A stretch of 64,000 nt of DNA, from assembly GCA_963804045.1 (NCBI GenBank), contig CAWDOR010000029.1:15380-79379 (forward strand), read 5' to 3'. Positions 1 through 64,000 of the stretch are shown here, piece after piece. The notes below the pieces were generated by a model, which saw nothing but the letters and a program-made list of their open reading frames with translations, had not been told where the DNA came from and searched no databases. Positions within the stretch are counted from its first letter, which is position 1; the number at the start of each line of letters is the position of its first letter. The translations under genes were made by a program, and so were the position numbers. The stretch is from an uncultured Alphaproteobacteria bacterium (GTDB lineage Bacteria; Pseudomonadota; Alphaproteobacteria; Rhizobiales; Beijerinckiaceae).

Positions 1-752
1 AAAAACAGCGACGAAGTGATGAGCACCAGCGCCAGCTGCACATAGCCGACGACCAGATAGGGCATGATCTTGGCCAGCATCACTTCGAGCGGCCGCACCG
101 GCATCGCCAGCAGGTTTTCCATCGTTCCGCGCTCGCGTTCCTTGGTTATGGACAGCGTCGTCGCAAACAGCGTCGAAAAAATCAGGATCATGCAAACCAG
201 GCCCGGCACGATGTTGAGCACGGTCAGCCGCTCGGGATTGTAGCGGGCGTGAATGACGAATTGGAAGGGCGCAGTCTGCGGCGGGTTCTGCCTGATGGAG
301 GGCAGGTCGCGTTGCAGATCGGCGACCAGCGAGGTCAGCGCCGCCGTCGCATTGCCGATCGCCGAGGGGTCGGTCGCGTCGGCGTCGATGAGAACGGATG
401 GAGATTCGCCGCGATCGACCGCCCGGTCGAATTCGGGCGGAATTTCGACGACGAACAGAAGTTCGCCGTCCGCCAACGCCTCATTGGCCTCGGCTTCGGT
501 GGCAAGCGGAACGATATTGAAATAGCCGGAATTCTTCATCGCGGCGATGATCGTGCGCTCATATCTGGAATGAGCGGTCGAGAGCAGGCCGGTTGGCAAA
601 TTTTTTGGATCGGTGTTGATGGCGTAGCCGAACAAGAACAGTTGCATGATCGGGATGGCGATGAGGATGCGCAAGGTCATGGCGTCGCGGCGGACCTGGG
701 TCCATTCCTTGCGCATCAGCGCGAACAGGCGCGGGAACGAAAAGCTCATCAT
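1..752 (-). CDS. ABC-2 type transporter permease (5' part; 3' end lies beyond window start)
   Basis: The minus-strand frame is open from ATG at 752 to position 1. My translation gives MMSFSFPRLFALMRKEWTQVRRDAMTLRILIAIPIMQLFLFGYAINTDPK ... KERERGTMENLLAMPVRPLEVMLAKIMPYLVVGYVQL, typical of ABC-2 permeases. ATGA overlap with the upstream ATPase stop. Absent from the ORF track because there is no stop in the window. Confidence 0.8.
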   Translation of the reverse strand, partial: MMSFSFPRLFALMRKEWTQVRRDAMTLRILIAIPIMQLFLFGYAINTDPKNLPTGLLSTAHSRYERTIIAAMKNSGYFNIVPLATEAEANEALADGELLFVVEIPPEFDRAVDRGESPSVLIDADATDPSAIGNATAALTSLVADLQRDLPSIRQNPPQTAPFQFVIHARYNPERLTVLNIVPGLVCMILIFSTLFATTLSITKERERGTMENLLAMPVRPLEVMLAKIMPYLVVGYVQLALVLITSSLF

Positions 753-1678
753 CGCGGAGCGGCCTTGACTCTGAGCATGTGAATGAACGCATCCTCCAGC
801 CGGGGTTCGACCTCGACCCAATTGAGGCCGTCGCCGACGGAATGGATGGCGCTGGTCAAATCCGTGCGGTCGGTTCCCGCCACATGCAGCGCGCGCCCGA
901 ACACCGCCGCTGCTTCGACCCCGTTGGCATGCCGCAAAGCGCGGGCGGCGGCGTCAATGCCTGCGCCGGTCGCGTCGAATGTGACGAGCCCGGCTTGGCG
1001 CGTGACTTCGTCGGCGCTGCCTTGCACCACGATATGTCCGTCGGCGAGATAGACGATGCGTTTGCAGCGCTCCGCTTCGTCCATGTAATGCGTCGAGACC
1101 AGGACGGTCAGCCCTTCGCTCGCCATGTCATTGATCAAGTCCCAGAATTCGCGGCGCGCCAAAGCGTCGACACCCGACGTCGGTTCATCGAGCAGCAGAA
1201 GTTCCGGCCGGTGCATCACACAGGCGGCGAGCGCCAGCCTTTGCTTCCAGCCGCCGGAAAGCTCGGCCGCCAATTGATCGCGCCGGTCCACCAAGCCCAT
1301 CCGGACCATGATGTCTTCTATCGCCTGGGTTCGCGTGCTCATTTCATAGACGCGGGCGACGAAATCGAGATTCTCGAACACCGTGAGGTCGTCGTACAGG
1401 CTGAATTTCTGCGTCATGTAGCCGACATTGCGGCGGATCAGCGCGGCCTGGCCGATGATGTCCAGGCCGATGCATTGGCCGGAGCCGGAGTCGGGGACGA
1501 GAAGGCCGCAGAGCATGCGGATGGTGGTCGTCTTGCCGCTGCCGTTGGCGCCGAGAAAGCCGCAAATTTCGCCTCTGGCGACCTGCAGGGTCAACCCTTC
1601 GACAACCTTTCGGGCGCCGAAGCTCTTGTGCAGGTCGCGAACGTCGATGACGTGATCGCTCGTTTCTGCTGCGCTCAC
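749..1678 (-). CDS. ABC transporter ATP-binding protein
   Basis: 309-aa ORF with Walker A GANGSGKTT, ABC signature LSGGWKQRL and Walker B LLLLDEPTSGVD. GTGA overlap with the HlyD stop. Confidence 0.9.
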   Translation of the reverse strand: MSAAETSDHVIDVRDLHKSFGARKVVEGLTLQVARGEICGFLGANGSGKTTTIRMLCGLLVPDSGSGQCIGLDIIGQAALIRRNVGYMTQKFSLYDDLTVFENLDFVARVYEMSTRTQAIEDIMVRMGLVDRRDQLAAELSGGWKQRLALAACVMHRPELLLLDEPTSGVDALARREFWDLINDMASEGLTVLVSTHYMDEAERCKRIVYLADGHIVVQGSADEVTRQAGLVTFDATGAGIDAAARALRHANGVEAAAVFGRALHVAGTDRTDLTSAIHSVGDGLNWVEVEPRLEDAFIHMLRVKAAPR

Positions 1679-2689
1679 TTCTCCTGCCCTTGGACCTTGG
1701 GGCGTATCGATACCGGCTGGCCCGGATTGAGCAGTGGCGCGTCCCCCGGCCTCGAGCGCGCTTCCGCCAGAAATACGAACTTTGCACGTGTCAACTCGCT
1801 GTAGATGACGGGTGGCGTGTATTCGGCCTTGGGTGCGATGAATGAGATCGTCGCCGACATTTTTGGCGTGCAGGTATCGCAGAGAAGCCAGACTTCGTCG
1901 CCCTGATGAACCCGGGGCAAGTCCGCCTCGGGAATGAAGAAGCGCACGAAGATATTTTCGGGCGGCAGGATCGAAGCGACGGGCGCGTCGGCGGCGAGCA
2001 ATTCGCCGGCGCGGGCCAGCACGTCGGCGACAACGCCTGAGACAGGCGACGCGACATGGCGCTGGTCGAGCCGCCAGCGCGCCATCGCCACGGCGGCTTT
2101 GGCGGCGCCGACCGTCGCGGTCTGCGCCTTGATGTCTCCGTCGCGCCCGTAATGCGCGCGCGCCTGGGCGAGCATGGCTTCCGGCGCAAGAACCTTGGAA
2201 ATGGCGGAGCGGAGGTCAGCCTTTTCCTGGTCGACGATCTGCACGGTGGCCGCGCCGGTCTTGAGCAGAGCGACGTTGCGCGCAAGATCGTCCTGGATCT
2301 TGTCGCGCGCGGCCTGGGCGTCGGTCAGATTGGCTTCCGCTTGAAGAATTTCGGTGGGCTTGGACGGACTTTGCAAATTGACCAGCTGGTCCTCAGCTTG
2401 CGCCAGTTGCCGCGCCGCCTGATCGCTGGCGGCCAGATCGTCGGCGTCGTCCTGGTCGAACAAGGGGCGCCTTGACGATTCGATCACCGCGCATGACGTG
2501 AACCGCGGTCAGCAAGCCCTGTTGCGTCGGCCCGGCTTTGACGAAATCCGCTTCGGCATAGCCCTGCCATTCGATAACCGCGGGTTTTCGCGGGCGCAGG
2601 GATAACCACGCGCCGACGACCAGGCATGAGATCGCGACGATTGCAATGACGACGCGCGGCTTTGTGACTTCGGTCGATTCTATCAGCAT
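1675..2689 (-). pseudogene. HlyD-family membrane fusion protein, apparent +1 frameshift (or assembly error)
   Basis: The N-terminal TM anchor plus ...VMRGDRIVKAP is ORF 2393..2689. The rest (PLFDQDDADD..., coiled coil, beta-barrel) is ORF 1675..2487 in the next frame. The frames join cleanly if one C of a CCCC run (plus-strand GGGG, 2464-2467) is removed. Confidence 0.8.
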
Positions 2690-2719
2690 GAGAAAATCGT
2701 GCGCCGGCGCGGGCGCAGC

Positions 2720-2741
2720 CGAAAGGTTCGGAAACTACTCA
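2720..2741 (-). promoter_or_regulatory. Conserved 22-nt motif copy 1 (upstream of HlyD-ABC operon)
   Basis: Minus strand reads TGAGTAGTTTCCGAACCTTTCG. It lies 30 nt upstream of the HlyD ATG (2689). Confidence 0.65.
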
Positions 2742-2874
2742 AACGCGTATCGTGGCGGATCGAGTTAGGTCGTGTCTTGCATGGGCGGGATAATCAGGAC
2801 GTTCTCTATGCAGGTCGCCCGGACCATGACCGTTCCGACGCCAGAGATATCGAATTCCGAGGGGAGAGCCTCTC

Positions 2875-3450
2875 TCAGGCCGATGCGTAGTTTGAAGCCG
2901 TTTCCATCATCGCCGTCCATTCGACCGCCTGACAGAAATCGGCTCCGGATTGGACGACCAGCAACTGGGCGAGCCGGCGCCGTCCGCGATTGACGCGGCT
3001 TTTGACCGTGCCGACCGCGCAACAGCAGATCGTCGCCGCCTCTTCGTAGGAGTTGCCTGCCGCGCAGATCAGGATCAGCGCCTCGCGTTGATCGGCCGGC
3101 AAGCGCGCCAGGGCGGCCCGGAAGTCGAGCATGTCCATGTGAATGGCCTGCCCCGGCGCCACGGCGAGCCTGCCGGCGTAAAGGCCTTCGGTATCCGAAA
3201 CTTCGTGTCGTCGTTGGCGATATTGCGAAAAGTAGACATTTCGCAGGATCGTGAAGAGCCAGGCGACAAGGTTGGTCCCCTCGATGAACGAGCCGATATG
3301 TCCCCAGGCCCTGACGAGAGTCTCCTGGACAAGGTCGTCCGCCCGGTCGGCGTTCCCGCAGAGGGAGACGGCGAAGGCGCGCAATTGGGGAATTCGCGCA
3401 ATGAGGTCGGCTCTCAATTGCTTGCTCGCAGGTGCGCTGAAAGTGGGCAT
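2875..3450 (-). CDS. ECF-type RNA polymerase sigma factor (EcfG-like by recollection)
   Basis: 191-aa ORF with region 2 DDLVQETLVRAW...AWLFTILRN and region 4 SYEEAATICCCAVGTVKSRVNRGRRRL. SD-like GGAGCAGGAG upstream of the ATG. No anti-sigma-like ORF adjacent. Confidence 0.9.
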   Translation of the reverse strand: MPTFSAPASKQLRADLIARIPQLRAFAVSLCGNADRADDLVQETLVRAWGHIGSFIEGTNLVAWLFTILRNVYFSQYRQRRHEVSDTEGLYAGRLAVAPGQAIHMDMLDFRAALARLPADQREALILICAAGNSYEEAATICCCAVGTVKSRVNRGRRRLAQLLVVQSGADFCQAVEWTAMMETASNYASA

Positions 3451-3492
3451 GTCTGAACTCCTGCTCCAAGCTTAGGCATCAGCGGATCGTGG

Positions 3493-3514
3493 GAGCAGAC
3501 TCGGAAACTACTCA
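3493..3514 (-). promoter_or_regulatory. Conserved 22-nt motif copy 2 (upstream of ECF sigma gene)
   Basis: Minus strand reads TGAGTAGTTTCCGAGTCTGCTC. Its TGA is the stop codon of the RND gene. It lies 42 nt upstream of the sigma ATG (3450). Confidence 0.65.
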
Positions 3515-6500
3515 GGCCTGTTCGGCCGGCTGTGGCTGAGGCGGCGCCGCGAGCCCTGGCCGGCGGCGACGCAGCCGATCAAGATAGATGTAAACCACCG
3601 GGGTGGTGAACAGGGTCAGGACCTGGGACACGACCAGGCCGGCGACGATGGCATAGCCGAGCGGCTGGCGAAACTCCGCGCCGGTGCCATTCATCAGGAT
3701 CATCGGAACGCCGCCGAGGGCCGCGCAGGCGGTGGTCATCAGGATGGGCCGAAGACGCTGGCGCGACGCCTGGCGCACGGCCTCCTCGCCGGTGAGACTC
3801 TGGTCGTGTTCGAGACGCAGCGCGACATCGACGATCATAATGCCGTTTTTCTTGACGATGCCGATCAGCAGAATGATGGCGATGATGCCGATCACATTGA
3901 GATTCTGGCCCACGGCGATCAGCGCCAGCAGCGCGCCGAGGCCCGCGGAGGGCAAGGTGGAGAGAATCGTCAGGGGGTGAATGAAACTCTCGTAGAGCAC
4001 GCCGAGGATGACATAGACCGCCAGCAGGGCCGCGCCGATCAGGATGGGTTCGCCCGCCAGCGATTGCTGGAAGGCTTGGGCCGTCCCCTGAAAGGAGCCG
4101 CTGAGGGTCACGGGCGCGCCCAGTTTTTCGCGCGCGGATTGCACCGCCTGCGTCGCCTGGCTCAGCGCCACGCCCGGCGCGAGATTGAAGGATAGCGTCG
4201 CCGCCGGGTATTCGTCTTGATGGTTGACCGTCAGGCTGCTGGTCGCGGTGGGGTCGACCTTTACGAACAGCGACAGCGGAACGTTTTTCCCGGTGCTCGG
4301 CGAGAGCAGATAGATCGAATCGAAAAGGCTAGGCGTGGCCTGCAATCCTGGCGGCGCCTCCAGGATCACGTGATAGCTGTTTTGCTGCGTGTAATATTGG
4401 GCAATCTCATCCTGGCCAATCATTTCATAGATCGCGTGGTCGATGTCTGTTGGAGATATCCCGAAGCGCGCGGCGGCGTCGCGGTCGATTGTCAAGTTGA
4501 CTGCGAGCCCTTGCGATTGCTGGTCGGAGCTGACGTCGGTCAGTTCCGGCGCGGTCTTCAGGGCCGCAAGCAGCCTCGGCGCCCAGGCGTTCAATTCCGT
4601 CAAGCCGGGATCCGACAGTGTGTATTGGTATTGCGCCTGTCCGGCGCGGCCGCCAACATTGATGTCCTGCGCCGCCTGAAGAAAGGTTTGCACGCCAACG
4701 AGCCCGGCCAGCCTCGGACGAAGTCTCGCGATCACCTGGTCGGCCGTGACGCTGCGTCCGTTTTCCTTGGGTTTGAGGGATATGCTGAGATGGGCCTGGT
4801 TGACGCTTGACGAGCCGATGAACATGGCGACGCTGGCGACCGCCGGATCCGCGCCCACGACCTTGGCGACATCCTGCAGCTTCTGTTTTGTCTTGACGAA
4901 TGAGGCGTCCTGAGACGTGATCATCACGCCCATGAGGAAGCCTGTGTCCTGCTGGGGGAAGAAGCCGGTCGAGACGCTGGCGTAAAGCCAGACGGTCGCC
5001 ATCATTGTCGCCAGGAAGACCGCCAGGGTTGCCGGCTTGCGGCGCAGGACCATGTCCAGGGCGCGCGCGTAATTGTCTTCGAGATTGCGAAAGCCTTTTT
5101 CCAGCATTCGGGTGACAGGATTTGACGGAGGCTGGGGGGCGCGCAAGAAACGGCTGCACAGCATCGGCGTCAGGGTCAGCGACAGGACGAGCGACAGAAT
5201 CACCGCCGCGCTGAGAGTAACGGCGAACTCGCGCATCAGCAGGCCAACGACGCCGCCCATGAACATCAGCGGCGTGAACACAGCGATCAGCGAGATGGTG
5301 ATTGTCAGAATGGTGAAGCTGATCTCGCTGGAGCCGGCAAGGGCCGCCTCCAGCGGGGCCTCGCCGGCCTCGATGCGCCGCCAGATCACTTCCACCATGA
5401 CGATGGCGTCATCGACGACAAAACCCACGGCGATGGTCAGGGCCATCAGCGAGAGATTGTCGAGGCTGTAGGCGAACGGCAGCATTGCCGCCATGGTCGC
5501 CAGCAGGGCCAGAGGAATCACAGCGCTGGGAATGAGGGTCGCGCGCACGTTGCGCAAAAAGAGGAAAATGACCGCCACGACCAGCCCGATTGTGATGAGC
5601 AGGGTCGTCTTGACGTCCTTGACCGAAGCGCGAACGGTCTGTGTCCGGTCCGCCAGCACGTGAATGGCGATGGATGGCGGAATATTCGCCCGCAGGCCCG
5701 GCAAGGCCTTGGTGATCGCGTCTACGGTCTGAATGACATTGGCGCCAGGCGTCTTGTAGATGATCAACAGGATGCTCTGGCCGCCTTTCAGCGATGGATC
5801 GTCATCGGCCATGCCCGGAAAAGCCCACGCGCCGATCTGGCTGTTCTCCACGCCCTGCACGGCGCCGCCGAGATCCCTTACCCGAATCGCGGCGCCATCG
5901 TGATAGCCGACGACAAGCTCATTCCAATGCGCGGCGTCCAGAATCTGGTCGTTGGCGAAGACGGTGAGATTTTGCCGCGGCCCATTGATCGCGCCCTTTG
6001 GCGCGTTGAGCGTGCTGGCGACAATTTTCGCGCGGACATCGTCGAATTGCAGGCCGAGAGCCGCGGCCCTGCGCAGATCAAGCCGGATGCGAATGGCGGG
6101 CTTTTGCTCTCCGGCGATGGTGACGAGGCCCACCCCGGCGATTCGCGAGATTTTTTGCGACAGGATGACGTCGGCGTAATTGTCGACCTGGGCGAGCGTC
6201 AGCGCGTCGGAACTGAGCGAAAGGATCATGATCGGCGAATCCGACGGATTGACCTGGCGCAGCGTCGGAGCGCTCGGCAGGTTGGTCGGCAACTGGGCGC
6301 TCGCCGCCGTAATCGCCGCCTGTATCTGTTCGAAATCCGTGTCGATATTTTGCGTCAGCTCGAACTGCAGGGTGATGCTGGTCGAACCCAGCGAACTGAC
6401 CGAGGTCATCTGGCTGATCCCGGGAATGAGCGAGAACTGGCGCTCAAGCGGGGTGGCGACGTTGGAGGCCATGGTTTCCGGACTGGCCCCGGGGAGAGCG

Positions 6501-6586
6501 ACGCTGACCTGGACGGTCGGGAAGTCCACGTTGGGCAAAGCCGCCACGGGCAGCTTGATATAGCCGACACCCCCCACCAGCAGCAT
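3512..6586 (-). CDS. RND efflux pump inner-membrane subunit (AcrB/MdtB/MdtC-like); 5' end disrupted
   Basis: 1024-aa ORF with typical RND sequence (LPVAALPNVDFPTVQVSV, FVVDDAIVMVE) and a 12-TM layout. The conserved N-terminus SPFIHRPVATTLIAAA is encoded in-frame upstream (6587-6640) but has no start codon. The ATG at 6647 is in another frame. Confidence 0.9.
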   Translation of the reverse strand: MLLVGGVGYIKLPVAALPNVDFPTVQVSVALPGASPETMASNVATPLERQFSLIPGISQMTSVSSLGSTSITLQFELTQNIDTDFEQIQAAITAASAQLPTNLPSAPTLRQVNPSDSPIMILSLSSDALTLAQVDNYADVILSQKISRIAGVGLVTIAGEQKPAIRIRLDLRRAAALGLQFDDVRAKIVASTLNAPKGAINGPRQNLTVFANDQILDAAHWNELVVGYHDGAAIRVRDLGGAVQGVENSQIGAWAFPGMADDDPSLKGGQSILLIIYKTPGANVIQTVDAITKALPGLRANIPPSIAIHVLADRTQTVRASVKDVKTTLLITIGLVVAVIFLFLRNVRATLIPSAVIPLALLATMAAMLPFAYSLDNLSLMALTIAVGFVVDDAIVMVEVIWRRIEAGEAPLEAALAGSSEISFTILTITISLIAVFTPLMFMGGVVGLLMREFAVTLSAAVILSLVLSLTLTPMLCSRFLRAPQPPSNPVTRMLEKGFRNLEDNYARALDMVLRRKPATLAVFLATMMATVWLYASVSTGFFPQQDTGFLMGVMITSQDASFVKTKQKLQDVAKVVGADPAVASVAMFIGSSSVNQAHLSISLKPKENGRSVTADQVIARLRPRLAGLVGVQTFLQAAQDINVGGRAGQAQYQYTLSDPGLTELNAWAPRLLAALKTAPELTDVSSDQQSQGLAVNLTIDRDAAARFGISPTDIDHAIYEMIGQDEIAQYYTQQNSYHVILEAPPGLQATPSLFDSIYLLSPSTGKNVPLSLFVKVDPTATSSLTVNHQDEYPAATLSFNLAPGVALSQATQAVQSAREKLGAPVTLSGSFQGTAQAFQQSLAGEPILIGAALLAVYVILGVLYESFIHPLTILSTLPSAGLGALLALIAVGQNLNVIGIIAIILLIGIVKKNGIMIVDVALRLEHDQSLTGEEAVRQASRQRLRPILMTTACAALGGVPMILMNGTGAEFRQPLGYAIVAGLVVSQVLTLFTTPVVYIYLDRLRRRRPGLAAPPQPQPAEQA

Positions 6587-6643
6587 TGCGGCTGCGATCA
6601 GCGTGGTCGCAACCGGGCGATGGATGAAGGGACTGGCGAGAAC

Positions 6644-7660
6644 TCATGGGGCCGGCGCTGCTTTCGCAGCCGGCGCGATGATTTTGACGACCGACCCGGC
6701 GTTCAATGTCATCTGTCCGTCGGTGACCACGGTTTCTCCCGGCGTCAGGCCGGCAGAGACGACAGACGTCGCGCCCTCGGTCAAGCTGACCGTGATCGGC
6801 CGTAGCGAAACGATCTGGTCGGCTCCGACCACATAGGCGAAAGTTCCGTTTGGCCCGACATTCACCGCCGCCGCGGGAATGGTGGTGACATGCGCAAGGG
6901 TTTTCAGCGTCAATCGCACGTTGACGAGCTGGCCCGGCAACAGAAGGTCGCCCTTGTTGTCAAACCGAGCCTTCATTTTGACGGTTCCGGTCGCCGGATC
7001 GACCCGGTTGTCGGCGATCCGCAATTCGCCCGTGCCGAGCGAGGCCCCCGTGTCCTGGCTCAGCGCTTGCGTGGCAAGGGGCTTGCGAAAACTGTCGGAC
7101 GCGTCCGACAACCGTTGATAGTCAGCCTGCGGAACGGCGAAAATCAAGGCGATCGGCTCGATCTGATTGACGATGACGATGCCGGTCGGGCCGGTCGTGG
7201 CGTCGCCGGTGGTGCTGCTGGCCCCGCCCATGGTGACGTAATTGCCGACATCGGCCATGCGCACGCCGACGCGTCCGTCGATCGGGGAGGTGATGCGGCA
7301 CCAGTTGAGATTGACCTGCGCGGTGGCGACAACGCCTGTGTCGAGAAGGACGAGTCCCTCGTCCTGTTTGACCAGCGAGGCCTGGTCGTCAAAAGTCTGC
7401 CTGGCGACCGAGTTTTCTTTCAGCAGCTTGGCGAAGCGCTCCAGATCGACGCGCGCGCCGGCGAGCAAGGCCTGATCGCGCGCGAGCGTCCCCTGCGCCT
7501 TTGTGAGCGCCGCCTGATAAGGCGCAGGATCGACCTGCGCAAGCAGCTGGCCAGCCTTCACGGAGCTTCCCTCGACGAAGTCGATGCTGAGAAGGTTGCC
7601 GCTGACCTGGGCCAGGATCGTGTCGCTCGTCCATGCCTGCGCCGCGCCCAGTTCGGTCAT
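6644..7660 (-). CDS. RND efflux membrane fusion protein (MdtA-like); 5' end disrupted
   Basis: 338-aa ORF with an MFP lipoyl/hairpin region (AQVSGNLLSIDFVEGSSVKAGQLLAQVDPAPYQAAL). The TM anchor WTIGVVFAGIVAWGVF is in-frame upstream with no start. The plausible ATG at 7934 is in another frame. ATGA overlap with the RND ATG at 6647. Confidence 0.85.
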   Translation of the reverse strand: MTELGAAQAWTSDTILAQVSGNLLSIDFVEGSSVKAGQLLAQVDPAPYQAALTKAQGTLARDQALLAGARVDLERFAKLLKENSVARQTFDDQASLVKQDEGLVLLDTGVVATAQVNLNWCRITSPIDGRVGVRMADVGNYVTMGGASSTTGDATTGPTGIVIVNQIEPIALIFAVPQADYQRLSDASDSFRKPLATQALSQDTGASLGTGELRIADNRVDPATGTVKMKARFDNKGDLLLPGQLVNVRLTLKTLAHVTTIPAAAVNVGPNGTFAYVVGADQIVSLRPITVSLTEGATSVVSAGLTPGETVVTDGQMTLNAGSVVKIIAPAAKAAPAP

Positions 7661-7989
7661 GGAGACCGGAACGTCCTGCGTCAGCGAAATGGCCGTCGAA
7701 ACGGCGACGGGTTGAGGCCCGGCGGGTTTGACCGGTTTGCGATGGAAGACGCCCCACGCGACGATGCCGGCGAAAACAACGCCAATGGTCCAAAAAAGCC
7801 AGTGGCGCCGCGCGTGTCGCGGCCCGCCCGAAAACGTGTCCTCGGGGAGACTCCTTTTCGCGCTCGCGACCCTGCAAAGCCTCGATGAACGATGGCTTGA
7901 GTTCAGCTTGCGCGCCTGACTCTGGAAGCTTCATCCCCAACCATCCAATTCGAGTGACGTCGCTGCTGGGTAGAGTTCATACAGGCCGA

Positions 7990-8448
7990 CTATTTGCGGA
8001 ATTCTCGCGACGCGATAAAGCCGCCGACGAGCGCTAACACGACAAGGTCCATAGGCGTCGTTCTCCGGCCGATCTGGATCGCCGCCAAAAGACTTTTCTG
8101 GTCGCCGATGGCCCCCGTCGCCAGGAACGCCTCGAACAGCGAAGCCAGACTTTCTGGCGCAGCGCTGGGCGGCGTCATGCGGGCAGGTCGCAGTCGGGCT
8201 TTCCGTCGCCGCCATGCCGAGGCGCCCAGAATGGCGACAAAAATCGCTGCGGATGCCGCGCAAAGAAAAAACGCCGCGTCGGCCGCGCCAAATGAGGCGC
8301 TGAGGCGAAGATAGGCTGTGAATGCGCCAAATCCCAGACTGGCCAACCCGAACAGTGCTGCGAGCGCGTCCGTCGCGCAACGACGCTTGAATTCGCGCCG
8401 CCGCATCTCGATGCCCGACCCCAGCAACGCGAGTATCTTGTCGATCAT
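7990..8448 (-). CDS. YqjE-like / phage-holin-family membrane protein
   Basis: 152-aa ORF with hydrophobic helices. It sits directly downstream of a DUF883 gene, as in yqjD-yqjE pairs. Confidence 0.6.
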   Translation of the reverse strand: MIDKILALLGSGIEMRRREFKRRCATDALAALFGLASLGFGAFTAYLRLSASFGAADAAFFLCAASAAIFVAILGASAWRRRKARLRPARMTPPSAAPESLASLFEAFLATGAIGDQKSLLAAIQIGRRTTPMDLVVLALVGGFIASREFRK

Positions 8449-8454
8449 GACCGC

Positions 8455-8769
8455 TCAGATCCTCGGCCGGTTGATCATGCCGAAACAAAGTCCTATCCCG
8501 AATGCGATGGCCATCGCCATCAGTGGATTGCGTTCGATGCTTGTTTCGAGGTTGTCGCCAGCGGCGCGAAACTGGACTTGCGCTTTCGCCGCGGAACTGG
8601 CGATTTTGTCCTGGGCGTCGCCGACAGCGTCGTTGAAGTGGTGGCCGGCGGCCTGCTTCCCATGCTGCGCCAGTTCCCCGATCGTTTCCGCCAGACGCGC
8701 CACGTCGGCGCGGAGCGCGGCCAGATCCACGATCACGTCTCCGGCGTCGCTCTCGGAATTCCTGGTCAT
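8455..8769 (-). CDS. DUF883 (ElaB/YqjD-like) stress protein with C-terminal membrane anchor
   Basis: Internal ATG at 8769 preceded by GGAGA. The protein is MTRNSESDAGDV...IERNPLMAMAIAFGIGLCFGMI. The longer track ORF starts inside the motif and is an artefact. Confidence 0.75.
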   Translation of the reverse strand: MTRNSESDAGDVIVDLAALRADVARLAETIGELAQHGKQAAGHHFNDAVGDAQDKIASSAAKAQVQFRAAGDNLETSIERNPLMAMAIAFGIGLCFGMINRPRI

Positions 8770-8843
8770 GTTCGTCTCCGCTGCTCGCAAGCCATAAAAA
8801 AAGTCGTCATCGACAACCGCACAGTGACGCGATTGGCCCGAGA

Positions 8844-8865
8844 AAACAGGTTCGGAAAACACTCA
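8844..8865 (-). promoter_or_regulatory. Conserved 22-nt motif copy 3 (upstream of DUF883)
   Basis: Minus strand reads TGAGTGTTTTCCGAACCTGTTT. It lies 74 nt upstream of the ATG at 8769. Confidence 0.65.
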
Positions 8866-8926
8866 CGCCGGCCAGGCGCGGCGACGAAGAAATCGGTTGG
8901 CTCGGCGTCGTCAGCGCGTCGAACCG

Positions 8927-9262
8927 TCAACGCTTTTCAAGGGCGTCATGCAGCTTTTCGACTTCGTCCTCGACTTTCGAAATTCTTGAATCGGATTCGT
9001 CGGCGGCGGTTTTCAGGTCGGAGACCCGGCTCTCCAGCCGCGCGTTCCTGAGGTCGGAAACAGCCAATAAATCAAGCCTGTTAGCGAGTGCGCCGCTCAG
9101 GTCTCCAACCTCCTCCTCGATTTCAGAGACCCGAATATCGGCGGCCTCAGCCGCGGCTTTCAAAGCCTCGACGCCGGCTTCCAATTTCGAATTCAAAATT
9201 TCGGCGTCGGCCAAAAGACTGAGGATATATTGATCAAATAATTTTCGGCCACGTTCACTCAT
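8927..9262 (-). CDS. Coiled-coil hypothetical protein
   Basis: ATG at 9262 with GAAGGA upstream. The 111-aa sequence is heptad-rich (MSERGRKLFDQYILSLL...VEDEVEKLHDALEKR). The Arg/Ala-rich N-terminal extension to 9412 looks non-coding. Confidence 0.5.
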   Translation of the reverse strand: MSERGRKLFDQYILSLLADAEILNSKLEAGVEALKAAAEAADIRVSEIEEEVGDLSGALANRLDLLAVSDLRNARLESRVSDLKTAADESDSRISKVEDEVEKLHDALEKR

Positions 9263-9448
9263 CTCAAAAAATCCTTCAAATTTTATCGCAGCGGCGCCCG
9301 ATCCAAAACGCGGATTGCGCGGCCCGGGCGCTATCTCCGCAACGCGGGCCGCAGCCCGCGCTCTCCGTAAAGCGACGGAAATGCGACAAGTTGCGCTCGG
9401 TGCGAAATTCATTTCGGGGAGCCATTGAGCCGCGAAAATCGCGCGGGA

Positions 9449-9470
9449 CGACAGGTTCGGAATTTACCTA
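9449..9470 (-). promoter_or_regulatory. Conserved 22-nt motif copy 4 (slightly degenerate)
   Basis: Minus strand reads TAGGTAAATTCCGAACCTGTCG (20/22 to consensus). It lies 186 nt upstream of the ATG at 9262, or 36 nt upstream of the alternative ATG at 9412. Confidence 0.55.
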
Positions 9471-9491
9471 TGCGCGCACCAAAATGGCCTT

Positions 9492-10940
9492 TTATCCGGC
9501 GACGAGTTTAGCTGGAACATTCGCCAGCGCCAAAGACGTCGCAAAGACCGGTCTGGCGCGCAGCGCCCGGCGGCACGAACGCAACGCGCGCAAAAAACTC
9601 AGCATCCAGTTGCACGCGTCATGCTGGCGAACACGTTTCATGAGCACGCGATGGCGTTCGATGCGTTCATCCTTTCGCATCTCGATCGCCCGGCGCATGG
9701 CATGCGCTACCTCGTCGGTGTCATAGGGGTTGACGATCAAGGCCTCCTGGAGATCGTCGGCGGCGCCTGCAAATCGTGACAGGATCAGGACGCCGGGATC
9801 CGTCTCGTCCTGCGCGGCGATATATTCTTTCGCCACGAGATTCATGCCGTCGCGCAATGGCGTGACAAGGCAGATCCGGCTGGCGCGGTAATGAACGGCG
9901 AGGGTTTCTCGCGCCACCGGACGATGAATGTAGCGCAGTGGCGTCCAGTCGAAGTCGCCGAACTTGCCATTGATCTTGCCCGACAGCGCTTCAAGCTCGT
10001 GGCGGATTTCGATATAGGCCTTAAGATCGTCACGGGTCGGGGACGCAACCTGAATCAAGGTCACAGGCTTGCTGTTGTCGGGATAGGAGTCGAGAAGCCG
10101 CCTGAAGGCGCGAAATTTTTCCGGTAAGCCCTTGCTGTAATCCAGGCGATCGACGCCGATCGCATAAATTCGCTGTTTGCCGTGGCGCTCCATTCGCTCA
10201 ATTCTTCTTCTGGCGACTGGATCCTGCGCCATGGCGACAAAGGACTCGACATCAATGCCGACCGGAAAGACGCCCGCTTTCAGATATTTTCCCTTGACGC
10301 GCAACGTGTCCGCGGAAATTATTTCTCCGCCGAGAATTTCATAGACGAAACGGCAGAAATTGGCATGATCGGCGGCGGTTTGGAAACCGACCAGATCGTA
10401 GTCGAGCAGAGAATTCACCAGCCACTCGTACTCCGGCACGGCAGTGAGAACTTCGGGTGGCGGGAAGGGAATATGTAGGAAAAATCCAACCTCGTTGCCA
10501 ACGCCGCGCTTGCGAAGTTCGGCGCCGAGCGGAATCAGATGGTAGTCGTGCACCCAGATGAGGTCGGAGCGGCGTAGATGAGGCGCTAAAACGTCGGCGA
10601 AGCGGCCGTTGACTCGTCTGTATCCCTCTGCGGCCTCAAGCGTGAAATGGGCGAGATCGAGGCGATAATGATGGATCGGCCACAAGACCTCATTCGAAAA
10701 GCCCAGGTAGTACTCGCGATGGTCGCGTTCGGTAAGCGGCATGGTCATCAGCGTGCAGCGACCATGCTTGACACAGGACGGAGCGATCTCGCCCTCGTCA
10801 GCGACGAGCTGGCCATTCCAGCCGAACCACAGCCTACCGCGATTGCGCATTGCATCAAGGAGGCATACGGCCAGCCCGCCGGACGCTTGACCGGCGCCGG
10901 GATCGGCGACGCGATTGGAGACGATGACGAGCCGTGTCAT
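9492..10940 (-). CDS. otsA: Alpha,alpha-trehalose-phosphate synthase
   Basis: GT20 family sequence: [15 protein letters not shown]..., [30 protein letters not shown] overlap with the GH15 stop at 10937. The track N-terminal extension overlaps the upstream gene. Confidence 0.9.
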
Positions 10941-12721
10941 GTGACTGACTCCCAGGAGCGCGTAAGGCGCATGGCGCAATTGACGATGCCGACCATTGAA
11001 TAGGTTTGCGGATAATTGCCCCACATTTCGCCGGTTCCTGGATCGACGTCCTCGGACATGAGGCCAAGCCGGTTGCGATGCTTGAGCAGCTCTTCAAAAT
11101 ATTCGCGGGCCTCCTCGACGCGGCCCATGCGCGCTAACGCGTCGATGCGCCAGAAAGAGCACGTATTGAACGCGGTTCCGGGCATGCCGAAATCGTCGGC
11201 CGCCTCATAGCGCATCATATGCGGACCACGCCCGAGGACCCGCTCCAATTGTTTTATGGTCGACGCCATGCGTGGGTCACTCGCGTCAATGAAGCCGACC
11301 TCGGTCATCAGCAACACGCCGGCGTCGAGATATTCCCCGTCGAAGGAGTCAACGAAAGCCTGTCGCTTGTTCGACCAGGCGCATTCGAGGATGACCTCCT
11401 TGATGTGGTCGGCGTCGGCGCGCCAATCCTGCGCGCGCTGCGCCTCGCCGATATGTCCGGCGATCCGCGCCAAACGATCGGCCGCCGCCCAGCACATCAG
11501 GCTCGATGTGGTGTGGACGCTGGCGCGCGTGCGATATTCCCACATGCCCGCGTCAGGCTTGTCATAGAGTTGCATCGCCTTGCGGCCCAATTGTTCGAGG
11601 CGCAGGAATTCCGCTTGGCCCGGCGGCGATAGCAGGCGCCGGTCGAGAAACATCTGCGCGACGCCGAGGATTACGTTGCCGCAATTGTCGTGCTGCAAAT
11701 GCTCGTAGGCCTGGTTTCCGACTCGAACCGGTCCCATGCCGCGATAGCCGGGAAGGCCTGGAATGATCCGCTCCGAAAGGTCCCTTTCCAGGCCGATCCC
11801 ATAGACCGGCTGAATATCCGTCTCATTCAGCGAGGCGACGACGTTCATCAGCCAGCGAAAGTAATTCTCCATTTTTCGCACGGCGGCGAGGCGGTTCAGT
11901 GCACGGACGACAAAATAGGAGTCGCGCAGCCAGCAAAAACGATAATCCCAGTTGCGCTGGGTGCCAGGCCCCTCCGGGATGCTCGTGGTCAGCGCGGCGA
12001 CGATGGCGCCGGTCGGTTCATAAGTGCAAAGCTTGAGCGTCATCGCCGCTCGGATGACCGAATCCTGCCATTCAAAGGGTATCGCCAGCCGATGCGTCCA
12101 GTTCCGCCAGTAATCCCGCGTGCGCTCCTCCAATCTTGCCGCCGTTTCCGCGACGCCCTCTTGCAGCGTTTCGTCGGGACCAAGAATGAGGTCGACCTGG
12201 CCGCGCAGATTGAAAAAGGTTTCATCGCGAATGAAATCGATCGGCGCGTCGGTTGTCAGGCGCATTGTCGTGCTTGGGCCGATGTAGCGGATATGGTGTG
12301 AGCCGTAGGTGCGGACCGGAGCGGTGGCGCCATAGTCGAAACGCGGGCGCAGCCGAATTTTTATGCGGGGACTGCCTGATATTGGCGTGAGGCGACGCAC
12401 GATCATCTGCGGATAGAACAGGCGGTCGCGCCAAAACAGGCGCGGAGCGAAATCCGTAATCCGAAGGGATCCCTGCTTCCCGTGCAATTCCGTCTCAAGC
12501 ACCGCGGTATTCTCGACGTAACGTTGCTCGCTATGAATGCGATCTTCGAGGTCGATCGCGAAAAGGCCATCGTCCGGCGCTTCTGCAGGCGCTCCCAGCA
12601 AGGCATGGAAAACCGGGTCGCCATCAAAACGGGGCAGGCAATACCAGACGACCCGCGCGTCCTGGTCAATCAACGCCGCGACGGCGCAATTGCCAATGAT
12701 GCCGAGATCAAGGTTGTTCAT
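10937..12721 (-). CDS. Glycoside hydrolase family 15 (glucoamylase/trehalase-like)
   Basis: 594-aa ORF: MNNLDLGIIGNCAVAALID..., NWDYRFCWLRDS, WEYR. Translationally coupled on both sides (ATGA overlaps). Confidence 0.9.
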   Translation of the reverse strand: MNNLDLGIIGNCAVAALIDQDARVVWYCLPRFDGDPVFHALLGAPAEAPDDGLFAIDLEDRIHSEQRYVENTAVLETELHGKQGSLRITDFAPRLFWRDRLFYPQMIVRRLTPISGSPRIKIRLRPRFDYGATAPVRTYGSHHIRYIGPSTTMRLTTDAPIDFIRDETFFNLRGQVDLILGPDETLQEGVAETAARLEERTRDYWRNWTHRLAIPFEWQDSVIRAAMTLKLCTYEPTGAIVAALTTSIPEGPGTQRNWDYRFCWLRDSYFVVRALNRLAAVRKMENYFRWLMNVVASLNETDIQPVYGIGLERDLSERIIPGLPGYRGMGPVRVGNQAYEHLQHDNCGNVILGVAQMFLDRRLLSPPGQAEFLRLEQLGRKAMQLYDKPDAGMWEYRTRASVHTTSSLMCWAAADRLARIAGHIGEAQRAQDWRADADHIKEVILECAWSNKRQAFVDSFDGEYLDAGVLLMTEVGFIDASDPRMASTIKQLERVLGRGPHMMRYEAADDFGMPGTAFNTCSFWRIDALARMGRVEEAREYFEELLKHRNRLGLMSEDVDPGTGEMWGNYPQTYSMVGIVNCAMRLTRSWESVT

Positions 12722-13578
12722 TGCATTCCGGCCGTTTTTGGCGGCGCGGCGACTTCGTTCGGAGAAGCCATTCGCCCATCGAGCCAGTTGCGCAATTCCA
12801 GAATGTTTGCGGCCCGGTATTTTGCGGCGGTGACGCCTTCCCCGATCTTGATGGAAATGCCATCGCAGGCGTTTACTGTGACAAATCCCGGCTCATCGGT
12901 CACGTCGTCACCGGCGAAAATAGGCTTTCGGCCTTTGAACGGACGCTCTTCGAGGAAAGTAGCGATGACGGCCCCTTTGTCATTTCCATGCAGCCGTATT
13001 TCGCAAACCATCTTCCCCTTGATCATGTGCAAGTCCGGTCGGTCGCGAACGATTTTGCGGGCAAGGGCGTGGCATTTCTTCTCGAAATCGGGACGCAGCC
13101 GGAAGTGGATGGCCACCGCGCCGGCTTTCCGTTCAATGACGACGCCCGGCTCAGAAAGGAAGGCGGCTTCCGCGCGGCCCGCTATGGCCTCGACAACGCT
13201 CTGGTCGATGACCGGCGTATGCAGCCGTCCCGCCGCATCGCGGCGCTGCAGGCCATGGACGCCGGCAACCGGCAAAACCAGCGGATAGAGCAGGCGGTCA
13301 ATGACGTGGATGTCCCGGCCCGATACGAGCGCCAGCGCCCGCCCGACATTGTCGCGCAGCCTTTCAATGAAATTCAACGTCGCCGCGTCAATGCGCACGT
13401 CGTCGGGACGATCTTCGATCTCGACAAGCGTGCCGTCGAAGTCGAGGAAAACGCAATCGTGTTCGAGATCGTCGATTGACGGAAGCAGCTGCCGGGCTCC
13501 AATCGTCGCCAGAGTCTTGCCCCTCGCGGCGGTCGTTACCCTGCGGCTGCTTCTGGCGCCCTGCACGAACATGACCAT
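12718..13578 (-). CDS. otsB: Trehalose-phosphatase
   Basis: HAD motif FLDFDGTLV, GDDVTDE near the C-terminus. First gene of the otsB-GH15-otsA operon. Confidence 0.85.
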   Translation of the reverse strand: MVMFVQGARSSRRVTTAARGKTLATIGARQLLPSIDDLEHDCVFLDFDGTLVEIEDRPDDVRIDAATLNFIERLRDNVGRALALVSGRDIHVIDRLLYPLVLPVAGVHGLQRRDAAGRLHTPVIDQSVVEAIAGRAEAAFLSEPGVVIERKAGAVAIHFRLRPDFEKKCHALARKIVRDRPDLHMIKGKMVCEIRLHGNDKGAVIATFLEERPFKGRKPIFAGDDVTDEPGFVTVNACDGISIKIGEGVTAAKYRAANILELRNWLDGRMASPNEVAAPPKTAGMQ

Positions 13579-13744
13579 CCTCCAGAATGTGACCTTCCGG
13601 CGTCAAGCGATGCGCCGCGTTCAAAACGCACGGCGAATGGAAAAATGCGGATCTTTCAGTCGACATCGCTGTTGGCGTGAACCGATGTCGGATCTGCATG
13701 CGCGCTGCGCGAGGAAAACAACACTATCCATCTCCGATCCGGCC

Positions 13745-13766
13745 AAACAGGGTCGGAAACTACTCA
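13745..13766 (-). promoter_or_regulatory. Conserved 22-nt motif copy 5 (upstream of otsB operon)
   Basis: Minus strand reads TGAGTAGTTTCCGACCCTGTTT. It lies 166 nt upstream of the otsB ATG. Confidence 0.65.
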
Positions 13767-13803
13767 CGCCGTATTTCCCCCCGGGTTACCACGGGCAGAG
13801 GCG

Positions 13804-14199
13804 TCACTTCTGGGCGGTCATCCGGTCAGCGGCCTTGAAATAAGCGCGGGCGTGAGCGACCAGAACACCGTCGGCCGGATGATCGACGGTCTCGACCGCA
13901 GCAATACGCTCGAGCAATGCAGGATCGTGGCGGGCGATGTGCTTGACCAGAGCCGTCTTCGCGACGCCGGGGCCCGTGATCAAAATGGCCTTTGAGGCTC
14001 CAATCGCTTCGGCGACCGCCTGGAGAAAGGCCTTCTGTTCGGGCGCGTGGCCGTTCCCGACCGTATTCGCCTTGTGATGGATGTGAACATGCGGATCGTC
14101 AGGTCTCACGACAAGGCGATCCACTTCCTCCGCGCTGAAATGGAAGACGCGGGCCTCGCGATGATCGATCCAGATGACGCTATGGTTGTGTTCGGTCAT
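13804..14199 (-). CDS. Conserved hypothetical protein (resembles the family labelled translational machinery protein)
   Basis: 131-aa ORF with GGAGAAAG SD. The family assignment is from memory only. Confidence 0.55.
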   Translation of the reverse strand: MTEHNHSVIWIDHREARVFHFSAEEVDRLVVRPDDPHVHIHHKANTVGNGHAPEQKAFLQAVAEAIGASKAILITGPGVAKTALVKHIARHDPALLERIAAVETVDHPADGVLVAHARAYFKAADRMTAQK

Positions 14200-14273
14200 G
14201 GACTTTCTCCGGTCCTATTGCGATCGCCCGGGAACGGCGGGCAAAGGCCCGCCGTCTCCTGTTCAATGGCGGA

Positions 14274-14480
14274 TCAGTCGTGATTGCGATCACCATGATG
14301 ATGGTGATGGTGATGGTGATGGTGATGGTGGTCGCGATCGCCATCGCGATGATGGTGGTGATGCTCCATCGGCGCGGATTCCGTCGGCGCCGCAACCGGC
14401 GCGGGTTCAGCCCATACGGCCATCGGCGCCACGGCAAGCGCGGAGGTCAGGACGGTCGCGGCAAAGAATTTCTTCAACAT
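14274..14480 (-). CDS. Secreted histidine-rich peptide (putative periplasmic metal binder)
   Basis: 68 aa. Signal peptide MLKKFFAATVLTSALAVAPMAVWA, then HHHHHRDGDRDHHHHHHHHHHHHGDRNHD. AAGGA SD. The His tract is encoded by five perfect ATGGTG repeats (plus strand, 14301-14330). Confidence 0.7.
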   Translation of the reverse strand: MLKKFFAATVLTSALAVAPMAVWAEPAPVAAPTESAPMEHHHHHRDGDRDHHHHHHHHHHHHGDRNHD

Positions 14481-14603
14481 TTTGCATCCTTTTATAGAAC
14501 CGCCCCACCCGGCGCGGGAGAGGCGTTCAGGCGTTTCGCTCGAAATGCCATCGAGCGGTCATCGGTCGGAAAAAAGCCTCTTGGCTCCTGTCGTCCGAAA
14601 TTT

Positions 14604-15230
14604 TCATTCCGGCGCGGAAGCCGGCTTTTCCGTGATCGCGTCGAGCACGGATTGCGTGTCGAGGGCCCGGCCCATGGTTTCCGCCTCCGCATCGCGCCGG
14701 TCGTGAATATTGGGATTGTCACGACGTGATTCTTCCAGAAGCTGGATGACCTTTGCGATTTTTTGCTCGCTGAGAATGGCCAGCTCCAGAATGAGCATCT
14801 CCCGGTGATGCGCGAGTTGGTCCTCGCGTTCCTGCGAGACGAGGATCAAGACGACCATATATAGCGAGGTCAGCGAGACTGCCGACCCAAGCGATGGGAA
14901 TGGCGGCCGATCGATCATGTGATGGCCAAGCGCGGCCAGGACCAGATTGAGGCCAATCCAGCCGGTGATGAGGATGCTGATCGCGCCAATGAATTGCGGT
15001 CGCCCGAAAAGCTTCACCATGCGCGCCACGAGCCGCTGGGGCGGCGTCGCATTTTCAAAATGCTCGGCGCGCAGTTTCGCAATCGAGGAGATGGTCTCGT
15101 CGATGTGGACAGGAGAAGTCTGCACCGCGCTGGTCAAGTCAACCAAAGTGCTCCTCGCTGACCGAAGTCCGCGCCGAGCCAACGCTAGCCTGTCCGGGTC
15201 GTTGGAGGCGCCTGTTGTGCGATGATCCAT
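14604..15230 (-). CDS. DUF1003-like membrane protein
   Basis: C-terminal 208 aa of the 348-aa track ORF (from MDHRTTG). Two TM helices (FIGAISILITGWIGLNLVLAAL, SLTSLYMVVLILV) followed by a coiled tail. The start is uncertain and overlaps the upstream gene by 46 nt. Confidence 0.65.
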   Translation of the reverse strand: MDHRTTGASNDPDRLALARRGLRSARSTLVDLTSAVQTSPVHIDETISSIAKLRAEHFENATPPQRLVARMVKLFGRPQFIGAISILITGWIGLNLVLAALGHHMIDRPPFPSLGSAVSLTSLYMVVLILVSQEREDQLAHHREMLILELAILSEQKIAKVIQLLEESRRDNPNIHDRRDAEAETMGRALDTQSVLDAITEKPASAPE

Positions 15231-16351
15231 TTGGCGATCGCCGGCCAATGTTCCTTCAGCGTTCGGTGGCCCATGAATAATCCGATGTGGCCGCCGGGCA
15301 CAGTTTTCTCCACGATGCGATTTTTTGGCGTGCCGATATATTTCGTGGCGTCGAGCACCTGTTCCGGCGTCGTGATGTCGTCGTCGGCGCCGGCGAGCAG
15401 GTAGGTTGGACAGGTGATGTCGCGCAGGTTGAGCTTTCGGCCGAGGCAGATAAATTCGCCCTTGGCGAGGCGGTTTTCCTGAAATATGTCCTGAATCACC
15501 TGGAGATACCAGCGGCCTGGAAGGTCGATCGGGTTTTCGTACCAGCTCTCGAAGGTTTCCTCCATCGTGAGCCAGCCCGGGTCGTCGATGTGTTCGTAGA
15601 GATCGATTTGATCCTGCATGTAATGCTGTTCCGGGTGCATGTTTTTCCACCCCTGGAGCATGAACTTGCCCTTCATCACGCCGCCGCCTAGCGCGACAAG
15701 CTCCTGATAGAATGAAAGCGGAGTTTCATGAGCCATGCGCTTGATCACGCCATCGCCGGCGCTGGCGTCGATTGGCGCGCCGGCGAGCACGAGGGCGTTG
15801 ACCTTGTCAGGGAAGCGCGCCGCGATCATCGCCGCCATCCAGCCTCCCTGGCAAAGGCCGACGAGATTGACGCGACCGCCGAGATCGTCGATGGCGACGA
15901 CCATATCGGCGAGATAATTGTCGATTTCAAAATCCTTCATGTCTTCGGTGGCCGATTTCCAGTCGGTCAGGGCGACATGGCCAACGCCATTGTCCAGCAG
16001 GGTCTGCACCAGGCTCTGATCCTTGTGGTAGTCGGCGATCATCGCCGTATGTCCGGCGTGCGGCGCGTCGATCAAAGTCGGCAGGCCGCCGGGCTTGCCG
16101 TAATCGCGCAGCGCCATGGTGCGCAGATCAAGGCGGAGCAGGTTGGGCGTCGCCAGGGTTGGTCGCAGGTCGTCGTAAATCTTGACCTCTTCATCGACGA
16201 ATTCGAGATTCTTGGCATAAAGCTTGGCGCCATTCTTGAGCATCGAGGCCGCCATGGCCATGGGCCAGAACGCGGGCAGGCCCATCCAGGAGGGGGAGGC
16301 GGATTTCTTTGGCGCATGTTTGAGCATGACCGTTCCTTTTCTTGTCGACAA
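15185..16351 (-). CDS. PhaC class III / intracellular PhaZ-family alpha/beta hydrolase (PHA synthase or depolymerase-like)
   Basis: 388-aa ORF. Cys nucleophile box VNLVGLCQGGW, Asp in LLAGADDDIT, His in PGGHIGLF. FQENRLAKG segment as in PhaZa1-type enzymes. Confidence 0.8.
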   Translation of the reverse strand: MSTRKGTVMLKHAPKKSASPSWMGLPAFWPMAMAASMLKNGAKLYAKNLEFVDEEVKIYDDLRPTLATPNLLRLDLRTMALRDYGKPGGLPTLIDAPHAGHTAMIADYHKDQSLVQTLLDNGVGHVALTDWKSATEDMKDFEIDNYLADMVVAIDDLGGRVNLVGLCQGGWMAAMIAARFPDKVNALVLAGAPIDASAGDGVIKRMAHETPLSFYQELVALGGGVMKGKFMLQGWKNMHPEQHYMQDQIDLYEHIDDPGWLTMEETFESWYENPIDLPGRWYLQVIQDIFQENRLAKGEFICLGRKLNLRDITCPTYLLAGADDDITTPEQVLDATKYIGTPKNRIVEKTVPGGHIGLFMGHRTLKEHWPAIAKWIIAQQAPPTTRTG

Positions 16352-16371
16352 CCAAAGAGCCGAGCGTCAGC

Positions 16372-16815
16372 CTATTTCATCAACCAGCCCGGCAGCTTCA
16401 CCGTGCACACGCCGTCCACGACGACTTCACCTGTCTGCTTGGTCATGATCGTGGTGATCTTGGCGACGTGCTTGGGCAGAAGCGTCGAAATCGTGCAGAC
16501 CAGGGTGACGGTGTCGTTGATGAAAACCGGCGCGTGGAAATTGACCAACTGGCTGAGATAGACCGTGCCAAGTCCCGGCATCTGTCCGCCGAGCACCTTG
16601 GAGATCATGCCGAACATGATGCCGCCATGGGCGATGCGGCGGCCGAATTTGGTTTTCTTGGCGAAAACGTCATCGACATGAATCTTGTTGTGGTCTCCTG
16701 TCAGATCGGCATAGCCGCGCACCAGCGCGTCATCGACGAGCTGGTGGTAGGTGCAGGTCTGGCCGACGAAATAATCGGAGGCGGGAACGGGTCTGGGGGA
16801 CATGAACATTTGCAA
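16372..16815 (-). CDS. MaoC-like (R)-specific enoyl-CoA hydratase
   Basis: 147-aa hot-dog fold protein with YADLTGDHNKIHVD and RIAHG motifs. Confidence 0.85.
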   Translation of the reverse strand: MQMFMSPRPVPASDYFVGQTCTYHQLVDDALVRGYADLTGDHNKIHVDDVFAKKTKFGRRIAHGGIMFGMISKVLGGQMPGLGTVYLSQLVNFHAPVFINDTVTLVCTISTLLPKHVAKITTIMTKQTGEVVVDGVCTVKLPGWLMK

Positions 16816-16832
16816 TGATCCTTTGCTGGGAG

Positions 16833-17993
16833 TCAGGCGACGTTGACGGCAATGAGCTCGTCGGGGAAATCGGAGGGCGCGTCGAGCAAGGTCGTTCCGG
16901 CGATATCGCGGAACATCCGCGCCAGTGGATAGGACCCGCTGATATGTTTGGGCACGACTTCGCTGATGCCCATGCCGCCCTCGATCTGGATGGCGTCGAC
17001 CAGCATCTTCGAGCCGAGCCGGCCGACGAAGGCTTTGACCATCGCCGCTTCCGGTTCGAACGGGGCTTCTTCCTCGATCAACCGCGCCGCGTGCTGCACG
17101 CCAAGCCAGGCCATGTGAGAGTCCGTGGCGATGTCCGCCAGCAATGTCTGGATGGCCTGCAACCGAGCGATCGGATGACGGAATTGCACGCGATGCTTGG
17201 CATATTCGGCCGCATGCTTGACCGCGGCGCGCGCGATGCCGACGGTCTGCGCGGCCTCGGCCACGGAGCCGACCGACAAAAGCTGCGTGGCGATCACCGA
17301 GCCGCAGTTTTCAGTCCCCATGACATCGACTTCGGCGACGAAAACATTGTTGAATTCGAGATGGGCGATTGGGCAAGCCCTGAGGCCCATGGACTGCAGG
17401 CGAGGACCGGTGGTCAGGCCATTGGAGCCGGCCTCGACGATAAAGCCTGTCAGCCCGTTGCCATCATCAGCCAGTCGAATCGTCGCCAACACCAGATAGA
17501 CATCGGCGGCGCCGGCGTTGCGCACAAACGTCTTGACGCCGCTGAGCTGGTACCCTCCCGCTACGCGCGTGGCGAACAGGGCGTCGGGACCAAGGCCTGG
17601 ACCGGGACCGTTTTCCATGATGGCGACGGCGCCGAGCTTTTCCCCCTTGGCCAGCGCGGAGAGGTATTTCGTCTTCTGCGTCTTGCTGCCCCAATGGGCG
17701 AGGGCATAGGCGAACAAGGCGTGGCTGTTGACGATGGACGCCACGCCCGCGCACGATTGCGACAGCGCCTGAACCAATTCGATATGGCTGATGAACCCGG
17801 CGCCGGCCTCGGGCGATTGTTCCGGCAGCACGAGGCCCAGCAAATTATCGGCCGCCAATTGGCCGATCAGCGCCTTGGGAAACATCATGCCGCGGTCGAG
17901 GGAAATGACGATAGGCTCAAGATAGCCGTCGGCGAATTCATGGGCGCGTTGCGCGATGGCGCTTTGGGCTTCGGTCAAGGGATAGGTCATTTT
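16833..17993 (-). CDS. Acyl-CoA dehydrogenase family protein lacking the usual catalytic Glu
   Basis: Starts at internal MTYPLTEAQ (17993). ACAD fold throughout. The C-terminal region reads FRDIAGTTLLDAP where YEGT is expected. 7-nt overlap with the upstream ACAD gene. Confidence 0.85.
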   Translation of the reverse strand, partial: KMTYPLTEAQSAIAQRAHEFADGYLEPIVISLDRGMMFPKALIGQLAADNLLGLVLPEQSPEAGAGFISHIELVQALSQSCAGVASIVNSHALFAYALAHWGSKTQKTKYLSALAKGEKLGAVAIMENGPGPGLGPDALFATRVAGGYQLSGVKTFVRNAGAADVYLVLATIRLADDGNGLTGFIVEAGSNGLTTGPRLQSMGLRACPIAHLEFNNVFVAEVDVMGTENCGSVIATQLLSVGSVAEAAQTVGIARAAVKHAAEYAKHRVQFRHPIARLQAIQTLLADIATDSHMAWLGVQHAARLIEEEAPFEPEAAMVKAFVGRLGSKMLVDAIQIEGGMGISEVVPKHISGSYPLARMFRDIAGTTLLDAPSDFPDELIAVNVA

Positions 17994-19150
17994 GCGCCTG
18001 CTTTCATCGTGGCGGGAATGGCCGCCTTGGGCCGGGCGAGCACGGAACGCGCGATCACCAGACGCTGGATTTGATTGGTTCCCTCGTAGATCTGCATGAC
18101 CTTCGCGTCGCGCATGAACTTGCCGAACTCGGAGGTGAAGGCGTGCGATCCCATCAGGCGCATTGCCTGGGATGCGACGCCCATCGCCACATCGGTGCAA
18201 AGCGTCTTGGCGATGGCCGACTCCTTGGAGAATGGCAGGCCCGCCTCGCGCAAAGCCATGGTGTGATGCTGCGCCTCGCGCGCGCTTTCGATCTGGATCT
18301 GCATGTCGGCGAGCTTGAATTGCAGGGTCTGCCCGGGATAGGTCTTTTCCGGAAAGCGTTGGTTGAGATGCTTCACACATTCATCGAGGCAGCGCTGCGC
18401 CAGGCCAACGGCCAACGCGCCGATAGACGGGCGCGCCAGGTCCAGGGTCATCATCGCGATCTTCATGCCGTCGCCCTCCTTGCCCAGGAGGTTCGCCGCG
18501 GGGACGCGGGCGTCCTTAAGAAGGAAAAACACCGTGTTCGAGCTGCGCAGACCGAGCTTCTCTTCGCGGTCGCCCATGATGAGGCCCTGCTGGCCGCGCT
18601 CGACAATGAAGGCGCTGATGCCCTTGACGCCCTTGGTCGGATCGGTCGCCGCGAAAATCACGAAGACCGAGGCTTGGCCGCCATTGGTGATCCAGCATTT
18701 AGGACCATTCAGAATGTAGTCGCCGCCGTTCTTGACGGCGGAGGCCTCTCCTGCGCCGGCGTCCGAGCCGGCCGCCGGTTCGGTCAGCGCGAAACAGCCA
18801 ATGCCCGCTGTCAGCATCGGCTTGAAAAAGCGCCGCTTCTGCTCGTCGTTGCCGGCGATCAGCACGGATTCCATGCTCAGGATGCTGGCCGACAGGGTGG
18901 TGCCCATCGCCGCGCAGCCGTAGCCCCATTCCTCCAGGACAAGCGCTTGAGTCAAAGGACTGTAGCCCAGTCCGCCATATTCTTTCGGAACGGCCATGGC
19001 GAAAATATTGCTCGGCTTGGCGGCGTCGAGCAGATAGCTGTGAAACTCGCCGGACTTGTCGAATTCGGCGGCGCGCGGAATGATGTTTTTGGCGACGAAA
19101 TCTTTTGCCGCCTTTTGGATGTCACGTTGTTCTGGACTGATGGCGTTCAT
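17987..19150 (-). CDS. Acyl-CoA dehydrogenase
   Basis: 387-aa ORF with TEPAAGSDAG and RDAKVMQIYEGTNQIQRLVIAR (catalytic Glu present). Confidence 0.9.
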   Translation of the reverse strand: MNAISPEQRDIQKAAKDFVAKNIIPRAAEFDKSGEFHSYLLDAAKPSNIFAMAVPKEYGGLGYSPLTQALVLEEWGYGCAAMGTTLSASILSMESVLIAGNDEQKRRFFKPMLTAGIGCFALTEPAAGSDAGAGEASAVKNGGDYILNGPKCWITNGGQASVFVIFAATDPTKGVKGISAFIVERGQQGLIMGDREEKLGLRSSNTVFFLLKDARVPAANLLGKEGDGMKIAMMTLDLARPSIGALAVGLAQRCLDECVKHLNQRFPEKTYPGQTLQFKLADMQIQIESAREAQHHTMALREAGLPFSKESAIAKTLCTDVAMGVASQAMRLMGSHAFTSEFGKFMRDAKVMQIYEGTNQIQRLVIARSVLARPKAAIPATMKAGAK

Positions 19151-19285
19151 CGTTTCTGCCTTCTATGATTCAAACTTTGCGGACTGAAGCGTTTTCAAAC
19201 GAATTGGATGCCTGATCGCGTGAAGAAAGCGCGTGGAGGCAAAAACTGGCGCCCTTTCGGCGAACCGTTGATCGCCGAACGGGCG

Positions 19286-20875
19286 TCAGGCGGCGGCAGG
19301 AAGTTTCTTGCTGCTCTTCGATTCGATGACGGCGCGGAGCCCGCCCCATTTCGGGCGGAAAAGACCGCTCGGCATGGGTTTCAGATTGGCCGAAACCTTC
19401 GGCTTGAAATCCATCAGCGCGAGGACGTCCTTCTCCAAATCGACGCCGGGCGCGACTTCGACCAAGGTGAGGCTGCCGTCCTGCAGCTCGAATACCGCGC
19501 GTTCGGTGACGAACAGCACCTTCTGCTTGACCTTGGTCGCATAGGCGCCGCTGGCGGTGATCTGCTCGACCGCGCCGACGAATTTTTTGTGTTTGCCTTC
19601 GCTTTCGATCGACAGCTTGCCGTCGGCGACGGCGACTTTCAGTCCGCCGGCTGTGAAGCTGCCGACATAGACGACCTTCTTGGCGTGCTGGGTGATGTCA
19701 ATGAACCCGCCGCAACCGACCGACTTGCCGTTGAACTTGCTGACATTGACATTGCCGGCCGTATCGACCTGGGCAAAGCTCTCGAAGGCGATATCGAGGC
19801 CGCCGCCGCTGTACCAGTCGAACTGCACCTGCTGCTCGACGAAGGCGTCGGCGTCGCGCGACATGCCGAAGTCCTTGCCATCGGCCGGAATGCCGCCGAT
19901 CGTTCCCGTTTCCGAGGTCATCGACAGCAGGTCGGAGACGCATTCGACGGCCGCAACCGATCCTATTCCCTGGGGGATGCCGACGCCGAGATTTATGGTG
20001 CAACCGGAGGACAGTTCCATCGCGGCGCGACGCGCAATGATGAGCCGTTCATTGAGCGCCATTGGCGGGACATCGACCATCGGCGACTTGGAGGCGCCGG
20101 AATAAGCCGGATTGAAGGGGGTGAGGGCGGACTGCCAATGATTTCCTGGAGCCGAGACTACGATATGGTCAATCAGGACGCCGGGCACGCGCACCAATTT
20201 TGGATTCAAGGTGCCAGGCTCGGCGACATATTCGACTTCGGCGATGACAATGCCACCGCCGTTCTTTGTCGCCTGGGCCAATGGCAGGATTTCGAACAGG
20301 GCGCCTTCGTCGTCGACGGTCAGGTTGCCGTTCTCATCCGCGGTGGTGCCGCGTATGATGGCGACGTCAACGGGAAAGCTTGGATAGAACAGCCATTCCT
20401 CGCCCTCGAAGGCGATCACTTTGACCAGGTCTTTGGTCGAGATCGCGTTCATTTTGCCGCCCTCGATACGAGGGTCGACGAAAGTGCCGAGGCCGGTTTT
20501 GGTGATCAGCCCGGGACGATGACCGGCGATCTCTCGCCACAATTGCGCGATGACCCCTTGCGGCAGGTTATAGCCTTCGCAACCGCCGCTGAGGATCATC
20601 TTGGCGAAGTCTGGCGACAGGCCGCAATGGCCGCCGATCCAGCGCGAGACCATCCCGTCATGTGCGAAATGCTGCGTGCCTTTGGTCGCCCAGTCGCCGA
20701 CGCCGGCGGCGTGGACGATCGTCAATTTGGCGGGGTGGCCGGAGGCGAGAAAACGCTTTTCCATGGCGATCGCGATTTCTTCCGGCCAGCCGGATATCGC
20801 GCAGGCCGCAGCGCCGACTGTAACGCCGTCCTTGATGAGCGCTATGGCGTCGCTGGCGGAAATGACTTTGGACAT
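19286..20875 (-). CDS. Acyl-CoA:acetate/propionate CoA-transferase family protein (Pct/YdiF-like)
   Basis: 529-aa ORF: MSKVISASDAIALIKDGVTVG..., GLGTFVDPR, ETGTIGG. Confidence 0.9.
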   Translation of the reverse strand: MSKVISASDAIALIKDGVTVGAAACAISGWPEEIAIAMEKRFLASGHPAKLTIVHAAGVGDWATKGTQHFAHDGMVSRWIGGHCGLSPDFAKMILSGGCEGYNLPQGVIAQLWREIAGHRPGLITKTGLGTFVDPRIEGGKMNAISTKDLVKVIAFEGEEWLFYPSFPVDVAIIRGTTADENGNLTVDDEGALFEILPLAQATKNGGGIVIAEVEYVAEPGTLNPKLVRVPGVLIDHIVVSAPGNHWQSALTPFNPAYSGASKSPMVDVPPMALNERLIIARRAAMELSSGCTINLGVGIPQGIGSVAAVECVSDLLSMTSETGTIGGIPADGKDFGMSRDADAFVEQQVQFDWYSGGGLDIAFESFAQVDTAGNVNVSKFNGKSVGCGGFIDITQHAKKVVYVGSFTAGGLKVAVADGKLSIESEGKHKKFVGAVEQITASGAYATKVKQKVLFVTERAVFELQDGSLTLVEVAPGVDLEKDVLALMDFKPKVSANLKPMPSGLFRPKWGGLRAVIESKSSKKLPAAA

Positions 20876-20955
20876 GAAACATCCTTTCGAACCGAAACGG
20901 CTGCAAGAGCGCCTGCTTGATTGGCCAGGGGATCAAGCGCCGCGACGCTTCGGAA

Positions 20956-20977
20956 AGACAGGGTCGGAATGTACTCA
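20956..20977 (-). promoter_or_regulatory. Conserved 22-nt motif copy 6 (upstream of CoA-transferase operon)
   Basis: Minus strand reads TGAGTACATTCCGACCCTGTCT. It lies 80 nt upstream of the ATG at 20875. Confidence 0.65.
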
Positions 20978-21020
20978 CGCTGACGGAATCCGGCGCCGGA
21001 CCGCAGGAGCGCAAGGGATG

Positions 21021-21042
21021 TGAGTAGATTCCGACGCTGGTT
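21021..21042 (+). promoter_or_regulatory. Conserved 22-nt motif copy 7 (upstream of enoyl-CoA hydratase)
   Basis: Plus strand reads TGAGTAGATTCCGACGCTGGTT. It lies 57 nt upstream of the ATG at 21100 and forms a divergent pair with copy 6. Confidence 0.65.
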
Positions 21043-21099
21043 TTGTACGCCCGCGCCGATGAACTGCAAGATCGAGCGCAATCAATCGGAGCGGATCAC

Positions 21100-21905
21100 A
21101 TGAACGTCGCAGTCGAGCCCACGTCGGTCGCCAACGTCCTTTATGAATGCAAGGACGCGATCGCCATTATCACCATCAACCGGCCCAAGGTTCTCAATGC
21201 CCTCGATCAGGTCACATTGACGCAACTCCGGGAGGCTTTCGAGACCGCCCGGGAGGACGCTTCGGTCCTCGGGGTCATCCTCACCGGCGCCGCGGCGACA
21301 GAGCGTTCATCGCGGGGGCTGACATTGGCGAGCTTGCGCGGCTCAGCGTCGTCGAAGCCGAGGCCTATTCGCGCCAGGGCCAGGCTTTGCTCGATCTCAT
21401 CGAGACGTTCGGCAAGCCGGTGATTGCGGCGGTGAATGGTTATGCTTTGGGCGGGGGATGCGAAGCCGCGATGGCTTGCACCATCCGGCTGGCGGCCGAT
21501 AACGCGAAATTCGGTCAGCCCGAGGTCAAGCTTGGCCTCATTCCCGGTTTTGGCGGAACGCAGCGGCTGGCGCGTCTGGTTGGCAAGGGACGAGCTTTGC
21601 AGCTGATCCTGACGGGCGCGATGGTCGACGCTCAGGAAGCCTACCGACTGGGCCTGGTCAACGAGATCGTTCCGCATGCCGATTTGATCGCGCGCGCCGA
21701 GACAATTTTACGGCAAATCGGAGCCAATGCCCCGCTTGCCATAAAATTTGCGATTGAGGCGGTGAACAAGGGAATGGAGACCAGTTTGCCGGAAGGTCTT
21801 GCGCTTGAAGGCTCGCTTTTTGCGATATGCGCCTCGACGGAAGACAAGGCGGAGGGAACGTCCGCTTTCCTCGCAAAACGCGCCCCAGGCTTCCACGGCC
21901 ATTGA
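21100..21905 (+). pseudogene. Enoyl-CoA hydratase/crotonase, apparent frameshift (or assembly error)
   Basis: MNVAVEPTSVANVLYECKDAIAIITINRPKVLNAL...GVILTG is in frame 1. ...DRAFIAGADI...GGGCEAAMACT...AEGTSAFLAKRAP is in ORF 21147..21905. The switch lies within 21286-21297 (ggcgccGCggcgac). Confidence 0.8.
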
Positions 21906-21942
21906 CGCGGAGCTTCGCTGCCGCCGAAACCACGAGCCTGCG

Positions 21943-21964
21943 TGAGTAGATTCCGAACCTGTCG
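21943..21964 (+). promoter_or_regulatory. Conserved 22-nt motif copy 8 (upstream of hydrogenase operon)
   Basis: Plus strand reads TGAGTAGATTCCGAACCTGTCG. It lies 56 nt upstream of the hypC-like ATG at 22021. Confidence 0.65.
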
Positions 21965-22020
21965 CGGCTGCCGAAAGCGATTATTTTTCGGCGTCGGAAA
22001 CAACCAGCCGAGTTCCGTGC

Positions 22021-22305
22021 ATGTGTGTCACCATCCCAATGCGCATCACGAGCGTCGAAAACCATCGCGCGTGTTGTGAAGCCAGAGGAATCCGACGAGA
22101 AATCAGGCTTGACCTGCTCGACTGCCCCGTTGTCGTTGGCGATTATGTTCTCATCCACGCCGGCTATGCGCTTCAGGTCATGACCGAGGCGGACGCCCAG
22201 GCAACGTGGGGCCTTTTCGACCAGATAGCGTCCACGCTCGACCACGCCGACGCGGAAAATCAATACGCACATAGTTTCGGCGACGCCTCCAAGGAAACAA
22301 GCTGA
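22021..22305 (+). CDS. HypC/HybG/HupF-family hydrogenase assembly chaperone
   Basis: 94 aa starting MCVTIPMRI (N-terminal Cys2). GDYVLIHAGYA motif. Confidence 0.8.
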   Translation: MCVTIPMRITSVENHRACCEARGIRREIRLDLLDCPVVVGDYVLIHAGYALQVMTEADAQATWGLFDQIASTLDHADAENQYAHSFGDASKETS

Positions 22306-22838
22306 TGAACACTGTCGTTGCTGTCGAAGCCGAAGAAAAGCTTGGCCGAATATGGCCCTGCGTGCGCAATGTCACCGTTCTCGGCCTTGGCAATATCCTG
22401 CTGTCGGATGACGGCGTTGGCGTGCATGTCGCGCGCAGCCTGGCAATGAACCCGGGAGCGCCCCAGGGACTGCGCGCCATCGACGGGGGCACGCTGGGGT
22501 TTCGCTTGATGGAAGCGCTGACCCAGTCGGAATCGGTGCTCATCGTCGACGCGGCGCTGTTGGGTGAACCGGCGGGGGCGATGCGTCTGCTGGAGAGCCA
22601 GGAACTCCACGACCATGTCAGCCGAAGCGGTCGCGTCAGCGCCCATGAGGCTGGTCTTTCGGACATGCTGACTCTGGCCAGGCTCGAAGGTTGGGCGCCG
22701 AAACACTTGGCCCTTCTGGCGGTGCAGCCGCAGCTTGTCGATTGGGGCGATGCGCTCAGCGAAGCCGTGGCGCAATCGGTTCCCGCCGCCTGTCGGAAAG
22801 CCACCGACAAGGTTCTGAGCTGGCTGGCGGCGGCATGA
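22305..22838 (+). CDS. Hydrogenase maturation endopeptidase (HyaD/HybD/HoxM family)
   Basis: 177 aa: VLGLGNILLSDDGVGVHV ... DAALLGEPAG ... SAHEAGL. Confidence 0.85.
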   Translation: MNTVVAVEAEEKLGRIWPCVRNVTVLGLGNILLSDDGVGVHVARSLAMNPGAPQGLRAIDGGTLGFRLMEALTQSESVLIVDAALLGEPAGAMRLLESQELHDHVSRSGRVSAHEAGLSDMLTLARLEGWAPKHLALLAVQPQLVDWGDALSEAVAQSVPAACRKATDKVLSWLAAA

Positions 22839-23242
22839 AAGATTTCAATTTTCTCGACGATGACAAATTGGTCGACGCGCTGCTTGTCCAGGTCTCCGGG
22901 TTGCTGTTGCGGCTGATCGAGCATGGCGAGGAAGGAGCGATCGATCTTCTCGGCCTGCCCTTGTCGCCGTCTTCTGTGGCGGAGCTCGAACAAAGGTTGG
23001 GTCGTGGCGAAATCAATGTCCGTCTCGACGCGTTCGGGTTCAGCGAAATCCGCGAGACCGGTTTCCCCGGCGTGTGGTGGACACAGCATGCTGACGAGTC
23101 GGGCCGGGTGATCGCGCGTCTGATCGAAGTGGCTTTCGTCCCGAATATTTTGCGCGCCGACGCGGAAGACATGAAACGCGGTCAGGAGCGCCTGCTCGCG
23201 TCCGCAAATGGCGCGCGAAAATCCAGCAGATCGGCAGCCTGA
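22835..23242 (+). CDS. Hydrogenase accessory protein (HyaF/HupH C-terminal-domain-like)
   Basis: Internal ATG at 22835 overlaps the protease stop (ATGA). 135 aa with SEIRETGFPGVWW. Assignment rests on context and recollection. Confidence 0.5.
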   Translation: MKDFNFLDDDKLVDALLVQVSGLLLRLIEHGEEGAIDLLGLPLSPSSVAELEQRLGRGEINVRLDAFGFSEIRETGFPGVWWTQHADESGRVIARLIEVAFVPNILRADAEDMKRGQERLLASANGARKSSRSAA

Positions 23243-24333
23243 TGCAAGATGCGCGAGATGACGACACGGAAACCTTGGGCGACATGCTCGCCTCTCGCGG
23301 CATAGGGCGACGAACCCTTCTGAAATTCGCCATCGCCATGGCCTCGAGTCTGGCTTTGCCGCCCGGCGTCGCGCCGCTGATGGCCGCCAATCTCGCCAAG
23401 GCGAAACGGCGCTCGGTCATCTGGCTTTCGTTCCAGGAATGCACGGGCTGCGTCGAGACGCTCCTGCGCTCGTCGAGCCCGACCATCGACCAGCTCATCT
23501 TCGATTTCATCTCGCTGGATTATCAGGAAGCGCTGATGGCGGCGGCGGGCGCTGCGGCGGAGAAAACCTTGCATGACGCCATCGCCGCCAACAAGGGCGA
23601 ATATCTGCTGGCCATTGATGGGTCGATCCCGACCAAGGACAGCGGCGTTTATTCCCTGACCGGAGGGCGCAGCAATCTCAGCATGCTCCACGACGTCGCC
23701 GCCGACGCCAAAGCCATTCTGGCGATCGGCACTTGTGCGGCCTTTGGCGGCATACCGAAGGCCTTCCCCAATCCGACCGGAGCGGTCGGCGTCGAGGACC
23801 TCGTCTCGAACAAGCCGATCGTCAATATTCCCGGCTGCCCGCCAGTGCCGGAAGTGCTCAGCGGCGTGCTGGCCTATTTCATCAGCTTCGGCAAGCTGCC
23901 GGATCTCGACGAGCGCAAGCGTCCGCTCGCCTATTTCGGCGCCACCATCCACGATCAATGCTATCGCCGCGCCTTCTACGACCAGGGCAAGTTCGCGCAT
24001 TCCTTCGACGACGAAGGCGCGCGCCAGGGCTGGTGCCTGTTCGAGCTCGGGTGCAAGGGACCTACAACCCACAACGCCTGCGCCAGTCTCAAATGGAATA
24101 ACGGGACCAGCTTTCCAATTCAGTCGGGTCATGGCTGCATCGGCTGTTCCGAGCCGGAGTTCTGGGACGCGGGCGGTTTTTACACCTCGCTCGCCGGCGG
24201 CAGCGCTACTGGTTGGCGCAACGCCGGGCTCGCCGCCGCTGTCGGCGTCGCGGGAGGGGCCGCCGCGGCGCTGGCCGCGCGAAGCAAGGCGGAAAACCTG
24301 GATTCGCGTCCTGAACCGGAGGACAAGCCATGA
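23242..24333 (+). CDS. [NiFe] hydrogenase small subunit (Tat-exported, C-terminal anchor)
   Basis: Twin-arginine signal GIGRRTLLKF. Cys motifs ECTGC, GTCA, GCPP, GCKG, CIGC. Hydrophobic C-terminal tail. Confidence 0.9.
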   Translation: MQDARDDDTETLGDMLASRGIGRRTLLKFAIAMASSLALPPGVAPLMAANLAKAKRRSVIWLSFQECTGCVETLLRSSSPTIDQLIFDFISLDYQEALMAAAGAAAEKTLHDAIAANKGEYLLAIDGSIPTKDSGVYSLTGGRSNLSMLHDVAADAKAILAIGTCAAFGGIPKAFPNPTGAVGVEDLVSNKPIVNIPGCPPVPEVLSGVLAYFISFGKLPDLDERKRPLAYFGATIHDQCYRRAFYDQGKFAHSFDDEGARQGWCLFELGCKGPTTHNACASLKWNNGTSFPIQSGHGCIGCSEPEFWDAGGFYTSLAGGSATGWRNAGLAAAVGVAGGAAAALAARSKAENLDSRPEPEDKP

Positions 24334-25004
24334 CCTTCCTGGACATGACCTTGCTGGAATTTGCGCGCGGGCCAGCGTGGCAGGCGTCGGCCCTGATCCT
24401 TATCGCCGGCGTCGCCTGGCGCCTTGTCGCTTTAATCCTGCTGCGTCGTCGACCCCAATTCGCCGCGCCCAGGCATGGCCTGCCGGGACGCATCAAAGGG
24501 GGCGCCAAGACGATCCTGACGCGATTTGTCCCCCGTCGCACGTTCTGGCCGAGGATCGCGGTCAGCGTCGTGCTCAGCGCAACCTTTCATATCGGGCTGG
24601 CGATCATCATCTTCGGAGGCGCGCCGCACATCCAGCTGATCCATCAATTCACCGGCCTGGGCTGGCCGGGCCTGCCGAAAGGCGTCATCGTGCTGGTCAG
24701 CGGCGTGACGCTTGCAAGCATGATCGCCTTGCTCATTCGCCGCATCAATCATCCGGTTTTGCGGCTGTTATCGACCGCGGACGATTACCTGAGCTGGCTG
24801 CTGGTGTTTCTTCCCGTCTTGACCGGAGTTCTGCTGTCAGGAGAGACCATCGCCGGCTACGAAACTCTGCTTGCCCTGCACATCATCAGCGTCGAACTGA
24901 TGTTGATCTGGCTGCCGTTCGGCAAGCTGATGCACGCCGGTCTCGTCTTCGCCGGACGCGGACTCATGGGCATGAATTTCAGCCGAAAGGGCGCGGCCAC
25001 ATGA
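24330..25004 (+). CDS. Isp1-like integral membrane (NarI/HdrE-type cytochrome b-like) hydrogenase subunit
   Basis: 224 aa with about 5 TM helices. ATGA overlaps on both sides. It lies between the small and large subunit genes. Confidence 0.7.
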   Translation: MTFLDMTLLEFARGPAWQASALILIAGVAWRLVALILLRRRPQFAAPRHGLPGRIKGGAKTILTRFVPRRTFWPRIAVSVVLSATFHIGLAIIIFGGAPHIQLIHQFTGLGWPGLPKGVIVLVSGVTLASMIALLIRRINHPVLRLLSTADDYLSWLLVFLPVLTGVLLSGETIAGYETLLALHIISVELMLIWLPFGKLMHAGLVFAGRGLMGMNFSRKGAAT

Positions 25005-26302
25005 ACAATGTCCCGACCCCGCCAGCGACAGGCGCGATCCGCCCCGATGAAGCGCAGGTGGCCAAGGCCATGCGCGGTTTTCTTGCCGACATCGGGCCGT
25101 CTTCGGCTCTGGCGCTGGATTCCTGCATCCATTGCGGGCGCTGCGCCGAGGCTTGCCAATTCTATGTGCGGAGCGGCGACCCACGCTATACGCCGATCCA
25201 CAAGGTCGCGCCTTTCAAGCAGGCCTATGAGCGCGAGATGGGGCCCTTCGCCTTCGTCTACAAACTGCTCGGCCTGACGCCGAAGATCAGCGCTGACGAG
25301 CTGATGCAATGGCAGGAGCTGCTTTATGATTCCTGCAACATGTGCGGGCGCTGTTCGCTGATCTGCCCGATGGGAATCGATATCGCCGATCTCGTCGAAC
25401 AGGCGCGGCACGGCATGTTTGTCGCGGGAATGACGCCGCCCGATTTTCTGGGCATTCTCGCCGAAAAGGAAAAAGCCACAGGCAGTCCCTTCGGGATGAC
25501 CACGCCGCAATTGCAGGATGCGCTGCATGACATTGGCGCGAAACATGGGGTCGTCATGCATGTCGACGAGGCGAGGGCGGAGATCGTCCCGACCATATCT
25601 TCCATCGACCTGAAGACTTATCCCTCTTCCATGGCGGCAATCGCCAAAATCCTCAATCACATGGGCGCATCCTGGTCCTTTCGCACCGATGGCTTCGACG
25701 CCGACAACGTCGCCTTGACGGCGGGCGACCGCGTGGGTCAGCGCAAGATCACGCTCGGCATTGTCAAGGCTGCCATCGCCTGCGGCGCCAAAACGGTTGT
25801 CATGCCGGAATGCGGCCATTCCTTTACCGAGATGCGCTGGGAGGCCGCCAATGCTTACGGAGGCGACCTGCCGTTCCGGATCGTGCAGATCACCGAGTTG
25901 CTCGCTGAAGGCCTCGCGGACGGAAAAATCCGCGTGAACACGGCTCCGCAAACGGCGACCTATCACGACGCCTGCCAGCTGTCCCGGCGTGGCGGCGCCA
26001 CGGCGGCGCCGCGAGCGATCCTTGAAAGTCTCGGGGTCGATTTGCACGAGATGGAGGACGCCGGCGAAGAAAACTGGTGCTGCGGCGGCGGCGGCGGCGT
26101 CGCCCTCATCAAGCGCGCGCAGCCGTTGCGCGACAAGGCGTTCGCAATCAAGCAGCGGCAGGTCGAGGCGACCGGCGCCGCCAAGGTGTTCACCTCCTGC
26201 TCAGGCTGCCGGCAAACGCTGGACCATGGCGGCAAGGCCGCAGGCTGGGACAAGGACGTCGCCAGCCTGCTGGAACTGGTCGCCGATAACCTCAAGGATT
26301 AA
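25001..26302 (+). CDS. Isp2-like HdrD-type iron-sulfur protein (2x[4Fe-4S] + CCG domains)
   Basis: Real start MNNVPTPP at 25001. CIHCGRCAEAC and CNMCGRCSLICP ferredoxin motifs, CCGGGGG and CSGC (CCG domains). The upstream 420 aa of the 855-aa track ORF is out-of-frame shadow. Confidence 0.8.
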   Translation: MNNVPTPPATGAIRPDEAQVAKAMRGFLADIGPSSALALDSCIHCGRCAEACQFYVRSGDPRYTPIHKVAPFKQAYEREMGPFAFVYKLLGLTPKISADELMQWQELLYDSCNMCGRCSLICPMGIDIADLVEQARHGMFVAGMTPPDFLGILAEKEKATGSPFGMTTPQLQDALHDIGAKHGVVMHVDEARAEIVPTISSIDLKTYPSSMAAIAKILNHMGASWSFRTDGFDADNVALTAGDRVGQRKITLGIVKAAIACGAKTVVMPECGHSFTEMRWEAANAYGGDLPFRIVQITELLAEGLADGKIRVNTAPQTATYHDACQLSRRGGATAAPRAILESLGVDLHEMEDAGEENWCCGGGGGVALIKRAQPLRDKAFAIKQRQVEATGAAKVFTSCSGCRQTLDHGGKAAGWDKDVASLLELVADNLKD

Positions 26303-26305
26303 TTC

Positions 26306-28048
26306 ATGACCACCCGGACCATCGTCGTCGATCCGATCACCCGGATCGAAGGGCATTTGCGGATCGAGGCCGAGATCGACGCCGCGGGAAATGTCGTCAG
26401 GGCGATCAGCGCGGGCACCCAGGTGCGCGGCATCGAGATCATATTGCGCGATCGCGATCCTCGCGACGCCTGGGCTTTCGCGCAGCGCATCTGCGGCGTC
26501 TGCACCCTGGTGCATGGGCTCGCCTCGGTGCGGGCGGTGGAGGATGCGCTCGCCATAAAAATTCCAGCGAATGCAGAACTGATCCGTAACCTGATGGTCG
26601 GCGCCCAGATGCTGCAGGATCATGTCATCCATTTCTATCATCTTCAGGCGCTGGATTGGGTCAATCCTCTCAATGCGCTGAAGGCCGACCCGCAGGCCGC
26701 CGCGCGAATCGCCGCCGGGCTCGGCTATCGCGACACGTCGGTCGCCTCGTTCGCCGCTGCGCAAGACCGGCTGAAGGGTTTTGTGAAGTCTGGGCAGCTG
26801 GGAATATTTTCCAACGGCTGGTGGGGTCATCCTGACTACAAGCTCGCGCCGGAAGTCGACCTGATCGCCCTGTCGCATTATTTTGAGGCCCTGGCCTGGC
26901 AACGGGAAATCGGCGAAGTCCTGACCATATTCGGCGGCAAGAATCCACATCCCAACGTCGCCGTCGGCGGCGCGCCTTGCGCCATCGCCATCGACGCCAA
27001 GCTTCCAGGCGGCGGCGACGCGACCGCGGTGTCGATGACCGGACTGATCCGGGTGCGTCAATTGATCGAGACCATGAGGAGTTTCGTCGAGGGCGTCTAT
27101 CTTCCCGATCTGGTCGCCATCGGCAGCGGCTACAAGGACTGGTTTTCACGCGGAGAAGGCGTCGGCAATTTCATGACCTATGGCGATTTCGCCGGTCCGA
27201 CGGCTGGCAATGGGTTTGGTGTGCCGCGCGGCGTCGTGCTCGGTCGCGATCTCACAAAAATCCTTTCCGTCGATCTTGAGGACCCGGAGCAGATCCAGGA
27301 ATATGTCGCGCATTCCTGGTACAAATACGCCAAGGGCCAGAACGGGGCGCTGCATCCATTTGAGGGCGAAACGGCCCTCGACTATACCGGGCCGCCGCCA
27401 CCGTTCGAACATCTCGATCCTGGCGGCGCCTATTCCTGGGTGAAGGCGCCGCGTTGGCGCGGCAAGCCGATGGAGGTCGGGCCACTGGCTCGACTGGCGC
27501 TGCTGCATGCCGCCGGAGACGCTCCCGCGAAGGCGCTGACGGCGGAAACGCTCGGGCGGCTGGGGTTACCCTTCGACGCCATTTATTCGACCTTGGGCCG
27601 CATCCTGGCGCGCGGAATCGAAAGCAAGTTGCTGGTCGACCGGATGGCCGGCTGGCACGACAGCCTGATGGCCAATATCGCGGCCGGCGATTTGCGGACG
27701 TTCAATGATGAAAAATGGGAGCCCGCGAGCTGGCCGAGACATGCCCAGGGCATTGGCACGATCGAGGGGCCGCGCGGGGCGCTGGGGCATTGGATCGTCA
27801 TCGACGAGGGCAAGATCAAGAATTACCAGGCCGTCGTGCCGACGACATGGAACGCCGGTCCGCAAGACGACAGGGGGCAGCATGGCCCCTATGAGGCGGC
27901 GCTGATGGACGGACGCCATAAATTGGCGCTGGCGGACCAGCCCCTGGAAGTGCTGCGCACGATTCACAGTTTCGATCCCTGCATGGCCTGCGCCGCGCAT
28001 GTGTTCGATCCCGCTGGCGTTGAGGTCGGGCAGGTGACGATCCGCTAA
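26306..28048 (+). CDS. [NiFe] hydrogenase large subunit
   Basis: 580 aa. N-terminal RIEGH and RICGVC. C-terminal DPCMACAAH followed by the cleavable extension VFDPAGVEVGQVTIR. Confidence 0.95.
   Translation: MTTRTIVVDPITRIEGHLRIEAEIDAAGNVVRAISAGTQVRGIEIILRDRDPRDAWAFAQRICGVCTLVHGLASVRAVEDALAIKIPANAELIRNLMVGAQMLQDHVIHFYHLQALDWVNPLNALKADPQAAARIAAGLGYRDTSVASFAAAQDRLKGFVKSGQLGIFSNGWWGHPDYKLAPEVDLIALSHYFEALAWQREIGEVLTIFGGKNPHPNVAVGGAPCAIAIDAKLPGGGDATAVSMTGLIRVRQLIETMRSFVEGVYLPDLVAIGSGYKDWFSRGEGVGNFMTYGDFAGPTAGNGFGVPRGVVLGRDLTKILSVDLEDPEQIQEYVAHSWYKYAKGQNGALHPFEGETALDYTGPPPPFEHLDPGGAYSWVKAPRWRGKPMEVGPLARLALLHAAGDAPAKALTAETLGRLGLPFDAIYSTLGRILARGIESKLLVDRMAGWHDSLMANIAAGDLRTFNDEKWEPASWPRHAQGIGTIEGPRGALGHWIVIDEGKIKNYQAVVPTTWNAGPQDDRGQHGPYEAALMDGRHKLALADQPLEVLRTIHSFDPCMACAAHVFDPAGVEVGQVTIR
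28003..28048 (+). repeat. Direct repeat copy A: last 14 codons plus stop of the hydrogenase large subunit
   Basis: gttcgatcccgcTggcgtTgaggtcgggcaggtgacgatccgctAa. 43/46 identical to 42407-42452. Confidence 0.9.
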
Positions 28049-28436
28049 TGAATCCAGCCGAGTTCGGCAGCGGCGTGGCCTCGATGGCTCCGGCGGCGCC
28101 GAACAGGGCTATGTTCTGGCGCGGCGGACTCGTGCCGGATGGCAAATATCTCTGCATCTTCGGAGTGTTCGCTGGTCGGCAAGACTAAATCCGACCCATC
28201 AGCAGCAAGATGACGACGATAAGAAGAGCGAGGCCAATGCCGCACTTGGGAAATAGCCCCAATTTGCGCTGTGAGGCCATGTCGGAAACGTGCTGACCAG
28301 GCGGCGCTGCGATTGAACGATTCAGGCTCAGCGCGCAGAAAAGCATTCAGTTTGTTCGCGGATATGACGGCGTTAAGGGCTCAACGTCCTGGCGCCCGGA
28401 GGGGAGCGCCAGGGCGATCTCGGCTTGCGCGGCCGC

Positions 28437-28619
28437 TTACTTTGCCAGGACTTCCTTCAGCGCGTCTTTCACGCCACCAATGACGTTCTGGGCCTTGCCA
28501 ACGGCCACGTCGTTTTTGCCTTCGGCGACCAGCTTGGCGTCGCCGAGCGTTTTGCCGGCGGCCTCCTTGACGGCGCCGGCGGCCTGCTTGGCGATTCCGG
28601 CGAGACGATCCTTGTCCAT
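28437..28619 (-). CDS. csbD: CsbD-family general stress protein
   Basis: Internal ATG at 28619 with AGGAG SD. The protein is MDKDRLAGIAKQAAGAVKEAAGKTLGDAKLVAEGKNDVAVGKAQNVIGGVKDALKEVLAK. Confidence 0.8.
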   Translation of the reverse strand: MDKDRLAGIAKQAAGAVKEAAGKTLGDAKLVAEGKNDVAVGKAQNVIGGVKDALKEVLAK

Positions 28620-28745
28620 GTGTATTTGACTCCTGTTGACCCTGATTTCGCGAATTTTATTTGAGCGCGAACCCGCGGACCGCACACGGTCGGCGGACGC
28701 AATGAAACAATCGCGATCACCATCTAATTCCAATGCAAGCTCAGC

Positions 28746-28767
28746 CGCCAGCGTCGGAATTTACTCA
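28746..28767 (-). promoter_or_regulatory. Conserved 22-nt motif copy 9 (upstream of csbD)
   Basis: Minus strand reads TGAGTAAATTCCGACGCTGGCG. It lies 126 nt upstream of the ATG at 28619. Confidence 0.65.
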
Positions 28768-28781
28768 GAGCGCAAGAGGAT

Positions 28782-29087
28782 TCAGATCTCCGGCCAGCGG
28801 GCATGAGCAGTTTCCAATGCAGCTTTGCGCACGATCAAGCAGCGGCAAGTCGGCCACTGGTTCGGTGCAGCGCCACGCCGCGTGATGTGCGGACGCTTGC
28901 GCCGCGCGCTCCAGCAATGAGGAGGTTTCGAACCTTCCTCGATGAAATGCCACGAGGCCAGCGCCATTTCGCAAATTTCCGAGGCGTAAGCAATTTGTTC
29001 GGCGGCCCAGTCGCGGAACGTCGAACGGAAGCCGTGTGTCGTGAGATCGTCCCGCCCCATGCGTCGCAGCGTCATCAAGAGCGCCAT
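28782..29087 (-). pseudogene. Tyrosine recombinase (phage/P4-type integrase) C-terminal remnant
   Basis: ALLMTLRRMGRDDLTTHGFRSTFRDWAAE is the catalytic His/Arg region of integrases. There are no N-terminal domains. The expected ...AYRR...LLERR... tail appears only in another frame (ORF 28765..29121). Confidence 0.7.
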
Positions 29088-29180
29088 ATTCGGCGCGCTG
29101 GTTGAATCGAAGCGTGATCAACCAGTCTCCACCAGGACGAGCGCGCGGGCGACCTCAGGGTGGTGAGGTCGGGCTCGGAT

Positions 29181-29414
29181 TCACTCGGCAGCGCTGGGCT
29201 TCACGGGAACAGCAGACTTTTCAGGAGCGCTGGAATCCGCAATGCCTCGATAGGCCGTTACCGGCCAGGACAACGCTCTTGGCAGGTCTTCCAATGTGAT
29301 CGCGACGAATTGCGACGCGGGGGCTGAGCTCCATTTTGCTTTGATCGTGGGCGCTAACGCGACGCCTACGCCGACGAAATAGGCAATCATCAACAAGCTG
29401 ACAATCATACGCAT
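29181..29414 (-). CDS. Small membrane-anchored hypothetical protein
   Basis: 77 aa. Strong SD GGAGGAGGAAACG-ATG. N-terminal TM helix MRMIVSLLMIAYFVGVGVALA. Confidence 0.5.
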   Translation of the reverse strand: MRMIVSLLMIAYFVGVGVALAPTIKAKWSSAPASQFVAITLEDLPRALSWPVTAYRGIADSSAPEKSAVPVKPSAAE

Positions 29415-29557
29415 CGTTTCCTCCTCCAGGGGCGGCTGGTTCTCGTCACGCCCGAAATCTTCCGATGCCGTCGCAATGCGCCGGCGCCGTTGAAACGACT
29501 GTCCAGGGGAACAGCCCGTCGCTGCCTCCGTACTGAGGAAAGCGGGCGGACGGTCAG

Positions 29558-29785
29558 CTAGTTCTGGGCGATCATCCGTTGTCGGCTCGAATGGCCAACT
29601 GGCGGGATGGGCGCAGGGGCGCTTGGCGTCCGCTCGGGTTCGATCGTCACTGTCATGATCACGTGATCCTGCAGGTCGGAATGCCGGGCGGAATTCGCGG
29701 CGGCGCTATTGCTGTCGGAATTCCACGACGCAGCAATCACAAGAGCGCCGCCCAGGACTAAAACGATAAATAGTCGCCTGAACAT
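29558..29785 (-). CDS. Small secreted/membrane hypothetical protein
   Basis: Internal ATG at 29785. MFRRLFIVLVLGGALVIAASW is signal-like. 75 aa. The longer track ORF begins inside the motif. Confidence 0.45.
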   Translation of the reverse strand: MFRRLFIVLVLGGALVIAASWNSDSNSAAANSARHSDLQDHVIMTVTIEPERTPSAPAPIPPVGHSSRQRMIAQN

Positions 29786-29856
29786 TTTGCTTACCCCACC
29801 GAAACCATGCCTCACGCAGTCTTCAGGCGATGAACTATATGCGCCAGCAACAACGG

Positions 29857-29878
29857 CGACAGGATCGGAAAACACTCA
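29857..29878 (-). promoter_or_regulatory. Conserved 22-nt motif copy 10
   Basis: Minus strand reads TGAGTGTTTTCCGATCCTGTCG. It lies 71 nt upstream of the ATG at 29785. Confidence 0.6.
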
Positions 29879-30131
29879 CGTTCGATTCAAGTGATACGGG
29901 GTCGGCGCGTTACGCACGCACAATTCCGCCTTGGACGCGCCGGATTCAGAAAATCGAGCGCTACGCCATCAGACGCGTCCAAATCGATGCGCCATCACGG
30001 ACCGGCAGAACAAGACGCCGGCGCCTTCGACGAGTTCAAGATACGCGGCTGTTGCGCCTACCAGGAAAGCGAAGAACAGCAGCGGGGCGACCTCGCGCGC
30101 GAGAATTGAGACGACTTCAATTTGGTTCGAT

Positions 30132-30153
30132 TGAGTAATTTCCGAGCCTGTCG
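30132..30153 (+). promoter_or_regulatory. Conserved 22-nt motif copy 11 (upstream of ADH-ALDH-pntAB block)
   Basis: Plus strand reads TGAGTAATTTCCGAGCCTGTCG. It lies 112 nt upstream of the ATG at 30266. Confidence 0.65.
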
Positions 30154-30265
30154 TGCGCAGACCGAACGGCGCAGCGTGTCGGCCGTGGAGGGACAACCAA
30201 GCGTCTCCACCCCGTTCGCAATCACCAAGGCGCCAACGATGAACGCAATTGCCAAGCTGTCGACG

Positions 30266-31303
30266 ATGAAAGCCCTCGTCTATCATGGGCCAGGAAAGAA
30301 GAAGTTCGAAGACCATGCGAAGCCGGAGGTCCTCGCCCCCACGGACGCGATCGTGAAGATCACCAAGACGACCATATGCGGTACGGATCTGCACATTCTC
30401 AAGGGCGATCTGCCGAGTTGCCAACCCGGCCGCATCCTTGGCCACGAAGGCGTCGGCGTCATAGATAGCGTCGGCTCTGCCGTCACGGCTTTCAAAGCAG
30501 GCGACCGTGTTCTGATTTCCTGCGTCACCGCCTGCGGCAAGTGTGAATATTGCCGTAAAGGCATATTTTCGCACTGCGCCACCGGCGGCTGGATTCTCGG
30601 AAATACGATCGATGGAACCCAGGCGGAGTTCGTGCGCACGCCCTATGCCGACACCAGCCTCTATCCGATTCCCGATGGCTCGGATGAAGAAGCGCTGGTG
30701 ATGCTGAGCGACATCCTCCCGACCGGCTTCGAGTGCGGCGTGCTCAACGGCAAGGTTCAGCCCGGCGCCACACTGGCGATCGTCGGCTCGGGACCGATAG
30801 GTCTCGCCGCGTTGCTGACCGCCCAGTTTTATTCGCCGGGCGAGATCATCATGATCGACCTCGACGACAACCGGCTCGAAGTCGCCAGGCGCTTCGGCGC
30901 CACCAAAACCATCAACAGCGCTGACGGCAAGGCGGTCGAGACGCTGATGAAAATAACCGGCAATCGCGGCGTCGACACCGCCATCGAGGCGGTCGGCATC
31001 CCCGCGACCTTCGAGCTCTGCGAGCAGATCATCGCTCCGGGCGGTGTGATCGCCAATATCGGCGTGCATGGCGCGCCAGTGACGTTGCATCTGGAACATT
31101 TGTGGGATCGCAACATCAGCATCACCACGCAACTCGTTGACACCGCCAGCACACCGATGCTGCTCAAGGTCCTCAAAGCCCAGAAAATCGACCCGAAGCT
31201 GCTGATCACTCATCGATTCAAGCTGGACGATATCCTCCAGGCTTACGAAACCTTCGCAAACGCCGCCAAGACCAAGGCGCTCAAAGTGATCATCGAGGCT
31301 TAA
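30266..31303 (+). CDS. Zn-dependent NAD(P) alcohol dehydrogenase (medium-chain, secondary-ADH-like)
   Basis: MKALVYHGPGK..., ICGTDLH, GHEGVG, C-x2-C-x2-C (CGKCEYC), Rossmann GSGPIGL. An alternative ATG lies at 30239. Confidence 0.9.
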   Translation: MKALVYHGPGKKKFEDHAKPEVLAPTDAIVKITKTTICGTDLHILKGDLPSCQPGRILGHEGVGVIDSVGSAVTAFKAGDRVLISCVTACGKCEYCRKGIFSHCATGGWILGNTIDGTQAEFVRTPYADTSLYPIPDGSDEEALVMLSDILPTGFECGVLNGKVQPGATLAIVGSGPIGLAALLTAQFYSPGEIIMIDLDDNRLEVARRFGATKTINSADGKAVETLMKITGNRGVDTAIEAVGIPATFELCEQIIAPGGVIANIGVHGAPVTLHLEHLWDRNISITTQLVDTASTPMLLKVLKAQKIDPKLLITHRFKLDDILQAYETFANAAKTKALKVIIEA

Positions 31304-31475
31304 CTCGCTTCGCGAAGCAAACGAGGGTCGTGCGCGGCGGTCTTTCCTCCGACGTCGAGGCCAGTGAACCGCGCAGACGCTGGGAATGAAGTTCTATCCG
31401 CATTTTCATCAAGCAATCGCCGGATGGGAATACTCCCGTCAATCGGGGCTAGAGCCCCATCGAAAGGACCTGCAT

Positions 31476-32858
31476 ATGGCCTACCAAAGCTTCAATCCTG
31501 CCACCGGCAAGCTCATAAAGAACTTTGACCAACTGACCGACAAACAGCTCGATGCGAAGCTCGCCACAGCTGCGAAATGTTTCCTTAGCTGGAAACAGAA
31601 GAGCTATGCCGAGCGCGCGGTCGTCGTCGCCAAGGCGGCAGAAATCCTGCACGCCAGGGCCGATGAATTCGCCCAGATCGAGACTCTCGAAATGGGCAAG
31701 CGGATCGGCGAGGCGCGGGGCGAGGTAGAATTCAGCTCGAACATCCTCGCCTACTACGCCAAGAACGCGGAGCGTTTCCTGGCGCCGACGAAACTGCATC
31801 CTTCCATTGGCGAGGCCCACATGGAGAGCAGCCCGATCGGCGTGGTCTTCTGCGTGGAGCCCTGGAATTTCCCTTACTACCAGCTGGCGCGCGTCGCTGG
31901 CCCGCATCTGATGGCGGGCAACGTTCTGGTCGTGAAACACGCGGGCTGCGTCCCGCAATGCGCCATCGCCTTTGAAAAGCTCCTGCTCGATGCTGGAGCG
32001 CCCGTGGGGCTCTATACAAATCTGCTGATCTCGCACGCGCAATCGGACATCGTCATCGATGATCCCCGCATCAAGGGCGTTGCGCTCACCGGGAGCGTCC
32101 CGGCAGGCAGGGACATTGCCGCGCGCGCCGGCAAGAATCTCAAGCCATCATCCATGGAACTCGGCGGCAGCGACGCCTTCATCGTGCTCGAAGACGCCGA
32201 CCTCGACCACACGATCAAGTGGGCCGTCTGGGGACGCATGTACAACACTGGACAGACCTGTTGCGCGGCGAAGCGATTCATCGTCGTCGACAAGCTCGCC
32301 GACAAGTTCCTGGAGCGGTTTTCGGCCGCGCTCAGCGCGCTTAAGGCGGGCGATCCGAAGGACGAGACGACGACGATGGGTCCGCTTTCCAGCGAAGCTG
32401 CCTTGCTGCAACTTCTCGAACAGGTCAAGCAGGCGGTCGCCCACGGCGCGAAAGTGCTGATCGGCGGCAAGCGGGTCGATCGTCCCGGCTCCTTCATGCA
32501 GCCGACGATCCTGACCGACATCAAGCCGGAAAATCCAGCCTTCCGCGACGAGTTCTTTGGTCCGGTGGCGCTGTTCTTCCGCGTGAAGGACGAAGAGGCG
32601 GCCATCGTCCTCGCCAACGATTCCGATTTCGGGCTCGGCGGCTCGGTGTTCACCAAGGATACCGCGCGAGGCAAGCGCGTGGCGAGCCGGATCGACACCG
32701 GCATGATGTTCATCAACAACATCAGCTGGTCGGACGCTGAACTACCGTTCGGCGGCGTCAAGGATTCCGGCTACGGGCGCGAACTCGGCGACATGGGCAT
32801 CCAGCAATTCGTCAACAAGAAGCTGATCCGCACCGCCGTGCTCGAAGCACCCTTGTAA
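31476..32858 (+). CDS. NAD(P)-dependent aldehyde / succinate-semialdehyde dehydrogenase
   Basis: MAYQSFNPATGK..., WNFPYYQ, ELGGSDA, QTCCAAKR (catalytic Cys), EEFGPV-like FFGPV. AAGGA SD. Confidence 0.9.
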   Translation: MAYQSFNPATGKLIKNFDQLTDKQLDAKLATAAKCFLSWKQKSYAERAVVVAKAAEILHARADEFAQIETLEMGKRIGEARGEVEFSSNILAYYAKNAERFLAPTKLHPSIGEAHMESSPIGVVFCVEPWNFPYYQLARVAGPHLMAGNVLVVKHAGCVPQCAIAFEKLLLDAGAPVGLYTNLLISHAQSDIVIDDPRIKGVALTGSVPAGRDIAARAGKNLKPSSMELGGSDAFIVLEDADLDHTIKWAVWGRMYNTGQTCCAAKRFIVVDKLADKFLERFSAALSALKAGDPKDETTTMGPLSSEAALLQLLEQVKQAVAHGAKVLIGGKRVDRPGSFMQPTILTDIKPENPAFRDEFFGPVALFFRVKDEEAAIVLANDSDFGLGGSVFTKDTARGKRVASRIDTGMMFINNISWSDAELPFGGVKDSGYGRELGDMGIQQFVNKKLIRTAVLEAPL

Positions 32859-32990
32859 GGAATCCGGACCGGCTCCGGCCGGGACGATCAGGCGACGAGG
32901 CGCGCTGCTGTTTGGGCGCGCCTCGCCGGCCGCCTCAACGCCTTGCGCCGGTCCATCCATCCTGGAAGTCCGGCAGGAACCGGAGCCGCC

Positions 32991-34502
32991 ATGTATGTCA
33001 ATGTCGCCGTCCTCAAGGAAACCCATCCGCATGAACGGCGGGTCGCCTTGACGCCATCGGTCGCTCCGAAATTGATCAAGCTTGGCGCCAAGCTGCACAT
33101 GCAGACGGGCGCCGCGGACGCGATAAAGTTGAGCGACGCGGCCTATGAGGGCGTCGTCTTTATCGCGAACCGCAAGGATCTGGTCGCCGACGCCGATGTG
33201 GTTCTCGCCGTCCAGCCGCCGGCGTTTGACGTCATCGACGCCATGAAGCCCGGCGCCATCCTGATCTGCTTCATTTACGCCGGCCAGCAGCCAACCCTGG
33301 TGCAGCGCCTGCTCGACAAGAAAGTCACTTGCTTCGCCATGGAGACGCTGCCGCGCATCACGCGGGCGCAATCGATGGACGCGCTGTCCAGCCAGTCGGC
33401 GCTCGCAGGCTATTACGCGGTTCAGCTCGGCGCGACGCATCTGCGCCGCGTGCTGCCGAAGATCACTTCGGCGGCAGGCGCCATCGGCCCGGCCAAAGTG
33501 CTGGTCATGGGGCTCGGCGTCGCCGGCCTCGAAGCCCTCGCCACCGCCCATCGCCTGGGCGCGGTGACCGAGGGCTATGACGTCCGCCCGGAAACTCAGG
33601 AACAGGCGCTGTCGCTTGGCGCAACATTTGTCGAGACCGGCGTCGACGCGCGCGGCAAGGGCGGCTACGCCCGCGAGCTGACGCCGGAGGAAAAGACCAA
33701 GGTCGCCGCCGTGCTGACGAAACACATCCAGAGTGCCGACCTCATCATAACCACGGCCGCGGTTCCCGGCCGCAAATCGCCGAAACTCATCAACAGGGCG
33801 CAGGTCGCCGGCATGAAGGCGGGCGCCGTGATTGTCGACCTCTCGGCCGAGGGCGGCGGCAATTGCGAGGATACGGTTCCCGGCGCGACCACGGAAATCG
33901 GCGCGGTGACGATCGTCGCGCCGCTCAACGTGCCGTCGCTGCTCGCCGAGGACGCAAGTGAACTCTACGCGAAAAACCAGTTCAACCTGCTGGCGCTGAT
34001 GATGAAGGACAATGTCGTCATCATCGACTGGGACGACGAGATCCTCGCCAAAACCGCGCTCACCCATGACGGCAAGATGAAAAACGAAACGGTCAAGCCC
34101 GTCGCCAAAGTGGCGTGTAAAGCCTCGAAGGAGATAATTGCCATGCATTTCGCAATATCGATCAACGGCTTTGTCGCGCTTTACATTTTCATGCTCGCCG
34201 CCTTCGCCGGCTGGGTCATCATCGGCCATGTGCCGGCGATCCTGCATACGCCGTTGATGTCGGGATCGAATTTTGTGCATGGCATCGTTGTCGTCGGCGG
34301 GATTTTTGCGCTGCTGAACGCCAGCTCGTCGCTGGAGCAGGCCATCGGATTTTTCGCGGTGCTGCTCGGCGCCGGCAATGCGGCGGGGGGCTTCGCGGTC
34401 ACGGATCGCATGCTGGCGATGTTCCAGCTCGGCAGCCAAGACCCGAAACACCATGGCGCGAAACACGGCCACGCGCGCGCCGTCCATTCGAAAAAGCATT
34501 GA
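32991..34502 (+). CDS. pntA: NAD(P) transhydrogenase subunit alpha (fused dI + dII-alpha)
   Basis: MYVNVAVLKETHPHERRVALTP..., GLGVAGL Rossmann, C-terminal TM helices. GGAG SD. Confidence 0.9.
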   Translation: MYVNVAVLKETHPHERRVALTPSVAPKLIKLGAKLHMQTGAADAIKLSDAAYEGVVFIANRKDLVADADVVLAVQPPAFDVIDAMKPGAILICFIYAGQQPTLVQRLLDKKVTCFAMETLPRITRAQSMDALSSQSALAGYYAVQLGATHLRRVLPKITSAAGAIGPAKVLVMGLGVAGLEALATAHRLGAVTEGYDVRPETQEQALSLGATFVETGVDARGKGGYARELTPEEKTKVAAVLTKHIQSADLIITTAAVPGRKSPKLINRAQVAGMKAGAVIVDLSAEGGGNCEDTVPGATTEIGAVTIVAPLNVPSLLAEDASELYAKNQFNLLALMMKDNVVIIDWDDEILAKTALTHDGKMKNETVKPVAKVACKASKEIIAMHFAISINGFVALYIFMLAAFAGWVIIGHVPAILHTPLMSGSNFVHGIVVVGGIFALLNASSSLEQAIGFFAVLLGAGNAAGGFAVTDRMLAMFQLGSQDPKHHGAKHGHARAVHSKKH

Positions 34503-34511
34503 GGAGTCGCC

Positions 34512-35963
34512 ATGCCGACCATCATCCCGCAACTCGTCATTGGCTCGGTCGATCTCGTCGCCGCGTTTCTGTTCATGTTTGGCCTCCAGCGCATGTCTTC
34601 GCCGGTGACGGCGCCTTCGGGAATCAAGGTCGCAGGCTTCGGCATGCTGGTCGCTGTCGCCGCGAGTTTTCTTTACGCCTTCGACGTTGACGCGGCCGCC
34701 AAACCATTTCTTCCAGTCAATTTCGCGCTCGCCGCCGTCGCGCTGATCATCGGCGGCGGCCTGGCCTGGTGGGTCGGTCGCAAGGTGGCGATGACCGCCA
34801 TGCCGCAGATGGTGGCGATCTATAACGGCATGGGCGGCGGCGCAGCCGGCGCCATTGCCGCTGTCGAACTGTTCGGCTCCAAATACCAGGGGACCACGCA
34901 GCTGATGGTGACGCTGCTGGGCGCCTTGATCGGCGCCATCTCCTTGTCGGGGTCGCTGATCGCATGGGCGAAACTTGACGGCGTGCTCAACAAGCCGTTT
35001 CGCATGCGTGGCCAGCAGGTGCTGAACGGCGTGTTCATTCTGGCCTGTGTCTGCGTCGGCGGCGCCATCGTCTACGCGGCGCAGGGTGGCGTCCATTCAC
35101 TCCTGGACATGCGCCAGCTGATCTACCTCTTCTTCGGACTTACCCTGCTCTTCGGCGTTCTGATGACGCTGCCGATCGGCGGCGCGGACATGCCCGTCGT
35201 CATATCCATCTATAACGCCTTCACCGGCCTGGCCGTCGGCCTTGAAGGCTTCGTCCTGCAAAACCCGGCGCTGATGATCGCCGGCATGGTGGTCGGCGCC
35301 GCGGGCATGCTTCTCACACTGTTGATGGCCAAGGCGATGAACCGCTCGGTGGCGAACGTCCTCTTCACCAATTTCGGCGTGGTCGCCAAGCACAAGCATG
35401 GAGACGTCAAGGGCGAACTCAAGCCGGTCGAAGCGGGCGACGCCGGCATTTTCATGCGCTACGCCAAAGAGGTGATCATTGTGCCGGGCTATGGCCTCGC
35501 CGTGGCGCAGGGGCAGCAAAAACTTTACGAACTGGTCAAGCTGCTGCAGGCCGCCGGCGTCATCGTCAAATTCGCCATCCATCCGGTTGCCGGGCGCATG
35601 CCCGGCCAGATGGACGTGTTGCTCGCCGAAGCCGGCGTGCCCTATGACATGATTTTCCAGCTCGAAGACATCAATGACGAATTCGCCAGCGCCGATGTCG
35701 CGCTGGTCATCGGCGCCAATGACGTGGTGAATCCGGCAGCGCGCAGCGACAAATCCTCGCCGATTTTCGGCATGCCCATCCTCAACGCCGACAAGGCGAA
35801 ACAGGTTTACGTGGTCAAGCGCGGCCAGGGCAAGGGCTACGCCGGGATCGTCAACGCGCTGTTCTATTCCGACAATTGCAACATGGTCTACGGCGACGCC
35901 TCGGCCGTGCTGACCAAGATGATCGAGGCGGTGCGCGGCCTCGGTTCGAAAGCCGCCGCTTGA
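34512..35963 (+). CDS. pntB: NAD(P) transhydrogenase subunit beta
   Basis: 483 aa. Multi-TM N-terminal part and the dIII NADP(H) domain (VPGYGLAVAQ, HPVAGRMPGQMDVLLAEA, GANDVVNPAA). Confidence 0.95.
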   Translation: MPTIIPQLVIGSVDLVAAFLFMFGLQRMSSPVTAPSGIKVAGFGMLVAVAASFLYAFDVDAAAKPFLPVNFALAAVALIIGGGLAWWVGRKVAMTAMPQMVAIYNGMGGGAAGAIAAVELFGSKYQGTTQLMVTLLGALIGAISLSGSLIAWAKLDGVLNKPFRMRGQQVLNGVFILACVCVGGAIVYAAQGGVHSLLDMRQLIYLFFGLTLLFGVLMTLPIGGADMPVVISIYNAFTGLAVGLEGFVLQNPALMIAGMVVGAAGMLLTLLMAKAMNRSVANVLFTNFGVVAKHKHGDVKGELKPVEAGDAGIFMRYAKEVIIVPGYGLAVAQGQQKLYELVKLLQAAGVIVKFAIHPVAGRMPGQMDVLLAEAGVPYDMIFQLEDINDEFASADVALVIGANDVVNPAARSDKSSPIFGMPILNADKAKQVYVVKRGQGKGYAGIVNALFYSDNCNMVYGDASAVLTKMIEAVRGLGSKAAA

Positions 35964-36023
35964 TCGACTTCATTCAAGGACATTTGAATTGAAACGCCAA
36001 CACAAGAGAATATCGACGCGGCG

Positions 36024-36209
36024 GTGAAGCTCGAGCGCTACACGGTGTTGGGTGAGGCGCTGGGAAGGCTGAAGCATTTCGAAATCCTCGCGCGATCCGC
36101 GAAAGGAAAGGTCTTCGAATTTCATGTCGAACTGGATGGGGCAATCGACAAGAAGAAGCCTGCCGACATTCGCGAGCGCAAGTGGGCGTCGGCGATTCGC
36201 GAACGTTAA
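36024..36209 (+). CDS. Small PepSY-like hypothetical protein (weak call)
   Basis: 61-aa GTG-start ORF with ...GKVFEFHVELDGAIDKK..., reminiscent of a PepSY half-domain. It is followed by a good terminator. Confidence 0.3.
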   Translation: MKLERYTVLGEALGRLKHFEILARSAKGKVFEFHVELDGAIDKKKPADIRERKWASAIRER

Positions 36210-36260
36210 CGAGAGTATCCGCGCCTTCGCCATCTGACTTGACCGCGCTGCTGCGGTCGT

Positions 36261-36297
36261 GGCGGTTGCGTCCTCCCCGCAACCGCCGCCCATTTTT
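36261..36297 (+). terminator. Intrinsic terminator-like hairpin
   Basis: Stem ggcggttgcg, loop tcctccc, stem cgcaaccgcc (10 bp), followed by gcccaTTTTT. Confidence 0.55.
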
Positions 36298-36559
36298 CCA
36301 GTTCTTCGCTGCAAAGGGCGACCTTCGCATTTACGCTCGCCTTGAGCGTCCTGAGAGCGGGCTTCGCCCCTGGGCGATTTGAAGGCGCCCGGTCCCCGTG
36401 CCATGAAGGACCGGTGGACGTTTCCACTGAAAAGGATCGCCGATGATCATGCATGACTGGACCGCCCGGCACTGGGTCGTTGCCGCTTTGATCATCGGAC
36501 TCACGGTTGGCGCGTTTATCCTGCGTTGGGCGTAGAGCCGAAATACACGGGCGAGTCCG

Positions 36560-37948
36560 ATGGCTGAATTTGCAGGCATGCCAAGTCCCACACGCTATTG
36601 GTCGGCGCTCGCGATCTGGCTGGCGCTGACCATGGCTGTGCTCGACGGGGCGATCGCCAATGTGGCGCTGCCCACGATCGCGCGAGAACTTTCCGCCATT
36701 CCCGCTTACGCTGTCTGGGTCGTGAACGCTTATCAGCTCGCGACCGTCGTTTCCCTGCTGCCACTGGCGGCGCTCGGCGAAGAAATCGGCTACCGCCGCA
36801 TATTTCTGGGCGGGATCATCGCATTTACGGCCGCTTCGGCGGCTTGCGCTCTTGCTCAAAGCCTGCCGATGCTCATATTCACGCGCGTGATCCAGGGCTT
36901 TGGCGCGGCGGGAATCATGAGCGTCAACGGCGCGCTCTTGCGGTTTACCTATCCCCCGAATTTGCTGGGCCGGGGCGTCGGATTGAACGCGCTGGTCGTT
37001 TCGGCCGCCGCGGCCTTCGGGCCGACCGTCGCTTCGGGCGTGCTGGCGCTGGGGCCATGGGAATGGCTGTTTGCGATCAATGTGCCCATCGGGGTCGCAA
37101 CCCTCTTCATAGGGCGCAAGACACTGCCGTCGAGCCCCAGGGAGGGGAAGTTCGATCTTGTCGGCGCCATCCTGAATGTCTTGACGTTTGGGCTCGGGTT
37201 TACCGGCATCGACGCCCTGACGCACGGGGGCGATGCCGGGCTCGGCGCCTCGGAACTCGTGCTGGCGACGCTGAGCGGCGTCGCCCTGGTTTTGCGATCC
37301 AATTCCCAGCCGAAGCCTTTGGCGCCGATCGACTTGTTGAAAAACAAGCTGTTCGCGATGTCGGTCGTCACCTCGATCGCCTCGTTCAGCGCCCAAATGC
37401 TGGCTTTCGTTTCGCTGCCCTTCTACCTGCAAGGCATTCTGCACCGGAGCCAGGTCGAGACCGGGCTGTTGATGACGCCCTGGCCCGTGGCGGCGGGCGT
37501 TGCGGCCTCGATCGCGGGGCGCCTGGCGGACAAATTTTCGGCCGCGATCCTCAGTGCGGCCGGGCTCGCGATTCTCGGGTTGGGACTGCTTGCGATGGGC
37601 CTTCTGCCGACGGAGACGACGCCGGTTGCGATAGCGGGATTGATGGCGATCTGCGGGCTGGGTTTCGGCTTCTTCCAGTCTCCGAACAATCGCACCATGC
37701 TTTCGGCGGCCCCGCTGTCGCGAAGCGGGGCGGCGGGGGGGATGCTCGCAACATCGAGGCTGACAGGTCAGACCATCGGCGCGACGATTGCGGCAATCAC
37801 CTTTCGCCTTGCGGCTCGCGCCGAATTGGTCGCCCTGGTTGTCGCGGCCTTGTTCGCCTTCGCGGCCGCTGTGGCCAGCCTATCGCGCCTTCGCTACGAG
37901 CATGCAGTCGAGGCGCCTGAACGCGGGCCGGTTCCGGATGCGCCGTGA
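36560..37948 (+). CDS. MFS transporter (DHA2/EmrB-like, 14-TM type)
   Basis: 462 aa with LDGAIANVALPTIA, a motif A-like GEEIGYRRIF, and many TM helices. Confidence 0.9.
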   Translation: MAEFAGMPSPTRYWSALAIWLALTMAVLDGAIANVALPTIARELSAIPAYAVWVVNAYQLATVVSLLPLAALGEEIGYRRIFLGGIIAFTAASAACALAQSLPMLIFTRVIQGFGAAGIMSVNGALLRFTYPPNLLGRGVGLNALVVSAAAAFGPTVASGVLALGPWEWLFAINVPIGVATLFIGRKTLPSSPREGKFDLVGAILNVLTFGLGFTGIDALTHGGDAGLGASELVLATLSGVALVLRSNSQPKPLAPIDLLKNKLFAMSVVTSIASFSAQMLAFVSLPFYLQGILHRSQVETGLLMTPWPVAAGVAASIAGRLADKFSAAILSAAGLAILGLGLLAMGLLPTETTPVAIAGLMAICGLGFGFFQSPNNRTMLSAAPLSRSGAAGGMLATSRLTGQTIGATIAAITFRLAARAELVALVVAALFAFAAAVASLSRLRYEHAVEAPERGPVPDAP

Positions 37949-37966
37949 ACGCGCGGCTCGGCCCGG

Positions 37967-38455
37967 TCACCGCGCTTGGCGCCAGCCTGCGGCTTGGCCC
38001 GGTGACCGTTCCGACGCCGCAGATACCCCATAGTCCAGGACATAGTCGCGCAGGGCGATCGCGTCGCAGCGCGCGTTGTGCGGCGTTTCGCTCAATGTCT
38101 CGGAATGGAACAGCGGCAAGTCCAGCAGCTCAAATCTCAACCTTGGCAGAGCCAAACGCCGACCGGGGCTGGTCACCATCAACAGCGCCAGATGCGCGAT
38201 GTCTTCCGGCCAATCGGAAATCACGACCGGCTCAGCGTCGCCGCGCAAATATTCGGCCAATTTTCTGGTCGCCTCGGGACGGGAAATCGGCGGCTTCTGC
38301 AGGACCGGGAGCACGCGTTCGATCACCCAGGGCTCGGGCTTCGCGCAAGGCAGCGCTTCGTAAAATGCGGCGGCCTGCCGGTCCTCGGGCGCCAGCGCGA
38401 TGGAGATCAGATCGCCGCCAAAGCCATTGAACTCAGCATCAAGAAAATACCGCAT
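37967..38455 (-). CDS. DEDDh-type 3'-5' exonuclease-like protein
   Basis: Internal ATG at 38455. MRYFLDAEFNGFGGDLISIAL (DxE), ISDWPEDI, PHNARCDAIAL (H-x4-D). 162 aa. Confidence 0.6.
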   Translation of the reverse strand: MRYFLDAEFNGFGGDLISIALAPEDRQAAAFYEALPCAKPEPWVIERVLPVLQKPPISRPEATRKLAEYLRGDAEPVVISDWPEDIAHLALLMVTSPGRRLALPRLRFELLDLPLFHSETLSETPHNARCDAIALRDYVLDYGVSAASERSPGQAAGWRQAR

Positions 38456-38561
38456 GGTCGCCTCTTCGAGATGGCGGCGGCCATTGACGCCGGGGCCACA
38501 ATTGCGGCGCGGATCAACAATCTTGCGCCCGAGCGGCATGTTGAGCGCCAACCCGCGGCAA

Positions 38562-38583
38562 GGAAAGGAACGGAATCTACTCA
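38562..38583 (-). promoter_or_regulatory. Conserved 22-nt motif copy 12
   Basis: Minus strand reads TGAGTAGATTCCGTTCCTTTCC. It lies 106 nt upstream of the ATG at 38455. Confidence 0.55.
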
Positions 38584-38885
38584 TGCTCCCGCCGGAACGG
38601 TGGATTGCGGCGTCCATCGAATGGACGATTGACGCGACTGACGTGGGTATTTTCCGAGGCTGCCGCATTCCGCGCGCCGCACCTTAACCTGAAGCGCTTC
38701 CGCACTCGGAGACGGACAGGGCTGTCCGGCCTGGCCGCCATTGGGGGGCGACACACTGATCCTTACCGCCGGCGTTCCGGGACCCGATGCAGCCCGTCCA
38801 GCGTTGATGGAATTTCGTGGCCGTCGCCTTTGCCGGCGACGGTTCCGTCGACAGGATTTTTTCGCTCAACGAAGGAGATGAGACC

Positions 38886-39470
38886 ATGTCCATGCAGCAA
38901 CAAACGCAGAATTCCGGGCCGGCGGACACGCTTGTCCAGTCGGTTCATGATCGTTGGGGCCTGTTTCTGGCCGAGGGGATCATTTTATGCGTGCTCGGGG
39001 CCGGCGCCATCGTCGTTCCGCCGATCGCCGGACTGGCCACGACGGTCTTCCTGGGTTGGCTGTTCCTGGTCGCGGGACTGGTCGGCCTGTTTTTCACCCT
39101 TCGCGCCCGATCGGCGCCGGGGTTCGTCTGGGCGCTGCTGTCAGCTGCCGCCGCGGTCGTCGCCGGCGCCGTTCTGCTGTGGAATCCGTTTGAAGGTCTC
39201 GCGACGCTGACTCTCGTTCTGACTGCCTATTTCATCGTCGATGGCGTCGCGATCATTTTTCTCGCCATTGCCCATCGCCGTGAACTCACAGGCAAATGGG
39301 AATGGATGCTGGTGAACGGCGTCATGGATCTGATTCTCGCCGGCATCATCATCTCCGGATCTCCGGGGACGCTCGTCTGGGCGCTCGGACTCCTTGTCGG
39401 CATCGACCTGCTGTTCGGCGGCGCGGCGCTGATCGCCATGGCTTTGGACTGGCGCAAGGCGGGCAGATAG
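38886..39470 (+). CDS. HdeD-family (DUF308) acid-resistance membrane protein
   Basis: ATG at 38886 with AAGGAG SD. Six TM segments with repeated W/G-rich DUF308 pattern (GIILCVLGAGAIV, GWLFLVAGLVGL). Confidence 0.8.
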   Translation: MSMQQQTQNSGPADTLVQSVHDRWGLFLAEGIILCVLGAGAIVVPPIAGLATTVFLGWLFLVAGLVGLFFTLRARSAPGFVWALLSAAAAVVAGAVLLWNPFEGLATLTLVLTAYFIVDGVAIIFLAIAHRRELTGKWEWMLVNGVMDLILAGIIISGSPGTLVWALGLLVGIDLLFGGAALIAMALDWRKAGR

Positions 39471-39519
39471 TCGATCGGATGAACGAGCCAGATCGCCCAT
39501 CGATCGCCGCCGGGCCCCC

Positions 39520-39541
39520 TGAGTAGATTCCGACGCTGGCG
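39520..39541 (+). promoter_or_regulatory. Conserved 22-nt motif copy 13 (upstream of RR-kinase operon)
   Basis: Plus strand reads TGAGTAGATTCCGACGCTGGCG. It lies 90 nt upstream of the ATG at 39632. Confidence 0.65.
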
Positions 39542-39631
39542 GCGCAGACGTTTGGGGCGCATGGCTTCGCGCTTGTTTCATTCGCAGCTTGAAATCAGAA
39601 CGGGGGCCACGACGTGCGCAAAAAGAAGGCG

Positions 39632-40045
39632 ATGAAAGCAGGATTGCCGATGACAGGGCTTCGCATCCTCGTCGTTGATGACGACGCCGTGATCGGTGAA
39701 TTGCTGGGAGAAATGCTTGAAGAGATGGGCCATTCCGTTTGCGCCGTCGCCGCCACCGAGCTCGACGCGGTGGCCGGCGCCGCCGAGCACAGGCCCGACC
39801 TGATGATGGTCGATGTGCGGTTGGGCCAGGGAAGCGGCATCGTCGCCATGGATGAAATCCTGCGCTCCGGGTTCGTCCTGCATTTTTTCATGAGCGGCAA
39901 TGTCGCAAAATTCAGGGCGCTCAGGCCCGACGACTTCGTGCTCGAAAAGCCGTTCCAGGAAGCCGATCTCGGTTGCGCCATAACCCGGGCGCTGGAGTCG
40001 GCCGGCGCCCAACGCATCGCTCACGCCAGGGGGGCGCGCCTGTGA
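39632..40045 (+). CDS. Single-domain response regulator (receiver only)
   Basis: MKAGLPMTGLRILVVDDD..., MMVDVRL (phospho-Asp), FFMSGN, LEKPF. AGAAGG SD. Paralogous to 48974..49339 and 51207..51572. Confidence 0.85.
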   Translation: MKAGLPMTGLRILVVDDDAVIGELLGEMLEEMGHSVCAVAATELDAVAGAAEHRPDLMMVDVRLGQGSGIVAMDEILRSGFVLHFFMSGNVAKFRALRPDDFVLEKPFQEADLGCAITRALESAGAQRIAHARGARL

Positions 40046-40052
40046 AAATTCT

Positions 40053-42377
40053 TTGACCGCGTCCGATCGGGCGGAAGAGGCTGTCCTGGAAGCGGGCGCT
40101 CTGCAGCGTGCGATTTTCAACAGCGCCAATTTCTCGAGCATCGCCACCGACGCGAAAGGCGTGATCCAGATCTTCAACGTCGGCGCCGAGCGCATGCTGG
40201 GCTATGCGGCCGCCGAAGTGGTGAACACGATCACCCCGGCCGACATTTCCGATCCCAAAGAGGTCATCGCCCGGGCCAAGACGCTGAGCTCGGAGCTCGG
40301 AACCATGATCACTCCGGGGTTCGAAGCCCTGGTTTTCAAGGCGTCCCGCGGCATCGAGGATATCTACGAACTGACCTATATCCGCAAGGATGGGAGTCGC
40401 TTCCCGGCGGTCGTGTCCGTCACGGCGTTACGTGACATGCAGAACGTCATCATCGGCTATCTGTTGATCGGCACCGACAATACCGCGCGCAAGCGGGTGG
40501 AAGCCGAACAGGCAAAGCTCGACCAGCGCCTTCGCGACCAGCAATTCTATACGCGCTCGCTGATTGAATCGAGCATCGACCCGCTGATCACCACGGACCC
40601 CGCCGGGTTCATCACCGACGTCAACAAGCAAATGGAGGCGCTGACGGGATGGACGCGCGACGAATTGATCGGCTCGCCGTTCAAGACCCATTTCACCGAT
40701 CCCGAGCGGGCCGATGCGGGAATCAAACTCGTGCTGACCGACAAGAAAGTCACCGACTTCGAGTTGACGGCCATCGACCGCAGCGGCAAGAAAACCGTCG
40801 TGTCCTATAACGCGACCACGATTTACGACCGGCAGCGCAAATTGCAGGGCGTTTTCGCAGCCGCGCGTGACATCACCGAAAGCAAGCTTGTCGAAGCGGA
40901 ACTTCATCAAGCGAGAGCCGCTGCCGAAAGCGCCAGCGAGACCAAGTCGGATTTTCTGGCCAGCATGAGCCACGAAATCCGCACGCCGGTGAATTCGATC
41001 ATCGGCGTCGCCGCACTGCTTGCGAAAACAACGCTCACATCAGAGCAAAGAAAATATGTGGAAATATTCAGTCGCGCCGGCGAAAACCTGCTCCTGCTCA
41101 TCAACGACATTCTTGATCTGTCGAAAGTGGAAGCGTCGCAGCTGGATCTGGAGCGCACCGAATTCTCGCCGACCGAGCTGGTGGACAAAACCCTGGAAAT
41201 GCTGGCGGTGCGCGCCGAACAAAAGGGCCTGGCCCTGGTCTGCGAGATCGCGCCGGGAACGCCAAAAAATATTGTCGGCGACCCCACCAGGGTGCAGCAG
41301 GTGCTCCTCAATCTGCTCGGCAACGCCATCAAGTTTACGGAAACCGGCGAAGTGTCGCTGCGCGTTTCGCCTGACGGGGTGTCGCCAACACTGCGCTTCA
41401 CGATTGCGGACACCGGAATCGGAATTCCGGCGGAAAAGCTGGCGCATGTGTTCGAGCGCTTCACGCAGGCGGACTCATCCACCACGCGCCGATATGGGGG
41501 CACCGGACTGGGCCTGACGATTTCACGGCAGCTGGTGGAGTTGATGGGCGGACGCATCTGGGTCGAAAGCGAGCTTGGCAAGGGCAGCGTGTTTTCGTTC
41601 GCCGCGCCGTTTGAAATCCTGACGGGCGCCAAGCGGGAAACGGCCCCGCGCATCGGCGACAAGCCCGCGCCGCCGATACTGGCGCTGAACATCCTTCTCG
41701 TGGAGGATTATCCCGACAACCGCACGATCACGCTCGCCTATTTGCAGGATACGCCCTATCGGATCGAGATCGCGGAAAATGGGGCGATTGCGTTTGAAAA
41801 GTTCGTCCTGGGGCATTTCGATCTCGTCCTCATGGACCGGCAGATGCCGGTCATGGACGGGCTGACCGCGACGCGGGCGATCCGGACATGGGAAAAGGCC
41901 AACCACCGTCCGCCCACGCCGATCATCGCATTGACGGCCGCCGCCCTGAAAGGCGATCGCGAAAAATGCGAGGAAGCAGGCTGCACCGCTTATCTTACCA
42001 AGCCCATCAAGCAAGAGGTGCTGCTCCAGGCCATCAGGGACTACTCCCGGGCGCCGGGGCCGCCAGCGCTTGCGGTTGTCCGGGGACAGGACAGGGACAG
42101 CGGCGGGAGACGCGTAGAACGCAACGCCGAGTTCCTGCGAAACCGCAAGCGCGATGTCGCCACAATGCGCGGCGCCCTGGATCGCCAGGACTTCGCGACG
42201 GTAGCGCTGCTGTCGCACGGCATGCGCGGCGCCGGAGGAATGTTCGGATTTCCTGTCATCACCGAAATCGGAGCCGCCCTGGAAACTGCGGCGGACGACC
42301 TGGACGATGCGGTTTCCCATAAATGGGTCAATGAATTGTCCAGCTATCTGGATGGCGTCGAAGCGACGGCCATTTAG
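40053..42377 (+). CDS. Hybrid sensor histidine kinase (PAS-PAS-HisKA-HATPase-REC-HPt)
   Basis: 774 aa. H-box FLASMSHEIRTPVNSI, N/G boxes LLGNAIKFT and DTGIGI, GGTGLGL. Receiver LVEDYPDN...LMDRQMPVMDG...KP. HPt-like SHGMRGAGG. Confidence 0.9.
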   Translation: MTASDRAEEAVLEAGALQRAIFNSANFSSIATDAKGVIQIFNVGAERMLGYAAAEVVNTITPADISDPKEVIARAKTLSSELGTMITPGFEALVFKASRGIEDIYELTYIRKDGSRFPAVVSVTALRDMQNVIIGYLLIGTDNTARKRVEAEQAKLDQRLRDQQFYTRSLIESSIDPLITTDPAGFITDVNKQMEALTGWTRDELIGSPFKTHFTDPERADAGIKLVLTDKKVTDFELTAIDRSGKKTVVSYNATTIYDRQRKLQGVFAAARDITESKLVEAELHQARAAAESASETKSDFLASMSHEIRTPVNSIIGVAALLAKTTLTSEQRKYVEIFSRAGENLLLLINDILDLSKVEASQLDLERTEFSPTELVDKTLEMLAVRAEQKGLALVCEIAPGTPKNIVGDPTRVQQVLLNLLGNAIKFTETGEVSLRVSPDGVSPTLRFTIADTGIGIPAEKLAHVFERFTQADSSTTRRYGGTGLGLTISRQLVELMGGRIWVESELGKGSVFSFAAPFEILTGAKRETAPRIGDKPAPPILALNILLVEDYPDNRTITLAYLQDTPYRIEIAENGAIAFEKFVLGHFDLVLMDRQMPVMDGLTATRAIRTWEKANHRPPTPIIALTAAALKGDREKCEEAGCTAYLTKPIKQEVLLQAIRDYSRAPGPPALAVVRGQDRDSGGRRVERNAEFLRNRKRDVATMRGALDRQDFATVALLSHGMRGAGGMFGFPVITEIGAALETAADDLDDAVSHKWVNELSSYLDGVEATAI

Positions 42378-42406
42378 AGGGCCGCTCGGACTTGCCTTGT
42401 TCCCCC

Positions 42407-42452
42407 GTTCGATCCCGCCGGCGTCGAGGTCGGGCAGGTGACGATCCGCTGA
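42407..42452 (+). repeat. Direct repeat copy B: orphan copy of the hydrogenase large-subunit 3' end
   Basis: gttcgatcccgcCggcgtCgaggtcgggcaggtgacgatccgctGa would encode FDPAGVEVGQVTIR*. It differs from 28003-28048 only at two synonymous third positions and TAA>TGA. Confidence 0.9.
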
Positions 42453-42462
42453 CGCGGCGTCG

Positions 42463-42484
42463 TGAGTAGATTCCGATCCTTCCG
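42463..42484 (+). promoter_or_regulatory. Conserved 22-nt motif copy 14 (upstream of DUF3775)
   Basis: Plus strand reads TGAGTAGATTCCGATCCTTCCG. It lies 169 nt upstream of the ATG at 42654. Confidence 0.6.
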
Positions 42485-42653
42485 CGAGGTGGATCGCCGT
42501 GGCTATTCTGGAGAGTGTCTTGAGCTACGATTGTCGCGCCTGTTGCGCCCAGCTTCGCTGCTCCGACCGTGGCGGTCGTCGTTTCCTCCCCCGCGGCCGC
42601 CACTTTTTTTGCCCCGTCGTTCGAACGACGGCGAACATTGGAAGTCGGATCGA

Positions 42654-43088
42654 ATGCTGCGCGAAAACGAACCGGAAATGCGGGGAATCAACACAGACAA
42701 GGTCTGTTTCGTGATCGCCAAGTCCCGCGAGCTCCTGTCCGAAGACATTGGCGCGCAGCGCGACGGCTCCAATCCCTCGGATGATCAGTTTGTCGCTGTC
42801 CTGACTGACTCCGGCGATCGCCCGGCGCGTCTGGAGCTGGTTGAATTCATCGACGCGCTTGACGTTGATGAAAGCGACGCGCTTGTCGCGCTCGCCTGGA
42901 TCGGACGCGGCGACTTTGAACCTGCGGACTGGCGCGCGGCGGTCAAAAGCGCGGGAGAGCGGCGTGAGGGCAATCCCGCCAGATACCTGAAGGAGATTCC
43001 CTTGCTTCCGGACTATCTGGCGGACGCTCTGTCCGCCTTCGATCAATCCTGTCGCGGTTTTGAGGAACGGGAAGAACCGGGAATCTGA
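42654..43088 (+). CDS. DUF3775-like protein
   Basis: Internal ATG at 42654 (an alternative lies at 42678). INTDKVCFVIAKSRELLSED... acidic protein. The track N-terminus MSRFRSF is a motif artefact. Confidence 0.65.
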   Translation: MLRENEPEMRGINTDKVCFVIAKSRELLSEDIGAQRDGSNPSDDQFVAVLTDSGDRPARLELVEFIDALDVDESDALVALAWIGRGDFEPADWRAAVKSAGERREGNPARYLKEIPLLPDYLADALSAFDQSCRGFEEREEPGI

Positions 43089-43381
43089 ACGTTGGAGAAC
43101 GGCCCCGATGGCTCGTGGACCAATTCCAGCACCTCGGCCATCGCCCTGCGCATGCCGTGCAACTGATCCAGCAGGTGCAGGACCACCCCGACGCCCTCGG
43201 CGTTGACGCCAAGATCGTCGATCAGATCGCGGATCAATTTCGCCCGCGCCAGGTCCGCTTCGGAAAACGCGAGATCGTCGCCCATCCCGCCTGGAATCAG
43301 CCACTCCTCCTGGATCCAGATGTCGAGAGTCGCATGATCGAGACTGGCGCGCGTGAGAAAGTCCCGCTTGGTGATGATCAT
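43043..43381 (-). CDS. cbpM: Chaperone modulator CbpM (MerR-like)
   Basis: 112 aa. ATGA-coupled to the cbpA stop. Sequence LDHATLDIWIQEEWLIP...ADLARAKLIRDL. Confidence 0.75.
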   Translation of the reverse strand: MIITKRDFLTRASLDHATLDIWIQEEWLIPGGMGDDLAFSEADLARAKLIRDLIDDLGVNAEGVGVVLHLLDQLHGMRRAMAEVLELVHEPSGPFSNVQIPGSSRSSKPRQD

Positions 43382-44271
43382 GACTGCATCCCCCGGCGCG
43401 GATCATAATTCGCGGGCGCCCAGGTCGCGAGAAACGCTTCCAGTTCGGGGTTCGGTCCCGTTGGCGCCATGATCTTAAGCTTGACCAGCAGGTCGCCGCG
43501 GCCGTCAGGGCGGGGAACGCCTTTTCCTTTCAGCCGGAGAACCGAACCGGTGTTGGAGCCTTTCGGCGCTGTAAGGATGACAGGTCCGGTCGGCGTCGGC
43601 GTCTTGATTTCGGCGCCGAGCACGGCTTCGGCGAAAGTGACCGGCAAATCGATATGAATATTATCGCCATGTCGGGAAAAGAACGGATGCGGATTGATCG
43701 AAACTTCCACTAGGACGTCGCCGGCTTCGCCTTCGCCAGGAGCGGCGGCGCCCTTGCCACGCAGCCGGAGGATCTGTCCATCGCGAATTCCCGGCGGAAT
43801 GGTCACGTCGAGTGATCCGCCTTCCGGCAGGTTGATCCGCCTGGTTGCGCCATTGATCGCGTCGAGAAAGTCGACGGCAAGGCTGTAGCGCAAATCGGAT
43901 CCGCGCGCCTGCCGGGCCTGCCGCCGGAAAATTTCCGCGAGGATGTCGTCCGTGTCGATGAAGTCCGCGTAGCCGGACTGGCTTTCATAAGGATTGCCTC
44001 CGGGGGCCTGGGCGGCGTAATCCCGGTAGAATTTTTCGCGCGGCGCCTCCGCCCCGGAGGCGTCGATCTCGCCGCTGTCGAACCGTCGCCTTTTCTCGGG
44101 ATCCGAGAGAAGGTCGTAGGCGCTGGCGACCTCCTTGAACCGGCTTTCCGAATGCTTGTCGCCGGGATTGAGGTCCGGGTGCAGCTTCTTGGCCAGCCGG
44201 TGGTAGGCCTTGCGAATCTCTTCCGGCGCCGCGCCGCGCGCAACCCCGAGGATTTCGTATGGGTCCTTCAT
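43378..44271 (-). CDS. cbpA: Curved-DNA-binding DnaJ-class co-chaperone
   Basis: J-domain MKDPYEILGV...AYHRLAKKLHPDLNPGD, no Zn-finger region, C-terminal DnaJ_C repeats. 297 aa. Confidence 0.9.
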   Translation of the reverse strand: MKDPYEILGVARGAAPEEIRKAYHRLAKKLHPDLNPGDKHSESRFKEVASAYDLLSDPEKRRRFDSGEIDASGAEAPREKFYRDYAAQAPGGNPYESQSGYADFIDTDDILAEIFRRQARQARGSDLRYSLAVDFLDAINGATRRINLPEGGSLDVTIPPGIRDGQILRLRGKGAAAPGEGEAGDVLVEVSINPHPFFSRHGDNIHIDLPVTFAEAVLGAEIKTPTPTGPVILTAPKGSNTGSVLRLKGKGVPRPDGRGDLLVKLKIMAPTGPNPELEAFLATWAPANYDPRRGMQS

Positions 44272-44371
44272 TGGCCCTCCGCTGCGAACGGCGCCGGAAC
44301 AGGCTGCCGGGCAAAGCTCTGCCCGTCCAGGATGGCGCCGAAACGCATCGAACGGGAAGCGGTTTTTTTGC

Positions 44372-44393
44372 TGAGTAGTTTCCGAGCCTATCG
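44372..44393 (+). promoter_or_regulatory. Conserved 22-nt motif copy 15 (upstream of PRC-barrel gene)
   Basis: Plus strand reads TGAGTAGTTTCCGAGCCTATCG. It lies 69 nt upstream of the ATG at 44463. Confidence 0.65.
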
Positions 44394-44462
44394 CCGGGTG
44401 CGCCGGGCTGCCTATCGTGGCGGAAGATGAAACGCCGCGAAAGAATAGGTGGGGATGACGTC

Positions 44463-45218
44463 ATGCTAAAGCTCGCATCGGCCCTGATGGGCTATGTCAT
44501 AGAGGCAAGCGACGGCGAGATCGGAGCCGTGGCCGATGTCTTGTTTGACGACAGGACCTGGCTGGCGCGTTGGCTGGTCGTCGACACCGGCAAATGGCTG
44601 ACGACCCGCAAGGTTCTGCTCCACCCCTCGACCATCGGCAAGGTGGACCACGAGCGCCGCGCGTTGTCCATCGCGCTGACTAGGGCGCAGGTTCAGGGCA
44701 GCCCGGAACTTTCCGAGCACGAGCCGGTGTCGATGCAGATGGAGCGTCACCTCTACGACTATTACGGATGGGAGCCGAATTCGCTCGAAAGCGGTTTCGG
44801 CGTCAATCCGATCGCCTCGCGTTATTCAGCGCCGCCGCTGTTCGTGTTCGCGCCGCAGGCGGAAACCACGAACCCCGAGACCGACTGCGATCCCCACTTG
44901 CGCAGCATCGATGCGATCAAAGGCTATCACATCCTCGCCATCGACGGCGCGATCGGCAAGGTCGAGGACATGCTGGTCGATGACGCCGGCTGGGGCATCC
45001 CTTATCTGGTCGCCGAGACGGGACACTGGTGGTCAGGCAAGCATGTCCTGATCTCGCGCCACGCAGTGAAGGACATCTCCTGGGCGGATCGGCAATTGAG
45101 CGCCGGCGTCAGCCGCGCTCAGGTCAAGGCCAGTCCCCCCTGGAGCCCTCTTGGGGACGTCGACCCGGCCTATGAAAAGGATCTTCACGACCACTACGAT
45201 TGGCCCGGCCATAGATGA
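44463..45218 (+). CDS. Tandem PRC-barrel domain protein
   Basis: MLKLASALMGYVIEASDGEIGAVADVLFDD and KGYHILAIDGAIGKVEDMLVDD are two PRC-barrel signatures. Confidence 0.8.
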   Translation: MLKLASALMGYVIEASDGEIGAVADVLFDDRTWLARWLVVDTGKWLTTRKVLLHPSTIGKVDHERRALSIALTRAQVQGSPELSEHEPVSMQMERHLYDYYGWEPNSLESGFGVNPIASRYSAPPLFVFAPQAETTNPETDCDPHLRSIDAIKGYHILAIDGAIGKVEDMLVDDAGWGIPYLVAETGHWWSGKHVLISRHAVKDISWADRQLSAGVSRAQVKASPPWSPLGDVDPAYEKDLHDHYDWPGHR

Positions 45219-45389
45219 CGGACCAGGCGCCTGTCTGAGGCGTCCCGGAACCTGTCCCGCCTGATTCCAGAATGGGCGTCGACATGTCGACCCCGGCGAA
45301 GCGCCGCTTCGCTTGGCAAAGACCGGCCGAAATTGCGTGCATGAGCACAGGCCGGAATCGCGTTTCAAAACCACATGGAGAACCTGAAC

Positions 45390-45929
45390 ATGACTCATAT
45401 TTTCAAGCTTGGACGCACATTGCGCGGCGTGTTGATTCTGGCGGCGATGACGCCGGCAGCGGCCTTTGCCGGCGACCGGATCGGCGCGCTGGAATGTCAT
45501 CTCTCCGGCAATGGCCCGAGCATATTGGTGGAGAACCAGACCGTCGACTGCGTCTTCGCCAGCGAGCGCGCAGGCGTCCGGCGCGATCATTACGTCGGCA
45601 AGCTCACCAAGATCGGCGCGGATATCGGCGCCAACGGCAAAGGCGACCTCGTCTGGGGTGTGGTCGCAGCAACGAGCCGGCATGGCCGTGGCGCGCTTGC
45701 CGGCGACTATGTCGGGCCTGAAGCCTCGGCGAAGGTCAGCGTCGGCGTCGGCGCTGCCGCTCTTGTCGGCGGATCGGACAAGACGTTTTCGCTTCAACCT
45801 CTCAATGTCGAAGGCGGAAAGGGAATTGGCTTCACCGCGGGCGTGGAAAGCCTGACGCTGGCTTATGTCGCGGACAGGCCCGCGCCGAAAATGCGCTACA
45901 GGCGTCACCGCAGCGAAGCGCGCGGCTGA
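45390..45929 (+). CDS. DUF992-like secreted protein
   Basis: ATG at 45390 with GGAGAA SD. Signal peptide ...LILAAMTPAAAFA. Cys pair ALECHLSG...VDCVF. Confidence 0.7.
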   Translation: MTHIFKLGRTLRGVLILAAMTPAAAFAGDRIGALECHLSGNGPSILVENQTVDCVFASERAGVRRDHYVGKLTKIGADIGANGKGDLVWGVVAATSRHGRGALAGDYVGPEASAKVSVGVGAAALVGGSDKTFSLQPLNVEGGKGIGFTAGVESLTLAYVADRPAPKMRYRRHRSEARG

Positions 45930-45965
45930 CGAAACCCATCACGGCGATCGCCGCAAATTGAAAAA

Positions 45966-46004
45966 CCCCACTCTCCCGCGCAAGTCCGGCGCGGGAGAGT
46001 GGGG
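45966..46004 (-). terminator. Strong hairpin between convergent genes (T-run on minus strand)
   Basis: Stem ccccactctcccgcgc, loop aagtccg, stem gcgcgggagagtgggg (16-bp perfect stem). It is flanked by AAAAA on plus, which is TTTTT after the stem on minus. Confidence 0.6.
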
Positions 46005-46046
46005 TTGATCATGTCTGGGCGTGAAGGCTCACGTCGTGAGCGGTGT

Positions 46047-46208
46047 TTATATGACGACCCCGCCAACGAGCCAGACCACCAGAAGAACGATGAGAACGGT
46101 ACCGAGGACGCCGCCAAGTCCAGCGCCGCCGTAGCGGCTGTGGGCATAATATCCGCCCCCGCCGCCGAACAGGAAGATCAGAATGATGACAAGCAGTATC
46201 GTGCCCAT
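46047..46208 (-). CDS. DUF3309-like small membrane protein (53 aa; below ORF-track cutoff)
   Basis: My translation is MGTILLVIILIFLFGGGGGYYAHSRYGGAGLGGVLGTVLIVLLVVWLVGGVVI*. GGAGA SD 6 nt upstream. Confidence 0.6.
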   Translation of the reverse strand: MGTILLVIILIFLFGGGGGYYAHSRYGGAGLGGVLGTVLIVLLVVWLVGGVVI

Positions 46209-46272
46209 TGGACGTCTCCAAGTTGCTTGAGCGCCGCGGGATTGCGGCGGTTGTAGTCAAACGGATAAGAAA

Positions 46273-46653
46273 TCAGGTGATGGAGGAATCATCCGAGCCG
46301 AATTCCGCTTCGGTCCTGGCGGGAGACCAGAACATGTCGTGCAAATGTCTCATCAAGCCGGACTGTGGCCAGGCGCGCCAAGCATGCAGGCGGTCGGCGA
46401 GGCAAATCTGGCTGTCGGCGCTGGGATCGTCGAAGCCCAATTCGAAATCGCCGGGAGCCGCCATTTTCAAGCGGCAATGGCGGACGACCGCTTCTGTCAT
46501 GGCGCTGGCGTCAATCAAGCCCGCCAGGTCGGCGACGCGATCCACGAAGCAGATTGCCGATCCATGCGCGACGGCCGCGACTGCGTCGTGCGGCCGGGCG
46601 TCGCGGGGCTCGTACACGCCAATTCTATGCAGGCCGACGCCATAGGTCTTCAT
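46273..46653 (-). CDS. Hypothetical protein (126 aa)
   Basis: Internal ATG at 46653 overlaps the stop of the upstream ORF (ATGA). Starts MKTYGVGLHRIGVYEPRD.... No family recognised. Confidence 0.45.
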   Translation of the reverse strand: MKTYGVGLHRIGVYEPRDARPHDAVAAVAHGSAICFVDRVADLAGLIDASAMTEAVVRHCRLKMAAPGDFELGFDDPSADSQICLADRLHAWRAWPQSGLMRHLHDMFWSPARTEAEFGSDDSSIT

Positions 46654-47048
46654 GACGCTTCCTCCAGCCAGGCGGCTTGCGGAAGGCTCGGCATGTAGAC
46701 ACAGGTCTCGTTCTCGAACACCCCGCATCGCTCGCGAGGCGGCCCGAGCGCGATCGAGTCGATCGCTTCGTCCAGGCTGGTGAAGGACAAGCCGGTGGGA
46801 TGTCCGTTGACGCGAATGGAAAACGCGGAAGGACAAGCGCGGCTGTCCTTCTGTCGCGGCCGCGTCCACACGTATTGCCGCTCGATGGCGTCGTAGATCT
46901 CGAAGCTCAATCCGTCGACGCCTCTCGGCGGGATTGATCCCAGCGCTTCATGCAAGGTCGGAAACGCGGCGCCTTCGGCAAAGCCGTTGACCAGCACGCG
47001 AAATCGCGATGGCGGGGGAATCGTTGTTTCAGAGGCGGCTATTGTCAT
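46650..47048 (-). CDS. Hypothetical protein with internal duplication (132 aa)
   Basis: Two similar segments: FRVLVNGFAEGAAFPTLHEALGSI and FSIRVNGHPTGLSFTSLDEAIDSI. No family recognised. Confidence 0.45.
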   Translation of the reverse strand: MTIAASETTIPPPSRFRVLVNGFAEGAAFPTLHEALGSIPPRGVDGLSFEIYDAIERQYVWTRPRQKDSRACPSAFSIRVNGHPTGLSFTSLDEAIDSIALGPPRERCGVFENETCVYMPSLPQAAWLEEAS

Positions 47049-47110
47049 CCGTGTTCCCCGATTGAAGATCTACCGCGGGCTTCGACGAGATCGGCCAAGC
47101 CAAATGTTCG

Positions 47111-47404
47111 TCATGGCTTCATCGATTGCGCGTCGAACAATTCTTCGAGGTGGCCGAAGTCGCCGATCAATGCGTTGATGTCCCGTTCGATCTCGGCTTT
47201 CGTGGCCTCCCAGGCATAACCTTGATGCGCCGCTGCTTCGAGCCTTGCTTCAACGGCCGCGTGGCCTTTCAGGAGGCGTTCGCTGAATGCGGCATGCGTC
47301 GTCTCGAACGCGCCGCTCTCCTTGAACTCGCGTGTTCGCGCAGCCAGGCGCAGCGAAAAATCGTCGAACCGCTTTTTGAGCGCGTCGTAATCCTGGGTGC
47401 TCAT
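47111..47404 (-). CDS. Hypothetical helical protein (97 aa)
   Basis: ORF MSTQDYDALKKRFDDFSLRLAARTREFKE... with GAGGGAGAA SD-like sequence upstream. Confidence 0.5.
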   Translation of the reverse strand: MSTQDYDALKKRFDDFSLRLAARTREFKESGAFETTHAAFSERLLKGHAAVEARLEAAAHQGYAWEATKAEIERDINALIGDFGHLEELFDAQSMKP

Positions 47405-47453
47405 GGTTATTCTCCCTCTCGATCTTCCGCTCAGGCTTGTCCGTGGACGCCAG

Positions 47454-47492
47454 GAGAAAAGGGCCGCGTCGCAATGGGAGCGGCCCCTTTTC
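47454..47492 (-). terminator. Intrinsic terminator-like hairpin after the DUF1236 gene
   Basis: gggccgc / gcggccc stem with a 12-nt loop. A-run on the plus 5' side and T-run on the plus 3' side, so a U-tract follows the stem in either direction. Confidence 0.55.
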
Positions 47493-47510
47493 TGGCTCGG
47501 GGGCCGGCCC

Positions 47511-47921
47511 TTACTCGATCACATCGACGATGCGATGGTCCCTCGGATCGACCAGAACGGTCCGATCATTGACGATCGCGTAGCGATAGTCGCGGACGCC
47601 ATATTCGGGCGGCACATCGTAATAGGTCACGCCGCCGTCGGGCAGGATCGCGCCGACGGCGACAGCATGATCATAGGCATAGGAATCGTGGTGTTCGTGA
47701 ATGGCATATTCCCGGAAGCGGGGGCGCTGATCGACACCGAGCAGACCGGCCACGCCGCCGCCAACGGCGCCGACAACGCCGCCGACGACGGCGCCTACCG
47801 GCCCTGCCGCGTGTTCGCCTTCATGCGCGCCTTCGTCAGCGCCGCGCACCACGCCCTGGGCGCAGGCGACAATTGGGAAGGCAAGGAACAAGGCGGCGGC
47901 GGCAAGGATCTTGATGTTCAT
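47511..47921 (-). CDS. DUF1236-like secreted protein
   Basis: ATG at 47921. Signal peptide MNIKILAAAALFLAFPIVACA, Gly-zipper region, C-terminal YRYAIVNDRTVLVDPRDHRIVDVIE. Confidence 0.7.
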   Translation of the reverse strand: MNIKILAAAALFLAFPIVACAQGVVRGADEGAHEGEHAAGPVGAVVGGVVGAVGGGVAGLLGVDQRPRFREYAIHEHHDSYAYDHAVAVGAILPDGGVTYYDVPPEYGVRDYRYAIVNDRTVLVDPRDHRIVDVIE

Positions 47922-48004
47922 ATTGTGCTCCAAAATGCTGTAATATCCACGCGCGCCGACCCGGAATTGGGCGGCTGGCGCGTTGAATGGGTCGGGGAGG
48001 GCAG

Positions 48005-48229
48005 TCATTGCGCTCCATCGTGAGCCGGCGCGCGGCGCGCGGCCATTGTGACGTCGATTGATCGCAGCGAGCCATTGTGCAGGCGGGCTCGGTCTCCGAC
48101 CCACTCGGCGATGTCGCCGAGCGTGGCGCCGACGGGCAGACCCAATGCAATCGACTTGTTGGCGAAGACGACCCGCAAGCGTGGCTCGCCCGCCAGCGCC
48201 GTATGATGGTATTGGATGTGGCTCCCCAT
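48005..48229 (-). CDS. Small hypothetical protein (74 aa)
   Basis: ATG with GAGGA SD 9 nt upstream. It is the first gene downstream of motif copy 16. Confidence 0.5.
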   Translation of the reverse strand: MGSHIQYHHTALAGEPRLRVVFANKSIALGLPVGATLGDIAEWVGDRARLHNGSLRSIDVTMAARRAPAHDGAQ

Positions 48230-48311
48230 GGTGTCGTTCCTCGATGGATCTTTCGGCCCGGACGCTTGTGTCTCGCCAATGGATCGAACGGTAGCCTTCG
48301 CTGCGAGCCGC

Positions 48312-48333
48312 CGTCAGCATCGGAAACTACTCA
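48312..48333 (-). promoter_or_regulatory. Conserved 22-nt motif copy 16
   Basis: Minus strand reads TGAGTAGTTTCCGATGCTGACG. It lies 82 nt upstream of the ATG at 48229. Confidence 0.65.
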
Positions 48334-48380
48334 ACGAGAGAAATTCTGCGCGGCGGCCGCGCGGCCGTCCTGAGCCGGAA

Positions 48381-48402
48381 TGAGTATTTTCCGAACCTCC
48401 CG
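48381..48402 (+). promoter_or_regulatory. Conserved 22-nt motif copy 17
   Basis: Plus strand reads TGAGTATTTTCCGAACCTCCCG. It lies 202 nt upstream of the ATG at 48605 and forms a divergent pair with copy 16. Confidence 0.6.
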
Positions 48403-48604
48403 CCACGGCTCCGCCAACGCTAACAAGGATGAACGTCAGCCGGCCCGCAAAGCGGTTGATCCAGCCACTGCCGATTTCAATTCCTGGCGATGTGCGATTT
48501 CAGCGGATCGAGCGTCTCGGCGCTCATCCTCGCCGCTGGCGTTTGCGCGTTCCCGGCCGAGGCGTCAACGCGGTGGCGAAACGCATTTCAAAGGAGTGGC
48601 AAGA

Positions 48605-48856
48605 ATGAAAACAACTTATCGCAAACTGTTCATGACCTGCGTTGCAGCGCTGAGCCTTGCAGCCTGTTCGACGACGGGCGAACGCATCGGCGGCGCTGGA
48701 ACCGGCATCGTGGTCGGAGGCGCCGTGGCGGGACCGGTCGGGGCGGTCGTCGGCGGCGTCGCCGGCGCAATCGAGGGGCCCCGCGTGTCGAGCGAAATGG
48801 GCATTCCGCATCGCGGCCATTATCGCCATCATCGCCGCCATCACCGTTACGGCTGA
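48605..48856 (+). CDS. Glycine-zipper lipoprotein with basic His/Arg tail
   Basis: AAGGAG SD. Lipobox LSLAAC. GAGTGIVVGGAVAGPVGAVVGGVAGAIEG followed by HRGHYRHHRRHHRYG. Confidence 0.65.
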   Translation: MKTTYRKLFMTCVAALSLAACSTTGERIGGAGTGIVVGGAVAGPVGAVVGGVAGAIEGPRVSSEMGIPHRGHYRHHRRHHRYG

Positions 48857-48920
48857 GGATCAAGCGCAGGTTGTCGCCGCGAAACGTCTGGCAATCGCGT
48901 GAAGTCCTGAGCTCGTAAGT

Positions 48921-48958
48921 TTCGCGCCGGCCGCATGGAAAACGTGGGCCGGCGCGAA
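48921..48958. terminator. GC-rich hairpin between convergent genes (no clear U-tract)
   Basis: Stem ttcgcgccggcc, 14-nt loop, stem ggccggcgcgaa (12-bp perfect stem). Confidence 0.35.
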
Positions 48959-48973
48959 GACGCTTGTCAGGTC

Positions 48974-49339
48974 TCACGCGGCCGCGGCGGCGTCAAATGC
49001 GTGCTGGATGGCGCACGTGAGCTCACGCTCGAAATAGGGCTTCTGGATCACCGTGGCGCAAGGCCTGAGCGTGCGAATCCGCAAGGCGTCGCCGCTGACG
49101 AAGACATGCGCGATGGGCGCGCCGCCCTCGATCTGATCGACCGCGCCCAGGCCGCTGCCTTCGCGCAACTGGGCGTCGACAATCATCATGTCGGGCTTGA
49201 AACGCAGCGCAGCGGCGACCGCTGCGGCTTCGCTGGCGACGATGGCGCAGACGCTATGGCCCTGCATGACCAGCATCTCGGCCAGCGCCATGGCGACCAT
49301 CGCGTCGTCTTCCACCACCAGGATGCGGAGCGCCTTCAT
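48974..49339 (-). CDS. Single-domain response regulator (receiver only)
   Basis: MKALRILVVEDD..., MIVDAQL, VFVSGD, IQKPY. ATGA overlap with the upstream 59-aa ORF. Confidence 0.85.
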   Translation of the reverse strand: MKALRILVVEDDAMVAMALAEMLVMQGHSVCAIVASEAAAVAAALRFKPDMMIVDAQLREGSGLGAVDQIEGGAPIAHVFVSGDALRIRTLRPCATVIQKPYFERELTCAIQHAFDAAAAA

Positions 49340-49515
49340 CTTTTGACTTCGCCTCCCGCTCCGCCTTCATTCACCCAGGCGGCGATTTCTTCGGTCGTCT
49401 CCGGCGCGGCGAAGTGTTCACGGCTCTCCGCTAGTTCCAGCACGCGCGGTTCGCGCGCGCTGGAAGCTGGGGCGGTGGCGCCAACCTTCAGGTCAACGGT
49501 CGGGAGCTTGGTCAT
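49336..49515 (-). CDS. Small hypothetical protein (59 aa) between dps and the response regulator
   Basis: MTKLPTVDLKVGATAPASSAREPRVLELAESREHFAAPETTEEIAAWVNEGGAGGEVKR. The start overlaps the dps stop (ATGA) and the stop overlaps the RR start (ATGA). Confidence 0.5.
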   Translation of the reverse strand: MTKLPTVDLKVGATAPASSAREPRVLELAESREHFAAPETTEEIAAWVNEGGAGGEVKR

Positions 49516-49991
49516 TGCGGAGTCGCATGGGATTCCACCAGCCAGAGTTGCTGATCGACGCCGCGCGAGATTTCGGTGAACAGGTCGGCGGTCTCGGCGT
49601 CGCCATAGCTCGTGGCTTGAGTGATCGCTTCGCGCGTCGATTCGCCGAACGCGGCCAAGGCGCCGGAGACGGCGAAGATATGCACTTCCTCCTTGGCGAC
49701 GCCAAACGGATAGCGCAGCAGGAATGTGCGCTCCGCAGCGTTCTGCACTGTGCCCTCCGCCGTCCCGCCGAGGCCGCCGGCCCGCTCGGCGAGAAGGTCG
49801 GCGTAGCCTGAAGCCTCGCCGGCGACCTTGTCGAACAAGGTGTGGATGGCGATGAAGCCCGGGCCGCGCACGTTCCAATGCGCCTGTTTCATCTGCGCCT
49901 GAAGATCGATCGCCGCCGCGAGGTGCCTGTTCAGGAGCCCCACGGATTGAGCGCGGATATTCTCGGATAAGGTGTTGCGGGTAGCGTACAT
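49512..49991 (-). CDS. dps: DNA starvation/stationary-phase protection protein
   Basis: ATG at 49991 with GGAGA SD. MYATRNTLSENIRAQSVGLLNRHLAAAIDLQAQMKQAHWNVRGPGFIAIH..., ferritin-like Dps signature. Confidence 0.9.
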   Translation of the reverse strand: MYATRNTLSENIRAQSVGLLNRHLAAAIDLQAQMKQAHWNVRGPGFIAIHTLFDKVAGEASGYADLLAERAGGLGGTAEGTVQNAAERTFLLRYPFGVAKEEVHIFAVSGALAAFGESTREAITQATSYGDAETADLFTEISRGVDQQLWLVESHATPQ

Positions 49992-50051
49992 GGGCAAGTC
50001 TCCAAATTGTTTCGTGATGACGCTCAATCGTAGATGTGATGCCGCCGCCCG

Positions 50052-50073
50052 CGACAGCGTCGGAAATTACTCA
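50052..50073 (-). promoter_or_regulatory. Conserved 22-nt motif copy 18 (upstream of dps operon)
   Basis: Minus strand reads TGAGTAATTTCCGACGCTGTCG. It lies 60 nt upstream of the ATG at 49991. Confidence 0.7.
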
Positions 50074-50136
50074 AACGCAAAGAGTTTCCGGACCGGCCGC
50101 TCAGGCGGCGTTCGCCGCGCCGCCGCCCCTCGGGCG

Positions 50137-50158
50137 TGAGTAGTTTCCGACGCTGTCG
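50137..50158 (+). promoter_or_regulatory. Conserved 22-nt motif copy 19 (upstream of SPFH gene)
   Basis: Plus strand reads TGAGTAGTTTCCGACGCTGTCG. It lies 103 nt upstream of the ATG at 50262. With copy 18 it forms a 24-nt inverted repeat with 1 mismatch. Confidence 0.7.
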
Positions 50159-50261
50159 CGCAGGGTTGAACGGAGTCACGGTCAGAGTCCGAATTTCGTC
50201 CGGCCTCGATCGAGCGCATTGGCTCGATCTGCGCGAAAAGACATTGGACCATGGAGCGACA

Positions 50262-51191
50262 ATGAACCCGATCACCCTTTTTGCGAGCATGGCCCTGCTT
50301 GCCGCCGGCGCGGCGGCGACCATGCTGGGAGCGCCTTACTTCGGCGCCGTCTTCTTCGTCGCCGCGCTCATCGTCGCCTCCGCTTTGAAGATGGCCAACA
50401 ACTGGGAAAAATTCGTCATCCTGCGCGCGGGCAAATTGCTCGGCGTCAAGGGGCCCGGGCTGTTCCTGATCATTCCCGTGATCGACAATGTCGTGGCGAT
50501 CATCGACGAGCGCATTCAGACCACGGCCTTCTCCGCCGAAGAGGCGCTCACAAAGGATACCGTCCCGGTCAATGTCGACGCGATCATCTTCTGGTTCGTG
50601 CATGACGCGCAAAAGGCGGCGCTGAACATCACCAATTACCGCGAGGCGATCGATCGGGTTTCCCAGACCTCGCTGCGCGAGATGATCGGCTCGTCGATGC
50701 TGTCGGCGCTGCTGTCCGAACGCGACGCGGCCGACACATTGCTGCGCGATGAAATTGGCAGCAAGACCGCCGACTGGGGCATCTCCGTCAAGTCGGTCGA
50801 AATTCGCGACGTCGCGATCCCCGAGGCCTTGCAGGACGCCATGTCACGTCAGGCGCAAGCCGAACGCGAGAAGCAGGCGCGCGTGATCCTCGGTTCGGCG
50901 GAGGCGGCGATTGCCGGCAAGTTTGTCGAAGCCGCATCCATTTACGACGGTCATCCCGGGGCGCTGCAATTGCGGGCCATGAACATTATCTACGAGACCA
51001 CCAAGGAGCGCGGCGCCACCATCCTAATTCCCTCATCCATGGTCGACAGCCTCAATCCGGTGGTCGCGCTCGCGCTGGCGGGCGGGGACGTCGTCGGCAA
51101 GGATCTCGCGGGCAAGGATTTGCCTGGCCAGGCGGCTGCGCCGAAAAAACTCAATGGCCCGCTCCCGCAGATCGCCGGCCCGCAGCTGTAA
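50262..51191 (+). CDS. SPFH/band-7 (stomatin-like) membrane protein
   Basis: ATG at 50262 with GGAG SD. TM helices, then WEKFVILRAGKLLGVKGPGLFLIIPVID...DTVPVNVDA...AEREKQARVI. Confidence 0.85.
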   Translation: MNPITLFASMALLAAGAAATMLGAPYFGAVFFVAALIVASALKMANNWEKFVILRAGKLLGVKGPGLFLIIPVIDNVVAIIDERIQTTAFSAEEALTKDTVPVNVDAIIFWFVHDAQKAALNITNYREAIDRVSQTSLREMIGSSMLSALLSERDAADTLLRDEIGSKTADWGISVKSVEIRDVAIPEALQDAMSRQAQAEREKQARVILGSAEAAIAGKFVEAASIYDGHPGALQLRAMNIIYETTKERGATILIPSSMVDSLNPVVALALAGGDVVGKDLAGKDLPGQAAAPKKLNGPLPQIAGPQL

Positions 51192-51206
51192 GATGCGGCG
51201 TCGCCG

Positions 51207-51572
51207 TCAGGCCTCCGCCGTCGCCTTCAGCGCGGACTGGATGGCCAGGACCAGGTCGAGTTCGAAATAGGGCTTTTGCAGCACGGTCGCGACGGGCTTC
51301 AGCGTCCTGACTGCGGAGGCGTCGCCGGTGACGTAAATATGCGGAACGTGAGCTGAGCGCGTGATGGTTTCTACCGCGCTAACCCCGCTGCCGTCTCGCA
51401 ATTGGGCGTCGACGATCATCAGGTCCGGCTTGGATCGTCCGGCGGCGGCGACCGCGCCGCTCTCGCTGGACTCGATGGCGCAGACCTCATGGCCGAAAGC
51501 TTCGATGAGTTCGGCGAGCAGGCCGGCGATCGATTGGTCGTCTTCCACGATCATCACGCGAAGCTTCTTCAT
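51207..51572 (-). CDS. Single-domain response regulator (receiver only)
   Basis: MKKLRVMIVEDD..., MIVDAQL, IYVTGD, LQKPY. Paralog of 48974..49339. Confidence 0.85.
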   Translation of the reverse strand: MKKLRVMIVEDDQSIAGLLAELIEAFGHEVCAIESSESGAVAAAGRSKPDLMIVDAQLRDGSGVSAVETITRSAHVPHIYVTGDASAVRTLKPVATVLQKPYFELDLVLAIQSALKATAEA

Positions 51573-51670
51573 GGCGTCACTCAGGTTTTCGGCTCCGCCG
51601 GCGTGCGTTGATTTGCCGCAGCCGGCGGAGAATTGGTTCGAAACCCAGCATAGATGACGCGGGCGGAACG

Positions 51671-51692
51671 GCGGAGGGTCGGAAACTACTCA
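51671..51692 (-). promoter_or_regulatory. Conserved 22-nt motif copy 20 (upstream of response regulator)
   Basis: Minus strand reads TGAGTAGTTTCCGACCCTCCGC. It lies 98 nt upstream of the ATG at 51572. Confidence 0.65.
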
Positions 51693-51787
51693 CGCCCGCA
51701 CCGGACGAAAATGCGCCGCTGCTGGAAATAAAGTGCTAATCTCGCCGCGTCCTGGCAGCGCGGGCGAATTTCGAAGAAAGATTTCGC

Positions 51788-54700
51788 ATGCGAGAAGTCA
51801 ATTCGCGTCCGGCCAAATCGTCTAAGACAAAACCGGATGGACGGGCGCCAACGGCGATGGCCGCTGGAGAGAAAACACCTGGATTCCCGGTCGTGGCGAT
51901 CGGAGCCTCGGCCGGCGGGCTCGACGCCTGCCGGATGCTGGTGGACGCGTTGCCGCTCGACGGCGGCCTCGCCTTCATCCTGGTCCAGCACCTCGATCCG
52001 ACGCACGAGAGCATGCTGGTCGAGCTGCTGGCCGGGCACACGCCGATGAAGGTATGCCAGGCGACGGACGGCATGCCGGTCGAGCCGGAGCATCTCTATG
52101 TCATTCCGCCCGGGTCTTATCTGTCGGTCAAGGCCGGCGCCTTGCGGCTGTCGCAGCCGCAGGAACGTCACGGCGCGCGCCTGCCCTTCGATTTCCTGCT
52201 GCATTCCCTTGCGGAGGAATATTCCGCCCGCGCAATCTGCGTCATCCTCTCAGGCACCGGCGCCGACGGCAGTTCCGGGCTGAAGGCGGTGAAGGAAAAA
52301 GGTGGCCTGGTCATCGTGCAGGATCCGGAAGAGGCCGGATATGACGGGATGCCGCGCAATGCGATCCTGACCGGCGCGGTGGACCTGGTGCTGCCCGCCG
52401 CGAAGATTCCCGAAGCGATCGTCAATTATGCGGCGCGCACGCGCTCGCAGAAAAATGCGCCGCCGCAAGACTCCGCGCAAGGCTGGCTGGCGCAGATCAT
52501 CGAGCTGTTGCGCACCAAGACGGCCCATGATTTCAGGATGTACAAGCCGGGCACGCTGCAACGCCGGATCGAGCGCCGGATGGCGCTCAAGGCCGACGAC
52601 ATGGACCTTTACCTGCAAAAGCTGCGCGCCGATCCCGCGGAGCTCGATCTCCTCGCCAAGGACCTGCTGATCAATGTCACCAGTTTCTTCCGCGACCCGA
52701 AAGTGTTCGAGTATCTGGCGGAACACGTCATTCCCGGCCTGGTCGGCAATCAGTCGGCGGACCAGCCGCTGCGCATCTGGATCGCCGGCTGCAGCACGGG
52801 CGAGGAAACCTATAGCCTCGCCATGCTTTTCCGCGAGGCGATCGCCGCCGCCGGAGGCCATGTCAAGCTGCAGGTCTTCGCTTCGGACATCGACTCCGAC
52901 GCCGTGGCTCAGGCCCGGGAAGGCCTTTATCCCCCCACGATCGAGGCCGACGTCTCGGCTGGGCGGCTGACCCGCTTTTTCGTCAAGGAAGATCGCGGCT
53001 ACAGGATCGCTCCTGATTTGCGTGGGGACGTGGTCTTCACCGTGCAGGACGTGCTGGCCGACCCGCCGTTCTCGCGTCTTGATTTCGTGTCCTGCCGCAA
53101 TCTGCTGATCTACCTTGGCCCCGAGGCGCAGGCGCGGGTCATGGCCCTGTTCCATTTCGCCTTGCGCGAGGGCGGCATCCTGCTGCTTGGCGGCGCCGAG
53201 ACGGTCGGCGAGCCCCAAGGCCGGTTCACGGCGATTTCCAAGAACGAGCGGATCTTTCGCCATACGGCGCGCGGACGGCCGGGCGATTTCAGTTTCCTGG
53301 CCGGCGATGGCGCGCGCGTTCCCGCGCGCCAGGGCCAGGGTCCCTCGCCGTCGCGGCAGACCGTGCTTGCCGAGCTTTGCCGGCGGCTGGTGCTTGAAAA
53401 TTACGCGCCGGCGGCGGCGCTGATCAACCGCAACAACGAATGCCTGTTTTCGCTGGGGCCGACCGATCGCTACCTGTCGGTGCCGCCGGGCCAGCCGACC
53501 CACGATCTGCTGGCGATGGCGCGCAAGGGCGTGGGGTCGAAGCTCAGGTCGATCATCCAGCGGGTTTTTCACGAAAACGCGGCCGTCTCCGTCGGCGGCT
53601 GTCGCGTCGATCGCGACGGCGGCGCGCTGGGCTTCGGCATTTCGGCGCGGCCGGTCGTCAACGACGGCGAGGAGCTGGCGCTGATCTGTTTCCTTGAGGA
53701 AGCCAGGAAAGAGAGCCGGCAAGGCCGGGCCGGTTCGCCCGGCGACGTTTCCCATGTCGCGGAGCTTGAAAAGGAACTCGAAGCCACCCGCGCGGAACTG
53801 CAGGGCGCCATTCGCAATCTGGAAATCTCCAGCGAGGAGCAGAAGGCGATCAACGAGGAAGCCCTGTCGGTCAATGAGGAGTTCCAGTCGACCAACGAGG
53901 AGCTGCTCACCTCGAAGGAGGAGCTGCAATCGCTCAACGAGGAGCTGACGGCGCTCAACAACCAGCTGCAGGAGACGCTGGACCGCCAGCGCATCACCTC
54001 CGACGACTTGCAGAACGTGCTCTACAGCACCGATGTCGCGACCATCTTTCTCGACGTCAACCTCAAGATCCGGTTCTTCACGCCCGCGACCAGGCTGCTG
54101 TTCAATGTGATTCCGGGCGATATCGGGCGGCCGCTGGCCGACCTCTCCTCGCTCGCGGCGGACAGCGCGCTGCTGCCGGACGCCCGGGCCGTGCTGACGA
54201 AACATTTGCCGATCGAACGGGAAATCGAGGCGCGCAGCGGCGCCTGGTACATGCGGCGCATCCTGCCTTATCGGACGCAGCAGGACGGCGTGGAAGGCGT
54301 GGTCATCACCTTCGCCGACATCACCGACCGCAAAGGCGCCAATGACGCCCTGGAGGCGGCGAAGCGGCGAGCGGAAACCGCCGACGTGGCGAAGTCGCGC
54401 TTCCTCGCCGCCGCCAGCCACGACCTGCGCCAGCCGCTGCAAACGCTGGCCCTCCTTCAGGGCCTGCTCACCCGGGCGGTGGCAAGCGAGCGCGAGCAGA
54501 AGCTGGTGGCGCGGATCGGCGAGACCCTCGGCGCGATGACCGGCATGCTCAACGCGCTGCTGGACATCAACCAGATCGAAGCCGGCGCGGTTCATGCCGA
54601 ACTGGCGCGCTTTCCGGTCAATGACCTGCTGGTGAAACTCTACGACGAATTCACCTATCAGGCGCATGCGAAAAACCTCGCCCTGCGCATGGTTCCCTGC

Positions 54701-56149
54701 AGCCTGACGATAACAAGCGACCCGCGCCTGCTCGAACAAATGGTGCGCAACCTCCTCTCGAATGCGCTGAAATATACGCGAAGCGGCAAAATCCTGCTTG
54801 GCTGTCGTCGGCGCGAGGGCATGTTGAGCATCGAGGTCTGGGACACCGGCATCGGCATCGCCGATGAAGAGGTTCACGCGATCTTCGAGGAATACCATCA
54901 GGTCGGCAATGAGGCGCGCGAGCGCAGCCTCGGCCTGGGCCTCGGCCTCTCGATCGTGCGGCGGATCGGCAATTTGCTGGGACATCGGGTGCGCGTGCGT
55001 TCGCGTCATGGCGCCGGCTCGGTCTTCGCCATCGAAATCGCGCTGCCGGATATTGCGGTGTCGCCAAAAAGCCTGACCTCGCGCCAGGATCGCGATCCGG
55101 CGCGCGACAAGGACGCGGTTCGCAAGGGCGCGATCCTGGTTGTCGAGGACGACCCCGAACTGCGCGAATTGCTCGCCGTGTCGCTGAATGGCGAAGGGCA
55201 TCGCGTGGCGCGCGCCTACGATGGCTCCGAGGCGATGCAACTGATCGAGCGGGAGGATTTTCGACCCGAGCTCATCCTCGCGGATTTCAATCTGCCGAAC
55301 GGCATGAACGGGCTCGAAGTGGTCGCCAAGGTGCGCGAAAGGCTGCATCGCTTCATTCCGGTGATCATTCTGACCGGCGACATTTCCACGAAAACATTAA
55401 GCGCCATCGCCGCAGCAGACTGTGTGCTGCTCAACAAGCCGGTCAAACTGGATGATGTGTCGCTGACCGTTCAGAAAGCGCTGGCGTCAAAGCCTGCGGC
55501 GTCGCAGCCACTGCCGCGAGCGCCGGTCGAACCGTCGCCAATGTCCGGGCCCCCCGTCATTTTCGTCGTCGATGACGACAAGCGCATCCGTGAGGCGCTC
55601 CGCAGCGTGCTTGAGGACGACGGCCGCACCGTGGAAGATTTCGCGAGCTGCGAGGATTTTCTGGAAGCCTACCGTCCCGGCCGGCAATCCTGCCTGCTGA
55701 TCGACGCCTATCTGCCGGGCATGAATGGGCTCGAATTGCTTCAGCGGTTGAGCGACGACGGCCATCGCATGCCCTCGGTGATGATCACCGGCAAGGCCGA
55801 CGTGGGGATGGCGGTGCAGGCGATGAAGGCCGGCGCGTCCGACTTCATCGAGAAGCCGATCAGCCGCGAGGAGCTGCTTTCCTGCGTCGAGCGCGCCCTG
55901 GAGCATGCGCAGGACGCCAGCAAGCTGGTCGCCTGGCGCGAGGCCGCGGCGGGGCATTTCGAGGGCCTCACGCAGCGCCAGAAGCAGATCATGGAGCTGG
56001 TTCTCGCGGGCCATCCGAGCAAGAACATCGCCGCCGATCTCGGCATCAGCCCGCGCACGGTCGAAAATCATCGCGCCGCGATCATGAAGCGGACCGGCGT
56101 GAAATCGCTGCCGGCGCTCGCGCGGCTGGCGGTCGCGGCGAGCGATTGA
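51788..56149 (+). CDS. CheB-CheR fusion / PAS / histidine kinase / REC / REC-LuxR(FixJ-like) multidomain protein
   Basis: Single 1453-aa ORF. CheB-like VVAIGASAGGL...VQHLDP. CheR SAM-binding IWIAGCSTGEE. Coiled coil. PAS. H-box FLAAASHDLRQPL, HATPase DTGIGI. Receiver ILVVEDD...ADFNLPNGMNG...KP. Then from the in-frame ATG at 55541 a complete FixJ-type module (VIFVVDDD...IDAYLPGMNG...KP...LTQRQKQIMELV...ISPRTVENHR). Confidence 0.85.
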   Translation: MREVNSRPAKSSKTKPDGRAPTAMAAGEKTPGFPVVAIGASAGGLDACRMLVDALPLDGGLAFILVQHLDPTHESMLVELLAGHTPMKVCQATDGMPVEPEHLYVIPPGSYLSVKAGALRLSQPQERHGARLPFDFLLHSLAEEYSARAICVILSGTGADGSSGLKAVKEKGGLVIVQDPEEAGYDGMPRNAILTGAVDLVLPAAKIPEAIVNYAARTRSQKNAPPQDSAQGWLAQIIELLRTKTAHDFRMYKPGTLQRRIERRMALKADDMDLYLQKLRADPAELDLLAKDLLINVTSFFRDPKVFEYLAEHVIPGLVGNQSADQPLRIWIAGCSTGEETYSLAMLFREAIAAAGGHVKLQVFASDIDSDAVAQAREGLYPPTIEADVSAGRLTRFFVKEDRGYRIAPDLRGDVVFTVQDVLADPPFSRLDFVSCRNLLIYLGPEAQARVMALFHFALREGGILLLGGAETVGEPQGRFTAISKNERIFRHTARGRPGDFSFLAGDGARVPARQGQGPSPSRQTVLAELCRRLVLENYAPAAALINRNNECLFSLGPTDRYLSVPPGQPTHDLLAMARKGVGSKLRSIIQRVFHENAAVSVGGCRVDRDGGALGFGISARPVVNDGEELALICFLEEARKESRQGRAGSPGDVSHVAELEKELEATRAELQGAIRNLEISSEEQKAINEEALSVNEEFQSTNEELLTSKEELQSLNEELTALNNQLQETLDRQRITSDDLQNVLYSTDVATIFLDVNLKIRFFTPATRLLFNVIPGDIGRPLADLSSLAADSALLPDARAVLTKHLPIEREIEARSGAWYMRRILPYRTQQDGVEGVVITFADITDRKGANDALEAAKRRAETADVAKSRFLAAASHDLRQPLQTLALLQGLLTRAVASEREQKLVARIGETLGAMTGMLNALLDINQIEAGAVHAELARFPVNDLLVKLYDEFTYQAHAKNLALRMVPCSLTITSDPRLLEQMVRNLLSNALKYTRSGKILLGCRRREGMLSIEVWDTGIGIADEEVHAIFEEYHQVGNEARERSLGLGLGLSIVRRIGNLLGHRVRVRSRHGAGSVFAIEIALPDIAVSPKSLTSRQDRDPARDKDAVRKGAILVVEDDPELRELLAVSLNGEGHRVARAYDGSEAMQLIEREDFRPELILADFNLPNGMNGLEVVAKVRERLHRFIPVIILTGDISTKTLSAIAAADCVLLNKPVKLDDVSLTVQKALASKPAASQPLPRAPVEPSPMSGPPVIFVVDDDKRIREALRSVLEDDGRTVEDFASCEDFLEAYRPGRQSCLLIDAYLPGMNGLELLQRLSDDGHRMPSVMITGKADVGMAVQAMKAGASDFIEKPISREELLSCVERALEHAQDASKLVAWREAAAGHFEGLTQRQKQIMELVLAGHPSKNIAADLGISPRTVENHRAAIMKRTGVKSLPALARLAVAASD

Positions 56150-56439
56150 TCGGTTTTTCGCCAAGTTTATACCGTTCTGGCGAACGTCAGCTCTCCCAAC
56201 GTTTATGGCCGGTCGACGCGGTCCTTGGTAACGTCGGGATGTGGCGCCGAGCGGGCCGCCGCCATTGATTTTGAATGACTGGAGTTGGGCGATTGGAGCG
56301 TCAGCGGCGCTTGCACGTTGTAACTTCTAACCCGGCATCGAGCGGGGCCGCGGAGGGAGAGCTCGATGTCGCAGTCTCAAATGTTGCGCAGCCGCTGGTT
56401 CGCCGCGTCGCGGTGTTATCCCGTTTCCAAAGTTCACTT

Positions 56440-59400
56440 TCATCCGAGCCGAATTAAGATCCGATGCGCGGCGCCGTCGTCGGCGAGTGACAGCCTCAGC
56501 GGCCGCTCCTTGACGTCTTCTCCGTCAATGGCGGCGAAAACGACGCCGCGTTCGACTCCATCGGGATTTTCGACGCGGATCTCGTATCGCGACGCGCCAT
56601 GCCGAAGTGAGACCTCGAAGGCCGGCCACGCCTTGGGGATGCACGGATCGACGCAGAGGCGATCTCCCTCCAGGCGTATTCCGAGAATGCTTTCCATGCC
56701 GGCGCGCTGCATCCACGCGGCGGAGCCCGTGTACCAGGTCCAGCCGCCGCGCCCGACATGAGGCGGCATGGCGTAGATATCGGCGGCGACGACATAGGGC
56801 TCGACCTTGTAGCGATGCACGTCCGCGCGCGTGCGGGCGTGATTGATCGGATTGAGTAGCGAAAACAGGCTCAAGGCCTTGTCGCCTTGACCGAGCTTGG
56901 CGAAGGCCATCACCGACCAGAGCGCGGCATGGGTATATTGCCCGCCATTCTCCCGGATGCCCGGTGGATAGCCTTTGACATATCCGGGATCGAGTGCTGT
57001 CTTGTCGAATGGCGGAGTGAACAAGGGCGCCAGCCCCTCCTGCAGGCGGATCAACTCCCGCTCGACCGAAGCCATCGCTTGCGCCGCCCGTTTCGGTGAC
57101 GCCGCATCGGACAGCGCTGCCCAGGACTGCGCGATGCTGTCGATCCGGCATTCGTCGCTCTGGCTCGAACCAAGCGGCGTTCCATCATCGTAAAAACCCC
57201 GCCGATACCACTCGCCGTCCCAGCCCTCGCGCTCAAGCGCGGCCTGCAAGTCGATCGCATGCGCGCTCCATTTCTTGGCTCGCTCCGGCTCACCGCGGGT
57301 TTTGGCAATCGACGCAAACTTGTTCAGCGTCGTGAACAGCAGCCAGCCAAGCCACACGCTCTCGCCGGCGCCGCGCGCGCCGACGCGGTTCATGCCGTCG
57401 TTCCAGTCGCCGGCGCCGATCAGCGGCAATCCGTGGCCGCCCTGCGCCAGACTGCTGTCGAGCGCGCGGGCGCAATGTTCGAACAGGCTCGCCGTTTCTT
57501 CGCCGATCCCCGGGGTGAAAAAGCTGTCATGCTCTTGCGGCTCAAGCAGCCGCCCCTCAAGAAATGGAAGTTTTTCGTCAAGTATCGCGGCGGCGCCGGA
57601 AACCTCGACATATTGCGCGACCGTGAAGGCCAGCCAGGCGCGGTCGTCGGAGATGCGGGTGCGCACGCCCTGGCCCGAATGCGGCAGCCACCAATGCTGG
57701 ACATCGCCCTCCGCAAACTGCCGCGCCGCGGCGCGCAAAATATGTTCGCGCGTCATCTCCGGACGCAAGGCGGAAAGCGCCATGCCGTCCTGAAGCTGGT
57801 CGCGAAAGCCATAGGCGCCGCTGGCCTGGTAGAATGCTGAGCGCGCCCAGAGGCGACAAGCAATGGTCTGGTAGAGCAGCCAGCCATTGAGCATGATGTC
57901 CATGGCGCGGTCCGGCGTCTTGACCGTGACGGCGTCGAGAATTCCGCTCCAGAAGTCCGCGACCGCGGTAAATTCGGCATCGAGATCGGCGCTGCGGTAG
58001 CGGTCGATCAGACGCCGCGCTTCCTGGGAATCCTCGGCGTCGCCGAGCAGGAAGGTGATGTCCACGCTCTCGCCGGGCGCGAGCACGAGGCTGGAGCGCA
58101 GCGCCGCACAGGGATCGAGGCCCGCGCCGAGGTTTTTTGACAACGCCGCGCCGCCAGCCAGAGCGGCGGGCGCGCCGAGCGTCCCGTTGCGGCCGATGAA
58201 CTCCCGGCGGTCGCCCGTCCAGTCGGTCTGGCGACCGCTGAAATCGGCGAAGGCGATGCGCGAACCAAAGCCCGCACTCCAGCGATTTCGGGCGAAGATC
58301 GCGCCCGACCGGGAATCGAGCGCCGTCGTGACGAAATTGAGACCCGCCGAGCGCGATGGACCGAGCGCCCATTCGACATAAGCCGTGAGGCTCAGATGAC
58401 GGGCGCGTTCGGACAGATTGCGCAATTTCAACCGCGATATCTTGATCGAGCCGTCCTGCGGCGCGAATTGCAGCAAGTCTGACTCGATGCCGTGGCTCGT
58501 ATGCTCGAACCGGCAATAGCCGCGACCAAAGCGGGCTTTATAGGTCGCCGCCTCCAAGCGGATGGGAGACGCGGTCGGGCTCCACAAGGCGCCTGAATCG
58601 TCGTCACGCAGGTAGAAAGCCTCGCCAGACCGGTCGGCGACGGGGTCGTTCGACCAGGGCGTGAGCTGGTTCTCGCGGCTGTTGACCGACCAGGTGTAGC
58701 CGCTGCCTTCGGTCGCCGCCTGGAAGCCGAAACGCTCGTTGGCGACGACATTGATCCAGGGGGCGGGCGTCGCCTGGCCCGGTCCGAGGATCGTCACATA
58801 TTCCTGGCCGTTCCTCGCGAAGCCGCCGAGGCCGTTGAAGAATTCCAGCTTTTCCGGCGCCGCTGCGGCGCCCGAGGGATCGGACGCGACATTGTCATTC
58901 GTCAACGGGTCGACGGAGGGTTTTGTCCGTGTTTGCGTCTCGACGATCCGGTCGAGTTGGGCGAACAGCCCGCCGCGCTGCGCCACCAGGACGACCCTTG
59001 CGGTCGAAGCCAGCAGGGCCGAGGTTTCGGCAGGAATGAGGTCTCCACGCAGCACGAAGACGCCGCCGGGCGAATCCTCGCCGCGGAGCCGCGGCCGCAT
59101 CTGGCGGGTGCGAATGAGCGTTTCGAGCGCGATCTGGAGGTCCTGGACATAGGAGGATTGGCGCTCGTTGAGGATCACCAGATCGACGGCGAGTTGCTTC
59201 ATCCGCCAATATTCGTGCGCTCCAAGCAATTCGCGCGCGATATCGAGATCGTCGGCGTCGGCGATGCGCAAGAGCACGATCGGGAGATCGCCGGATACGC
59301 CCAACGGCCACAGCCCCGATTGCGCGCCGGCGCCGCGGAAAATCGTGTCGGACGGCGGGCGCAGGGTCGGATTGGCGTAAATCACATGACTTGCCAGGCG

Positions 59401-62400
59401 CTGGAACAGGCTGGCTTCGCCGGCGGTGACGCCAAGATGATGCAACTGTACCTGCGCCTGCGTCCAGGCGAGAGTCGTGGCGCGCGAATAGGCTGTGACG
59501 TCGCGATGCTTGTCGATGATGTCGAGCAAGGTCTCGCGCGTGGAAGCCGCCATTGTCCAGAAGGAGATGCGAGCCACGGCGCCCGGCGCGATCCGCACGC
59601 GGCGGCGCAGGGCGAAGATCGGGTCGAGAACGGCGCCGACGCTGTTTGACAACTTTCGGCCGTCGATCATGGCGATCGGCGTTCGGACGCTCTGGCCGCG
59701 TCCGATGAAGCGCGCCCGGTCGGTTTCGATTTCGGTATTGCCAACGATTTCGCCATCGACGACGGAGATCTGGCCAGCCCAGACTTCGGGCTCGCCCGGG
59801 TCGCGCCGGCGCCGCGTGGCGAGAAGCGCGCCGACATCGCCCAGAAATTCGGTCTCGACGAAGAGCTTTGAAAAGGCCGGATGCGCGACATCCGACGCCT
59901 GCGGCGCAAGCACCAGTTCGGCATAGGAGGTGATTTCGATTTCGCGAACGAGCGGGCCATCGTTGGTAATGGAAACACGCCGAACCTCGGCGTCGTCTTC
60001 CGATGAGACCACGACGTCCAATGTCGTTGTCAGTGTTCCGTCTTGGCGCGTGAATTCGGCGCGATCCTCGTTGAAGGCGACATGATAGGCGTCCGGTTCG
60101 CGACCGCTGGGCTGGAAGCCCGCCGACCAGACCTGATTGTTCTTGATATCGCGCAAAAAGATATAGGAGCCAGAATCGTCGCAGGCGCAATCCTCGCGCC
60201 AGCGGGTCACGGCGAGTTTTCCCCATCGGCTGTAGCCAGAGCCGGCGGCGGTCAACATGGTGGAATAGCTTCCGTTCGAAAGCAGCTGCGTCCCGGGCGT
60301 CGCATGATGGGGGGAGGAATAGCGCCGCCCGCCCAGGGGCTCCGCGTCACGTCCCCTCTTGGCGGCGGATTTCATTTCCGCGGCCCAGTTATGGGCAACA
60401 GCGACGTCGCGCGGCATGCGTTCCTGCAACAGCAGTTCCGTCGCCTGAACCATGGGTTCGGCGTGGAAGCGCGCGCGCATTTTCGCGTCGAGCGCCGTAT
60501 TGGCGATGGCGACGATGGTCATGCCCTGGTGATGGGCCATGAAGGCGCGCACGATGGCGCATTTATCGCCTTCCGGCACACGCTTGGGCGTATAGTCCAG
60601 CGCCTCGTAATAGCCGTAACGACCGAGCGCGCCGACGTCCTTGAGCCGCGCCAGATTTTTTCGCGCGGCCTGCGGGTTGACCATGGCTGCGAGGCCCGTC
60701 GCATAGGGCGCGACCACGAAATTGTCGGCCAGTCCGCGTTTCAGCCCGAGGTCGGGAATGCCGAAATTGGAATATTGGTAGGTCAATTCCAGATCGCGCG
60801 CATTATAGGCGGACTCCGAGACGCCCCAGGGCAAATTCTGCTTGTCCGCAAAGGCGATCTGACGCCCGACCACCAGGCGGCTCGTCGCTTCCAGCAGGCT
60901 TCCCGTCGGCGCCCGCATGACCAGTGAAGGCATCAGATATTCGAACATCGATCCCGACCAGGAAATCAGCGCGGCTCCATGGGCGACAGGGGTCGCCGTG
61001 CGGCCAAGATGAAACCAGTGGCGGGCGGGAATATCGCCCTTGGCGATGGCGAAAAAGCTCGCCAGCCGCGCTTCGGACGCCAGGAGGTCATAGCAATTGG
61101 GATCGAGCGTCCCCTCGGGCGCCAGATAGCCGATCGAGAGCAGGTTGCGCTTGCGGTCGATGAGAAAGCCGAACTCCATGGCCAGCGCCATCGACCGGCT
61201 CGTCGCCTCAAGGGTTTCCAGCCGCGCGCGCAAGCCGGCGGCGTCTTCGGCGTTACGCGCAAAATCGGCGCGATGCGCTGCGATGGCGCTCACGCTGGCG
61301 TCCGCCCAGAACACCATGTCCGCGCCAGCCTCGTCGCCGCGTTCACTGGCCAGCGCTCTGGCCATGTCGAGCATCGTGTCGGCCTGCAGGCCGAGATTCG
61401 CCAGCCGCGCCCCAAAATCGTCCAAGGCGGAGAAAGGCTCCCGTGCGGCCTTGGCGAGGGCGGACAGCGCGTTGTCGAGTTGTCGCCAGGTGACGGTCTG
61501 CGTCTTGCGGCCGTCACGCAGACGCGCCGCGTCTTCGCGGGCCAGATCGAGAGCGTCGGCGATCCCTTTCAGGCACGCCGTTTGGTCCAACGCCGCCGAT
61601 TGCCACTCTCGGCAGGCATTGGCCAGGGCGATCAGGTGCCCGGCCAGGTTGCCGCTGTCGACCGACGAGACATATTTCGGATCGAGCGGGCGAAGGTCGC
61701 TGGTGTCGTACCAATTATAAAAATGGCCACGGAAACGCTCCATGCCGTCCATCGTCGCCAGTGTCGCCTCCAGGCGCTCGATCGCTTCTTTCGCGCCAAT
61801 CCATCCGAAGTCGCGGGCGCTCGCCAGCGACAGGAGATAGAGGCCAAGATTGGTCGGAGACGTGCGATGCGCCAGCCGTGGATTGGGATCCTCCTGGAAA
61901 TTGTCGGGCGGCAACATGTTATCGCCGCTGGTGACGAAGGTCTCGAAAAAGCGCCAGGTGCGCCGCGCTGTCAGGCGCAAGCTCTGCGCGTCGTCGCTGG
62001 ACAAGGGTTTCCTGCTGGCGATGCGCGGCGGCAGGCTTACAGCCAAGGCGACGGCGGGAGAGGCCAGCCAGAGCGCCGCCAGAGCGCCCGACAGCAGCGC
62101 AATTCCGCCGCCGCTGATACAGCCGACGACCAGAGCCAGGGCGCCGATGGCCAGCGCGCCGTACATGCGACGGTAGAAGCCGGGAAGATCGAGTCGCCGT
62201 GCGTCGGCCGCCTGCGCGGCCGGAACCCATTCGAGCAGATGCTTGCGGCTGACGGCGAGGCGATAAAGTGTGCGCAGGATCGCGTCGCCCATCAGCCAGG
62301 CCTGATCGGCGAGGAAGATGATGGTCAGCGCCGACAAGGTCAACGCCAGCCTGAGATCGCCGCCAAGAGCGCGAAAATGGCTTGATAGCGTGATGCCTGG

Positions 62401-64000
62401 GCGACGCGGCGGAATCGCCGCGATGACGGGAATCATCGGCGGCAAGGCGATCGTCGCGAGCACGAAGCCGGTCCAGATCAGAGCCGCATGAAACGGCAGC
62501 GTCCAGCCGACGAGCAGGGCGAGGATCGCCGAGGGCGAGGACAGGGTGCGGCGCAGGTTGTCGAGCATCTTCCAGCGACCGATGGCCGGGATGGCGTTGG
62601 AGTTCCCGGTAGCCCCGACGGCTTTTGGCCCGCGCCCAAGAATCCACGGCAGGAGCTGCCAGTCGCCGCGCGCCCAGCGATGGTGGCGCAAGGCGCCGAC
62701 ATCGTAGCGCGCCGGAAACTCCTCGACGACTTCGACATCCGAGGCGAGGCCGGCGCGGGCGAAAACGCCTTCGAACAGGTCATGGCTGAGCAAGGTGGAG
62801 TCGGGCGCGCGGCCCTCCAGCGCGGCCTCGAAGGCGTCGACGTCATAGATGCCCTTGCCGGCATAGGAGCCTTCGCCGAACATGTCCTGATAGACGTCGG
62901 AGACGGCGGAAGCATAAGGATCGATGCCGCTCAGGCTGGAGAAGATGCGCTGGAACAGCGAGCCTTCGAGCCCCACCGGAAGCGAAGGGGTCACGCGCGG
63001 CTGCATCACGCCATAGCCTTCGACGATGCGCCTCGTCTCCGCGTCGAAACGCGGCCGGTTGAGCGGATGCGCCATCTTGCCGATCAGGCGGCGGACAGTT
63101 TCACGCGGCAAACGCGTGTCGGCGTCGAGCGTGACGACATAGCGCGTGTCGGGCAGCGCGAACGGCGGCGCGCCATCGATGTTGAGGAAGCCCGTATCAT
63201 CGGCGCCGCGCAGAAAACGGTTCAGTTCGTGCAGTTTGCCGCGCTTGCGCTCCCACCCGATCCAGCGGGATTCGCTGGGGCTCCAGACGCGATGGCGATG
63301 CAGCAGCAGAAAGCGCGGGCCGCCAGGCGCGGGGCCATAGCGCGCGTTCAGCCGCGCCACGCCTTTGGCCGCGACCGCCAGCAGCGCCTCGTCGCCGTCG
63401 ATGTTCTTGGCCGGGGCGTCCAGCCAGTCCGAGAGCAAGGCGAAATGCAGGTCTCCTTCGGGACTGGCGAGGTGATGGATTTCGAGGCGCTCGATCTGCT
63501 CTTCGATGGCGGCGGGCGTGGTCAGCAGCGTCGGAACGGCGACCAGCGTGCGCAAATGCGAGGGAACGCCATTGGCCAGCTCCAGAGCCGGCAGAAGGTT
63601 GGCGTGGAAGCCGAAACTGACGGCGCGATTGACCAGCGCGACCGCCGCGTCAATGGCGGGGATCGCCCCAAGCGCCGCAAGGAAGTAGAGCGACGCCGCG
63701 CCAGCGCCCGCGGCGCCGAGCGCGAAAAGCGCGGCGGCGAGAATGATCAAGGTGACGGCGCCGATGGCGCTGGCGTAAAAGCCAATTCCGGAGGCCCGAT
63801 GGAGCCGCGCCCGCCACTTGCGCGCCCGCGGGTGATAGCCGATCTCGCGTTCAAAACTCTGCCGTCCGCCGCCAATCAGATGATAACCTGGATCGCTTTT
63901 TCGCGCGTCCGCCTGCGCAAGCGCTGGAGCCCCGAAACGTCGGGCAGTAGCTATGGCGCTGCGCGCAATGTCGAGTTCGGCGGCGTTCGATCCGCGCGCC
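56440..64000 (-). CDS. ndvB: Cyclic beta-1,2-glucan synthase (NdvB/ChvB/Cgs), 5' end beyond window
   Basis: The frame is open from 64000 (I translated ...FEREIGYHPRARKW... upstream of the track start at 63750) to the stop at 56440. GT84 region YVVTLDADTRLP, then a long C-terminal GH94-like phosphorylase region. Confidence 0.9.
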   Translation of the reverse strand, partial: ARGSNAAELDIARSAIATARRFGAPALAQADARKSDPGYHLIGGGRQSFEREIGYHPRARKWRARLHRASGIGFYASAIGAVTLIILAAALFALGAAGAGAASLYFLAALGAIPAIDAAVALVNRAVSFGFHANLLPALELANGVPSHLRTLVAVPTLLTTPAAIEEQIERLEIHHLASPEGDLHFALLSDWLDAPAKNIDGDEALLAVAAKGVARLNARYGPAPGGPRFLLLHRHRVWSPSESRWIGWERKRGKLHELNRFLRGADDTGFLNIDGAPPFALPDTRYVVTLDADTRLPRETVRRLIGKMAHPLNRPRFDAETRRIVEGYGVMQPRVTPSLPVGLEGSLFQRIFSSLSGIDPYASAVSDVYQDMFGEGSYAGKGIYDVDAFEAALEGRAPDSTLLSHDLFEGVFARAGLASDVEVVEEFPARYDVGALRHHRWARGDWQLLPWILGRGPKAVGATGNSNAIPAIGRWKMLDNLRRTLSSPSAILALLVGWTLPFHAALIWTGFVLATIALPPMIPVIAAIPPRRPGITLSSHFRALGGDLRLALTLSALTIIFLADQAWLMGDAILRTLYRLAVSRKHLLEWVPAAQAADARRLDLPGFYRRMYGALAIGALALVVGCISGGGIALLSGALAALWLASPAVALAVSLPPRIASRKPLSSDDAQSLRLTARRTWRFFETFVTSGDNMLPPDNFQEDPNPRLAHRTSPTNLGLYLLSLASARDFGWIGAKEAIERLEATLATMDGMERFRGHFYNWYDTSDLRPLDPKYVSSVDSGNLAGHLIALANACREWQSAALDQTACLKGIADALDLAREDAARLRDGRKTQTVTWRQLDNALSALAKAAREPFSALDDFGARLANLGLQADTMLDMARALASERGDEAGADMVFWADASVSAIAAHRADFARNAEDAAGLRARLETLEATSRSMALAMEFGFLIDRKRNLLSIGYLAPEGTLDPNCYDLLASEARLASFFAIAKGDIPARHWFHLGRTATPVAHGAALISWSGSMFEYLMPSLVMRAPTGSLLEATSRLVVGRQIAFADKQNLPWGVSESAYNARDLELTYQYSNFGIPDLGLKRGLADNFVVAPYATGLAAMVNPQAARKNLARLKDVGALGRYGYYEALDYTPKRVPEGDKCAIVRAFMAHHQGMTIVAIANTALDAKMRARFHAEPMVQATELLLQERMPRDVAVAHNWAAEMKSAAKRGRDAEPLGGRRYSSPHHATPGTQLLSNGSYSTMLTAAGSGYSRWGKLAVTRWREDCACDDSGSYIFLRDIKNNQVWSAGFQPSGREPDAYHVAFNEDRAEFTRQDGTLTTTLDVVVSSEDDAEVRRVSITNDGPLVREIEITSYAELVLAPQASDVAHPAFSKLFVETEFLGDVGALLATRRRRDPGEPEVWAGQISVVDGEIVGNTEIETDRARFIGRGQSVRTPIAMIDGRKLSNSVGAVLDPIFALRRRVRIAPGAVARISFWTMAASTRETLLDIIDKHRDVTAYSRATTLAWTQAQVQLHHLGVTAGEASLFQRLASHVIYANPTLRPPSDTIFRGAGAQSGLWPLGVSGDLPIVLLRIADADDLDIARELLGAHEYWRMKQLAVDLVILNERQSSYVQDLQIALETLIRTRQMRPRLRGEDSPGGVFVLRGDLIPAETSALLASTARVVLVAQRGGLFAQLDRIVETQTRTKPSVDPLTNDNVASDPSGAAAAPEKLEFFNGLGGFARNGQEYVTILGPGQATPAPWINVVANERFGFQAATEGSGYTWSVNSRENQLTPWSNDPVADRSGEAFYLRDDDSGALWSPTASPIRLEAATYKARFGRGYCRFEHTSHGIESDLLQFAPQDGSIKISRLKLRNLSERARHLSLTAYVEWALGPSRSAGLNFVTTALDSRSGAIFARNRWSAGFGSRIAFADFSGRQTDWTGDRREFIGRNGTLGAPAALAGGAALSKNLGAGLDPCAALRSSLVLAPGESVDITFLLGDAEDSQEARRLIDRYRSADLDAEFTAVADFWSGILDAVTVKTPDRAMDIMLNGWLLYQTIACRLWARSAFYQASGAYGFRDQLQDGMALSALRPEMTREHILRAAARQFAEGDVQHWWLPHSGQGVRTRISDDRAWLAFTVAQYVEVSGAAAILDEKLPFLEGRLLEPQEHDSFFTPGIGEETASLFEHCARALDSSLAQGGHGLPLIGAGDWNDGMNRVGARGAGESVWLGWLLFTTLNKFASIAKTRGEPERAKKWSAHAIDLQAALEREGWDGEWYRRGFYDDGTPLGSSQSDECRIDSIAQSWAALSDAASPKRAAQAMASVERELIRLQEGLAPLFTPPFDKTALDPGYVKGYPPGIRENGGQYTHAALWSVMAFAKLGQGDKALSLFSLLNPINHARTRADVHRYKVEPYVVAADIYAMPPHVGRGGWTWYTGSAAWMQRAGMESILGIRLEGDRLCVDPCIPKAWPAFEVSLRHGASRYEIRVENPDGVERGVVFAAIDGEDVKERPLRLSLADDGAAHRILIRLG

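Follow-up and report, generated by a model that had tools for sequence, protein, structure and literature searches.

The 22-nucleotide motif that recurs between the genes of the window (the whole stretch of 64,000 nucleotides analysed here) is probably a set of FixJ-family activator boxes, likely read by the C-terminal module of a giant sensor-regulator encoded at 51788-56149, that would drive a stress and persistence regulon. A scan of the window recovered all 20 copies listed in the preliminary description at their positions and strands, and recounting their conserved blocks gave the same figures (TGAGT in 19 of 20, TTCCG in 20 of 20, TTCCGA in 19 of 20). A 21st copy, absent from that list, lies at 38644-38665(+); none is expected by chance. 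With up to three mismatches allowed, the consensus matches the window 17 times, against 0.00 expected (100 shuffles). A PWM made from the 21 window sites exceeds a score of 12 at just 21 positions of the window, the 21 sites themselves scoring at least 26.7. Copies 3493, 8844, 38562 and 51671 deviate chiefly in the 3' tail and retain the core. The boxes, and the two genes most relevant to their reading, are the following.

Box 2720..2741 (-): upstream of the HlyD-family membrane-fusion gene 2689->1675 and the ABC ATPase gene 749-1678.
Box 3493..3514 (-): upstream of the EcfG-like ECF sigma gene 2875-3450; TAAGCT occupies motif positions 41-46.
Box 8844..8865 (-): TGAGTG variant; upstream of a small ORF, 8455-about 8790.
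Box 9449..9470 (-): weakest copy, TAGGTA; upstream of a 161-aa ORF, 8927-9412.
Box 13745..13766 (-): upstream of otsB 12718-13578, GH15 10937-12721 and otsA 9492-11024.
Box 20956..20977 (-): divergent pair; upstream of the CoA-transferase gene 19286-20875.
Box 21021..21042 (+): divergent pair; upstream of the enoyl-CoA hydratase gene 21147-21905.
Box 21943..21964 (+): upstream of hupF/hypC 22021-22305 and the [NiFe] hydrogenase genes (small subunit 23242-24333, large subunit 26306-28048).
Box 28746..28767 (-): upstream of the CsbD-like gene 28437-28733.
Box 29857..29878 (-): TGAGTG variant; upstream of a small ORF in 29558-29875.
Box 30132..30153 (+): upstream of the zinc alcohol dehydrogenase (ADH) gene 30176-31303.
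Box 38562..38583 (-): TTCCGT variant, divergent pair; upstream of a 194-aa ORF, 37967-38551.
Box 38644..38665 (+): the 21st copy, TGGGTA variant; upstream of the DUF308 gene 38817-39470.
Box 39520..39541 (+): upstream of the single-domain receiver gene 39614-40045 and the PAS-HK-REC-Hpt hybrid kinase gene 40053-42377.
Box 42463..42484 (+): upstream of the DUF3775 gene 42489-43088.
Box 44372..44393 (+): upstream of the PRC-barrel gene 44427-45218.
Box 48312..48333 (-): divergent pair; upstream of a 74-aa ORF, 48005-48229.
Box 48381..48402 (+): divergent pair; downstream gene call uncertain, 48429-48608 or 48490-48918.
Box 50052..50073 (-): divergent pair; upstream of the Dps gene 49512-50027.
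Box 50137..50158 (+): divergent pair; upstream of the SPFH/band-7 gene 50166-51191.
Box 51671..51692 (-): upstream of the single-domain receiver gene 51207-51572 and divergent from the giant regulator gene, an arrangement that is conserved.
EcfG-like ECF sigma factor, 2875..3450 (-): recurrent box target.
Candidate cognate regulator (1453 aa), 51788..56149 (+): CheB-CheR-PAS-HisKA-HATPase-REC-REC-GerE/LuxR HTH.

The orientation toward the downstream gene reported earlier was borne out: all nine copies between tandem genes aim the same way as the downstream gene, and five intergenic regions between divergent genes hold back-to-back pairs pointing outward. The TGA of copy 3493-3514(-) is indeed the stop codon of the RND ORF 3512-6586(-). 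Pfam agrees with most of the original gene calls, including the ECF sigma, otsB/GH15/otsA, CsbD, Dps, PRC, SPFH, DUF3775, three single-domain receivers, ADH, HupF/HypC, both [NiFe] hydrogenase subunits, and the CoA-transferase and enoyl-CoA hydratase of the PHA/acyl-CoA cassette. A Pfam scan of ORF 8927-9412, downstream of copy 9449-9470, returned no DUF883 match. Nor did Pfam match the small ORF in 29558-29875, whose start is MFRRLFIVLVLGG, or the 194-aa ORF 37967-38551. The HlyD-family gene 2689->1675 is apparently split by a frameshift, and the ADH gene is followed on the same strand by ORFs originally called ALDH and pntA, then by pntB (34512-35963).

Several of these arrangements recur in other genomes: the box-ECF sigma pair in Rhodoblastus acidophilus (L025), an orthologous box-otsB pair at L055 and L114, and the box-ADH pair at L041, L073 and L096. 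Genes recurrently found downstream of the box across genomes encode single-domain receivers, YflT, BON, EcfG-like sigma, Dps, PRC, SPFH and ADH proteins, among others. The box-linked genes look like a large stress and persistence gene set present in many Alphaproteobacteria. The initial proposal that a gene-oriented intergenic promoter element marks a co-regulated stress/stationary-phase set is supported.

Information around the copies is confined to positions 1-22 and 41-47 (21, 129 and 98 sites). At a fixed distance of 18-19 nt past the 22-mer lies a -10-like hexamer, TAnnnT. The initial observation of no conservation at a distance of 16-18 nt was wrong: 19 of the 21 window sites, and 118 of 129 sites of other genomes, have A or T at motif position 42. 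In 49 of 98 independent sites TAnnnT begins at position 41 or 42, compared with at most two at any position outside 40-44 (position 5, within the core, matches trivially). A clean TAnnnT is missing from about 40% of the sites, and the -10 is inferred from sequence alone. The fixed distance to this hexamer would make the 22-mer a promoter element spanning about -52 to -31 of a predicted sigma70-type promoter. For promoters 2720 and 3493 of the window, transcription is predicted to begin right at the start codon or no more than about 12 nt from it, which would call for leaderless transcripts or very short leaders.

The 22-mer had been proposed to be either a promoter or a 5'-leader element, and it is the promoter that these data retain. 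An element working at the RNA level and bound by a protein or an sRNA would also be strand-specific and upstream of start codons, some copies being just 24-42 nt from a candidate start codon; it is nonetheless most improbable, because the -10-like hexamer lies downstream of the motif at a fixed distance. Furthermore, Rfam gave no match, 12 motif-plus-leader folds were no better than those of shuffled sequences (z -1.1 to +2.1) and shared no structure, and the absence of conservation beyond the box leaves nothing able to co-vary. The same alignments bear on whether the motif could have come from a MITE or IS family, as a terminal repeat or a remnant, which its many intergenic copies, some in inverted pairs 65-85 nt apart, might suggest. 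There is next to no chance of this: both flanks are without information in all three site sets, the inverted pairs occur only between divergent genes with each copy aimed at a gene, and 14-19 nt are conserved, with the same spacing to the -10 and upstream of orthologous genes, across different alphaproteobacterial orders and Caballeronia. Cultured carriers in the scan are Rhodoblastus acidophilus, Rhodopila globiformis, Telmatospirillum siberiense, Elstera litoralis, Roseospira marina and Caballeronia udeis.

That the motif is not a sigma54, sigma32 or EcfG promoter, as stated at the outset, was likewise supported. In TGAGTA-GW-TTCC the offset from the beginning of the first block to the TT of the second is 8 nt, compared with 11 nt in the sigma54 element TGGCAC-N5-TTGC, and the motif consensus has neither the GG nor the GC dinucleotide. 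The EcfG promoter sequence GGAAC-N16-17-CGTT occurs 0 times in the window, 0.9 being expected by chance, and the motif contains no such boxes. Direct reading of the motif by the EcfG-like ECF sigma factor 2875-3450, in a classic ECF autoregulation, is a separate matter. The box does lie upstream of an ECF gene in the window, in Rhodoblastus acidophilus and at other loci (8 sites in total), and the regulon content resembles that of EcfG regulons. However, the two conserved stretches, positions 1-14 and 17-18, lie too near each other to serve as a -35/-10 pair, and the sole conserved element downstream is TAnnnT, 26 nt past TTCCGA, which is of the primary sigma type and not the 'CGT' -10 of ECF factors. 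Moreover, the window lacks the EcfG promoter sequence, ECF genes are found in 3 of 119 motif loci, against about 14 of 119 for the FixJ-type gene, and the core equals a known response-regulator site. I therefore regard this autoregulation as very unlikely. The ECF sigma and the single-domain receivers, put forward earlier as the regulators, are recurrent targets of the box and unlikely to be its readers; the sigma factor is probably the second tier of the cascade.

The initial view that no described consensus fits has to be abandoned, since the core TGAGTAGWTTCCGA (positions 1-14) matches experimentally defined FixJ binding sites. Published examples are the SELEX site GTAGTTTCCC and the Sinorhizobium meliloti fixK site TAAGTAATTTCCCTTA, with footprints at -69..-44 and -57..-31 (PMC4999443). 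GTAGWTTCC agrees with the SELEX class I site at 9/10, and the motif is identical to the fixK site, which was confirmed in pSymA, where it precedes the fixK start codon by 70 nt, at 10/12 over positions 1-12 and 11/14 over positions 1-14. Set against the S. meliloti fixK and nifA promoters, the cores are nearly the same (TAAGTAATTTCC here, TGAGTAGWTTCC there, GTAGTTTCCC by SELEX), whereas positions 13-14 (GA) and 17-18 (CT), conserved here, are different in fixK. Published FixJ footprints extend from -69 to -31, and the predicted box would likewise lie just upstream of the -35 or overlap it, ahead of a sigma70-like -10. The fixK box lies some 11-12 bp further upstream than the position inferred here, which brings the present box about one helical turn nearer the -10, so the two geometries resemble each other without being the same. 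They also differ in symmetry, FixJ sites having been described as imperfect palindromes and the present box being asymmetric.

The genome that carries the boxes also codes for a FixJ-type regulator. The C-terminal ~200 residues (about 1252-1451) of the product of ORF 51788-56149(+) form a complete FixJ-type REC plus GerE/LuxR HTH module, recognized by Pfam as REC and GerE. The NCBIfam FixJ profile matches it over positions 1-200 of 203 with 232.6 bits, below the curated cutoff of 255, the module being part of a longer protein. It shares 44% identity with S. meliloti FixJ across 194 aa, and structurally its HTH comes closest to the C-terminal domain of that protein (1X3U). The recognition helix, ISPRTVE-HRA--M, is conserved and near-identical to that of FixJ, and the stretches carrying the acidic pocket, phospho-acceptor Asp, Thr and Lys of the receiver (VVDDD, LLIDAYLPG, ITG and EKP) align with FixJ. 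This GerE HTH is the only one in the window. The full-length giant gene is conserved at the DNA level at more than 30 other loci. The fused CheB-CheR-PAS_10-HK-REC-regulator polypeptides measure 1450-1670 aa. The giant gene of the window has no box upstream of its own start.

Motif and regulator are linked in both directions in a scan of other genomes that covered loci, not whole genomes. Starting from the motif, about 14 of 119 loci of 8 kb encode an ortholog of the module (phmmer E-values 1e-98 to 1e-48), and no other DNA-binding family recurs among the motif-bearing loci. Starting from the module, 80 metagenome loci contain 106 core matches versus 1.3 in shuffles, at least one being present in 54 of the 80. 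At 21 of 36 loci the orthologous giant gene has a divergent box 200-500 nt upstream, and a box often comes directly after the regulator gene, much as the fixK box of pSymA follows fixJ-fixT. The reader of the box is most likely the FixJ-type module fused to the giant sensor kinase.

Alternatively, the reader might be a stand-alone FixJ paired with a haem-PAS FixL, or some other FixJ/LuxR paralog whose gene lies elsewhere in the genome; the giant fusion gene would in that case be a mere neighbour or a member of the target island. The box does resemble the sites of canonical S. meliloti FixJ, FixJ recognition helices are nearly identical, so that paralogs could share sites, and the motif is present in taxa that hold canonical FixLJ, such as Bradyrhizobium and Caulobacteraceae. 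This alternative nevertheless appears unlikely, as the two-way linkage is specific to the giant gene and the window lacks fixL, fixK and a second GerE regulator. In addition, neither the window targets that were scanned, which are part of the downstream ORFs, nor the gene families recurring downstream of the box include a CRP/FNR-type gene. The arrangement also differs from the canonical FixL-FixJ-FixK cascade in its kinase, which is not a haem-PAS FixL and is fused to the regulator behind CheB, CheR and PAS_10 domains (CheB-CheR-PAS_10-HK-REC).

The mechanism proposed here for the giant fused regulator builds on what the data show: an oriented motif, a -10 at constant spacing, the likeness to published FixJ sites, a FixJ-type protein and a genomic linkage seen from both sides. 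Each 22-mer would be the upstream half of an activator-dependent sigma70-type promoter, with positions 1-14 (TGAGTAGWTTCCGA) and C17-T18 as the predicted binding site of the FixJ-family REC-LuxR/GerE regulator. The box would abut or overlap a weak -35 (CTGYCG), from where the bound regulator may recruit RNA polymerase, the way FixJ~P acts at the fixK and nifA promoters. On a signal, the 1453-aa protein would phosphorylate its own terminal receiver, either directly or through an Hpt relay. The phosphorylated regulator would then turn on trehalose synthesis, Dps, CsbD, PRC-barrel and SPFH proteins, together with the uptake hydrogenase, the ADH/ALDH/transhydrogenase cluster, acyl-CoA/PHA genes and efflux systems and, in other genomes, YflT and BON proteins. 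Its putative targets also include the EcfG-like sigma factor, which would open the second tier, and several single-domain receivers with a probable feedback role on the kinase. Such receivers are prime box targets, recalling Caulobacter FixT, a feedback inhibitor (PMC7078487).

Known FixJ regulons are tiny (fixK, nifA and few others) and act through FixK (PMC4999443), whereas the window has 21 predicted direct boxes in 52 kb with no fixK-type target seen, and its genes belong to general stress and persistence rather than to microaerobic respiration or nitrogen fixation. This gene content overlaps strongly with the PhyR-NepR-EcfG response (CsbD, Dps, PRC-barrel, BON, YflT, Usp, trehalose synthesis), and single-domain PhyR-like receivers and an EcfG-like sigma are part of the set. 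The promoter element is, however, entirely different, the window having no GGAAC-N16/17-CGTT. The proposed control, moreover, is by a DNA-binding response regulator and not by a sigma/anti-sigma partner switch; neither phyR nor nepR was found in the window. The DosR/DevR dormancy regulon of Mycobacterium is run by a regulator of the NarL/FixJ class and offers a further parallel, a LuxR-HTH response regulator there directly activating tens of stress and alternative-energy promoters during non-growth. Yet Mycobacterium belongs to an unrelated lineage, DosR uses a 20-bp palindromic box and its kinases are separate GAF/haem proteins. The window is also a clustered gene island with one repeated intergenic motif, like the low-oxygen-activated (lxa) locus of Burkholderia cenocepacia, which brings together genes for Usp, phosphoketolase, acetate kinase, ADH, storage polymers and two-component systems and repeats a single motif at many points between them (PMC3721108). 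What recurs in lxa is the inverted repeat TGA-N6-TCA of the FNR/Anr type, in contrast to the asymmetric FixJ-type box.

The type of DNA element is therefore already known, while the regulon and the giant fused sensor-regulator are apparently undescribed; no description of the stress/persistence regulon was found in the literature searched. I would give an even chance to the broader proposition that many Alphaproteobacteria, and some Caballeronia by transfer, possess a second stress/persistence regulon, independent of the EcfG switch and run by a giant CheB/CheR-PAS-kinase-receiver-FixJ polypeptide. This polypeptide would control dozens of promoters through a FixJ-like box, rank above an orphan EcfG-like sigma, which is thereby placed under predicted two-component control, and be tuned by box-controlled single-domain receivers. 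It would also provide a concrete candidate output for the widespread 'CheB/CheR fusion' hybrid kinases, for which no functional study was found in the literature searched. FixJ is a textbook regulator whose binding motif has been hard to define because few sites were available (PMC4999443); hundreds of aligned natural FixJ-type sites with a fixed predicted promoter geometry are now supplied. If the proposition is true, FixJ-type regulation is not limited to a small oxygen and nitrogen-fixation cascade. In soil and peat Alphaproteobacteria, the FixJ paralog to which these sites belong seems to control a large programme of stress, energy starvation and persistence that comprises trehalose synthesis, Dps, BON/YflT/CsbD, uptake hydrogenase, and phosphoketolase with acetate kinase.

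The preliminary description had listed 20 copies of the 22-mer, and reading each coordinate showed that all 20 are present, with correct positions and strands. The consensus TGAGTAGWTTCCGAVSCTGTCG, searched at up to three mismatches, gives 17 matches against 0.00 expected from 100 dinucleotide-preserving shuffles, while a scan of the window for the 12 invariant core positions, allowing up to two mismatches, recovers the same 20 copies and an additional one at 38644-38665 (plus strand). A PWM built from these 21 sites separates them completely from the remainder of the window. The core scan also returned two weak matches without the remaining pattern, 28804-28825 and 28918-28939 (plus strand), each with two mismatches and no -10-like element at the fixed distance described below; one of them also lacks C17-T18, and both, within an ORF region, are probably due to chance. 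The copies had been described as intergenic and gene-oriented, which is borne out: the copy at 3493-3514 (minus strand) provides the TGA stop of the RND ORF, all 9 copies between tandem genes aim the same way as the downstream gene, and five divergent regions carry outward-pointing pairs. Most of the underlying gene calls are supported by Pfam. In four divergent regions (20956-21042, 38562-38665, 48312-48402 and 50052-50158) the back-to-back boxes are only 43-63 bp apart, a pairing also seen in other genomes (loci L041, L059, L160, L178 and L197), and on such a bidirectional promoter two activator complexes might sit next to each other, on opposite faces. The window is part of a metagenomic contig; its PntB shares 91% identity with the PntB of a Beijerinckiaceae MAG, and megablast of 24 kb of the window against plasmids gave gene-level matches only.

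In the information profile of the 21 window sites, positions 1-6, 8-14 and 17-18 are near-invariant. A second peak lies downstream of the motif: 19/21 sites have A or T at position 42, and positions 46-47 are enriched in T. The earlier statement that nothing is conserved there missed a fixed -10-like element, on which external sets agree. The first of these was obtained by scanning TGAGTAGWTTCCGANNCTG over 185,579 species genomes, which yielded at least 119 loci, nearly all from Alphaproteobacteria, with the betaproteobacterium Caballeronia represented too. The alphaproteobacterial groups among the motif loci listed are Acetobacteraceae, other Rhodospirillales, Hyphomicrobiales (including Methylocystaceae, Roseiarcus, Rhodoblastus and Bradyrhizobium), Sphingomonadales and Caulobacteraceae. 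Of 129 sites from these loci, 118 have A or T at position 42 and 105 have T or C at position 41. An independent third set of 98 distinct sites came from regulator-anchored loci, in which only the 12-nt core was demanded. Here TAnnnT starts at position 41 in 26 sites and at position 42 in 23, with at most two starts anywhere outside 40-44; C17 is found in 93 and T18 in 90, though neither was demanded.

A TAnnnT hexamer with constant spacing marks a -10 element read by a primary-type sigma factor, and the motif is therefore predicted to be promoter DNA upstream of the transcription start rather than a leader. The 22-mer would lie at about -52 to -31, with CTGYCG at the site of a would-be weak -35, and the box is about one helical turn nearer to the predicted -10 than at fixK. 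An Rfam scan of the whole window gave no match, RNA folding of 12 motif-plus-leader segments showed neither improvement over shuffles nor a common structure, and the flanks are uninformative in the 21, 129 and 98 sites, all of which agrees with a promoter and not a leader. The uninformative flanks also exclude a MITE. If the predicted -10 is right, transcription would start at or within about 12 nt of the start codons at 2689 and 3450 (boxes at 2720 and 3493), leaving the HlyD-like mRNA leaderless and placing the AGGAG of the ECF sigma gene at the extreme 5' end of its transcript. The sequence and layout from box to ATG of the ECF sigma gene are conserved in Rhodoblastus acidophilus (L025). 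The HlyD-family gene (1675-2689, minus strand, box at 2720) is apparently split over two frames, an N-terminal membrane-anchor-like segment at 2393-2689 and HlyD domains at 1675-2487; between the window and a near-identical contig (L001) there is 1.3% divergence, indels included, and together these observations suggest assembly or frameshift errors in one or the other.

Other readings of the motif were considered. A search of the window for the EcfG promoter (GGAAC-N16/17-CGTT) found none, nor is there a phyR-like sigma domain in the window besides the one ECF gene. Inspection of the consensus revealed no convincing direct repeats (offsets of 8, 10 and 11 bp) or dyad symmetry, so neither OmpR/PhoB-type tandem binding nor a palindromic dimer site was adopted. 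The NarL heptamer (CTACTCA versus TACYYMT) was dropped, as a single half-site fits. The RfaH ops element matches poorly and is contradicted by the downstream -10. The motif of lxa, the low-oxygen-activated locus of Burkholderia cenocepacia, is an FNR-type palindrome and hence differs from the box, and a two-component study in Burkholderia seminalis proved unrelated.

A match was found among FixJ sites. Published SELEX sites for FixJ are GTAGTTTCCC and GTAMGTAG, and the FixJ site of the Sinorhizobium meliloti fixK promoter is TAAGTAATTTCCCTTA, with footprints at -69..-44 and -57..-31 (PMC4999443). The latter was located in pSymA, where it precedes the fixK start codon by 70 nt and lies directly past fixJ-fixT. 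The window core TGAGTAGWTTCC is identical to it at 10/12 positions, and one of the two differences, position 7, varies among the window copies too; GTAGWTTCC matches the class I SELEX site at 9/10 positions. The likeness is limited to this 12-nt core: the fixK site differs at positions 2, 13-14 and 17-22, and for this reason the 22-mer PWM scores it below threshold. Both the type of DNA element and the regulator family are already known, and the preliminary description was therefore incorrect in stating that the motif fits no described consensus. Published reconstructions comprise a handful of FixJ targets only (PMC4999443). A literature search, which included exact 14-mers and FixJ ChIP-seq motifs, found no description of a large FixJ-type stress regulon or of the box sequences themselves, and no functional study of a CheB/CheR-kinase-FixJ fusion.

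A candidate reader of the box is encoded in the window by a single giant gene.

Candidate regulator of the box-linked genes
51788-56149, plus strand: giant regulator, 1453 aa; CheB methylesterase, CheR methyltransferase, PAS_10, HisKA-HATPase, REC and FixJ-type module (NCBIfam, Pfam)

The FixJ model matches the terminal module, a complete response regulator made of a REC domain followed by a GerE HTH, with 232.6 bits across profile positions 1-200 of 203, and the module is 44% identical to S. meliloti FixJ over 194 residues. Judged by sequence, the structures related to it over its full length are those of StyR and Bradyrhizobium japonicum FixJ; the HTH, the only one of GerE type in the window, best matches the DNA-binding domain of S. 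meliloti FixJ (1X3U) and keeps the recognition helix ISPRTVE-HRA--M. Pieces of the giant protein carry the JGI label 'CheB/CheR fusion protein'. More than 30 loci, Caballeronia udeis among them, align with the full-length gene at the DNA level (66-76% identity, about 4.3 kb), so the fusion is the usual state of the gene rather than an artefact of assembly. Tail-to-tail with the giant gene lies an ORF at 56440-63750 (minus strand) of at least 2436 aa, whose frame is open to the window end and whose promoter is outside the window; its GH94 supersandwich and catalytic domains and its glucoamylase-like domain recall proteins of the cyclic beta-1,2-glucan synthase or phosphorylase type, and it has relatives in 5 motif-bearing loci.

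A canonical FixJ encoded elsewhere could share the site and be the true reader. Motif and giant regulator are linked in both directions. About 14 of the 119 motif-anchored 8-kb loci listed encode an ortholog of the module (phmmer E 1e-98 to 1e-48), several of them full fusions of 1450-1670 aa. Conversely, 80 module-anchored metagenome loci (668 kb in total) contain 106 core matches, versus 1.3 in shuffles, with at least one in 54/80. Where upstream sequence sufficed, a divergent box stands 200-500 nt upstream of the giant gene in 21/36 loci; the window has the same layout, and its divergent box precedes a single-domain receiver. About a dozen loci have a box directly past the regulator stop codon. 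In the motif-bearing loci no further DNA-binding family is recurrent; the genes that do recur nearby encode enzymes, transporters and stress proteins. Among betaproteobacteria the box is present in L004, L057 and L059 (C. udeis, C. sordidicola), and L059 also has a relative of the giant gene, which points to joint horizontal transfer of regulator and regulon.

FixJ~P works with the sigma70 holoenzyme at fixK and nifA. In the best-supported model, the giant sensor kinase would phosphorylate its own C-terminal FixJ-type module, perhaps relaying through the internal receiver and an Hpt such as that of the box-downstream hybrid kinase (40053-42377). The activated module would bind the box adjoining the weak -35 and recruit a sigma70-type holoenzyme, like FixJ~P at those two promoters. 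The ECF sigma factor would form a second tier, and the single-domain receivers would probably provide feedback, by analogy with FixT, a receiver that inhibits FixL in Caulobacter (PMC7078487). The window receivers have no significant sequence similarity to S. meliloti FixT, so that this analogy is functional only. For the three single-domain receivers at 39614-40045, 48974-49339 and 51207-51572, the best-scoring match is to the receiver half of PhyR (NCBIfam NF006623), a hint of cross-talk with the PhyR-NepR-EcfG partner switch. A box directly upstream is absent from the gene at 48974-49339.

In all fetched DNA, a co-oriented ORF starts within about 330 nt at 324/360 sites.

Genes downstream of the box
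Single-domain receivers with PhyR-like receiver domains: 24 sites
YflT-like proteins: 13 sites
BON-domain proteins: 13 sites
EcfG-like ECF sigma: 8 sites
Dps: 7 sites
PRC-barrel, SPFH, ADH, otsB, HAD, LTXXQ, CBS, oleate hydratase, phosphoketolase: fewer sites each

In a few loci each, a CsbD or Usp gene lies downstream of the box; recurrent neighbours in box-bearing loci are the genes for Usp, acetate kinase, phosphotransacetylase and GH65. The [NiFe] hydrogenase of the window (21943-28048, plus strand, box upstream) has its nearest relatives in the membrane-bound uptake hydrogenases of Allochromatium vinosum (3MYR) and in Escherichia coli Hyd-1, is distant from the high-affinity enzymes of groups 1h and 2a (5AA5, 7UTD), and thus looks like a respiratory uptake hydrogenase. 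EcfG regulons overlap the box-linked set in content but differ in promoter element; the lxa island of B. cenocepacia has similar content but uses an FNR-type palindrome instead of the box. The box-linked genes make up a set for general stress and for persistence at low energy. Phosphoketolase, acetate kinase and phosphotransacetylase, which the window does not have, recur in box-bearing loci (L018, L050, L056, L072, L089, L097 and others), and this recurrence suggests a substrate-level route to ATP within the programme.

Follow-up and report, generated by a model that had tools for sequence, protein, structure and literature searches.

Organization of the hynL locus

The window (the whole 64-kb stretch of DNA analysed here) carries a hydrogenase operon whose last gene, hynL, is an intact full-length ORF with a DPCMACAAH motif and a 15-aa tail (Table 1). 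The gene order of the operon is the same in the related loci L082-L090. The order small subunit, isp1, isp2 and large subunit, the DPCxxCxxH motif with a cleavable tail and the HycI-family protease suggest that the operon encodes an Isp-type (group 1e-like) [NiFe] uptake hydrogenase. The group 1e-like name follows the hynS-isp1-isp2-hynL layout, which we take to be that of Thiocapsa, Allochromatium and Aquifex.

Downstream of hynL lies a 14.4-kb segment bracketed by two copies of the hynL 3′ end. Its genes had been listed correctly in a preliminary description of this DNA, except for an 'exonuclease' at 37967-38668, for which neither Pfam nor NCBIfam gave a match. The core of a 22-nt motif (TGAGTANNTTCCGA) occurs six times in the segment at one mismatch or less, rather than the five times counted previously, and 20 times in the window as against 0.06 expected; one motif copy stands beside csbD at 28754-28767. 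Searches of a plasmid database with the ADH and pnt genes gave distant matches only, and exact-protein look-ups for CbpA and PntB returned no record.

Table 1 Features of the hydrogenase operon, the bracketed segment and its right-hand flank (window coordinates)
Feature	Coordinates	Strand	Basis or remark
hypC	22021-22305	+	Pfam PF01455
hupD protease	22305-22838	+	Pfam PF01750
hupH	22838-23242	+	Pfam PF04809
hynS, small subunit	23242-24333	+	Pfam PF01058 and PF14720
isp1, membrane subunit	24330-25004	+	Operon order
isp2, Fe-S/CCG subunit	about 25001-26302	+	Pfam PF02754
hynL, [NiFe] hydrogenase large subunit, 580 aa	26306-28048	+	PF00374, E 2e-207
Repeat copy 1 (t*), functional 3′ end	28003-28048	+	FDPAGVEVGQVTIR plus TAA; lineage-specific states GCT, GTT, TAA
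MCRA/oleate-hydratase pseudogene fragment	28071-28176	+	About residues 55-96, frameshift; directly after hynL stop
DUF3309 small gene	28185-28346	-	Gene call with Pfam in L081
csbD	28437-28733	-	PF05532
Tyrosine-integrase pseudogene	about 28782-29231	-	C-terminal catalytic domain only, ~150 aa
Two small ORFs	29181-29414 and 29558-29875	-	No family match; first overlaps integrase remnant
Zn-ADH	to 31303	+	Pfam; first of motif-preceded operon 30239-35963
ALDH	31386-32858	+	Pfam
pntA	32943-34502	+	Pfam; pntAA and pntAB fused through stop-codon loss
pntB	34512-35963	+	Pfam
DHA2-type MFS transporter	36560-37948	+	Family search
233-aa ORF	37967-38668	-	No family match
DUF308/hdeD-like gene	38817-39470	+	Family search
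Response regulator (RR)	39614-40045	+	Pfam
PAS hybrid histidine kinase with Hpt domain	40053-42377	+	Pfam
Spacer after kinase stop	42378-42406	+	42378-42395 homologous to L139 spacer
Repeat copy 2 (t), orphaned hynL 3′ end	42407-42452	+	GCC, GTC, TGA, the states common to relatives
Ancestral hynL downstream junction	42453-42484	+	10-nt spacer 42453-42462; 22-nt motif 42463-42484
DUF3775 gene	likely start 42654, end 43088	+	Pfam
cbpM-like MerR_2 gene, convergent	43043-43381	-	Pfam
cbpA-like DnaJ gene, convergent	43378-44271	-	Pfam

The two copies of the hynL 3′ end

Pairwise comparison of the two copies gave identity at 43 of 46 positions, with the coordinates and the three differences as reported in the preliminary description. 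Its statement that homology is limited to the copies themselves also held, as the 60 nt on either side of each copy showed no similarity and the homology ended exactly at both edges of the block. By chance, ~2e-12 such pairs are expected in 64 kb. Copy 1 comprises the final 14 codons and the stop codon of hynL, and thus encodes all but one of the 15 residues behind the DPCxxCxxH motif; copy 2 (the stub) stands behind the TAG stop of the kinase gene, in frame with it. All three differences (GCT/GCC, GTT/GTC and TAA/TGA) are silent, an outcome with a chance of 0.017-0.045. No second copy of the tail was found in ~90 other hynL loci with flanks of ±10 kb, where the longest self-match of the tail was 18 nt, and a scan of viral contigs for the tail-coding pattern gave 0 hits.

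The degree of decay of the stub allowed it to be dated relative to L139, the closest relative (dS ~0.44). If the stub had been non-coding since the window and L139 split, ~10 changes would be expected, as against the three observed (P(≤3) 0.01). Since the stub is too intact for such a history and its differences from copy 1 are silent, we infer that two functional alleles were joined recently; the stub is thus younger than the window-L139 split. The states found in copy 2 are those common to relatives, although a polarity test of this kind has little power, given the rapid evolution of the tail in every lineage. Window-specific changes were 2.2× denser in the last 122 codons of hynL, compared with 1.35× in other taxa, an excess estimated not to be significant, and a donor tract upstream of copy 1 was therefore not retained as a candidate.

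The right-hand junction

In the window, copy 2 is followed by a 10-nt spacer, the 22-nt motif, the DUF3775 gene and cbpM-cbpA. The same succession was found directly behind hynL in relatives: L097 has the hynL stop, 10 nt, the motif, DUF3775 and cbpM, and L085 has the hynL stop, 10 nt, the motif and the DUF3775 leader. In a third locus, L088, hynL is joined directly to a PRC gene and the genes that lie to the right of 44444 in the window. All three of these empty-site relatives are other species-level lineages rather than near-identical strains. Synteny of DUF3775, cbpM and cbpA was also observed in L097, L098, L132 and L139. Because copy 2 has the context of the hynL junction of L097 and L085, 14.4 kb have come to lie in between and have displaced the resident end of the gene. 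The comparison of these junctions thus shows copy 2 as the original, displaced end of hynL and DUF3775 as its ancestral neighbour, in agreement with the preliminary description.

The DNA immediately past the hynL stop differs among the window, L082, L085, L088, L089, L090, L091 and L135. That every lineage examined has different DNA at this point is enough to explain why the identity of the two copies ends at the stop codon. Between the kinase stop and copy 2, no source was found for the 11 nt at 42396-42406 (CTTGTTCCCCC), which adjoin the novel joint at 42406/42407; the joint itself has no flanking homology and no clear microhomology. Terminator and promoter scans at both junctions gave nothing informative.

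Origin of the bracketed DNA

The preliminary description had taken the bracketed DNA for an integrated island, and the k-mer check proposed for it spoke against foreign DNA: the tetranucleotide distance of the segment was 0.100, compared with 0.105±0.012 for other segments of the same size. The GC3 of the segment likewise matched the flanks. Divergence from L139 pointed the same way, with dS values for the segment genes of 0.33-0.55 overall (ADH 0.44, ALDH 0.45, pntB 0.38, RR 0.43 and the kinase 0.55) and of 0.45 for bigHK outside the segment. The ADH-ALDH-pntAB operon showed 88-89% nt identity to L137-L141, including L139 (dS 0.33-0.49 to L139), and the RR-kinase pair 85% nt identity to L139 (dS 0.43-0.55). 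For hdeD, orthologues of which lie downstream of hynL at 3.7 kb in L082 and 0.4 kb in L090, the dS to both loci equalled that of flanking genes.

L139 has the same gene order from ADH to the RR-kinase pair, followed by a homologous 20-nt spacer and the motif-DUF3775-cbpM-cbpA junction, all without a hydrogenase stub, and it has no hydrogenase within 10 kb of the block. It therefore comes close to a relative with the same 14.4-kb gene order and no flanking repeats, which the preliminary description had named as evidence against an island. Pieces homologous to DUF3309 and csbD sit after pntB in L139, and DNA homologous to 29181-29875 lies upstream of ADH there. Taken together, these comparisons show that the bracketed 14.4 kb is native to the clade and not foreign.

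The two genes to the right of the stub, cbpM and cbpA, had dS values to L139 of 0.80-0.83, about twice those of other genes. This hints that the right arm may have a different origin, with a homologous crossover in these genes; alternatively, recombination on the L139 side could be the cause, as the cbpA gene of L139 is closer to that of L132 (dS 0.46).

The left end of the segment and the integrase remnant

The MCRA fragment takes up the first 130 nt of the segment; it matched L002 (E 1.4e-9) and L090 (E 3e-5) in blastn and gave collinear pieces in tblastn (69% over 13 aa and 42% over 19 aa). The targets in L002 and L090 are full MCRA genes near hynL, MCRA being a native neighbour of hynL there. 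As the segment opens with a fragment of such a neighbour, the junction between hynL and the segment looks like a decayed native neighbourhood and not like the end of an element.

Behind csbD, at 0.7-1.2 kb from the left repeat, lies an integrase-like stretch that has no counterpart elsewhere in the window. A Pfam search of this remnant gave no match because it is too short, and a homology search was needed; it matched proteins with PF00589 or an integrase name at E values of 1e-17 to 1e-13. The reading frame of the remnant is broken by two in-frame stops and by one or more frameshifts. The integrase C-terminus noted earlier at 28782-29087 is thus real and frame-damaged as described, although larger than given there. 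The intact homologues that the preliminary description had suggested looking for were found: in 41 of 80 viral contigs the 5′ end of the integrase gene lies at the element boundary, and in five of them a tRNA-Ser is just upstream. The remnant has the opposite orientation, with its 3′ end, not its 5′ end, on the hynL side. No other mobility gene or excisionase was found in the segment, and no arm-type repeats of 10 nt or more at its ends. Two candidates for a tRNA-like att site were rejected: a tRNA-Pro called by ARAGORN falls within the kinase gene (40259-40339) and lacks Rfam support, and the start of the block (GTTCGATCC) was judged by eye to be unable to form a T-arm.

How the displaced end may have arisen

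We favour, at roughly one chance in two, the explanation that the stub is the scar of a 3′ end displacement, caused by recombination between related lineages that differed after hynL, with one non-homologous joint. One parent would have been of the type seen in relatives (A type), with hynL, its stop, 10 nt, the 22-nt motif, DUF3775 and cbpM-cbpA. The other (B type) would have had hynL followed by the MCRA remnant, DUF3309, csbD, ADH-ALDH-pntAB, hdeD and the RR-kinase pair, a block that would be clade-native and motif-regulated and would run into the same motif-DUF3775 junction, as in L139. The window would then consist of a B-type left arm and an A-type right arm, the B-type end keeping hynL intact and the A-type end becoming the orphan. 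Both gene ends would be present because the joint falls 46 nt inside the A-type hynL. The joint at 42406/42407 would be non-homologous, presumably made by a homology-facilitated illegitimate mechanism, and a second crossover would be homologous. We would place the latter in DUF3775-cbpM-cbpA, so that a short A-type piece was imported into a B-type chromosome; alternatively it may lie in hynL, with import of the 14.4-kb block. The integrase remnant would be unrelated debris in a plasticity zone.

Recombination between lineages accords with the A-type junction in relatives, which has the surroundings of copy 2 down to the 10-nt spacing, and such a model has been put forward for Rhs and T6SS loci with orphaned 3′ ends (PMC5361080). 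The stub-free arrangement of L139, the flank-like dS and composition of the block, the raised dS of cbpM and cbpA, the MCRA fragment at the left end, the young and silent differences of the stub and the variable DNA after hynL also speak for it. Against it, homology-facilitated illegitimate recombination is a rare event next to insertion by an integrase (PMC5361080), and the B-type left junction, in which the MCRA remnant would follow hynL and no stub would be present, was found in no genome. The hydrogenase-free surroundings of L139, the 11 unexplained nucleotides at a joint without clear microhomology, the proximity of the integrase remnant to the left repeat, the possible L139-side origin of the raised cbpM and cbpA dS and the weakness of the polarity tests on the tail also count against this explanation.

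The preliminary description had instead proposed a site-specifically integrated island. In detail, this would be a 14.4-kb element of the e14/icd type with a tyrosine integrase and an attP that carried a replacement hynL 3′ end. The crossover would have fallen at most 12 nt into the block, and later the integrase would have decayed and the cargo been domesticated. We consider this unlikely. It would account for why direct repeats bracket the segment with hynL intact, why the identity stops at the stop codon and why the differences are silent, a signature shared with E. coli e14/icd/icdC. A true integrase pseudogene lies close to the left repeat, a single crossover could have left all three variant states on its right, and the empty-site layout is found in relatives. 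The displaced native end of the original proposal and the e14-like signature thus stand, but the foreign content does not: the cargo is flank-like in dS and composition, and DNA native to the bacterial group makes insertion of a mobile island by an integrase less likely. L139 has the same right-hand block and motif-DUF3775 junction without the stub, even though the stub postdates the window-L139 split, and the segment opens on its left with an MCRA fragment. Moreover, excisionase, further mobility genes and arm-type repeats are missing, the right 'arm' would have to be kinase coding sequence, the orientation of the remnant is the reverse of that in its intact relatives, and the tail has no second copy within 10 kb in the ~90 other hynL loci and no counterpart in the viral contigs scanned. 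A wider version, in which recombination or integration in the clade would favour the propeptide-coding end of hynL, with an undescribed integrative element that carries a replacement hydrogenase tail making use of it, or, more broadly, in which stress-regulon modules with the 22-nt motif, the hydrogenase operon included, are reshuffled there, seems to us rather doubtful.

An event within a single genome, in which tandem duplication left two hydrogenase operons flanking the segment and the second was cleanly deleted except for its last 46 nt, is quite improbable. Silent-only differences would be expected if both copies had been functional for a time, and duplication followed by loss would give exchanges of adjacent blocks such as those seen in the clade, where the hydrogenase operon has changed sides relative to the acad-CoA-transferase cluster between L089/L003 and the window, and the PRC-to-bigHK block is to the left of the segment in L139 and to its right in the window. 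However, tblastn of all hydrogenase proteins against 28049-44400 found only the stub, which disposes of the decayed second operon that the preliminary description had set as the alternative, and 29 nt separate the end of the intact kinase gene from the stub. On its left side the operon has kept the neighbours that it has in L082, L085 and L090, leaving no room for a duplication precursor, and a random deletion is unlikely to have produced the exact ancestral layout of stop, 10 nt and motif at the stub. Chance similarity or an assembly chimera, for which one might cite that the right junction is seen in this window alone, can practically be dismissed: the chance expectation is given above, the left junction recurs in the independent metagenome contig L081 (99.5% identical over 5.7 kb), and the right joint has no common sequence able to mislead an assembler.

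Implications

The stub provides a clean, datable marker of remodelling downstream of a conserved operon and reveals an ancestral gene order, hynL then DUF3775. As every sampled lineage differs after hynL, this zone is a hot spot. The swapped tail is the propeptide cut off by the maturation protease, a tolerant place for such joints. The locus also calls for caution, since direct repeats together with a piece of an integrase gene can look like an integrated island even where the bracketed DNA is native. The event itself is ordinary genome plasticity and leaves knowledge of hydrogenases or mobile elements unchanged.

Comparison with known systems

The closest likeness to an integrated element is that with e14 in the icd gene of E. 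coli K-12, where a ~15-kb element lies between two gene 3′ ends with the gene intact, the identity goes no further than the stop codon and the displaced end survives as icdC at the far junction. The differences between the two ends of icd are nearly all at third codon positions (11 of 12, with 153 of 165 nt identical), and the integrase gene, intE in e14, lies inside on the opposite strand. However, e14 has an intact intE, xisE and host-foreign phage genes, whereas here we found a 150-aa integrase fragment in an orientation atypical for its family and clade-native cargo of flank-like divergence, and a relative has the block and its right neighbour without the repeat. The duplicated block is also shorter, 46 nt compared with 165 nt in e14.

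A [NiFe] uptake hydrogenase large-subunit gene with DNA bracketed by direct repeats and a tyrosine recombinase is likewise known from the cyanobacterial hupL element (XisC) (PMC4874684). That element splits the reading frame, excision is required to restore hupL and xis is intact, whereas hynL needs no excision to be intact, the recombinase here is dead and the operon is of the Isp type in an alphaproteobacterial host.

The preferred explanation has its nearest parallel in the 3′ end displacement of Rhs, CDI and T6SS effector-immunity loci, in which a constant upstream gene is followed directly by variable DNA, the incoming DNA brings its own gene end and the resident end is pushed downstream as an orphan (PMC5361080). 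The modules there are common to related strains, and an active integrase is unnecessary (PMC5361080). In those loci, toxin tips and immunity genes are swapped under diversifying selection, whereas at hynL the same peptide is exchanged with no evident selective logic, only 46 nt have been displaced and the illegitimate joint is a presumed one.

Duplication of the hynL 3′ end

The 3′ end of hynL, the [NiFe] hydrogenase large-subunit gene (copy 1), recurs at the far edge of a 14.4-kb segment as an orphan stub (copy 2). Sequence comparison within the window showed 43 of 46 positions to be identical, whereas the 60 nt flanking either copy could not be aligned on either side, in agreement with the preliminary description, which had reported three differences and no homology beyond the repeat. 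The differences are GCT/GCC, GTT/GTC and TAA/TGA (copy 1/copy 2), and such a pair is expected by chance ~2e-12 times in the window. No second tail copy was found within 10 kb on either side in ~90 other hynL loci, the longest self-match to their own tail being 18 nt. hynL encodes a 580-aa protein (PF00374, E 2e-207) and closes an operon in the order hypC, hupD protease, hupH, small subunit, isp1, isp2 and large subunit. Of the 15 residues after DPCMACAAH, 14 are encoded by the repeat; as established for HycI/HybD-type maturation, they make up the extension removed by the endopeptidase. This tail is highly variable among relatives. All three differences are silent (chance probability 0.017–0.045), suggesting that the two tails derive from two functional alleles.

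Features of the window and reduced DUF3775 genes of relatives
Feature	Position	Strand	Remarks
hynL 3′ end (copy 1)	28003-28048		
Segment between the copies	28049-42406		14.4 kb
Orphan stub (copy 2)	42407-42452		
Orphan tail with kinase frame	42375-42452		10 codons past kinase TAG stop
MCRA/oleate-hydratase fragment	28071-28176		frameshifted; first 130 nt of segment
Tyrosine-recombinase remnant	28782-29231	minus	in-frame 45-92 aa match integrase fragments, E 1e-17 to 1e-13
Small ORF	29181-29414		last 16 residues from integrase pseudogene (29181-29231)
Fused pntAA-pntAB ORF	32943-34502		519 aa; former stop at 34100-34120
tRNA-Pro(cgg) call	40259-40339		ARAGORN
ORF upstream of hyd operon	21043-21423		126 aa
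22-nt motif	21943-21964 and 19 more, e.g. 2728, 3501, 13753, 20964, 21021, 44372, 48320, 48381, 50060, 50137, 51679		
Reduced DUF3775, L139	20153-20245		
Reduced DUF3775, L082	11756-11813		
Reduced DUF3775, L135	233-299		

The ORF that separates the CoA-transferase gene from the hyd operon matches the enoyl-CoA hydratase profile at profile positions 1–49 only and looks like a gene fragment. Its place is taken by csbD and an IS110 transposase in L082 and L083 (L-numbers denote contigs or MAGs of relatives), the IS being absent in L084. In Rhodopila-like MAGs (L002, L003) and L089, the MaoC-acad-acad-CoA-transferase cluster has the hyd operon on its downstream side, but in the window (16000-28048), L082, L085 and L090 on its upstream side; since the orientation is the same in both orders, two neighbouring blocks have changed places.

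The core of the 22-nt motif, TGAGTANNTTCCGA, occurs 20 times in the window (0.06 expected), always co-oriented with a gene and 30–160 nt upstream of it. It precedes most modules of the segment and is also found after hynL in Rhodopila-like MAGs (L002, L004). As one copy precedes hypC, the hydrogenase operon seems itself to be a member of a regulon with csbD, DUF308, PRC-barrel, DUF1236, ferritin and ADH genes. The motif is unlike the EcfG promoter (GGAAC-N16-17-CGTT) and had no Rfam match.

Ancestral end of hynL and the right junction

The closest relatives found were metagenome contigs with HynL 83–92% identical. All share with the window the left flank (acyl-CoA dehydrogenases, CoA transferase and hyd operon), and the DNA directly after the hynL stop differs in each. 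In L097 the stop is followed by 10 nt, the motif, DUF3775 and cbpM, and in L085 by 10 nt, the motif and the DUF3775 leader, which is the layout found 3′ of copy 2. In L088, hynL is joined to a PRC-barrel gene and then to the genes of window 44444-53391 with their order kept. Judged from these gene orders, copy 2 and its right flank are the ancestral hynL end, with the 14.4 kb interposed. The copy-2 states of the three variable sites occur in L091, L088, L082 and L135. Thus copy 2 as the displaced original end and DUF3775 as its ancestral neighbour, both proposed previously, are borne out, L097 being a relative of the kind that was to be sought, with hynL directly before DUF3775.

In L139, the closest relative by synonymous divergence (dS, Nei–Gojobori), a 26-nt spacer separates the kinase stop from the motif, and its first 20 nt align with the window spacer; beyond the motif lie a leader that matches the one of DUF3775 in the window, a DUF3775 with an internal deletion, and cbpM-cbpA. 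The hydrogenase stub is absent from this kinase–motif junction; compared with L139, the window has 57 extra nt (CTTGTTCCCCC plus stub), placed after the spacer and ahead of the 10 nt before the motif. A non-coding stub should have gained ~10 substitutions since the window–L139 split (P(≤3) = 0.01), and the stub is therefore young. Together with the stubless L139 junction, this makes the adjacency of the kinase block and motif-DUF3775 older than the stub, which is awkward for a model with the block arriving as a circle in hynL. The pair cbpM and cbpA, a short way right of the stub, has a dS to L139 of 0.80–0.83, approximately twice that of everything else, hinting at a different origin of the right arm; alternatively, L139's own copy may be recombinant.

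The orphan tail and the hybrid kinase share a reading frame, probably by coincidence, and read-through would add RAARTCLVPPFDPAGVEVGQVTIR. Three relatives have independently lost all but the last 20–28 codons of DUF3775; L139 has a 22-codon mini-ORF, MDALSAFDQSCRDFEEREEPGI, joined directly to the motif and leader.

Origin of the 14.4-kb segment

GC content, GC3 and tetranucleotide usage of the segment could not be told apart from those of the remaining window (tetranucleotide distance 0.100, compared with 0.105±0.012 for other 14.4-kb segments), so the k-mer deviation that the preliminary description had proposed looking for was not found. L139 carries ADH, ALDH, pntAA, pntAB, pntB and, further on, the response regulator and hybrid kinase in the same order, and their dS values to L139 were 0.44 (ADH), 0.45 (ALDH), 0.33 (pntAA), 0.49 (pntAB), 0.38 (pntB), 0.43 (response regulator) and 0.55 (hybrid kinase), compared with 0.45 for bigHK, 10 kb outside the segment. 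Orthologues of the hdeD-like gene lie downstream of hynL at 3.7 kb in L082 (dS 0.43; flanking genes 0.46–0.57) and 0.4 kb in L090 (0.66; 0.57–0.72). Full copies of the MCRA/oleate-hydratase gene, a fragment of which opens the segment, lie 1.2 kb (L090) and ~6.4 kb (L002) downstream of hynL, and the ADH-to-pntB operon is also found in other contexts (L137, L138, L140, L141). Taken together, composition, dS, L139 order, MCRA fragment and shared modules say that the segment is a mosaic of clade-native modules rather than a unit arrived from outside.

The stop separating pntAA and pntAB is TGA in L139 and TGT in the window, where both form one ORF through this change; its close homologues are all split (375 aa + 114–119 aa). 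The tRNA-Pro(cgg) call falls in the PAS-encoding part of the kinase gene and is very likely spurious, as Rfam detected no tRNA anywhere in the window.

The truncated, frame-damaged tyrosine integrase described previously inside the left boundary is real, and is the sole integrase-like stretch in the window. It has two in-frame stops and at least one frameshift, lacks the N-terminal two thirds, and many of the fragments that it matches carry PF00589. Among intact relatives (IMG/VR), 41 of 80 loci have the 5′ end a few hundred nt from the viral-contig end and read inward, five of these with a co-directional tRNA-Ser just upstream. The remnant has the opposite orientation, with its 3′ end toward the hynL tail and DUF3309 and csbD between. 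The C-terminus of the small ORF overlapping it, SAPEKSAVPVKPSAAE, aligns to KAGKEHRVPLSDRALE of intact integrase fragments.

Proposed recombination between hynL alleles

We favour, with a probability of about 0.5, a window that is a recombinant of two related lineages differing in the DNA after hynL. The A type, observed in relatives, has the hynL stop, 10 nt, the motif and DUF3775; the B type, which we infer, would carry a native block after hynL, with the kinase at its right end and the motif beyond. The window would combine a B-type left arm with an A-type right arm through a non-homologous joint 46 nt inside A-type hynL, the other crossover being homologous. Identity would stop at the stop codon because the two arrangements diverge there. 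The weak points are that no B-type left junction was found in the relatives compared and that clear microhomology is lacking at the joint; events of this kind are also rare.

Integrase-mediated insertion, as for e14 in Escherichia coli K-12, appears unlikely. e14 starts 165 nt upstream of the icd stop, with intE 3.3 kb inside on the opposite strand, and the orphan icdC is identical with icd at 153 of 165 positions, 11 of the 12 differences falling at third codon positions and identity ending at the stop codon. The hynL tail has the same repeat signature, a duplicated gene 3′ end with identity to the stop codon, which keeps insertion in play. However, the cargo diverges as native DNA does, L139 has its junction without a stub, an MCRA fragment lies at the segment edge, and the remnant points its 3′ end at the hynL tail, all of which speak against it; no other mobility function or arm repeats were found in the segment, and no further examples were found in the ~90 other hynL loci or, for the tail-coding sequence, in viral contigs. 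Thus, of the site-specific island integration suggested previously, the displaced end and the integrase remnant stand, whereas the foreign origin does not and insertion itself is doubtful. Tandem duplication with loss of the second operon is less probable still, since 28049-44400 holds no further hydrogenase remnant, such as the decayed operon upstream of 42407 considered previously, and the stub-to-motif spacing is exactly ancestral. Chance similarity, with its expectation of ~2e-12, is negligible, and so is an assembly chimera, the left junction recurring in an independent metagenome contig (L081, 99.5% identity over 5.7 kb).

The stub marks a recombination hot spot after hynL, and the case shows that repeats plus an integrase fragment can overstate a mobile-island reading. 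It is a new instance, in a new gene, of a known kind of scar: the same pattern is seen in the 3′ end displacement at Rhs and T6SS effector–immunity loci, for which the suggested mechanism is homology-facilitated illegitimate recombination (PMC5361080). The XisC-excised hupL elements of cyanobacteria likewise lie between direct repeats in a hydrogenase large-subunit gene but, unlike the present case, split the gene and carry a live recombinase (PMC4874684).
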